A stretch of DNA of 63,587 nucleotides from positions 50,716,414 through 50,780,000 of the forward strand of contig NW_027266265.1 in the NCBI RefSeq assembly GCF_022045235.1, in the 5' to 3' direction. The position numbers were made by a program, and so were the translations under genes. The notes under the pieces are model-generated. The model was given only the letters and a program-made list of their open reading frames with translations. It did not search any database and was not told the DNA's origin. Shown in pieces: positions 1 to 63,587 of this stretch. This DNA is from Haliotis cracherodii (taxonomy: Eukaryota). The first letter of the stretch is position 1. Each line of letters starts with the position of its first letter.

Positions 1-12320: not shown

Positions 12321-14259
12321 GTACTTTTATACACAACAGTTAACTGTGCAGGCGCTTTGTTAGTACTCAAATAATACTTCTGCGTGGTTATTTTTCTGTA
12401 TGTTTTTATTCCATGTACAACTGCTGATGAGTATCGCAGACATCTTGTCTTTGAAAATCAATAAATTTGCTTTTTTTTCACAAATTAAAAACATTTCAAA
12501 CATGGTAGGGGTCGCGTGTTTGCAAATTCATTTTTTTACCCCATCTTCATTGAACCTATATATGTTTACACAAACTTATCCAGCTACAGATTACTTTTTA
12601 CAACTGTTGCAGGAATGAGGGGTGGTTAAATAGACAGTTCTTCAATTTTCAATTACATTAAAACAAACACAATTTTATTTCCCTAATTACGTATACACAG
12701 TAACAATGTGCCAGTTTCGCATTTATCAACGCCAAGACCAAGACTGAAATTATCACCCGGCGGTGAAGCATAGTCCCTCTGTGATAGTTTTTATCTGCGT
12801 GTCCTTGTGTCAATTTCAACAACGACTTCATTTTATCACCTGAATACAGGTTTGCTCTCAGTTAATCTATCAGTACAACATCCTGAAATGGCTGACAAAT
12901 ACCTGTGAATCCTATATACATAAAACGCATAATTAAAAATACCCGACGACCTTTACAACCTACAACGGCAATAAAAAGACAGTAGAAGGACGTCATCACC
13001 TTGCCGCAGTCCTACCACCCGTGTAGAACACGTGCTGCAAATCCGTCGACATGTCGGGGAGGGAAGGTGGGGACTTTATTGCTTCTTAAGCAGGTCCGTG
13101 ACACTGGCCCTGTGACACAGGTTGTTGTGTAGTTGAGAACGCGAATATTAATTCAGGGAATTTAACACAAATCCTTTTCCACCGTGTGAACTGTTCCGGG
13201 GTTTGTTTACCTCGCAGGTTTATGTGACTTTGTGGTAACAGCTTGATAGGCGGTTGCCAATAAGTCAAGTGGCCATGATAGGATAAATAATTCTGAAAAT
13301 TAGAAATTTACTGCGTAGTCTACTTGACGTATAAATTATTCAAATACCGCAGTGTTTGCCATAGCGACGACATGTTGTGTTTAAATCATGCAATACTAAT
13401 AGAGCGTGGAGGGCATTTGCAGTGAGCAAACACCAGTGCCGGTGGTACTCAATATCATGAATATCTCTGTAGCAACAAGATTACAAGCTGTAGAAAGAAT
13501 GGTTTGTGAAATGAAAAAAATAGCAAAGAAATACTATTTTAAGAATCATGATTAATTTAAAGCTTCAATGTAAAATCTTTTTGCAGTATTAAAATGTAAA
13601 ATTTCAGAAATATAATTGCAAATAATGACAGGATGCAATGTAACATCATTCTGCGGTATTCAGACATATATATTTTCAGAATTGTGAATGAAACGTATGA
13701 TTCCTCTTTCATACTCAGACAAGAAAATACAACATACGATTAAAAAATGGCTATTTGAATGGGAACAAATAGCTGTGCTTAAATTATTTCCCAGGTGTAT
13801 GGCAGAGTCGGATATACTGAATCGTGACTATAACGTAACCAATGTTTTACTGATAATATGTTTTAATATATCCAACAGACGCCAAACATCCCAAACTGTG
13901 AAACAATTTATTTTATGCTGAGGTGAATAACGAATTTTGGACATAATGAACCGGTTTAAAGGGCATCTGGAATTTGCATTATATGTTCAAATGAACTCAT
14001 TTGTTATTTCAAATGACGCTGAAAGTCTTGAAACCAACGAACTACCAACCTCGATGTATTAACTCTGTTTCCGCCATAAAAAACGCCCCAACAGCCACAA
14101 GAAAGGATGAAGGCCAAACGATACCATTGATTTGGAAGAGTGAAAGAAAAACCAGAAACAAGCTCCACTGAATCAGAAAAAGACCGCATGTTCATGAATT
14201 TGAATATCTTCAAACATTCTCAGACAAAACTCATTTTCCCTAAATGTTGCACAATATTT

Positions 14260-15435
14260 CAATTTTCAGGAAGAACCAACAGTTTCGTTCTCCTAAATGT
14301 TAACCATTTCATCCAAGTTGTTCAATTATAGGAATGTGTTGCAGAACGTGGACAACTACCGACCTGTTATTCATAAAATCACAGGCAACTTCTCTTTTGT
14401 TAACAACAGCAACCTTCAGCAGTTGTTCAATAATGGCGTGAATATCGTGAACAGCCTGCTGCCATTTGTTATCAGAAGTTTAAGATCATTATACATGCTG
14501 TCACAGCGTATGCCAGGACATGGTTCACAGGAGAAGACGAATCTGTTGAATGTCTTATGTGTGATGTGGTTAAGTCAATGTGTGATGTAGTCATGTATAA
14601 AATGTCAAGCTGAAAACGAGAAAACAGAATTGGAATAAACCGATTCTGCCCAGCCAGTTGTCCAAAGTCTTACTACGCAGCATGTGAGAAGGCCTCAAAA
14701 TACATAAACCGGTACATGTAAGCATCACCAAATTAATTGGGTGATCAAAGAATTTGGTATAAGTAACATATCAAATAATGACATATTAAGCCAATATGTC
14801 AACTGAGGAAGACGTCAACAAAAATCACGCATCAGTATCATCCACTTTGGGATTTACTCTAAAATCTGAAGACATGTCCATTCCTCTTTTGTACTGGGTT
14901 CCAAAAGCCCCATGCACACCTCAAACCATTATTATTAATATAATCAAGGAAAGACTTTCTTTATATTCACAGAAAGTATCCGAGACAAGTGGAAGTAATA
15001 CCAAGTGAATTCTTAAAAACTTAAAGAAGAGTTTAAGAAAAGAACGAAGTTTAATCATGTTAAAACATTATATACCTCAACTTTCAAAGTACTATGTACA
15101 AAACTATCCCACACGACATACTTAAAGGAAAACTTCCTACCTTAAACCACGAGGCATTTGCCACAAAACGTGGTAACCATAGATATAGTTACCTGTCTAT
15201 CTTCAAAGATTCACGACAATTTGTCAAAAATGAAAGCAAATGTCATCTGAAGTTTCCGATGAAATTCTGGACATCCTCATCTATAACATCCATTTGAAAT
15301 TGGGGGGTCAGCCTTTTAGGCAAGAAGTTAGGATCCCCACGGGCACCAAGTGTGAATTGGAACTGTTTGGATTGTCGAAATTAAAGTTGAACTTAAGCTT
15401 TAGGTATATCGATGTTCTGATATCGTTGAATTATG
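14260..15435 (+). pseudogene. Decayed Penelope-like element reverse transcriptase
   Basis: Ordered fragments across frames: TISSKLFNYRNVLQ, ITGNFSFVNNSNLQQLF, IPLLYWVPK, YKTIPHDILK, LIYNIHLKLGGQPFRQEVRIPTGTKC (cf. GIPMGTNC) and FRYIDVLISLN (cf. FRYIDD). Many stops, frameshifts and deletions. Confidence 0.8.
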
Positions 15436-15523
15436 GTCAAATATCCATGCCCGTGGCTTTCAATGTAAAACGCCTATGTTCTTCCCGATGGTTGCAAACA
15501 TTGAATCATATATGGTGCGAAAG

Positions 15524-15680
15524 GTGGGTGAATATGGTTTTACTCCGCTTTTAGCAACATTCCAGCAGTATCAGGACGGGGATTCTAGAACTGGGCTTCA
15601 CACATTGGACTCATGTGGGGAATCGAACCCAGGCCTTCGGCGTGACGAGAGAACACTTTAACCGCTAGGCTACGCCATCG
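15524..15680 (-). mobile_element. SINE family A copy
   Basis: Reverse complement has gtagcctagcggttaaagtgttctctcgtcacgccgaaggcctgggttcgattcccc...gctggaatgttgctaaaagcggagtaaaacc. Confidence 0.85.
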
Positions 15681-17206
15681 TCACTGTGATGTGAAAAAGC
15701 AGAGGAAGCAGTCGAAGTTAATTGTTGCCATGAAATAGTTCAAAATATGTCATTATATAATCGATTTCGTTTTTTGTATTTTTAAATATGAATATGTCAC
15801 TTTGTATTCGAATCAAATGCGTTAACTGTGCTTAATAATTAGTCATGCCAAGTCTCTACATTGAAACCATATAGATCTTCATCTCAGCTACAGCACTCCG
15901 TGCTTGCAGTATATACAAGTAGATTATAATGTGAAGGCCATTTTGTTACGCGTCGATTCCCAAATTGAAACAGTATGTTAATCCATAAATTTGTACGTAA
16001 AAGAAATTAGTGTGAAACCAACAAACAAACAACAAGTCGCATACAATCAACAAATGTATTACCAAATTAACTAAGTTTGCAAATCAATACAAATTACTGC
16101 ACAGCAATTACAATGGCAGTAAAAAATAGACTGGTTGTACAACATTCAATGGCAATATATAATATGATGGCAGTGGTCAGTATTAACTCCAAAAATGCAT
16201 TGGTGATAGAAAAAATCAGCCTCAATTATATATATATTCACCCAACGGGGACAGCGGTCAAGCTTCCGAGACGGGACTAGGCAGACATTCAGGGGTGGTG
16301 AGTGATCCGCACACGAAAGCTGGTCTTGACATGATGAAAATTATAACAGATTCGTAAACACGCTCTTGTCCCAATATATATATTGCCTAACTAGCTACTG
16401 GTAATTTCTACACAGCGCCCTTACCGGCCTAGCTGTACTAAAACAATCCACATGTTTCTATAACACACTATCACCGTCCGCGGTATACCGGACCGGAAGT
16501 TTACACACCACACTAGCATTTAAATGAATTAACTTCCTGACAACTGCTTACCTTAAATAGTACTTCATGCCTGACGACTAATCACTGCCCAAATTTTAAC
16601 GAATCTCAACTGAAACAATGTAACAATTTGAGACATTGTTCTCTAGCTGCAAAAAACAAAACTTGCTAACATGAGGTTAATAATATATGCTATCCGTTGT
16701 TATATATATTATCCGTTGTTCGAGACAAGCGTAGTATGCCAACATCAGCCCATAATGCAGATTGTGGGCCAATAGGAGTTCTGAATATGGAGTTTAAGTC
16801 AACAGATTCATTTCAGCTGATATCTCTACGAATCCAAAGGAACCCTTATAGTCAGGGCGCCCTGCCTACTGGACGTTTACCAATGACAGCGTCTACGATA
16901 TACGTTATACAAAGGCACATTGCGCAATAACCATAGTTCGTTATTCCAGAAAAGTATTAACTCTGAGGATTCACTAAGTACTGAGCCCATAAACGGATGT
17001 TCACAGCAGTATGAAATCTGGAAGCAAGAAAACAACAGTGACTAACTGTCCCACCATTCCACCATTTAACACTCGGGGCTTTGGGGTGGTGGGGGAAGCG
17101 GTGGCTGGGAGTTTGTTGTAGACAGGAACATTTTTCAGTCACCGCTTCAATACAAGCAATTTTGTCGTGGCAGGTGGAGCCGTACAGTTTAATTTGTTAT
17201 CACAAC

Positions 17207-17438
17207 GGGTTTGAATTGGTCTTCAGCAACCCATGCTTGTCGTAAGAGGCGACTAACGGGATCGGGTGGTTAGGCTCGCTGACTTGTTTAATGTATGACA
17301 TCGTATCCCAGTTGCGTAGATAGATGCTTATGATGTCAATCACTGGATTGTCCGGTCCAGACTCGATTATTTACAGACCGCCGTCAAATAGCTGGAATAT
17401 TGCTGAGTGCGGCGTTAAACAACAAACAAACAAACAAA
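17207..17438 (+). mobile_element. Retroposon family C (no tRNA head; (AAAC)n tail)
   Basis: catgcttgtcgtaagaggcgactaacgggatcggg...gctggaatattgctgagtgcggcgttaaacaacaaacaaac; at least five further copies in the window. Confidence 0.85.
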
Positions 17439-18551
17439 TGTTTCACAAAACACTTTTTTCAATACACCCATCATGCCAAGCCAACAATATATTTTGGAGG
17501 TAAAACCTGGAACAATTTATGTCATCAAAACTATCCCTGCCCCAGTCTCTTAGCTGCAGAATCAAAGTGCCTCGTCCACAACGTACCTAAACAACCGTCC
17601 TTCGTGAGTGAAATGGCCCGTCTCCTGTCTAAACTGTAGGAGGTTGTGTGTGATAACCTTTGGTCATATAATTCCGTTTATATACACCTAGCCACACTGT
17701 AACAAGTCACTGTCTGCCCCCCCCTTCTCCATCTTCTAATGGCGTTCTACCTTCTCGTTAATCCACTAATCCAACGTGACCACACACACTAATCTCGCCG
17801 GAAGCTGGCATTTACGATCCGTATTCCTACACGTGAATGCAAAGAACGCGTTAAACCCTTGGTAATTTCTTAATTCGGGAGAATTTTTCACTTCTCCGTC
17901 ATCCGAGCCTAACTGTTTCATCTGGATGCTGTTGTGTGTTGCTTCTATGCAGGTACCTGAATGGGCACTTTGACTTCAACTGGTCCGAAGTTTAATCGTG
18001 TCTGGAATCTTAAATATTCCGGACAGAGCCGGACAGTGGCGGGCATTGGCACCTTGTCGTCAAATCACTTAACTTTACAAGTATTTGTGATGACTCATGA
18101 TAAGAGGGATGAAACAGTTTTGCCGAAAGAAATTACAATGGCCGCGTTTAATATCGTAAATAGTGAAACACCAGCCCCTTGAAAAGCCGAATCTCACACT
18201 GGTATGAATACAAGATGACCTTTAAAGGAATTTGTTATCAATTAAGAATAAACAGTAAATTGTAAAAGTCTTCTTGGAAGCATAGTGACGAATTCATTTT
18301 GTCGTCGAAAATTATTCATCATCTTAATTGTGACGCCAAACTTAGTACGGACCCTGCATGCTAAACGATAACAGCGTTGAACCCAATTTACGTCATACAG
18401 ATCATTATGATCTATTATCTCAGCACAGGTCGTATATACATTGTAGAAGAAAAATAAGTAGTAAATATGATGAAATCGTGAAAAATGTTATACCAACTGT
18501 ATGCTCATTAAATGGTGCTCATTAAAGTTTATACTTCATTAACCATAAAGC

Positions 18552-18710
18552 TTGTCAATGCAAGAGAATAACCAGTCTAGATTATCCGCCGGAACAGATT
18601 CCATTTGGCGTATAGGCCAAAATAGCTGTGAAAATTATATGAATGGACCACTAAAGATCAGTGATGACACCAGGTGTTCGCGAAAAGGGTACGCATGTCC
18701 TGCCTTACCG
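18552..18710 (+). repeat. Dispersed repeat family E
   Basis: tgtcaatgcaagagaataaccagtctagatt...caaaatagctgtgaaa...caccaggtg..cgcgaaaaggg; related copies at 19940-20100 (-), 28850-28935 (-) and 33962-34030 (+). Confidence 0.8.
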
Positions 18711-19939
18711 GTAGCACAAGCCATAAAAAAGGCTTTTTGTCAAAATCGGCCGTCATGTTATACAAACTATATCCTCAGTATTTAATTTAAAAATAAATCG
18801 TTCAATGTTTCTGGAAAATAAGTTTTTAGCTCCCCCCAAAGAAAATAATGACTGGACTCATATACTTTTTTATATGCTATAACGTGTTTAATCAAATGTC
18901 CATATTTTGTTTGTGTGATGACTGATGACTGATACACTGATGGGAAGAAAGGATTTTGACGAAATCTAATCTTAATTTGGGATGTGAACCAAGGACAATC
19001 GGTTAATAGCAGCTGCGACACAAAAGACTAATGCACCACCCGCGGCCCATTAAAACACTACGCCTCTGTATCAATATACAGATTTAAGAGATGTGCTCTC
19101 TATTTTCTGTTTCCAAACAATGTAATTTCTATATTAGTCATAAAGTTTTTAATATCGTATTTTCTTTGAATTTCTACCATAATAGCGCATCTATAAAACT
19201 AGGCTCACGCCAGTTCACCTAACATCGTCTCTTCTGGGACGACCAAGGCCGACAGCTTGTGTAATCCATGTAAAATTGTTCTCTGATAATCCTTACAAAC
19301 ATAAACTAAACAAATACAACATGAAGCAAAGACATGCGTTTAATGATGTGTACATCTCTTTGAAAGTGTTAAGTCTCCCCGCTGACCCAATCCCCTGTCA
19401 ACATGTGGGGGTGGGAGTAGGCCCAACAAGCTGTGTCGGGGACGTCTCTCTGCTTCATCACTCCCACAGCAACCACGACGTGCACGGTGGGGACGTCGTG
19501 TGTTGACAATGTTGTATGTTGTATATCACAGGAACAATGCCGGCGGTGTTAAAACAATGTAAGAGAAGAGAGACCAGTGGAATTCCGCTTAGATCTTTGT
19601 GAAGGTCATGCTGAAGAAGGTTGTTTTATTAAGCGGGGTTTTTTTAAAAGAAAAGATCTTCATAATACTGTTTTTTTTAGTTCTAGACCAAAATGTTATT
19701 GGATAATAATGTTCATTTAATATCATTTTATTATAATCATCATTTTAATGTATAAATCGATATTCGCTTATTTAAACATAACACCCGGTGTCAATCCTTC
19801 ATCACATTGTATCTGACACCACCATAAATGTCTCCCTCTACTCCACCACGTCTACTTCCAATAATATCAGACCGCCTGGTCCGGGGTTCGATCCCCGGTC
19901 GCGACATACCAAAACACACACAACTTAACCATGCCGTGA

Positions 19940-20100
19940 TGGGAGTAGGGCTGGACATGCTTGCCCTTTTCGCGGGCACCTGGTGCTCGTGGTGCCAGTG
20001 ATCCCGTCACATAAGTTTCACAGCTATTTTGCCCTTTACACGAAATGGAATATGTTTCAGCAGAGAATCTAGACTGGTTATTCTCTTGCATTGACAATTT
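19940..20100 (-). repeat. Dispersed repeat family E (inverted relative to 18552-18710)
   Basis: Reverse complement aligns by eye with 18552-18710; the ORF track shows SMQENNQSR in both. Confidence 0.8.
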
Positions 20101-22577
20101 ATATTTACCGCCCGTGCATGCACGGAAATCCGAAACAAACATTGCACTAGATAGAAAATAGAATACGACATTTGGGGGTTCCATGAACTCAGCAGTAGTT
20201 TATGTAGTACACGTTGTGTGAGAACATAAAGGTAGCTGTCAGTTTGTGAATAAGAATCAGCGAGTTCTACCTTGTAGAGGCGATTCTTTTTCTCGAGCCG
20301 ACAGAGTGTGTTCTCTTCCTGAAAACACATCCCTACTTTCTTAAACTTGAAACAAACCCTACTTGAAGACTTTGACAAAACATTTTTTAGTGGAAAATGT
20401 TTGAAACATAAATCAGAGCTCTTTGATTGTATTTATACTGTGTGAGTCGTCTTTGCGTGATGCATGTGGATTATGACGGTAGTTGATGCATGGTACAAGG
20501 TTTTTTACTGTTTTATGAGGCCCTAAACGGGTATTTAAAAAATCATTGCATGTTTTGAAAACATGCTGACGGGGATTACAAGAAATCTAGAACCCTGAAC
20601 AAGGATATATATGTTTATCTGTTTCTTAGTTTTTCTCATCAAAAGTTTATCTAATTACTTAAACATTAACACCGTTAAAGGTTACTACCTAACACAACAT
20701 TATACATAATACTTTCTGAGGATTATACAAATATTTGAAAACATTTCATTGTTAATTTCACACCATTCTGTCATGTGTTCCCGTGGCCGAGGTGAGACAT
20801 GTTTTCTCACAAAATTTGAAATAATTCACCTGTGTTAAAATAAATAATAATTTTAAACAACTCTGCATTAATTGAAGCGTGGTTGAAGACAATACAGACG
20901 TGAATAATTGACAAACAGCTACCCATCCGTGAAAAATAATGGTTGCTTTAAACATTAAAGTGACGTCAGAGACAGGTTTTTTAAAGTCCTGAAGTACAGT
21001 GTAAATGGCAGGTTTTTTCCAACCGCGACGGAGTCAGAACTATCGAGGATGAACCGCTCCTTGTTACAGGAAGTGGTGACACATGCTCCCAGGCCACCTG
21101 TCACGAGGTCACCGCCGAATCTTGGAGGTCCCGAAGGTCGTTCAAGGGAATGTCCACCTGGCTGGCTACTGGTCAGCGTTCCCCTGCACGAGAGATCTCC
21201 CCACTCCATCTCGCGGCTCCATCCATCGCGCTGGCTGATCTGTGACAAACAGGGGTAACAATCGGCCTTTTCTACTTCTCTGTCGACCTCCACTGTTTGT
21301 GATAGGAAATGAGTCTGTCGTTCTCTCAGTTCTGTATTGGCGTAAGATTTGGCGGCGAATTGCTCTCTCTAATTTCTTAATCTCTTTAAAGAAACACAAG
21401 TTTTGAAATTCCAACGCATGTAAATCCCGTGTACACAACACCTGTTTAAGGCGTTCAAGGCGCCCGTCTGAGCAGACGACAGAACGCAGCTTTCGCTTGC
21501 TCGCACCAAACAAACGCTTGGTTTCAAATTCTTTGGACGGGCCACGCAAATGATAGAATCAAGCATCTCTAACAGGAAGATTCCGACGGATTTCAACAAG
21601 TTAGCATCTCGCTTGCATAATTTGGTCAAGCGTCGGCGCGAACCTCGTGACAGTTTGTCGCTGAACCCACGAGATGTTGTGACGATTGGTGGTAACACTT
21701 AGGTACTACAATGGCTTCGTCCTCAACATCAAAGAGATGCTCGGGTTTATTCGAGTGCCAATATGTTGAATCACCTTAGATCTGGCTGGGCATACGAATG
21801 CTCCTCGTGCCAACAGCGTTAGATTTCGTGAATGAGTGGGTGAATGAATGGGCTTTGTGACGTAATTTGTATTAGTGTGTGAGTTTCTGTTTGTTTGGCA
21901 CAGCGGACAGCAATACTCCAGCCATATCACGCGGGCTGTGAATAATAGAATCTGCACCAGAGAAACCAGTGGGTGAAAACATGAGCACCGATTCTCGCCA
22001 TTGGGTCGCTCTGACACGCAAGTCGGCCATGCCCCCGGAATTCCCACATGGGTCGACTGTTAAATAAATGAATAAGTTTATGCTTGATTGATAATTTAAG
22101 TGTGTGATTAATTAACTAAGTCTGAGAGGAGTGTGTTACGTTGCTGTCAACAAGTGTAACTAAACTACTCAAAAGAAGGACCACCCGATACGTTCATAAT
22201 ACAAAGGTTAATCTGTTCTTTTGGACGGTATATAACACGATTTCTTCGAGCAATTGAGGCTTGCTCACACAAACATTGGTTGATTGTGGCACAAAGATCC
22301 AAGTTGGCTACGATGGTTTCACAGTGCTAGCGCACTTAGTAGCCATTCTGGACATCTGATCCTCTTTCTTGTAGCCTTTATAACATATATGAACATACTT
22401 AGTCAAGGTCTTCACAATTATTTATTCCATATTTGATGAGAAAACAGGGAAACAGGACACACGTAGTTACTGCCAGTCAGAAATCAAATGGATGCTTCTT
22501 TAGCATTTTTAAATAACCGACCCGAAACTGATGATTAGCATTTTACACAGCAGATACAATAAACAGTCCGTACCCAG

Positions 22578-22649
22578 CAGCCTGGTTCCGTGGGTATGCT
22601 GCGCTGGCGCTACACTGCGCCAGCGCAGCATACCCACGGAACCAGGCCA
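22578..22649. mobile_element. Tiny palindromic element (31-bp perfect arms, 6-nt loop)
   Basis: gcctggttccgtgggtatgctgcgctggcgc-tacact-gcgccagcgcagcatacccacggaaccaggc, flanked by the direct repeat (g/a)tacccag. Confidence 0.8.
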
Positions 22650-23039
22650 ATACCCAGTAGCTCGGAAACGATGGCCAACAATGGTATGACATGATTAAAT
22701 AACCCTTTGTATGTTTGATTATCCATATGATTCATGAAAAGGGAGTTATTACAATCACAAACACGCCTGTTGTTATGAAGTCACATGAAATGCATTGTTG
22801 ACGTAATGTATAATGACGTCATAATAGATGACGTCATGCACAGTGTTACAAATACTGCTACAATACAATTGTACCAGATAGTACATATGTGTTTGCAAGA
22901 AAGACGTAAAGAAGACTTATTCCCTCTTGTACCACGGATAATGCGTTAGATGTAAAGAAATAATCACATTTGATTTTACCACCTTTATGCCAGCGAGAGC
23001 GAGGGAAATATATAAACTGCGCCTGATTAAATATAAACC

Positions 23040-23222
23040 CTGGCCAAGGAACGTTTACATCCATCTTTGACGGTGGCCAAACACGAAACAAATGAGAAAT
23101 GTTTATTCGATGGTGATGTATTTGATACGGATATCATAACTGTGTTTGCACCTTAAGATTGCAGTGTTTCGGCGACTGTTTTCAGTCTTTTTTGGTTAAA
23201 TCCAATTTTCAAGTTTATACGT
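23040..23222 (-). mobile_element. Tc1/mariner-type MITE family M1, eroded copy
   Basis: Internal ttattcgatggtgatgtatttgatacgg...gcagtgtttcggcgactg shared with the other M1 copies. Confidence 0.7.
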
Positions 23223-24823
23223 TATTATGTCTTGCAGTTTATATATACATATTTATTATATAAGTGAATATTTTCAAACAGTACATTGGAAGTCCCTGTA
23301 TTATTTTCCTGTTTCTCGACTTTGAGTTTTACAGTTCAAAACCATTTCTGAACAATTTAAAATGTTCAGACATATATTCGAAGTTCATATCTTACACCCC
23401 AGTCGGCAATACCTGTGTTACAGTAAATCTACAAATATCCTTTTTGTCTGAGATACAGGGACGCTCATACGCGCTAAAACAAATTAGAACATAACTTATC
23501 CATGAGCTAGTGCTTGAAGGACAACTAACTCCCATCTCTCGGACAGGTGAGAGACCCGATCGCTGCGCCGTGTTTACATAGGCAACAGGTAGACGCGCGT
23601 TCGCCAGACACACCTGACTCCCGCCCTCATAACGGCCCTTACACCTGTGCGGACCTTGAGTGTAGTTATTAAATGTGTGGTGTTGGGGCCGTGTCACGGA
23701 AATGACAGTTTTATGTAAATGACGTGTCTTGTTTTCCAATTCAACACATAATGGGTTTGATTGACATTGCAATGTGGGCATTTGTTAGCCGCCATGCGTA
23801 TTACATCCCAGAGAATTTAACGTGCGTGTGATTTGAAATAATATTTCAGTCAAGTCAACGTAGATCATGTAGCATTCATGACTGTATGTTCATATATGGT
23901 GAATGAAACAACTTGTCAACAAAACTAAATGTAATCTACAGTTAATCCGTTAATCCGCGGGATTTTCGGGAAAACATTGTTACGGTGTAATGTTCTTTAT
24001 TGATATATGTAGTGGCGGTGCCACCTGTAGGGTACGACATGCTTACACTTGTCTCGAATACCCGGTGTCTCGAATACCCAGTGTCATCACTTATTTTCAG
24101 TGATCCATTCATATAATTTTCACCGCTATTTTGCCTTGACTTTTTTATATTCAGATTGATCTTCGATAAAGGGACGCTTCCGGACTATTTTGGTTTCTTT
24201 GTAGAGGCGATTCATTTAAATGGTTATATCACGTATGTCTTTCTTAGACGTTTGAAATGTTGGTGAAATCCACGAGCACGGGTACAGAAACGACAAGGAT
24301 CATAATAGGGCGAGTCTGGGATTCGAACCTGTGCCCTGCGCATCCAGGCCAAACTCGACACAAAGAGTTGTCCAGACGTAGACCACTAAACAACATTAAT
24401 TGTTACAATGGGCTTAAATAAAAACGAAAAAAACCTTTCCATACACTGCGAGTTATAAAACCGTAGACCACTAGAAACAGCATACTGTTACGATTCAATG
24501 CAAAGATCTAATGAATATTTCAATTAACTTCTTATAATATATAATGCGAATTCCAGTGACCTTCAAAACGGTTGGTGCCTATGGTATTTCCAATCCCAAT
24601 GTTGCGAGAAGCAAAAAAAATAAGAAAATCAAAATGGATACGTCAGAAGTATATTTTTACATTTCATTAAAAAACTAAACATAAACATCGTTATGATTAT
24701 AGCTGAATCGAAATATCAAATTGTCATTCGTACAAGAAGTCCTATAAATTTACACGCTGAACACAGTATAGCGAAAACAGACTAGCTTACCCCATTCGTC
24801 GCTATGGGATTATGCTTGAAATA

Positions 24824-25062
24824 CACTACCGGTTAAAAGAAAGTATATACGTGAAAATTGGATTCGGCTAAAACATTACAAACGTCATCAAAACGTTAGT
24901 AGGTTGACAACAGTCGCCGAAACACGAAAAACTTAAGGTCCAAGACACAACTTTGATACCTGAATAAAATACATAATCATCGAATAACAATTTGCTGGGG
25001 TTTTTTGTTCGATGTCTAGCCACCATCAAGCATGGGTGTATACTTTCTCTTGTCCGGCAGTA
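24824..25062 (+). mobile_element. Tc1/mariner-type MITE family M1 (~240 bp)
   Basis: TA-cactaccggttaaaagaaagtatatac ... gtgtatactttctcttgtccggcagta-TA: imperfect ~27-bp TIRs with TA flanks. Confidence 0.85.
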
Positions 25063-26619
25063 TATTAGAGATATTTAGAGAACTCCAATTAGCTAGGGAT
25101 TCAACAACTTAGAAAGTCAATCACTGTTAGACAATGGGTGAACAAACACACATTGTTTTTAAATATTTCGGTGATGAAAACAACCTTAACAAACGACTTA
25201 GATAATAAGCATTTGATAATAATTCAAAGCTAACAATGTGTTAAAAATCAGAATCAATGCCCTCCACAATCATTATAATGTTGACAGATTAACAGATTGT
25301 CACGTCAAAGTGAATTATTCTCTCCTAAATGACTGACGTGACACGAAACTGAGGCTATGAGGCAACACTTGTGCCTGTGAACAATGCTCGCCAGTCATAT
25401 TCTGTATCCAAACGATCGCTACTTCTTGTCGACTGGGCTCTTTCTTAAGTCCACCATCGCATTAGTCTACCTATCAACATTAGAGCACGCGACAGCCTTT
25501 GTACTCGACTTTCGCTTTCTTGACGCCCAAGATCGATCGCAGAACTCTAGAACAAGTTTTTAGGCTTGTTGGAGAAGCCTCTCATTGCCCACAGTAAATC
25601 ACTCCAGGCCTTTTTCAGATTTAGAGGCTCCTGCAACAGGTTGGGAAGATGGAATTGATCCTGTCAGCGCGTGTTCCAAAGTGAGGACAAAAAGCATATT
25701 GATTATGCTATCGATCAGTTTTCCTTGTCATAAATAAGCGAATGCTGGTGCATTATATCTGAAACTGACACCGTGGCCATTTTAAGGTGGACATTCAACG
25801 ATATTGCTTTCCTGTTGTTAGTTATCTCCCTTTGGTACGTTCTTATTGTTTAAGACGTCGAAATCGATGGATGTGTCTTCGTTGTACCTGTGTCAACAGA
25901 CCGAAATTATGCGTGGCGTTTAAATTATTAAATAGTTTCAGCGATAAGCTTTCTCGTTTTATGTAGTTATATATTGATGGAAACGAAAATAGTCACCTTG
26001 TGTATATTTCAGGCTGACAGCCAGTCCCCCAACCACCGTTATAGTGACGTCAGTAAGCTCGTGCCACGCGCCCTCCGAGACCACCCCGCAGGTGTGTCGG
26101 TCTGCCACGTGAATTAACAAGTGCACTGTCACTCAAAAGCTTCGATTAAATATGTACTATTCACCACAACAAATAGGGTAAGATCATTTTCAAAACCCTC
26201 TCGTATTTTTAACGATATCCTTAATCAAATACAACAAATTTAATAATACCCAGAGCGTAAAAGCATGAAGTTTGAATACACAATTCCAGCATTCGTGTAT
26301 TTCAATTGATTGAAATGAACTTTTCCCACTGATCGAGAAGGCATTGTTTACTTTTTATCAGGAAATCATTTTCAATATATATTTCAACGTGACCTCTCCA
26401 CTTTACTTTGATGGAGATATGCGTATGTTGCATCTCTGTGTGGTCAAAAAATGTTTTGTGAAATGGCCTCCGGTGGAGCAGGATGCGCTTCTCCATTCAG
26501 CAAACACTGGCGTCTTCACTGATCCATTCATAGTTTTGACCACTAGTTTACTTTCTACGCCAAATGGAATCGGCGAATAAGCGAGACTGGTTATTATCTA
26601 GCGTTGGCCTTTTGTATTC

Positions 26620-26861
26620 AACGTCGCTTTCAAGACAATTTCACTTATATAACTGTGTGTGTGTTTGTATGAGTCCGGACTAATGCTGGTTTTATCGTTT
26701 TTTAGCCCACTGAGTAACACGGATAACCCGATCAGACTCAGAGTGTCATTGTCGGGCAGGGTAACAACAAATATCATCTTTTAACGTCGCTATAACACGG
26801 TCGGGGATCGAACCACCGATATTCCGCTCTCAGGGCAGACGTTTAACCCACTACACCACAG
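26620..26861 (-). mobile_element. Older diverged SINE family B relative, interrupted in its tRNA head
   Basis: Reverse complement has ggttcgatccccgaccgtgttatagcgacgttaaaagatgatatttgttgttaccctg; its first bases continue at 27238-27244. Confidence 0.7.
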
Positions 26862-27224
26862 GTGGTGAGGTGAGGTGAAATGGGGTTTAGCGTCGCGTCC
26901 AAGATTATTGTACTTATATAGCGACGTGCATGCACGTGTGTGCGTGGTGTGTGTGGCTGCTTGTACTAGTCCGGACTGATGCCGATTTATAGTGCAGGCT
27001 CACTGAGATACTATGCCGCAGTTAAACATGGATACCCCACTCAAACACAGTATACTGACTCCGAGTCGACCAGTCCTTGTTTTAGCCCCTTAATGCTGAG
27101 CGCCAGACAGGGTAACAAGAAGTACCATCTTTTAACGTCTTTTTGTATGACGCGGCCGGGGATCGAACCCCGGACCTTCCGCTCTCCGGGCGGACGCTCT
27201 ACCACTAGACCACGGAGGCGGTCT
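26862..27224 (-). mobile_element. SINE family B, full length with 13-bp TSD
   Basis: Reverse complement of the 8113 and 32020 copies; TSD cactacaccacag at 26849-26861 and 27225-27237. Confidence 0.92.
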
Positions 27225-28015
27225 CACTACACCACAGAGGCGTTAAACAACAAACAAACAAAACAAACAAACATGTCTACCATACAACTTTTAAAGCTTC
27301 ATCAAGGCTTTGGATGTCGTAACCCTGATCAAACAATTTGAGCAAGTGTCGTATGATGCTCTTTGAAATCTTCGTGGAGAGAGCATGCTCGATTGTACCT
27401 CATAATAACTTAGTTTTGATTTTGCCAATCAGAGCAGTAATTCCGATTCATATGCATAACGAAACACGTATCCACAATCGGTGCCCATGGGGATACTTTC
27501 GTCTTGCCTAAATTTCTTATCCCAAAATTAACAAAGATGTTCTGAACGAGGAACTCCAGCATTCCACATAATTGTTTTCTCAGTTAACTTCAAACATATA
27601 TTTTATGTTTGACAAATTGTCCTGAACCTTTGAAAATTGACATACAACTATATTTATGGCCACCCAACTTGTTTAGAGACAAATACCCCATGGGAATGAA
27701 GCTTTATACAATGAAACCTCCCATATCTGGACTTCTTTCACTCGATATGTCTTGTAATTTCAAGACGATGAATATTGGCACAATGGTATAACATCGTCTC
27801 TCCGCGTCATGGTCTGGTCTCGAGCTCGATATGACCCCAAGGACTTCGAGTTAACGAGACTTTACCAGGGCTTGGGTGTATCAGAATGACCAAAGATAGA
27901 ATATTTGGTATAATAAAACCATGTATGTTACCAGAAATACCACATATTCAAGTCACACATATTGGGATACGGATACAGATCTTCAAGTAAGGAGATCATC
28001 TTACATATATATTAA

Positions 28016-28262
28016 CCCGTGAAGATCCGGGTTAGAAAAGGAAAAAGGCGACTATGCTTGTCGTAAGAGGCGAGTAACGGGATCGGGTGGTCAGGCTCGC
28101 TGACTTGGCTGATACATATCATCGTATCCCAATTGCGTGGATCGATGCGCATGATGTCAAGCACTGGATTATCTGGTACAGACTCGATTATTTACAGACC
28201 ACCGTTATATAGCTGGAATATTGCTGACTGCGGCGTTAAATAACAAACAAACAAACAAACAA
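28016..28262 (+). mobile_element. Retroposon family C with 12-bp TSD
   Basis: Starts cccgtgaagatccgggttagaa and ends in (AAAC)n; TSD acatatatatta at 28003-28014 and 28263-28274. Confidence 0.88.
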
Positions 28263-28464
28263 ACATATATATTACTGATATAACTTTTATAAACATTTTG
28301 ACTGACGTCATGACCCCATGATGCGTACGTCTCAGTTCCGACAGCTGGGATGAAACACTACGATAAAACAATAAAGGGTTTTATTAAGGGGCGAAAGGTA
28401 TATCAAGTCACGCCGCAGTTAGTAGTATTCCAGACTCCGAAAAGCTGTTGTCTCTCATTCAGAC

Positions 28465-28728
28465 CATTTGTGAAGATGCGGGTTAGAATAGGTCTTCAGC
28501 AACCCATGCTTGCCTTAAAAGACGCCTATGCTTGTCGTAAGAGACGAGTAACGGGATCGAGTGATCAGGCTCGCTGACTTTGTTGATTCATGTCATCGTA
28601 TCCCATTTGCGTGGATAGATGCGCATGATGTCAGTCACTGGATTGTCTGGTCCAGACTTGATTATTTACAGACCGCTGTCATATGGCTGGAATATTGGCT
28701 AGTGCGGTGTTAAACAACAAACAAACAA
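28465..28728 (+). mobile_element. Retroposon family C
   Basis: gtgaagatgcgggttagaataggtcttcagcaacccatgcttg...gttaaacaacaaacaaac. Confidence 0.85.
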
Positions 28729-29451
28729 GAAAACATCAATATGAGAGTTAATGCACATAACTGCGTTGTTTCCCTGCGAAAGAAATGAATAGTCTAATCA
28801 GGTTCGTAGAAATAGAAACAGAGAAATAATGTTTTGATTTTCAGTGATACATTCATATAATGTTTCACTGCCATTTACGCCCAATGGAAGCTGTTTCGGT
28901 GGATAATGGAGACAGGTTATTCTCTTGCGTTGACGTTTCATTTTTTCAAGTCCTTTGCTAAAACAATGGCGCCAATCCTCTGCCGGATGAACATTTTCAG
29001 TTAGAATCGACCGGTGCTGCTCAGACATCATATACAGGTGTTGCAGACATGTGTTTGCAAGCACGTGCTAACTATCCTTGTCATGTAACGTCACAACGAA
29101 AAGGTGTGGCTGTGATATATACTGGTGCAAGGTGTGTCATTTCCGTGTTGATCTGTAAAATATGTTTTTATTATATGTTGTTTTTAAAAAATCTACATCT
29201 GTGTTATTCGGGTCCTTTGTTTAAGGCGTCTCTTACTTCACGCTTTAAATTTGCTTTAATTTACTATTTAAACATTTTTCGCTGTGTTAGAATATTCATA
29301 TTTGAAAACAAACAATACATACTTTTACTGTTTAACAAGGTGTACAAAATATACTACTCAAAACAAGTTAAAGAACACCCCAACTAGAAAGCTGTGTGTG
29401 CAATACTCACTAGCCATGACAGATTATCTATAGTCATATGAATGGGGAAGC

Positions 29452-29705
29452 TGGGCTGGTATTGGTGGCCCAGTCGTCTAAAGCGTGTCCCTTGGACACT
29501 CCAGAAACCTATGATTATGGGTTCGAATCCCGGTTCGCCCCGATTATGTTCTAGGTTTGTCAGCACCATACCCGTGCCCGTGGGTTTCACCGAAGTGGTA
29601 AACATCTGAGACCTGCATCACTACGGGCTTTTCTCCCACATGAAGCTGACACGCCGCGATATAACTGGAATACTGTTAAAAGCGGCGTTAAATACAACTC
29701 ACTCA
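29452..29705 (+). mobile_element. tRNA-derived SINE family D (V-domain-like centre)
   Basis: A box GTGGCCCAGTCG, B box GGTTCGAATCC, centre gtgggtttcaccgaagtgg...cgggcttttctcccac, and a 3' end shared with family A (ctggaatactgttaaaagcggcgttaaa, (CACT)n). Confidence 0.8.
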
Positions 29706-32019
29706 TTACTTCTGAGTAGCTTATAATCACTAAGCAGCTGTGGATATAAACACGGATAGTCACGTCCTCATTCACACTTACAACTTAATTTTCCGATAGA
29801 AACAAACTGTAGCAATAAATATCAATATTTGTAATTTACAGTTAAAGGAAATTGCACAACGAACAACATCGAAAGCTTCCAAACAGTTTCAATGTTAGTA
29901 CTCCAAATGCAAATCTCGCGCTACGAACGTGACGTGAACGCGCGAGCTCAAGTGATATTGTGGCTTTTAGCATGGTTCACATTTCGCGGGCCATCGTGGA
30001 TCCCTACCGATTTCCCCACAATAGACAAATAATGGACCGGCAAACAGACCATCAAGAAAGTGTGTTTGAATTGCGCATCCCAGTCAATACAACAGGTCGC
30101 AAGCGTCGTGGACACCACAAAGGCAAGAGGACGCGGGTGATTGGGGCAACATTCCATTTACGTTGCCACTATTTCGTTAATGTTACCGGTAAACCTCTGG
30201 CATTGTCACAGCTAGAACAATGACGGGCTCAAACCATCTCCCTGCATCACCCCTGTCTAACACGTCCGTATCGCGGACATCAAAACACTTACCTGTCTCC
30301 CTTCTAGAACAAAACACCTGATCAAGGAGATGAAGAACATTTCTGAAATTATTGTTTATTTGATGCTGGTGGATGATATTTATTTCAGGATTAATGTCTA
30401 TTTGAACCGCCTTATTTAATTTGTGAGAACCTCTCGAATATGTCCGATTCTTTGCCTGGCTTTGTTGATTTCTTTTTTGGCCTCCCTATTGTGCTTGAAA
30501 TTTGTTTTGGCAAAAAGCAGGTAAAATTGAACGCTGCAGGTGAAAGATGAAGAGACACCTGTGCGGTTTTGTATGGAAGACTGTTTGGGACACGAGGCTG
30601 TGGAACAACCACCTGCCTTTGCCAGACATCTATCTACCCATGCATTGGGCGCTTTGCTTGCTCGACATGTGTAATTTAATTTGTACATTGAGGACAGCTA
30701 TCATTTTCCACTTATAGTTCTTTCTAGGAGCTAATAACAGATTAGTTAAATAACGACCAAGCTTTCGCGTCTAATGCATCTAACGCTATACTTGGTCAGC
30801 TTCGGCTGGGCGCGCTACAATCAATCACATAGCAAATGGCTACGGGCTATAGTTAGTTTTGTCATTTTCAGCGCGATCGTAATGAAACACTTGATACAAT
30901 ATAAGGATTAAAAGGACCTTTGAGTGATAGTTTTATTATTTATTTGTTGGGGAAAATCTTTGTGTAAGGCTGATGTTAGTTGTGTGAAATAATAGACATG
31001 CTCTTTGTCAAGTAGGTTTTAAAATGTTAATGTTGAGTAAACACATGTTGCTTATTGAACATATTTTTAAAGTTTTAGTGTGAACAAGTTGTTATTGTTT
31101 AATCGTTATTTTCAGCGTCTGCATTATTTTATTGTGCCAATGCAGCAATGAACAAAGAGAAGTTATAGATGTACTAAATGAAATATCATTGAAATGTCAG
31201 TTTGAAACTTTGCAGCAAAATCACGAATGTTTAGCCTTTATACAATTGTTTAATTCATTCACAGTTGTGTGAAGCTCATTTCTTGTGTCATCCACAGTGA
31301 TATCCGTGGAATATTGCTAAAAGCGGCGTAAAACCATTCTCATTCACAGATGGGGAATCATATTTTGAAAATAGTATAGATATTCAAAATATTCTAAAAT
31401 GTGTGAATGTTTCTGTAGAATATGTGCCAAACTCTTGGGGTCCATATTGTATGTGAATACATTCTTTCATAACATGCATTTACCTGCATGTAAGCAGTGA
31501 AAACATTTGACAAATATGTCAAGCTTTTTATATTATATTGTGAATTCCATTATAGTTTATTCAGCTAATATTTAATTCAAACCACTTTGTATTGTGGTGC
31601 GTCAAAGGTGGAATTTGTTCAGGTGCGCTTTTCTTCGAGATGATTGCAAGATCAATACACACACGTAGGTATACATTTGTTACCATGGAATTCAACATAT
31701 CTTTTTAAAATTATGTCACTAAGTTTCAGTGTTATTGATTGCAAATCAGGTAAGCAGCGCCGTAACAGTGCCGAGTGTGCACAAGTCATAATATTTCAAC
31801 AATATCACAGCGCATATTCTTTTGTAGCCCGTAAAATGTTTTTTCATTCCTAAATAAATATTCGAATATTATGCATCGTGTTTTTTATTTGTGAAATATC
31901 AATTAAGACATTAGAAATCACATGAGAACGGTTTTTGTGACAAGATGTGAGAAAACCAGACAACTCAGGAATTTCTCCGAATATTAATGCCTGTTTCATT
32001 GTTATGTTCAGATAAACAG

Positions 32020-32349
32020 GGACCGCCTCCGTGGTCTAGTGGTAGAGCGTCCGCCCGGAGAGCGGAAGGTCCGGGCTTCGATCCCCGGCCGCGTCATACC
32101 AAAAGACGTTAAAAGATGGTACTTGTTGTTACTCTGTCTGGCGCTCGGTATTAAGGGGCTAAAACAAGGACTGGTCGGCTCGGAGTCAGTATACTGTGTT
32201 TGAGTGGGGTATCCATGTTAAACTGCGGCATGGTATCTCAGTGATCTAGCACTATAAATCGGCATCAGTCCGGACTAGTACAAGCAGCCAAAAGCAGTCG
32301 CTATATAAATGCAATAATGAAATGACGTTAAACCCCATTTCACCTCACC
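32020..32349 (+). mobile_element. SINE family B with 12-bp TSD
   Basis: Full head and body; TSD tcagataaacag at 32008-32019 and 32350-32361. Confidence 0.92.
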
Positions 32350-33594
32350 TCAGATAAACAGTATTAACATCCTTGTTTCGAACCTTAATAAATTGGATTT
32401 TAGAGGACAACACGTATTAAATGAAATACACGTCTCATTAGTCGGTAATGTGTGAATCCTGACAACTTTGTCTACTGAACATGACTAAACTTACGATCCA
32501 TGTGGAGCCAAGCTCTATGATCTGCGTAACCAATTCCTACGTATTTGGTACACACATAAAACCCCACTGATACCATAACGCCGGTAAGGTCTTACGGTTT
32601 CCTTTTAACACGCACCAACAATCAGAAGGCGTACATAACCCTCTTTGATAGACGTCTAATTGTTACAATTCACTATGAATTCCCTCACAATGCATATATT
32701 CTTTTGGACTAATATTTTGGTATTTTAATTTCAAAAATAGTTTTAGATAATACCAACAAATATTATACTTATACTTATGCTAACCACCCTAGAGTAGTAA
32801 ATACGTATTTCTTAAAATTCCTCGCACTGCTTTGAGTCGTATTTTCATCTGTCCATAACCAATCTGTATGTGACAGATGATTTATGTCCTAATAACTGAT
32901 CCCCGTTTTGCACTAGGACAAATAAAACGGAAACATCCCCTACTGACGTACTCACAGGACTCATGTCACTATTCTTCACTTGTCTATTTCCCACCTGTTT
33001 GATTGAAAGGTGATCAAAGATCAATGGGTTTGCGACCTCCCGCACCCCAGGAAACCCCGAGCTACCTGTGCCAGCCTTCTGGTATGAGGGGGTTAGACAG
33101 GGGTTGCCCAGGGGAGCAAGGAGTCCTCCCAGAGCTATGAGACAGGTAGATCGCGATTACTACACATACCGCAAGGTATTAGGGCTGCGTTTGGTCGAAT
33201 GACACGACGTGTATGTTTCGGTGCTACTACTGTCGTCTCGTCATTTAACATTCTGTTTGCTCGAAATGATATATATATTGTTTCAGCATCCATTTAAGAT
33301 CATGATAACGGCGATCTACAGTCTGTCACCCGCATCGTTGACGATTCATTTACTAGTTTCCAAAATATGTAACTGAGTGAGTGAGTTAAAATTTAACGTC
33401 AAATCGGCATTATTTCAGTCATACAGCGATGAACAAATATTTATGTAACTAAAAAAAACAAATATATTTTTCTATTTCAAATTTCGTCATAAAATATAGT
33501 TTGAAAAGTTATTCGATTGTGCTAAAGGAATTCAATTTCACTCATGCATCTACAAGAAAAAATGATAACACGAGCCTCGGGGCCTTCCTAAAAT

Positions 33595-33758
33595 CGAGGT
33601 GGTGTGTAGCCAAGTGGGTAAAGCGTTCGCTCATCACACAGAAGGCCTGGGTTCGATTTCACAGATGGGTACAATGTGTGAAGCCCAGTTCTGGAGTCCC
33701 CCTGTCGTGACGTTGCTGGAACACTGCAAAAGCGACATCCAACCACACTAACTCACTC
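33595..33758 (+). mobile_element. SINE family A copy
   Basis: gtagccaagtgggtaaagcgttcgctcatcac...gggttcgattt...atgggtacaatgtgtgaagccc. Confidence 0.82.
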
Positions 33759-34024
33759 GTTTCACATTCGCCATTGTTTTTAGTTTCCAATGCGGTGTAG
33801 AGGCATGCACAAAGTAGACAGTGGACAGACAGTCAGCGGACAGTATGGGGATGCTCACACGAGTTCTTGCTTATCATAGACATTGATGCAGTGTGGGTGT
33901 GGCGGGGTCTTCACGGTCTGGCTACTTCCAAATTGGACTACTCTGTAAAAAAATATAAAAAAGTCAACGCCAGAGAATAATCAGTCTCGACTATAAGATT
34001 CCTTTGGGCGAAAAAGTCAAAACT

Positions 34025-34251
34025 TGCTGTAAAAGGCGACAATGCTTGTCGGAAGAGTCGATTATCGGGATCGGGTGGTCAGACTCGCTGACTTGGTGCA
34101 TGTCATCGTATCTCAATCACTGGATTGTCTGGTCCAGAATTGATTATTTACATGCCGCCGTCATAAAGATGGAATATTGCTGATTTCGGCGTTAAAAAAC
34201 AAACCACAAACAAACAAACAAACAAACAAACAAACAAACAAACAAACAAAC
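34025..34251 (+). mobile_element. Retroposon family C with expanded (AAAC)n tail
   Basis: aaggcgacaatgcttgtcggaagagtcg...cgggatcgggtggtcagactcgctgacttgg followed by about 11 AAAC units. Confidence 0.82.
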
Positions 34252-37200
34252 CTTCCATGTGTAGGGTTTAGTCTTAATCAAAGGACAGTCAAACATAGAA
34301 AGCCAGCTGTTGAAATGGCAACTGACGGTTACAGTTTGATTGTTTGATTGTTTGTACTACTGGTACACTGATTTGAAAATTTGACTGAAGGAACACGACA
34401 ATGCTGGATGTAATTGACGATACTGTATATGTTTCATCTCAAGGACAATATCCACGGAAATGTTTTCTTACTTGCAATATAGATTGATATAATCTCAATA
34501 AAGTTCAAATTACTTAAGAATCATTTAGAAAGTAGTTTTACACAGCTTCATATTTTCATATGTTTCAGATAATTCTGTTCGTCTGTTTTTTTTAAAAAGG
34601 ATTTTAAACTTTGATTTTGTTCCTCCCGATTAAAACATGGCTATGTGTATTTAAATACAGTACTAGAAAACAGTAATACAGTACTAGCAGAGTATTATGT
34701 AAAGACGGTACAAGATAACATTATGAGAAATTGCATCATTTATTTTAAATATGTACCTTTGTTTATTGTGCATGGTCTAATTCATTTAAAAAAATATATG
34801 AAGAAAATATACGGTAGTTGCAGTCAAATCTTATATCATTGTTTATTCCCACAACGTAAGTGTATTTACGATATGTTAACACATATTCCGAACAAAAATA
34901 CAAATCACTTACTTATTAACAAAGCAGAACAGATAAATGCCTCCACATACAGACAGGGTCAACAAAACGCACCGCTGGCATTCACGATTGCCAGATACAA
35001 GATGATTGACAGGTCGGCATTTCACCTCAGGTGAGTCGATCAATAGAAACAGGTGCAACGTTCAGAGCAGGTGTTATCTGGGTCTGACAGAGTGGGCAAT
35101 AACGATATAGGGATCTATGGACCTCGGAACACTGTGTTTGTTGCGACAGTATGTGAGACGTGTTTGGAAACGGTGCAGCTGTATTTCACCACCAGGTATT
35201 ATTTCAACACGGCACACTGCTGGTGGGTGAAGTGGGCGATGGTACTAACTAAACCGAACTATCAATACTACAACGAAATTTTTTTTTTTATTTATATTTC
35301 CTATTGAAAAAAGTCAATTATGCGTGATTTCAGCTTTTTTGTAGTGATTAGAAACATAAAAATGTTAAATAGTTATTTTACGTTTATTACATTAAAAATA
35401 TAATTTTTAATTTTGAAAAATATGATTATAAAGTTTACTACCTTATCAAATCAAACTACATAAATATTTGACGAAACTTTCATTTGGGATCACTTTTTCA
35501 TGCCAAGTTCCCTCGGGACTTTAAACGTTGTCAAACAGCTCCGATAACTGCAGTGTGCAGATTTTATCCAGCTGTTGTACATATAAGCTCTAATTATTGA
35601 CATGTCTTTTAAAAATCTGCTGAAAGTCTATTCCATGCCCCGCCGAGAACACTGACAGACATTATTGTACTCAATATCATTCCACAGCAGGCGTAGTGGT
35701 TGGGTTTGACTTTTGGTGTTAACCAAAACAGCTATTTGGCGAAACATTCATAAAACAAGAACGGATATTAGTCCACCACACAGCATTAGGCAGCATTTCC
35801 AATTTGTTAAACACCATCAACCAAGGCAATGACTTTGCAACGCTTATCAACTTAATCAGATCTGTTATACTGTCAAAATGACTATCACTAGTGCTGTATT
35901 CTGCAATAGTCGTGAAGTCATTTCAACATAACAAGAACTTCTCAGAGATATAATCAAGTACCTTTGCCACAAATATATACTAGCATACAGACGAATTGCA
36001 ACAAAGAAAGTTATTAAATGGCGATATGCGCCTCTATATGTGTCTTGTGTCTTGAGGTAATTTCATTTGAAATCAAGATCTATATAAAAATGACATAAAT
36101 CTATTTTTTTACAAGTCTCATTTATTAGAATCATTGAACTATAATTTGTATTAGGATAGAAGTCATATTTATCATGATTTTTGCATTCATTGCACGTTCA
36201 GCTCTAGAACAATGGAGCCTTGAAAACGCGCCACAGTTGATATATACATTATAGTTTATAAAGATACCGCCAGTGAATAACAATCACACGATCCGAACAC
36301 GACTTAGTTATATTAATTCATACAAACTATTTTCAATAATAAAAAATGCTTTCTCTTGTGGTAATTATGAGCATGGGAGAATATTTTGCCCCCAACGCTT
36401 GGCAGGAATGCCTAAATGTGAATGCAGTATTTTAAAGCTGGCTTACTTTATTTAGTTTATATCATGGCGTAAGTCACAGCTTAGAGTAACACATATTGTA
36501 GACGTTTCTTACATGGTGATTGACCAGCGTGTACAATCAGGACGTTGCTGTAATTCGAACACACGATACGATTTTTGTATCTCGATGTCAGCGCCTTGAA
36601 CAAAATGTCACCTGTCACCCCTAGAAATTATGCATAAATATGGTATAAGGTTCCCAGGTACACCCGTCATGGTATCGAAACATCGCTGACTAAACCCCTC
36701 ACTACCTCGCGTCACTGTGTCCACTTGACAACTGATAACTATACACCAAACACCTTATCCCTTCTTGATAGCGAGATCCACGCCAGTAATTAATCATTAA
36801 GATATTTTCCTATGTTTTTTTGCGGATATCGGATCGGAAATGCACGAGCATGTCCTCGAAAGCTGCGCGGCTGGTAGTTGGCATTGCGCCTGCGCGTTGA
36901 CAGGTGATGTAAAGCGCGCGCAAGTTGGCAGCAGACGACACCGTGTTTACCGCGCGCAGGTGCGAAACTGGCAGATGGACAACTTGATAAGGCTGTGCAG
37001 GTGAAAAGAAAACAGTTCGGATCTAGCAACCTGTCCTAGGAAACGCTTTAAGAGGATTTGTGAGGCGAGATGTTCAGCTGATGTAAGCCAAAATCGGCGA
37101 GTGGGGGGCTTCATGTTGAGACATTGAGACATCAACTTGTTACTGTAGCGTTTGAACGCTTCCAAACACAAATCTACGATTGAGAAAACTGTCAAATTAT

Positions 37201-40200
37201 ACGGAAGGATTAACATATGCGCCTATTGAAGTATGGATTTCTGAACAAAGAATTTATTCATTCTGCTGTTTATTTAGATCACTAAAGGAAAACAACAAAT
37301 CAGTTCTCACTTAAGATAAAAAATTGCAATTTAAGATATTCAAAAGTTAATATGAATGCAAATATTACGATTCTCCGCCGATCTCAAAACCTGGCACGTC
37401 ATCTGGCATCTAAAGCTCTTTATTTCTGTTTTGGGCGTCAAAATACTGTTTACAGAAGTTAACAGTCCTTCAGCAGCAAATGACAGACACACAGACAGAT
37501 ATTGTATTTCGTCTCATTGCTGTACATCATAGAAACTTGCATTAAACAGGAGTTAATATATGAAAATAATAATACAGCGCCCTCATATAAAGTTATGAGA
37601 TACGATATAAAATTAAATTTTTCCGCCGCGAAAACAATCTTTAGAATTCCTGTACCGTGTTGGCTTGTACGTATGAACATTATTTGTCTATAAAGGTTCC
37701 TACCAGCTTATCAGATATTTCTTTTCCATACGGACATCTTGTATTTTGCTAGAAATAGCTTTCGTATTTAAACCAGTGGTGATGTTAAATATATGCTGCA
37801 TGTTTAAGTCGGTTTGTTTTGCCGAAAAGGGTGAGTTACACTTGCTATATATAAACAGTTGATGCACAACCGCCAACTGCTGGGCCTATGAAAGGTATAG
37901 GGGTGAGGATGGCTGGATGTGGGCTTTTAACCATATCAGTGCAACGGTCTTTGAATTAACAAATTTCGAAATGAGACAGTGATGAATAGACAAAGAATCA
38001 AAGTTATAAGAAAACAGAATAAAGAATTAGAAATAGAGTTCTAATCTGCCACATACACTGTAGTGTAAATCTGTAGCCACATACACCCTTGTAACACCAT
38101 GGAGTCAAATTCATCGGTGCACATAGTCGATGTTCCACTCATTTAATGTATACGTTACAACAAGCCTATCGTTATTTGATATGAAGCGGTGATGTTGTAA
38201 ACTGAGCGTATCTCAAATACAGCCCAGTGCTCTCATAACAGGATCGCTCTACAGATCCTCTATAACCAACAGATCAAAGGTTACTCGTCTACTCATGAAT
38301 AATGACGTCATTAATTAGAGGCGTAATGAAGTGATTACGTCATCAAACGATTATTAATTGACAGCAGGCAGCGGGGGCGATCAGACGCGGCTGAAATTAT
38401 GTCGATTTCACGGATGACGTGAGATGTTGGAAGCTATCACGTGACTTATTATGTCAATTGCCAACCTGTTGTTTTTGTCAGTGGGTCGCGAGGAAAACGG
38501 TATTCGATAAGCTTCTTAGTCGCCCATATCATTCGCCGACTCATTAGTTGAATATTTACAAGAAATTAGTTTGACAAATTATGGATATTGACAAATGAGG
38601 TTAATTTCACGCTATGTCGACTCCGTGAAAAAGTGAGAATTTGTCTGATTAAATTACACAATCTTCGTGCTGAATCTCATTTGTTGTGGTAAACTTTCAT
38701 TCGTGCGCTTACTCAAAAATGTCGTTTCTTGGAAACTAATTATGACACGTAATTAAACATTAATTATATACTTTACCCCTATATGTCACATAAATCATAT
38801 TTACGTGTTCTTTGCAATGTCAATAAGCAACACGGATGAATAAATTCCATTTATTTTAAAAATATTATGAGAAGAGTTTTCAAACATTCTTTGGTTCAAA
38901 TCAGTATACAAATTACTAGTAAATATTTGTAAAATGTTAATATGTTAACCTGACCATCAAGAATATTTTCCTCGAAAAATATCAATTTCAACATGATTGC
39001 GACCGAGCTACACAAGCACGTGTTTATACAATGTCTTATAACTGTGTTGCTAGGTAACAACAGATTATCCTCAAACACGAAATTGTACGTTCCTCCTAAA
39101 AATGATTTGCTTGTTTCCTTTTCTTCAATGAAAGGTATCGTAGTTTATTTTTAGACAGTTCAAATTGGGCACGCGTCCCGAACTTTGAATGGTGTATTAT
39201 AATTCTGGCTGTTCACCCGCCATCTAGCCCTTAATGGGACTCATGTCCCCGTTGTATGGCACGGGGGATGAGGGACAATAACCCCTTTCCCCACCCCCCA
39301 GTAACCCCGGCACGCGACACCAACCAGCAGGGTATCCCTGAACGCCAGACGCCCGGTGGATATAACTTTATGAGGGGTAGTTCACAAAAGCCAGGAAATC
39401 CACGGTTAAAGTGCACGTATAGAATTTAGTACGGGGGATGTTCCAATATTTGTTAAGGCCTGTTGTTATTCCATTGTCATATGTTGTTTGAAGTTTCGTT
39501 GGTGATAGAGTCAGAGCTAGTGTTGACATTTTTTCAGTTATATGGTTTAGTTTGCCGGTAAATGTACTTTTGTTATGATAATCCACATATCTATATCATA
39601 ATGCTATTTATATTGGATGTTAGTTCACTTTTTATCACATTTTCATTTTAACAAAATAATAAAATTATCAAAATCAGTTAATTTGTATAAATATCTATTG
39701 GATAGTGATATGTTTTCTTGTCGTATAGTTGATTTCAAGTCGCATTTGTTTCGTTCGATAAATGTAAACTCAATATTCTGAAAATAATGAATTCTAACGA
39801 CAATGTATATGTCATATGTTTCCGTCTATTTAAACATAAATTAACTCTACTTCTAGAACAGTATTGCAACTTTTATAATATATTTGTTTATACAAATAAA
39901 ACGACAAAATCATAATATTCCGGCATTTAATGTCAATAGCCAAGTTGCTGACTCGGTTGTCCGGTTGCCAAGCGACAAGGGCGGACGCGGGGCTGCTGGT
40001 TTAACACCACCTTCAGCTTAGTTAAACTAGCCATAACGATTAATTTATGTACAAATAATAGCAGGTCGTATAGGGAGGGTTTCACCTGTCTCACAAGGGA
40101 GGGGCTGGCTTTGAGGGTAGCGACTCACCTGAGTGTACACCTGCCCGTGTGCCGCGCTAATGTCGCACTGTACAAGTCTGTCATGTGCCGGGCACCGTCA

Positions 40201-40934
40201 CACTCGTTCAACACTCGATTCTAACCCGATACCCGACACGGAACGCGCGCGCGGGGAACAGGTGAAATGGGGAAAACTAACGCCGGGGGAGTGACGGGGG
40301 GAGAAAATAACACAGTACAGATTCATAGCTCCGAGACATTTGAATTTTATTTTGTTTTGGTTTCTGAGGACTCACAATACCGGACAAATGTTAAAGCAAG
40401 GCTGTGAGGTTTGTATGGTGCGGGCATCTGTGGTAAAAGTACAAGTATTTAGGAGATTGAGAGAACGCTAAGCTCCTCATTCTGATCAAAGGTAGCACGT
40501 GAGGTGAGAGTTTTTGGAAATTTGTAATAAACTCGCGTCATACTCTGTAATTAAACCTGTTATGTATGCTGCAATTATTATAAAATATTCGTCTTGACAA
40601 TACCGGGTTCCGTCATTGTAGGAGTGTTTGTGCTTTTCCACCTGCTGGGGTCGGTGGTTGTATCATGAAGTTGTGATTGGTTGTTGTTAAATACATCTGT
40701 GTTTTTTCTAAATCATGCCTGTCATCATTAATGTTTATTTTAGAAATGTTTAATCAAATTTTAAGTGGAATGCTGAATACACTTCTTTCATTGGCTTTGG
40801 AGCCTTGTACTATAACAACGAATCAAAGGACCTACCATATTGTCAAAAGTGTCATATTGTTCCCGAAAATACTGAAAAAGAATAATTTCACTTTTCCTAA
40901 AACATTAAATTATTCACCGACTGGTTCCTAATAT

Positions 40935-41445
40935 CAGTCTGATATATTTGAGATATATGCAACAGTAATGTTGAGAGATATGAGACATTCGCAACGATAA
41001 TTTTGTCTGAGATATTTGAGACATATGCAACAGTAATGTATTTGAGATATATACAACAATTATGTGTCTGAGATATTTGAGACAAATGCAACAATAATGT
41101 GTCTGAGATATTTGAGACATTATAGAACAGTAATGTGTGAGATTTTTTAGATACATTCAATAGTAATGTGCCTGAGATATTTGAGATATTTGCAACAATA
41201 ATGTGTCTTAGATATTGGAGATGTATGAAACAATAATTGGTCTGCGATATTTGAGATATATGAAACAATAATTAGTCTGCGATATTTCCGATATATGCAA
41301 CAATAATGTGTATGAGATATTTGAGACAGATGCAAGAACAATATGTCAGCGAGACTTGAGATACACGTAACAACAACTGATCTGAGATATAAGAAATTTA
41401 TCCAACAATAAATGGTCTAAGATATTTGAGACATGTGTAACAGTC
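40935..41445. repeat. Degenerate ~36-bp minisatellite
   Basis: Recurrent tgagatatttgagaYatatgcaacaRtaatgtgtc. Confidence 0.85.
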
Positions 41446-41489
41446 TTAATAAAATGACGATCCATTGATGCACAACAATATATTATGGT

Positions 41490-41876
41490 ACAATATTGTT
41501 TCAAGCTAGCATTCTAACTGAAATCGTCCGAAATAACAAACGTTTATTCGATTATGATGTTTTACGTTTGCAGTATTTTGGCGACTGTTTTCATCCTGTT
41601 GACGTGTTCGAATCCTGGTTCGCCCCGATTATGTTTCTAGGTTTGTCAGCACCATACCCGTGCTCGTGGGTTTCACCGAAGTGGTTAACGTCTGAGACCT
41701 GCGTCACTTCGGACTTACCTCCCACATTAAGCTGACACACCGTGATATGACTGGAATACTGTTAAAAGCAGCGTTAAACCCAACTCACTCACTCACTCAC
41801 TCCTGTTGACGTTTTGATAACGTTTGCATTTTCTGTCAATTTTTCAAGTGTATACTTTCTTTTGAGCGGCAGTGTA
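41490..41876 (-). mobile_element. MITE family M1 interrupted by SINE D
   Basis: gcagtattttggcgactg before the SINE and the TIR gtgtatactttcttttgagcggcagtgTA after it. Confidence 0.75.
41606..41800 (+). mobile_element. 5'-truncated SINE family D with 12-bp TSD
   Basis: Starts at the B box gttcgaatcc, has a (CACT)n tail; TSD tcctgttgacgt at 41594-41605 and 41801-41812. Confidence 0.9.
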
Positions 41877-42759
41877 TCATGAAGCTCATCATTAGCTTTG
41901 TCACCATCATTAACTTTTTCATTCAACAAAATCTTCACTCCTTCCAGATAGGATGTCAATGGATTAGGATTAGTCTCGTCAGGAATAGCGACGGACCGCG
42001 TCCATAAGAACTTTTCAATATCTAGCCTGTACATTAATTGGATGTTTTAAACGCAAATAAAGTATCAAGCAAATATCCGAACATCATCTCACCAATACCC
42101 GTAGTGGCTGTTTAGACTGAAATTGGAACTCGTTCATGCATTTTGAATCAAGGATAAATAAATGTTTGTCAAAAGAATGTAGACAAATGTAGCTTCTTCG
42201 TATTTGAAAAGTTATTTACGTTATTGCTTATCAAATCGTGAAAATTCCTATGTGTCATTCATGATTAATAAAGATAACATATTCGATCAAGGGACAGCGA
42301 CATATAAATCTTTAGACCGCCTGCTATCGAAGCAGTTCCACTCGGAAGAATCTTTACTCGGACCAATTCGACAAAGCGATCTTAGTGCTAAGGGGATCGC
42401 AAATCTATGTTGAGGAATGGGTTACATTCGCAGTTCTAAGGTCGCTCTTTGAAGTGGGGCCCTGGGCAATGCGATCATCAGGTTAGTAAAGAAATATTTT
42501 GCCATCGGTGTATTCAACCCCCAGACCATAACGTGCCTCACTCTGAAGAATCAGTTCGTTAAGTGTGACATTTATGCATCTATCGCAACACTCTTATAGA
42601 GCGTATATAACAGCGCAAGGTGAAGTCATAGCGTGTCCAAGGGCTCATACTACAAAGCCATCTTAACGCTACGACTGCCTATCCTATACTCTAACATAAG
42701 ACCTGTAATAGTCGTAGCACTGTGATCGCTTTTTGATGCGTTACCACACACTGCATTAC

Positions 42760-42992
42760 TGTTTGTTTGTTTGTTTTACACCGAACTCAGCAATATTCCA
42801 GCTACATGACGTCGTATGTAAAATAAACAAGTCTGGACCAGACAATCCAACGATTGACATCATAAGCATTGATCTACGCAATTGGGATACGATGACATGC
42901 ATCAAACAGGTCAGCGAGACTGACCACTCGATCCCGTTAGTCGCCTCTTACGACAAGCATGGGTTGCAGAACACCTCCATCTCTACCCGAGT
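42760..42992 (-). mobile_element. Retroposon family C
   Basis: Reverse complement contains caacccatgcttgtcgtaagaggcgactaacgggatcg; imperfect TSD cactgcattactgtt / cactgccgtactgtt. Confidence 0.85.
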
Positions 42993-43360
42993 CCACTGCC
43001 GTACTGTTAGCGGATTCTGGACAGAATAGAACTGCATTGTCCCGCGTTGTTGAACGAGCGGCCTCCGATGAGGATCGGTAGGCTGCAATGGGGGACCAAG
43101 GTTCACTTGCCCCAAGTGATCTTAGCGTTACGATGTTCGAACTCCCATACATAAACGTAAACTTACGATGGCCGTAGCGCTACGACCGTTTTGGGCAAGA
43201 GGACCTTGGTTGAGTTTGTGTCACCGTACCCTAACGAATCATTGCTCATTCTTTCAACCACTTGTTGGACCAACGCCATAATTTAAAAGCCGTTCCATAG
43301 CTGGAATACACTTTAAGTTCACTACATATTTGGATGCCAAAATTTAATTTCATCTTGAAA

Positions 43361-43475
43361 CCAGGGCCCCGTTCCACAAATCGATCGCAGCAATACGACT
43401 ACAGAACACCTATGTTAAAATATGTGACTTACGATCGTCTTAGTGCTAAGATCGATTTGTGAAACGGGGCCCTGG
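43361..43475. mobile_element. Palindromic MITE family M2 (possibly PIF/Harbinger-like)
   Basis: ccagggccccgttccacaaatcgatc ... gatcgatttgtgaaacggggccctgg; eroded relatives at ~42355-42466, 42637-42740 and 43095-43210. Superfamily inferred from CWG flanks and GG.CC termini. Confidence 0.75.
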
Positions 43476-43820
43476 GATGCGAAATACGTTTTGTAACTCA
43501 TGGCTGTTTAAGAAATCTGCATATGTCGAAAGCATTACACAAAAATAATTTTGCCGCAAACAGATATTTGACACTTTACCGTTATGAAAAATAATATCAA
43601 CTTGGTTTCTGCCACTTGATTGCATTAACAAAACTCAAATAAAGGAATGATTTATAGACTTAGTGCCAGGCGCTTCTTGCACTGTGAACTTGGGGCTGTA
43701 CAATGTGGAGTGTATTTCTGTCACGGCGGTGCTCCAGACATTGATTAATGTCATGTTATGACATATAACGATACATAATGTAAACACTAGTTTGATAGAT
43801 CGCTCACCTCCCTTGGTTGA

Positions 43821-44033
43821 AACTGACGGACAAAAAAAGGATACACCCATGTTAAACGAGCAACAAGAAATAGTTATTCGATGGTAATGTATTTCATAAG
43901 AGTATCGTAGTTGTAGTATGGACCTTAAGTTTGCAGTGTTTCGGCGACTGTTTTCAACCCAGTGACGTTTGTCACGTTTGTACTTGGCCGAATCAAATTT
44001 CCTGGGGTGTGCTTTCTTTTGCGCGGCAGTGTA
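43821..44033 (-). mobile_element. MITE family M1
   Basis: actgacggacaaaaaaaggatacaccc ... gggtgtgctttcttttgcgcggcagtgTA, with the shared internal sequence. Confidence 0.82.
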
Positions 44034-45015
44034 TTAAACGGTTTTTTTCTGGAAACCTTGAACAAGATATCAAAATATATATAAAAAACAGCAAAGTTTA
44101 TGATAAAAGTAAAATATAAACCAACAATATTTAGGTATCATATATTTTAATAATACTTGTTGAGTAAGTTGGTATCATACCAACATCATGAAACATGTGA
44201 ATTCACACATCTTTGGCACATGACAATTTCGCTCACAAGCAATAAAATCTTCACTATAAATAACCAGCCGCGGACAGTGTCGGAATGTAGGTGGTCAAAG
44301 TCGTCACGGCTGACCACGCATGCACCTGTGTCCACTGACCATAACGCCCCACGTGGCATGATATTTGGCCCCTCTGATAATATGTGAAGCATATGGGGTA
44401 CAAATTGAAAATACTAAAATGCTGCATTTAGTACAATTATTGCCATGGTTACGACATTGTAAATATGAATATTGATGTAAAAACATTGTCTGATAAAATG
44501 TAAATCTGTTGGTAAAAATAAAATAGAGTATTGTATCTAATGCTGTTATCAATTTGCAGATAATCTGAGCGAGTTATGGTGAATACTATGATATCTTATA
44601 CTGATAGTCGAGTACTCTATCAGGGCTCATATCTCGAACAATAACGAATAAATACGTAATGGTGACTGGTAAACGTTCATAACCTGAGATCAGTTTCGAG
44701 ACAGACTTGGTCTGACGAGACTACAGGAATAAATAATGTAGTAAATGCAATATAAAGGTAATACTTTAGTTGACAAGAACGCGACGCTGTCAGTTGATAA
44801 ATAAACATTATACTGACCAAATAAATAAACATTTGTCATCTACAACAATATAGTTGCATGTTGAACACGCACAGCACTAACAGAACAAAAGAGTCAATTT
44901 CTCATTTTAGTGTCAATGTAACAAGTGTCACTGAACGCATGAATCCATGACGTCACTGCACAAAATGATGACGTCATAGCACACAATGATGACGTCATAG
45001 CACAAAATGATGAAG

Positions 45016-46672
45016 TTATTGAACCATCGGCCCACAACAGCCGTCTTCGTGTTTCAGCAGCAGAGACATGCGTGAGAATGTCTTGGAGCAGGATCTGCAG
45101 CTGTATTTCTTGACATCGGAGTGGGTCTGGAGATGTGCTCTGAGGTTGGATCGGTCCGCGAACGCCCGGCCACAGTGGGGGCAGGAGAAAGGCTTCTCCC
45201 CCGTGTGGGTCCTGATGTGACCCTGGAGCAGCCAGGGCCGGGAGAAGGCCTTGCCGCACAGCTTACACTTGCAGGGGAGGGTGTGGGTCCGGATGTGCAT
45301 CTTCAGAGCACCAAGCGACACATACGTTTTGTCACAGTATTTACAGTTAAATTCTTTCTTAATCTGCGAAGCACAGTGGAATTGTTTGTGTTTGGAAAGT
45401 CCGCTAAAAGTGGAGTAGCTTTTCTTACACGCATCACATTGGTATCTCACAGGCTCGTTCTCCTTGCTTTTCTTCTTGTCCGACAGGGATAAGTCAATGT
45501 CTGAGGGCACACTTTGGGCTTTTAACACAGGATAATTCAGCACATTGTCAAATGGAGCTTTAGAAAGCCGGGCACCCAAATCCATACTCTCCATTACCCG
45601 GTCGTCAAAAACCAATTTTCCCGTGTCGGCGGCAGGTGGGGAAAAATTGAGGGGGTAGCGTAGTCCGTGGAGGTACGGCGGAGGGGGAAGCAGGTGGTGG
45701 GTGCCTTTGAACGCTGACGGGACGTCCGGGTAGTGCCGATAGGGGAAAGGGGACTCTGCCAGCGGTCGGACAACGGGGGGCGCAGGAAGGCCATTCATAA
45801 ACCGCAAGTTGAATGGCAGTAATGACGGGTGGTGGTGCAGACCCCCGAACACCGGACTGTGCCATGGGAATGCTTCTGGAAGTCGAGGGGGCTCCGGGGG
45901 TGAACTGCTTGGGGTACCGATGGGTGAGGTACTGCTGACGCTACGGTCACTGTCTCCGAACCCTGGGGAGAGGCTTGACCCACGCAGGGGCTTGTCGAAG
46001 ATCAACGGTGGGAGAGGTCGGGGATGGATGGGACTGATCTTCCCTCGTGGGCTGCAGTAGATATCTGGGCGCTTCAGACGCAATGCAATCTCTTCCATTT
46101 CTGAAAATCATGATAAAAATATTTTAAATTCTTTGAACAAAATTCACTTGTCTGCTTTATATGTAAGTTCATAAGTGAATTAAATAAAATAAATATTACC
46201 AATACTTTTGAATAAAACTTCTTTGAATTTTCCATTTTATTAGTTTAATAAAAGGGGAGACTTAATGTAACGTTATACACAGGAGGTTAATGATGTCATA
46301 AGAAATATCGTGTACTTAATTAAAATGAAGAAAGAAAACAAAACCTAAGTCACTATAGTTATAGTAAACATAAAAAAATGTATGCCTACCTTTTTCTCTG
46401 TGAAATGCTCTGTCTTGAATGACGACCTTCTCACATGGCGACACCTGACGTGGGGGTCTGTCATTGCGAGGCGTCTTTTTGGTTAGGTCCATACCCGTCT
46501 CCTCTGTCACACACACCATCCCGGGGGTTGGGGAGGCGAGCACTGGTGTGGGGGAGGCCAGGACTGGAGTAGGAGCAGCCAGGATAGGGGTAGGGTACAC
46601 CAGCTCCGGGGTAGCAGCGACATATATATCCCCCGCTCGTTCCCTTTTCTTGATGAGGAATGCACGAGGCAT
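45016..46672 (-). CDS. snail: Snail-family zinc-finger transcriptional repressor, 2 exons (46672-46390; 46100-45016), 455 aa
   Basis: Exon 1 starts with the SNAG motif MPRAFLIKK. Donor AAAG|GTAGGC at 46389 and acceptor TTTTCAG|AA at 46101 give a phase-1 junction (G+AA=Glu) that joins in frame to ORF 46098-45016. The C-terminus has five fingers: [84 protein letters not shown] and a final C2HC finger [21 protein letters not shown]. These are diagnostic of Snail/Slug rather than Scratch. Paralog identity (snail1 vs snail2) not determined. Confidence 0.97.
46101..46389 (-). other. snail intron, 289 bp, phase 1
   Basis: GT...AG ends on the minus strand, AT-rich interior, and removal restores a continuous reading frame from SNAG to the zinc fingers. 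Confidence 0.92.
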
Positions 46673-46799
46673 TTTGAGTGAGAAGTTAGCACAGTATCCA
46701 AACTCGTAACAGACGCGATAGTCACTAACCGCTTGTTGACAAGTTGAAAAAGTCGGGTCGGCTCATGAACGAAGCGTCGATTGACAAGTGATCTCGCTG

Positions 46800-47030
46800 A
46801 ATGCAGTGTTCAACACAACTCTTAACTCGGAACGGAACCACACCGTATAAATACCTTGTCATAGGCTGCACGCTGTCTTTGTAAATCTCTTCCCTCGCTA
46901 TCACCAATCACGGCGAGGGGACAGTCAGATGGCGCTCTCAGCCAATCAGATGCCTCGGCGCTCTATAAGCCCCGCCCCTATCCCGCGTGTGCCGCGTGCG
47001 CTTGTTGAGACCGCCAACAGGTGTAGGTAT
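46800..47030 (-). promoter_or_regulatory. snail proximal promoter (TATA-like, CCAAT, GC box, E-box)
   Basis: Minus-strand TATTTATA at 46846-46853, about 175 bp upstream of the ATG. CCAATCA at ~46904 and ~46942, CCCGCCCC at ~46971, CAGGTG at 47018-47023; locally CpG-rich. TSS not determinable from sequence. Confidence 0.65.
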
Positions 47031-47786
47031 GGAATTACACCAGTAATGAAACGTTTTGGTGGTAAACCAGGAAAAAACCGACACTGGCAAAAGCAATAGG
47101 AATCGAAAAGCGATTGACTACCACCCAACCTCAGCAGCTCTCGAGTGTTGTCAAATTTCCATCTTTTTTCATCTTTTGTGCGTGAAAGCGAGAACATTAA
47201 AGATTTTACCGGAGCCGTATGAACAATTTTAGGGTTCGTTTTTCTTCAACCCCCCGCACGCGCAACGCACCAGCGACGCTACTCGTTAGGACAAAAAAAA
47301 GTGACGTTTTTGTCACATTTGATACGAATGATGTCTGTTGTTATTTAAATTTCGTTGAAGAAAAGAGGGAAAGAAGTTGCTTAACGACATGGGCAATAAA
47401 TTTTGAATTCTTTCTCCTACCTCAAAGTCAATGGGTAATATGGAAAATAAACGTTTAAATGTTTGGAAATGAGAGTTTCTTTTAAGATATTCCCTCGAGG
47501 AAACAAAACCTATTTAGAGTTTAACATTATCATTGAAATTTACTCCTTCACGCGTTAGTCTAAGCAGATGCACAAACACTCTTAAGACGCTTTGCGGTCA
47601 AGTTGAATAATAACTGAAACATAAACGAAATCGTTTATGAAGAAAGCTATACGAAATCCTTCATATAAATGGGGGGGACAATTCATTTATTTCCTGTCTT
47701 AATGTGCAGTCGTAATATGATTTTTAAAGTAAATAACCACTCAGTCCACCAAACCACTTGAATCATTAATAATTGTTGTTGTTTTA

Positions 47787-48140
47787 TTACCACGTTCGGT
47801 ACAGTTGTAAACACGCATGAATTTTATACCACGTTCGGTACAGTTGTACACACGCATGAATTTTATACCACGTTCGGTACAGTTGTACACACGCATGAAT
47901 TTTATACCACGTTCGGTACAGTTGTACACACGCATGAATTTTATACCACGTTCGGTACAGTTGTACACATGCATGAATTTTATACCACGTTCGGTACAGT
48001 TGTACACACGCATGAATTTTATACCACGTTCGGTACAGTTGTACACATGCATGAATTTTATACCACGTTCGGTACAGTTGTACACATGCATGAATTTTAT
48101 ACCACGTTCGGTACAGTTGTACACACGCATGAATTTTATA
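47787..48140. repeat. 39-bp minisatellite, 9 near-identical units, ~1.1 kb upstream of the snail ATG
   Basis: Unit ccacgttcggtacagttgtacacaYgcatgaattttata. Confidence 0.96.
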
Positions 48141-49914
48141 ACTACTGAGTTCACATTTGGTTGGATAATTATATAAATTATAGTACAAAAATGGCAAATC
48201 TATAAAACCTTGCATGGAGCACGGTTGACACAAGAATATATCAAAAATACATAAATTTCTCTTATGCCATAGCCTGGTAGTGATTAGTGATAGTCGACTC
48301 ATCTTGTTAACATATTAACGTGAAATGCCTGTGATTCAATATCGGTAGTGTGTCTATCGTAACATCAAAGCAATAGTTGCACTTACGTCACTAATCGCAA
48401 TTTATCAAACCTTAAATCTCCGTTATTTTAAGATGTTAGAAAGAGTAATAAAAAGAATACTTTCAAAGCGTTTTAATGACCCGTTTGATAAACACGTTGC
48501 CTACATAACAGGTTAAGCAATGAAACCTTTACATGTCATCGGGTTCATTAATTCATCAATAAAGACATTCATTCATTTTTCATAAATTGTAATTCACTCT
48601 ACACTTGTTGATTAATTAACGCCAATATTTAAAATAATAATTGAAAAATTGTTATGTATTGCTGAAGTAATTATCACAAATAATAGATACGTTATGAAAC
48701 ATTGTTAATGCATCATGGAAACTGTTCAAATAATTTTAGTTTATTCAAATTGATTAAAAAAATATCTAACATAATATCAAAATGGTTTTTTTAGGGTAGA
48801 CATTAATATATCATTTAAATATAGTTGCTTATCTTAAATTGAGTAATCACGTTTGTGTTATTATAATTACATCAAGTATGTGAATACTGAAATACATACA
48901 AACAAACGCTTTCGATGTTAGGAAAGATGCACAGCTCAATTACTTTGACACGTGGGCACTGACAATATACTGTGTACCACTGTGTGTATTGCATTGCAGA
49001 AGGTGTCTACATAGCATGCGTTAACATCAAACACGTGCATACGCTCGTGTAGATCAAGGCATGAGAGTGTATCACACTTCAACAGCAAAATGAGAAACAA
49101 CTGCTTTCATCTTTCACTGACTTTGCGTCGAAGCGTGCTAGTATATTGTCATTTAAGCAGAAGGAGAATTTGCTGAAAGGATTACTGCTAATGTGGAATG
49201 CCACTCGTTCCGCGAAGCGAAATAGCATGGCTGAAAAAGTATGATTAAGTCATCAGCGATTGCGTGAAGAAAATTGTCCCTTTTCAACACACGGTATGAA
49301 CCAAGGTTACAGTTTATGGTGTTTCGCGCCACAAAGTATAGGAATTTCAGCCAGCGTTAATTCAGCGTGACCGCCCCCCACCCCCACCCCCCCACCGCGG
49401 GGGGTAGAGTCTGATCGTATCGTATCACTACAAGCCGAGTTCATATCATTCTGCTGATACGTATATTATTCTACAAATCCAGAATAAAAAATCAATTTCG
49501 TCCCAAATGGGGGGGGGGGGGGGGGCAAACTGGTAGTCTGTGTTTCTAATCGTTCTTTATACTGGGATGAAGTATTTGTGTTGTAAACGAAGTACATAAT
49601 GTTCCAAATACACCTTCTTTCATCTGCCGCCATCATGTGTCAACAAAGTAGTTTCGGCGCTTCTGGGTACATTAAAATCCATCTCTGATTTCAAGTCTGA
49701 GGAGAAAAACATTTTGAATTAAAGGTCACGAGTCTTCACATCAGCGTAGCTTATGAAAGATTTTTCATGATAAAAATGATGCATGTCGTAATAAAATAAT
49801 TTTACGACGTACCACAAATGAAGTAATGTCAAATCCATTTTATTAATATTTCAAAACTATGTTTTGTCTTTACAAAGTGAAAGTTTTTTGTATCAAGGCC
49901 ATGCCACAATGATG

Positions 49915-50415
49915 CCTCGTTGCCATCGTGGTATAATCTGTATGTTGCCACCGTGGTGTAATTTGTATGTTGCCAGCGTGGTGTAATCTGTATGTTGCCA
50001 CCGTGGTGTAATCTGTATGTTTTTGTCACCATGGTATAATCTGTATGTTGCCACCGTGATATAATATGTATGTTGCCATCGTGGTGTAATCTGTATGTTC
50101 TTGTCACCATGGTATAATCTGTATGTTGCCACCGTGGTATAATCTGTATGTTGCCATCGTGGTGTAATCTGTATGTTTTTGTCACCATGGTATAATCTGT
50201 ATGTTGCCACCGTGGTGTAATTGTATGTTGCCATCGTGGTGTAATCTGTATGTTGCCACCGTGGTATAATCTGTATGTTGCCACCGTGGTGTAATCTGTA
50301 TGTTTTTGTCACATGGTATAATCTGTATGTTGCCACCGTGGTATAATCTGTATGTTGCCATCGTGGTGTAATCTGTATGTTGCCACCGTGGTGTAATCTG
50401 TATGTTGCCGCCGTG
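49915..50415. repeat. 25/28-bp minisatellite, ~19 units
   Basis: gtatgttgccaYcgtggtRtaatct with an interspersed longer variant gtatgtttttgtcaccatggtataatct. Confidence 0.93.
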
Positions 50416-50529
50416 GGGGCATACCATATCAACTTCAGGTTGTCCGTGTAAAGGTAAATATCAACATCTAAAACAACAACAACAACATTAAAACAACAAT
50501 GTCTAATATGTATTCATATTCGTATATGG

Positions 50530-50670
50530 TCATCGGGTAGCCCAGTTGTAAAAGAGTTCACTTGTTACGCTAAAGGTCCGGAATCGATTCCCTGCATGGG
50601 TATAATGTGTGAACCTTATTCTCAGGTGTCCCCTGCGGCGTAAAATCAGACTCGCTCATTCACCCACTCA
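50530..50670 (+). mobile_element. SINE family A, diverged
   Basis: gggtagcccagttgtaaaagagttcacttgttacgc...tcgattccctgcatgggtataatgtgtgaa...gcggcgtaaaa. Confidence 0.72.
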
Positions 50671-51663
50671 TATTCGTACATATGTAACAAGAGTGATTGA
50701 GTGAGTTAAAATTTAACCTCGCATCGGCATTATTTCAGCCATATAGCGACGATATATAACAAGAAGATGCATTACGCCCATTATGAAGAAGTGATAGTTT
50801 CATAAGGGATTTAGCAGCAATCACTTCCCACGACGTAGACCATCAACAGTAATGACTCTATTTCCTTTTCTGTGGTTTCTGTAGCTCACACAAAAATATA
50901 TTTAAGTTGCATGACAGCAGGGCAGATTATTTAAAATTTACAAAAATACGGTACATATATTATTTACCCATTATTTGAATCCTTATTTCACAAAACTTTT
51001 GCTAATCCCTTTAACACACTTATTTTTGAATAATTTTTGTTCAATACGAACTGTGGAATTTTAACAAATTTAACTTAATAAACTCACAAGTATACCGAGG
51101 TTTTTGCATCAAACTATAAGCAGCATATGAAAACGAGAGAGTGAGTGTCAACTTCTATGTACTTATTTTCTTGTATACATTTCTTTCTTGTCCTTCACGA
51201 GACATAGTCAATTGTATGCATAATAAATACCACCTGATGCTTAAATATCAAATATGAGCAGGCTGTTCACATCCATGTTGGTCTTGGAGAGGTATGTTTG
51301 TCAATTTGAACTTGTTCAAGACGTTTTGTTTCCGCTATACTGTATAATGTGTACCACAGCTCACCATTTCAATAACGAATGCCAATGATGCTAATTGTGT
51401 GGGTGGCGGATGCAACCAGAAGGCCAGGACACGCTTGCCTATTTCGCGAACACCTGGTGTCATAACGGATTTTCTATGGTCATTGTACGCCTGTTAGAAT
51501 CTGTTTCGACAGATAATCCTCTGATGTTGGTGTTTTATACTTACGATACAAACACCTATCCCGTGGTTCATGTATATCGCTACTCTCAACTGATTCTAGC
51601 CAAAATTATTTTTTGCGGTGTTTGCAAATTCTGCGCACTGAACCTACTCAGCCCTATGTTTAA

Positions 51664-52388
51664 AGGGGCACTGATCTAAAGCAATTCCCCGGGACTGGTT
51701 GTTGCCTTTGTTATTGTTTTTTCCCGTGAGTACCCGGATGATATAGCAGAAACCTAGACTAGTTCGCGACCTGTGCTGCGCAATTCGTAAGCGCATTTGT
51801 CACTTTTATTGATAGTATAAGTATCTATCAACAAAATGAAATACAGTTTTGGAAATAATAAGGAAATGTAGGTATCTTTGTGGGTAGCATCGGTAATGGT
51901 GACGATAAGTCACTTGCTTGGTAATTGTGAGATTTTCGCTTACACTATTTTGACTTGCAACGCAAAGTAAATATTTCTCCTGAGCATTGCTTTTTTTTTC
52001 GTGTTTATATTTTTTACAGTCAAAATGTGCAAAAATTTCACTTGGGAAATTTATTAAAAGCCTGAATCACTTTGATTGTTTCAGGTGCTTCACATAGGTG
52101 TCAAAGATCGGCTGAGAAAGCCCACGTGACAGCTATTTTCATAACGTCCTCGGTACCTAAAAAAATCCATTGAGTTAGATAACAATGAGGAATCAATCAA
52201 TATATTATCGGTTAACCCTTTGAACAAAGTATGTTGTTTTTACATCGGCACTTCACGCCATGATATGAGTGTATTCTCTTTGTTTTAGTAAACAGAGACA
52301 TGTAAACACTCATCCGGGTACACACGGGGAAAAAACAATAACAAAGGCAACCACCAGCCCCCGGGAATTGTTGTAGATCAGTTCCCCT
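51664..52388. mobile_element. Non-autonomous Kolobok-like DNA transposon (725 bp)
   Basis: TTAA-aggggcactgatcta...gtacccggatga and tcatccgggtac...tagatcagttcccct-TTAA: ~78-bp imperfect TIRs, TTAA TSD and AG...CT termini (Kolobok pattern rather than piggyBac CC...GG). Confidence 0.85.
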
Positions 52389-55300
52389 TTAAACAGTTAT
52401 AGTCTAAGTGCGGCTATATTTATCGTCACAGCGTTACGTCAAATGTTGTAAAATAATAGTACGTACGTTATATTTCATAATAAATTATCAAGTTAGCCAA
52501 GACCATCATTGAGAATAGACAAGGCCTAGTCATACGTCTGAACAGTAAATACCCAACTGTTTTAATCATTATTAAACACAAGAAAAATCTATTTGAAAAA
52601 AATAGTTTCAACCTGTAGGTGGTCAGTCTCCCAGTCTCCCTGACCCGTGAAAAAAATTTAAAAGGAGTCTGGAATGATTTGGCCCCAGCTCCTGAAATTA
52701 AGGATTGTTCTGAGCTGCATTTGAAGTTTATTTTTGTGTTTTGTCTATATATATATTTTTAAATAACATAACTTTATTTCAGGGATAAATTGTCAGTCTA
52801 ACCTGTAGGCTACCCAACTACGTAATCGGATACACCAGCATATTTCTCACGTGATTTTTTCGTGGAAATATGGTATCTAGGTAGACATTTGAAAACTATT
52901 TTACGCAAAGAAAAAACAAAGTAGACAAGACAGAAGTTAGAATAGTTCCTATCCCGCCCATGCGTTCAAAGGAGTGTTAAAACTAGTTCGATGTCAAACA
53001 ACTCAATATGCACGGGTAAAAGGAAATAGATATACTTTATGTTTTAGAAAACGTAGATGTCTTCCTTGGATTTACAAATAATCGTGAATATGAATTAAGA
53101 AAATCAATAATGATATTGATAATTAAAAGTATCAGTTTCAACTTACATAAATCGAGCATAGGCCTTGCATAAACAGTGTTCTCTAAATATTTATCATTGT
53201 CCGGATTATGCGGTGTCCAGAATAAAGGGGTCCATTGTGCACCGCATACGTTGTAATTGATTGTGTACACACATAGACAATACAGATCTATCTAAGAAAT
53301 ACAAAATATACAAGTCGATTGACAATAGTCATTATAGAAACAGTCAATATCTATAGGCTTGACATCTGGAACACAATTCAAAGAACAAACTATATAGAAA
53401 ATCAATTGATAATAATATGCGTAGCCATCGTTGCCATTGCTTGGTTCAGTAAGTGGATACCGCTGCTTTGTTATGACCCCTCGCAACAGGATGTGAACGT
53501 CATGACGTGTTTGTTTCTTTGTGAATATGGCACTATATCATGGAATCTCCATCATACCTCGCGGTGTCACTTTTACACTTCAATCGCTGGCCAGGGGCAT
53601 TTATTCTAAAAAATGTCCACTTTTAACTTTTCCAACATAAATGATAAATCTTTTATGTTTCATTTTGGCATGTTTGGAGATCTTAACATCCCAAAGTCAC
53701 AAACTGCGCATATTTCCTAAAAGAAACGGAGCATTGTTTCGGATGGGCGGATGATACGATGGATGCGACACAGAGACAAATACTTTAAACCATACCAGAT
53801 CTCTTGTAGGCGGAATTCGAAACCGTTATATTGCAGAACATTCCGTAAGAGCCTTTTCAAGAAATTAGAACCTGTCCCCAATGATATAGCCGTATGTGCC
53901 CTCTGCAGCATGTGTTACTGCGAATTAGAGATAAAGCGATAGATAATCCGATAATCCCTGCGTTAAATACCACACATAACCCACACGCCTGTTTACGCGT
54001 ATATAGACCATGGATGAAGAACGTTTTATGATGTGGACCTGCTCCGGTTGTCTCAAGTGGGGGTCATGCTGCTAGCCCTACAAGGAAGAAGCGATTACCC
54101 CGTCCTATCATGCGACTATTAAGAGATTTACCTGTGGAACAGGTAAACAATTTAGACAATAGGGGTCTGTTCGGTCCGTCCCCCCGCCCCCTCCTGACAA
54201 TACGACCTGTGTGTTTCTATATGAGGAAAAAACCAACAGTGAAGACGTTATGATGTAGGCGAAGTCAGTGCTGTCTTTGAAGTCACCCAGGAAGAACTTG
54301 GCGAATTTGCGGTTAATTCGATAATCTCTTTACCTGCGCGAAGTTTGGGGATCCCACGAGCATCAACGCAGTTTTGACATTTTCGGACTAAAAATATCTA
54401 TAACTTCAAACCTATATTCGCATAGTGTGCATTCCAATGAATCCATTGAATACCTGATTTTATACTGCTTCCAATTTCTTGTAATTTCTGATTGGCATGG
54501 TGGTGGCATAATATATTGTTAAAACAAAATGCCAAACATGATCCGACATCGTGAGTACGTTTCATTTTGTATCAACATCATAATACTTTTTTGCAGCATT
54601 TAAGTACGATTTCATATTTACAATATTAGTTTCGTGAAATTTTACGATTTCAATATTTCATTAAGTTTCATCATTACCATGCTAAATTGCATGATCTTTG
54701 CGATATTATCATATACATGTGGTTGATGAAAACAACGATATTAATACTGTTACGCATTTACAATTCATGTTTTTTATTTAACATATTAATACACATATTA
54801 TTCTATAAAATCATTAAAAATGATATTCCATCTTCTACAGAGGGTAATTATTTAATATGTTTTATACGTTAAGAATATTTTGAGTTATGCTGTTCATCCT
54901 TTTCAAAAGATTGTCAATAAAAATCATCTAAAAAAATAATAATAATATAATTGTATAATAATACGTCAGCTGTCACATGGTACTCAGTAATTAACCTACA
55001 TGGAAGGCAATCCCATATCTTTCAATTAACGCTGAACCATCTACATATCAAATTACCACAGCGGCATACAATTATACACTCTTTTTCTTAGAACATAATT
55101 ACAGGTATCCATATTCAATTATCACTTTTGCATGCGACGGACGACGCGTAATATTACTGTTAGACTGGTTACTTGTTTACAGGGGCAATCAAAGTTAACG
55201 ACAATCAACCAACTTCACGTGCGCGCCTAGCGGTACATTATGAAATGTATTGTGTTTTATTGCAAGCAATATGTCTAATTAACATTTTAATGCGAATTTG

Positions 55301-55496
55301 GGCTTTCTTTGTGATTCATGGTCACATGCTATTTATATAGTCGGAATCGTTCATAGGACTTTTAGTAGAGATTTATTATGATTGTGATTTTGCTTTTATT
55401 GTGTGTTATAGATAATTGCGTATGATGTTTACATTAGTAGAATGATTGTCTGCATTGTTTTCTTCTTCGTGCAAATTTTATATCTAGTTATTCTAA

Positions 55497-55729
55497 AATG
55501 CCGGGCAAAATAAAGTTTACAGTTAAAAATTGGATTTAACCAACAAATTATAAACGTTACCAAAATGTCACTCTACCGACACAGTCGCCGAAACACAGCA
55601 TACATAAGGTCCAAAACACAACTATGATACCCGTATCAAATACATCACCATCGAATAACAATTATTTGTTTGTTTCAATTTTAGCCACCATCAAACATGG
55701 GTGTATGTTTTCTTTTACCCGGTAGTTTA
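55497..55729 (+). mobile_element. MITE family M1
   Basis: tgccgggcaaaataaagtttac ... cagtcgccgaaacac ... gggtgtatgttttcttttacccggtagt. Confidence 0.8.
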
Positions 55730-58207
55730 TTTGCTAATGCGCAATGTTTTGGAAATCGTTTTGGGTATCAAATATGCATTATTTCCATCCAATAACGTCA
55801 GTTGAGGCTATGTTAGTTGAGGTTTATGTCATCATTTCTCTTTACAAGTGATTAGGGTGGGCAAGGCATCCAGTATGACCAACGCCACCAGTCTGCTACT
55901 ATTCATTAACAGAGGTGATATATGGTTGAAGACATACGAAGCTAATAATGAGTACTGAGCGCATGAAGACTACACCGCTGATTATTATTATTTTTTTTAA
56001 AAGCTCTAAAAAACTACCATGGCGTCGCCTGCATTTGTTCGAATATACACAATGCAATGTATTGTAAAATTATTAATTAGACCGTGTAAAGACAAAATTG
56101 TCAAACGATGTAATTACTATGTTTTGGATATGTTCATTAAAGTTGATAGATTGTTGTTTACTGAAATGATTCCAAACATGATTTTGGTAATTTTACATTA
56201 AAATCCATAAACTTACATTTATAGAAATGTCCGATAGAGTATATTTGATAATGATTGATTTCATACTTAATATCTAAATACGTTGCCCCCACCCCCCACC
56301 CCCCCACCCCCCGCCCCCAGTTTATTTTTATCCTGGTGAGGTTGGATGGACCAAGGAGACATATAAATACAGACTCCCTGGAAGGACGGATGAGAAAGAA
56401 ACTATGTTACGCAATTCTTAATCTTTTGTTGTAGAGCAATAAATTTCACGCCGATTTCATTGTGATTACATTACCGCAATGAACAACTGCTTGTTTATTT
56501 CACCAATTACAAGGCTAATGTATTCAAAAAGTCAATAGAAAATCACGCCCGGGGGTCATATGTGTGTCCCCCACCCCCGGGAAAACATCAACATGCTAAG
56601 CACCTCAGCAGGGGAACGCACAGACGGTACACATGGTAAAGCCATTCGACCCTGACCAGTAAGCATGCCTTAGTGCCCCGTGGTCAAGCCGTGGTCAGAT
56701 AATCTAATGTACTTACAAGACGGACAGTTGGTATATCATTACCCGTCCGAACAACCCTTTGAACCTGCACCGGCACGTGCTAGCACAAACGCCCAGGGGT
56801 CACGTGGACCTAATTTAAATCAGGGATTATTTACATACTCTCTACCTTGGTGTTAAAGAAATCGTACATGGCTGGTGGATCAGTGGCGAATGCTTTACCT
56901 GTTCCTGGAGATGGTGATTACATGAGTGAGTTCAGAACCTGCGTTGGGGAAGGTGGTTGGCCTTTATTGCTAGAGCATCTGTTACCTGTATTAATCAGAC
57001 GTCCACAGGTACAGGATTAAGCTGCCACCTATAGGTCGAACACAACACAACAGCAGATTTCTCCCAAACCTTGAATACACTTGGCACAGTTGGATATTAG
57101 ATTATAGTAGACGACGAAGGAGGAGATTAGTTTATCATGGGTCACATATTGTATATAATATAAGATTGACAATATACAAAAGCAGGACCACAAGATTGCA
57201 TTAAATATACGATTTGAACATGAAAAAAATGTAGTNNNNNNNNNNNNNNNNNNNNNNNNNNNNNNNNNNNNNNNNNNNNNNNNNNNNNNNNNNNNNNNNN
57301 NNNNNNNNNNNNNNNNNNNNNNNNNNNNNNNNNNNNNNNNNNNNNNNNNNNNNNNNNNNNNNNNNNNNNNNNNNNNGTAAGTACGTGTACAATAAGTACT
57401 TGTGACTGAACTTTACGCTGACTTGGTTGATACATGTCATAATATCCTAATTGCGTGGATCGATGTTCATGATGTTCATGATGTAAGTCACTGCATTGTC
57501 TGGTGTGGTAGTAAAGTAAAACACATATTTTTTTACTTCATGAAAACAATGTTGTTCTGAATGTCGAGAATTTGGATGGATAACAGATATTTCGAAATTT
57601 AAGAACTCGGCCAAATCTAATTCATCATTAGTGGTTACTGCTCGTTTCAATTTGTTGATAACGGATTTTATAATGGAATTTCTCTGTTGTTTGTTTCACC
57701 CGGAAGTAATATAATAATGATTTAGAAATTCGCATATTCGCAACGAAAGTAACATTGAAGTGCCGTCAATGGCTGGGTGTCCTTTGGGTCATTTTCTTCA
57801 AATAGATTGCAAAGGCTGACCATAGTCACTGGGATCATTTTGAGGACATACTGAAATACTATGAGCCAATGGCAGCAGCAATCTGATAGCGGTAATGAGG
57901 ATGTAGTGTTAATGGCGAGATGTTCCAGAAAATAGCTTGCCGGAAGTGTCGATCACACGATACTACTATGATGGATTGTGGTTGAAACCTCGATAACGTC
58001 AGTTAATCCGTGATTATTGTTCAATTATTTCCAACCTGACACACGCTATGCATATTAATCAAAGAGTCTCTAGCATGTGAATTTCAGTGTTGTTTATCCT
58101 GGATACGATGACCTTAGATGGTTGACCTCGGTTATCTCCTAACTGACCGTAACACAGGACATTAATGTCATCACTGGCGTTGCTAGGAAACAGTGGACCA
58201 ACAATGT

Positions 58208-58435
58208 TTGCCCAAGAGAAAGTATCTCATACACCAATGTTTCTTGGGTCCCGTTTGATGGTGGCTAAAAATGAAACACATGAGAACTGTTTTTTGTTGG
58301 TGATGTATTTGATACGGATAGCATAGTTGTGGTTTTAAGTTAAAGTTTGCAATGTTTCGCGACTTTTTTCAGCCGTCTGTCATTTTATGGTCAAATCCGA
58401 TTTCAAGTGCATACTTTCGTTTGCCCGGCAGTGTA
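58208..58435 (-). mobile_element. MITE family M1
   Basis: tttgatggtggctaaaa...ggtgatgtatttgatacgg...gtgcatactttcgtttgcccggcagtgTA. Confidence 0.78.
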
Positions 58436-58579
58436 TCATTACACATGATATGGTGGTGCTTGTCATTCCATACAAACATGCTTGAAGATATTTCTGTTTA
58501 GATTTTCATGTATAAATGTTTACGGACGTGAAAATGTGTATATACATATGCTTATTGATACTTACCCTTCCACACTTAA

Positions 58580-58835
58580 CGGCGGGGTATGGGTGACCCA
58601 GGCGTCTGAGGCTCTGCGATTCGTTGTTCATTCGTTGTGTCGGAGTTCGCGTTTAACCTTTAGACGTGTCAACCCCTGAATCGCGTGGTTATAAGTTTTT
58701 AGGGTTGCTAACACGATACCCATGCTCGTGGGTTTCACCAAATGGGTAAATGTCTAAGACCTACACCCCTTCGAGCTGTCATTTCACATCATGATTTAAC
58801 TGAAATACTGTTCACAATGGCGTTAAATCAAACTC
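58580..58835 (+). mobile_element. Diverged SINE family D
   Basis: atacccatgctcgtgggtttcaccaaatgggtaaatgtctaagacct...aactgaaatactgttcacaatggcgttaaa. Confidence 0.65.
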
Positions 58836-59039
58836 TCCCTGCGACATGTATAAATATGCATGTTATCTTTTATCAAATTGCTTTTAATTATTCGTTATAC
58901 ATTCGTATATTATTCGTTATACATTTGGTGGTGATATTGATAATTACATTTTGAAATAGTTTTCGTGACTGTTATTACAAACAAGAATGCTTCAACATAC
59001 ATCCTCATGTAAACGTATCCTTATCAAGGTAAACCCACC

Positions 59040-62000
59040 TTTTTTATTGTCTATACTAAATCCATCTTTCAATATCTATACTACATCCTTCTTTCATTAT
59101 CTATACTACATCCATCTTTCATTGTCTATACTTCATCCTTCTTTCAATATCTATACTACATCCATCTTTCAATATCTATACTACATCCTTCTTTCATTAT
59201 CTATACTACATCCATCTTTCATTGTCTATACTACATCCATCTTTCATTGTCTATACTTCATCCTTCTTTCAATATCTATACTACATCCATCTTTTTTTTT
59301 ATCTATACTACATCCATCTTTCATTATCTATACTACATCCATCTTTCATTGTCTATACTACATCCATATTTCATTATCTATACCACATCCTTCTTTCAAT
59401 ATCTATACTACATCCATCTTTCAATATCTATACTACATCCTTCTTTCATTATCTATACTACATCCATCTTTCATTGTCTATACTACATCCATCTTTCATT
59501 GTCTATACTTCATCCTTCTTTCAATATCTATACTACATCCATCTTTTTTTTTTATCTATACTACATCCATCTTTCATTATCTATACTACATCCATCTTTC
59601 ATTGTCTATACTACATCCATCTTTCATTGTCTATACTACATCCATCTTTTATTGTCTATACTTCATCCTTCTTTCAATATCTATACTACATCCATCTTTT
59701 TTTTATCTATACTACATCCATCTTTCATTGTCTATACTACATCCATCTTTCATTGTCTATACTACATCCATCTTTCATTGTCTATACTTCATCCTTCTTT
59801 CAATATCTATACTACATCCATCTTTTTTTTTATCTATACTACATCCATCTTTCATTATCTGTACTACATCCATCTTTCATTATCTATACTACATCCATCT
59901 TTCATTGTCTATACTACATCCATCTTTCATTATCTAAACTATATCCATCCATCAGTGTCTATACTATATCCACCTTTCATAGTCTATACTACATCCATCT
60001 TTCATTGTCTATACTATATCCATCTTTCATTGTCTATACTACATCCATCTTTCATTGTCTATACTATATCCATCTTTCATTGTCTATACTTCATCCATCT
60101 TTCAATATCTATACTACATCCATCTTTCATTGTCTATACTATATCCACCTTTCATTGTCTATACTGCATCCATCTTTCATTGTCTATACTTCATCCATCT
60201 TTCATTGTCTATACTGCAGCCATCTTTCATAGTCCATACAACATACATATTTTATTGCTTATACTACATCTATCTTTCATTGTCTATACTGCATCCATCT
60301 TTCATTGTCTATACTTCATCTATCTTTCATTGTCTATACTGCAGCCATCTTTCATAGTCCATACAACATACATATTTTATTGCTTATACTACATCTATCT
60401 TTCATTGACTGTTATTACAAACAAGAATGCTTCAACATACATCCTCATGTAAACGTATCCTTATCAAGGTAAACCCACCTTTTTATTGTCTATACTAAAT
60501 CCATCTTTCAATATCTATATTACATCCGTCTTTCATTATCTATACTACATCCATCTTTCATTGTCTATACTACATCCATCTTTCATTGTCTATACTACAT
60601 CCTTCTTTCATTATCTAAACTATATCCATCCATCAGTGTCTATACTATATCTACCTTTCATAGTCTATACTACATCCATCTTTCATTGTCTATACTATAT
60701 CCATCTTTCATTGTCTATACTACATCCATCTTTCATTGTCTACACTACATCCATCTTTCATTGTCTACACTACATCCATTCTTCATTGCCTATACTACAT
60801 CCATTGTTCATTGTCCATACAACATACATATTTTATTGCTTATACTACATTTATATTTCATTGTCTATATTACATCCATCTTTCATTATCTATACTACAT
60901 CCATCTTTCATTGTCTATACAACATACATATTTCATTATCTATACCACATCCATCTTTCATTATCTAAACTACATCCATCTTTCATTATCTATACTACAT
61001 CCTTCTTTCATTGTCTAGACTACATCCATCTTTCATTGTCTATACAACATACATATTTCATTATCTATACCACATCCTTCTTTCATTGTCTATACTACAT
61101 CCATCTTTCATTGTCTAGACTACATCCATCTTTCATTGTCTATACAACATACATATTTCATTATCTATACCACATCCTTCTTTCATTGTCTATACTACAT
61201 CCATCTTTCATTGTCTATACAACATACATATTTCATTATCTATACCACATCCATCTTTCATTATCTATACTACATCCATCTTTCATTGTCTATACTACAT
61301 CCATCTTTCATTATCTATACTATATCCATCTTTCATTGTCTATACAACATCCATCTTTCATTGTCTATACTACATCCATCTTTCATTATCTATACTATAT
61401 CCATCTTTCATTATCTATACTATATCCATCTTTCATTGTCTAGACTACATCCATCTTTCATTGTCTATACTACATCCATCTTTCATTATCTATACTACAT
61501 CCATCTTTCATTATCTATACTACATCCATTCTTCATTGCCTATACTACATCCATCTTTCATTATCTATACTACATCCATCTTTCATTGTCTATACTACAT
61601 CCATCTTTCATTGTCTATACTACATCCATCTTTCATTATCTATACTACATCCATCTTTCATTATCTATACTATATCCATCTTTCATTATCTATACTACAT
61701 CCATCTTTCATTGTCTATACTACATCCATCTTTCATTGTCCATATAACATTCATATTTTATTGCTTATACGACATCTATCTTTCATTGTCTATACTATAT
61801 CCATCTTTCATTGCTTATACTACATCTATCTTTTATTGCCTATACAACATACCATTTTTATTACTTATACTATATGCATCTTTCATTGTCTATACAACAC
61901 ACGTCTTTCATTTTCTATACAACATACATATTTTATTGCTTATACTACATCTATGTTTTATTGTCTATACGACATCCATCTTTCATTTTCTATGGAACAT

Positions 62001-63390
62001 ACATATTTTATTGCTTTAACTACATCCATCTTTTATTGTCTATACTGCATCCATCTTTTATTGTCCATACAACATACATATTTTATTGCTTTAACTACAT
62101 GCATCTTTTATTGTCTATACTGCATCTATCTTTCATTGTCCATACACCATACATATTTTATTGCTTACTCTGCATCCATCTTTTATTGTCTATCCTGCAT
62201 CCATCTTTCATTGTCTATACGACATCTATCTTTTATTGTCTATACTATATCCATCTTTCATTGCCTATATTACGTCAATCTTTCATTGTCTATACTGCAT
62301 CCATCTTTCATTGTCTATGCAACATTCTTTCAGTTCCAAAACTACATCCATCTTTCAGTTCCAAAACTACATCCATCTTTCATTGTCCACACAACATACA
62401 TATTTTATTGCTTATACTTCATCCATCTTTCATTATCTATACTACATCCATCTTTCATAGTCTATACTTCATCCATCTTTCATTATCTATACTACATCCA
62501 TCTTTCATAGTCTATACTACATCCATCTTTCACTGCCTACACTACATCCATCTTTTATTGTCTATACTACATCCATCTTTCATAGTCTATACTACATCCA
62601 TCTTTCATTATCTATACTACATCCATCTTTTATTGTCCATACAACATACATATTTTATTGCTTATACTTCATCCATCTTTTATTGTCTATACTACATCCA
62701 TCTTTCATTGTCTATACTACATCCATCTTTCATTGACCATACTACATACATATTTTATTGCTTGTACTACAACCATCTTTTATTGTCTATGCGACATCTA
62801 TCTTTCATTGTCTATACTGCATCCATCTTTCATTGTCTGTACTACATTCTTTCAGTTCCAAAACTACATCCATCTTTCAGTTCCAAAACTACATCCATCT
62901 TTCAGTTCCAAAACTACATCTATCTTTCATTGCCTATGCGACATCCATCTTTCGTTGTCTATACAACATACATATTTTATTGCTTGTACTACATCCATCT
63001 TTTATTGTCTATACTGCACCCATCTTTCATTGTCTATACATATACCTATTTCATTGCTTATACTACATCCGTCTTTCATTGTCTATACTACATGCATCTT
63101 TCATTGTCAAAACTACATCCATCTTTCATTGTCTATACTACATTCTTTCAGTTCCATAACTACATCCATCTTTCGTTGTCTATACTACATACATATTATA
63201 TTGCTTATACTATATGCATCTTTCATTATCTATACTGCATCCATCTTTCATTGTCTATACTACATCAATCTTTCATTGTCTATACTGCATCCATCTTTCA
63301 TTGTCTATACTGCATCAATCTTATATTATATGCATCTTTCACTGTGTATATTACACCTTCATTCCTTGTCTATTTTACACCCATCTTTCA
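59040..63390. repeat. 25-bp satellite array, ~4.3 kb
   Basis: Unit ctatactacatccatctttcattRt (attgt at 59221 and 59246); more diverged toward the right end; interrupted at 60407-60480 by a copy of its left flank. Confidence 0.97.
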
Positions 63391-63587
63391 TAGAGCTGCT
63401 GAGATAATTTCATTAAGATAAAACGATAAAACTTATTCCATGTGTTTCCAAAAGAAGAAAGGTTTATTAAGAACTGAAGGTCAAATGAGTGAACTTTCAT
63501 AATATTTATGTCGTGACTCAAACCAGTTTGAAATATGGAAGTCGCTGAGACATACGAAGAAACCATGGTTATTGTTCGCACTTCTTT

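Follow-up and report, generated by a model that had tools for sequence, protein, structure and literature searches.

Clusters of the word RCAGGT are concentrated in non-repetitive DNA around an abalone snail2 gene, lying within the 63,587-nucleotide stretch of Haliotis cracherodii DNA analysed here (hereafter the window). The clustered sites show a preference for a purine immediately 5′ of the CAGGT core, and the gene itself encodes a SNAG-bearing Snail protein whose recognition helices match those of human SNAI1. Such clusters are far more frequent here than at 31 other developmental genes, which suggests that snail2 is likely to repress itself through many enhancers. On balance, we lean towards a reading in which the islands carrying these clusters are probably separate enhancers, at which a Snail-family repressor (Snail2 or its linked paralogue) would bind and damp snail2. 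Autoregulation is the best-fitting reading of the predicted sites.

Under such an arrangement the islands would act as enhancers of snail2, Snail would bind their sites, probably cooperatively, and the SNAG domain would recruit co-repressors. Each enhancer would need its own Snail sites because Snail is a short-range repressor, and this per-enhancer arrangement could give rise to brief bursts of snail2 in one cell group after another. Limpet snail2 is described in PMC9923484 as being activated and then silenced in a succession of cell groups.

The snail2 gene and its islands

Judged from its sequence, the gene in the window is the abalone orthologue of gastropod snail2. The spliced product shows a single difference from P0001, the encoded protein is nearly identical to a Haliotis protein, and it has both an N-terminal SNAG domain (MPRAFLIKK) and five C-terminal zinc fingers, as expected of the Snail family. 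The top match among solved structures was human SNAI1 (E = 1e-62), with which fingers 3-5 share the same helix residues. In a midpoint-rooted tree of 31 chosen rows, the protein grouped with snail2 of Lottia goshimai and of Crepidula (99/98 support), and the linked snail paralogue found in this genome fell in a separate clade. A Pfam scan of 20 of the 125 ORFs in the window returned nothing beyond Snail and a weak DDE transposase, and an Rfam scan yielded a single weak tRNA-like match, inside a repeat, and no other RNA.

All nine islands of the original prediction are present where they were placed, each with 3-6 CAGGT-core sites, as is the promoter site (at 47018). Two more clusters were absent from that first list and are included in the table. 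Together, about 10 clusters span the interval between 40 kb downstream and 10 kb upstream of snail2, with most lying 3′ of the gene.

Features of the snail2 locus, with positions numbered from the first base of the window
Feature	Position	Strand	Description
Extra cluster beyond the first list	7110..7420		4 RCAGGT-type sites
Cluster	12830..13260		6 CAGGT sites: 1 CAGGTG, 1 CAGGTA, 3 CAGGTT, 1 CAGGTC; single copy
Extra cluster beyond the first list	20820..21160		5 CAGGT sites
Cluster	23400..23660		5 sites: 3 CAGGTG, 2 CAGGTA; single copy
Cluster	30280..30620		6 sites: 4 CAGGTG, 2 CAGGTA; single copy
Cluster	32985..33155		3 sites, all ACAGGT: 1 CAGGTG, 2 CAGGTA; single copy
Cluster	35005..35200		5 sites, + strand throughout, 3 CAGGTG; single copy
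Cluster	36600..37040		6 sites, 4 CAGGTG; single copy
Cluster	40055..40270		5 sites, 4 CAGGTG; single copy
snail2 coding exon 2	45016..46100	-	Five zinc fingers
snail2 coding exon 1	46390..46672	-	SNAG start MPRAFLIKK; exons 1 and 2 spliced encode 455 aa
TATA-like box (putative)	46846..46853	-	TATTTATA on the gene strand; read from sequence
Single promoter-proximal ACAGGTG	47017..47023	+	CACCTG on the gene strand; ATG 351 bp downstream
Upstream cluster	53860..54345		6 RCAGGT, 0 CAGGTG; last base 3 A, 1 T, 2 C; single copy
Upstream cluster	56755..57040		5 RCAGGT, 0 CAGGTG; last base 3 A, 2 T; single copy

The islands had been described as non-repetitive, and in genome searches each of the nine matched itself alone, the extra matches falling outside the islands; since the search skips common words, low-copy repeats may remain among these 'single-copy' islands. 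None of the nine (0/9) was masked by BLAST against ~1.8 Mb of genome, and comparison of the islands with one another and with the flanks of the paralogue revealed no similarity. An origin of the motif copies from transposons was rejected on these searches, the islands matching neither dispersed repeats nor each other. Of the description of the islands as GC- and CpG-rich, the first part stands (48% GC vs 38%). The second does not: CpG observed/expected is 0.81 in the islands, below the 0.94 of the unique window, and their classification as CpG islands was rejected. The whole region of ~220 kb is CpG-undepleted.

Clustering of RCAGGT relative to genomic controls

The enriched unit is RCAGGT, followed by G>A>T, rather than a strict E2-box. 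Clusters of CAGGTG/CACCTG together with the variants CAGGTA/CAGGTT had been described; five of the nine islands contain at least 3 CAGGTG, but those at 12830 and 32990 contain one each and those at 54035 and 56760 none. A purine precedes the core in 42 of 50 clustered sites, compared to 456/816 in controls (P = 4e-5), with clusters for this test defined by CAGGT alone, so that the clustered sites show the RCAGGTG/A specificity of Snail. This agrees with the label RRCAGGTGB-escargot in PMC2910651. The last base is G in 23 sites, A in 13, T in 9 and C in 5, and CAGGTG and CAGGTA are reported to have similar affinity for Snail (PMC3909790). The 14/50 sites ending in T or C are weaker Snail sites and count against the autoregulatory reading. 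Neither the Zelda-type CAGGTAG (4 vs 4.4 expected) nor the T-box-type AGGTGTG (6 vs 5.6 expected) was enriched, and a search for a co-motif common to the islands found none, CGCGC runs occurring in a few islands only.

A cluster was defined as at least 4 RCAGGT within 300 bp of repeat-masked DNA. By this rule, the surroundings of snail2 contain 8 clusters in 41,087 unique bp, whereas those of 31 other transcription factor genes in the same genome contain 4 in 790,432 bp (38-fold higher at snail2, P = 1.5e-8). Eleven fresh control loci, fetched after the rule had been fixed, contained 3 clusters in 280,095 bp (18-fold higher at snail2, P = 8e-6). Random DNA contained 2 in ~220 kb, and the flanks, paralogue included, none in 105 kb. 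Cluster density therefore does not equal that of the background, the 31 genes, random DNA and flanks all being far poorer. Moreover, the observed clustering was attained in 0/300 local dinucleotide shuffles and 0/5,000 random placements. Across 6,144 patterns and 30 loci, RCAGGT at snail2 was the top-ranking combination (P = 3.3e-9, or ~6e-4 after Bonferroni correction), with a runner-up at P = 4e-7. The islands thus have the properties of homotypic clusters, with several motif copies within less than 300 bp, beyond background and in non-repeat DNA.

The original prediction assumed one CAGGTG per ~4 kb, an expectation that proved too low. The real background of this genome is one per ~1.8-2 kb, and because of this the total excess of CAGGTG in the window is only ~1.9-fold. 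Outside the 11 islands, the motif matches the background in density (7.4 per 10 kb). An ATOH8-like control locus exceeds the window in CAGGTG density (11.7 vs 9.7 per 10 kb) and has 4 clusters under a looser rule.

Candidate readers of the clustered sites

Snail, ZEB and Scratch all bind CAGGTG/A, and the ZEB motif also tolerates C at -1. It is conceivable, if rather unlikely, that the islands are real snail2 enhancers whose sites are read mainly by ZEB/Zfh1 or Scratch, keeping snail2 off in the wrong tissues. ZEB explains the clusters about equally well, because it recognises CAGGTG/A and prefers pairs of boxes whose spacing may vary (PMC10437117). Spacings between the clustered sites are indeed variable (9-246 bp) and their orientations mixed, and this genome contains two scratch genes. 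Similar single clusters also occur at atonal-, ATOH8-, olig- and PTF-like bHLH genes, which are plausible targets of neural repressors. However, C at -1 is rare in the clustered sites (2/50 vs 17% in controls), and ZEB or Scratch would leave unexplained why an unbiased screen should rank highest the very word bound by the gene's own product. Of the autoregulation originally proposed, locus-specific clustering, the non-repeat nature of the islands and the Snail-type word all held up against real genomic controls; the attribution to Snail is shared with ZEB and Scratch, which fit the same word.

The remaining explanations fare less well. Competition with bHLH activators was part of the original prediction and is now disfavoured, because roughly every second clustered site departs from CANNTG and the other E-boxes show no enrichment. 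Full CAGGTG E-boxes make up 23/50 clustered sites, and twist1 probably overlaps with snail2 in the ectomesoderm of limpets according to PMC9923484, so that bHLH dimers (an E-protein with Twist or proneural partners) might use the clusters as activator sites with Snail at most a competitor. This we consider highly improbable, as 27/50 sites lack a CANNTG half-site, two islands are without any CAGGTG, and CAGCTG (11 observed vs 9.6 expected), CAGATG (18 vs 24.9), CATATG (14 vs 18.1) and CATGTG (29 vs 31.1) all occur at background. It is also very unlikely that the clusters are non-functional, whether they arose by chance in GC-rich sequence, from low-copy repeats now decayed, or as splice words (CAG|GT) in a transcript that lacks annotation. 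The window was picked after the pattern had been seen, CAGGT is common genome-wide, and a search that skips common words proves no uniqueness. Nevertheless, the signal outlasts correction for all patterns, local shuffles and fresh control loci, and the islands are unlike other places in the genome as well as each other. Both strands carry sites (28 +, 29 -), and the enrichment of donor-like CAGGTA alone is not significant (P = 0.07).

Comparison with other snail genes

Gastropod snail2 marks cells that internalise to form ectomesoderm, and to our knowledge spiralian developmental enhancers have hardly been mapped. From the clusters come ~10 precisely located candidate enhancers and a single mechanism open to testing, in which negative feedback would operate at each of them; fly and human already provide examples of this mechanism. 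PMC12135202 leaves open whether autoregulation is required separately at every enhancer, and abalone snail2 would allow this to be tested directly in a third major branch of animals.

In the distal (shadow) enhancer of Drosophila sna, nine Sna sites lie clustered, and the enhancer is derepressed when they are lost (PMC12402238); the proximal enhancer is reported to mediate negative feedback (PMC12135202). As far as these accounts go, they disagree on which enhancer bears the repression, and a positive-feedback role for the distal enhancer is put forward in one of them. Fly and abalone are alike in having Snail-type sites clustered in the snail gene's own DNA, in more than one enhancer or candidate enhancer. 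For this reason the proposed architecture, for which the original prediction knew of no molluscan description, is novel among molluscs but not in type. However, negative feedback in Drosophila was demonstrated by mutation, whereas the abalone clusters are known from sequence only; and the fly work concerns a pair of early enhancers in a span of a few kb, compared to ~10 clusters over 50 kb, mostly 3′, in abalone.

Peiro et al. reportedly found in 2006 that human SNAI1 binds its own promoter. The outcome is given as self-inhibition in PMC6616578 and, in conflict with this, as up-regulation in PMC4237825. Abalone snail2 resembles SNAI1 in its single promoter-proximal CAGGTG/CACCTG box and near-identical fingers, and differs in its distributed clusters, SNAI1 having the one promoter box.

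As in Lottia, two snail genes are linked in abalone. Such gastropod snail1/snail2 pairs are treated in PMC2688512 and PMC9923484, whose relevant parts deal with phylogeny and expression and contain no cis-regulatory analysis. On the paralogue side, no clusters were found in 50,942 unique bp, so that even within this genome clustering does not characterise snail genes in general. Cross-repression of snail2 by the paralogue at the islands, as originally suggested, is possible, but the paralogue's own flanks are cluster-free. The contrast between a cluster-rich snail2 and a cluster-free paralogue provides a handle on the divergence of duplicates.

We also entertain, as a doubtful and speculative extension, that Snail self-repression is ancestral, acting through an upstream box of fixed orientation from cnidarian-like animals to mites, molluscs and humans, and that gastropod snail2, and not its paralogue, expanded this to ~10 independently self-limited enhancers yielding pulsed multi-tissue expression. 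A single site in the same orientation was found, post hoc, upstream of the start codon in 8/9 snail genes of distant animals. In 18 further snail loci lacking a recognisable SNAG start, where an internal Met served as anchor, the antisense site occurred at background level (5/18), a count that with this anchor weighs neither for nor against the upstream site. Non-coding similarity to 54 metagenome snail loci was limited to repeat matches. In favour of autoregulation at snail2, RCAGGT was retained beyond local conservation in related snail loci of another lineage, at 14/20 sites (9.6 expected) and 12/16 (7.5 expected), the two comparisons not being independent; against it, after adjustment for flanks RCAGGT ranked only 93 of 2,538 and 53 of 1,777 patterns by conservation. 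Lastly, flanks were pooled for loci with at least 800 unmasked bases (22/32 representative snail loci and 16/17 controls), and RCAGGT was in 1.5-1.7-fold excess in the 22 snail loci of other animals and in 1.4-1.5-fold excess in the 16 non-snail zinc-finger loci.

Site clusters at the snail2 locus

The window contains a single intact protein-coding gene, snail2, whose product differs by one residue from a Haliotis rufescens 'escargot-like' protein. It carries Snail-family features (SNAG at its start and five fingers), and the recognition helices of fingers 3-5 are those of human SNAI1. A tree built from 31 selected proteins groups it with Lottia and Crepidula snail2 (support 99/98) and puts the linked snail1-like paralogue with a different mollusc clade. 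The paralogue has a SNAG exon of its own and a single promoter-proximal ACAGGTG. Lottia is also reported to have a linked snail pair (PMC2688512).

Three background sets were screened after masking of tandem and dispersed repeats: 40 random 10-kb stretches, the 100 kb flanking the window to left and right, and 40-kb regions at 31 other transcription-factor (TF) genes of the same genome, 20 taken first and 11 later. Raw window counts were 53 CAGGTG, 28 CAGGTA, 31 CAGGTT and 15 CAGGTC, and a second-order Markov model put CAGGTG first of 2,080 hexamers. With coding exons masked (41,087 bp remaining), 40 CAGGTG and 76 RCAGGT (R, purine) were found, or 9.7 and 18.5 per 10 kb, against 413 and 719 (5.2 and 9.1 per 10 kb) in 790,432 bp of TF loci. 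The overall excess is therefore about 2-fold, rather than the 3-fold implied by an originally supposed background of one CAGGTG per ~4 kb. Nor is high density unique to the window: CAGGTG density is 11.7 per 10 kb at an ATOH8-like locus, and RCAGGT density is 19.6 per 10 kb in 10 kb of unique DNA adjoining an atonal-like gene.

Clustering, rather than total density, sets the window apart. Under the main rule (at least 4 RCAGGT within 300 bp), 8 clusters were found in the window versus 4 across the 31 TF loci (38-fold, P = 1.5e-8). Three of these fell in the 11 loci taken after the rule was fixed, against which alone the excess is 18-fold (P = 8e-6). The random stretches held 2, and 104,819 bp of window flanks none. 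With at least 3 RCAGGT in 150 bp, 10 window clusters compared with 11 in controls. Random site placement matched the observed clustering in 0/5,000 cases and local dinucleotide shuffles in 0/300, at two tile sizes, which upholds the tight clustering originally noted. Post hoc motif choice was offset by scoring 6,144 degenerate hexamers at each of 30 loci; RCAGGT at snail2 was the top score of the scan (P = 3.3e-9, ~6e-4 corrected; runner-up 4e-7). The clustering is statistically solid, and outside the 11 islands RCAGGT is at background level in the window.

As originally noted, the islands look non-repetitive: the nine first listed each match themselves alone in genome searches that skip common words, and no likeness was found among islands. 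They were also described as GC/CpG-rich, of which the first part holds (48% vs 38% GC); they do not qualify as CpG islands, because CpG is undepleted throughout the region. Of 15 GC-rich blocks, five are site-free. CpG observed/expected is ~0.9 across ~220 kb (from ~90 kb left of the window start to ~135 kb right of it) and ~0.45 on both sides, and this domain around the snail pair is likely unmethylated.

Locations of features (window positions unless a contig, C, or stretch label, L, is given; G000 is this genome, of which the window is C2:50716414-50780000)
Feature	Location	Orientation	Remarks
snail2 coding exons	46390-46672 and 45016-46100	-	spliced, 455-aa protein
snail1-like paralogue	G000:C2 ~50,675,012-50,677,318 (L010-L011)	tail to tail with snail2	~84 kb to the left of snail2, outside the window
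Promoter-box examples	47017-47023; L145, L185, L191, L193, L195, L197		
High-copy repeat, ~360 bp	26755-27230 and 32005-32361	two opposite copies	self-matching on both strands (MITE- or SINE-like); weak tRNA-like match in first copy, 27148-27219
25-bp satellite array	59042-63322		4.3 kb, extreme strand skew
55-bp satellites	8840-9321 and 11325-12312		
Decayed DDE transposase	10565-11137		
ATOH8-like bHLH gene	L239-L242, G000:C12:21,792,801-21,832,800		named by eye
CAGGT(G/A) group by TET-like gene	L046:2141-2240 (G000:C12 ~15,002,141)		named by eye from ORFs
Other bHLH-gene clusters	L123-L124, L143, L250, L265		named by eye
Scratch gene	L067-L068 region		
Two related single-ORF genes	L020, L021 (~118,640-119,713; ~129,984-131,024, window-extended coordinates)		
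Homeobox ORFs	G000:C23:64,683,494-64,712,647		

Readers of the clusters and the proposed feedback

When clusters were defined by CAGGT alone (50 sites), a purine preceded the word at 42/50 sites versus 456/816 in controls (P = 4e-5); the following base was G at 23, A at 13, T at 9 and C at 5. Over half of the clustered sites lack the CANNTG form, two islands lack CAGGTG altogether, and other E-boxes are at background level in the window. These data favour a zinc-finger protein over a bHLH dimer as the reader. The originally suggested competition with bHLH activators thus fares poorly, and bHLH activation through the clusters appears very improbable; that the clusters are without function is scarcely less so. 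Snail has similar affinity for CAGGTG and CAGGTA (PMC3909790), and a fly motif carries the label RRCAGGTGB-escargot (PMC2910651). ZEB is also a CAGGTG/A binder, favouring paired boxes (PMC10437117), and Snail, ZEB and Scratch are inseparable as readers by sequence; we consider ZEB or Scratch as main reader unlikely, at perhaps one chance in four.

The clusters, their locus specificity, the Snail-compatible word and the Snail repressor gene amid them are established. We somewhat favour Snail negative feedback on snail2 via predicted enhancers. Each island would be a separate enhancer, bound cooperatively by Snail, which would quench activators nearby; as Snail repression would be short-range, every enhancer would carry its own sites. 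Limpet snail2 is reported to turn on then off in successive cell groups, with snail1 stable (PMC9923484), and no site clusters were found in 51 kb of unique flank at the abalone paralogue. By analogy, the limpet contrast fits many self-limited snail2 enhancers and a cluster-free paralogue side.

Such a circuit is already known in fly and human. In Drosophila, the distal sna enhancer is derepressed when its nine clustered Sna sites are removed (PMC12402238), and the proximal enhancer shows negative feedback in the native locus, the need for autoregulation at every enhancer being described as unresolved (PMC12135202). Human Snail1 occupies its own promoter, where reviews disagree between self-inhibition (PMC6616578) and up-regulation (PMC4237825). 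No cis-regulatory study of a mollusc snail gene was found in literature searches covering mainly open-access papers; new here would be that a spiralian probably has the circuit, together with its scale and map there.

Snail loci of other animals

Of the 78 loci that a metagenome scan yielded, 54 are snail. The RCAGGT excess in pooled snail-locus flanks (1.5-1.7-fold) was likewise seen in non-snail controls (1.4-1.5-fold). One group of 13 related snail loci is likely cnidarian, its best named matches (at least 80% query coverage) being Nematostella and Exaiptasia Snail. In this group, in two comparisons that are not independent, RCAGGT was intact in 14/20 and 12/16 cases versus 9.6 and 7.5 expected from flanks (top 3-4% of patterns), lending modest support to site conservation.

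Post hoc, 8/9 snail genes of distant animals with at least 360 bp of upstream DNA (a tenth, site-free with 185 bp, was dropped) were found to carry one RCAGGT(G/A) at 50-560 bp before the SNAG start, always oriented so that the gene strand shows CACCTG or TACCTG. Among the bearers are the two abalone genes, a gene of a mite and the cnidarian-like group. The rate in bHLH controls was 6/18 (P = 0.009; 0.027 once related loci were merged). Among 18 snail loci without a usable start, 5 had a site, a figure that carries no weight either way. One scratch gene also has a same-orientation RCAGGT(G/A) upstream of its SNAG start.

Clusters and other features elsewhere in the genome

The ATOH8-like locus, with the top CAGGTG density among controls, has four RCAGGT clusters (at least 3 in 150 bp), and its gene is a candidate for control by the same repressor. 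A 100-bp stretch upstream of a TET-like gene, in DNA that looks unmethylated, contains six CAGGT(G/A), and one or two RCAGGT clusters lie beside atonal-, PTF-, NeuroD- and olig-like bHLH genes. Two related intact single-ORF genes (~350 aa) have a C-terminal half that, by eye, presumably resembles an aerolysin-type pore-forming domain. Lastly, at least 8 similar, closely spaced homeobox ORFs within 30 kb form a tandem homeobox expansion.
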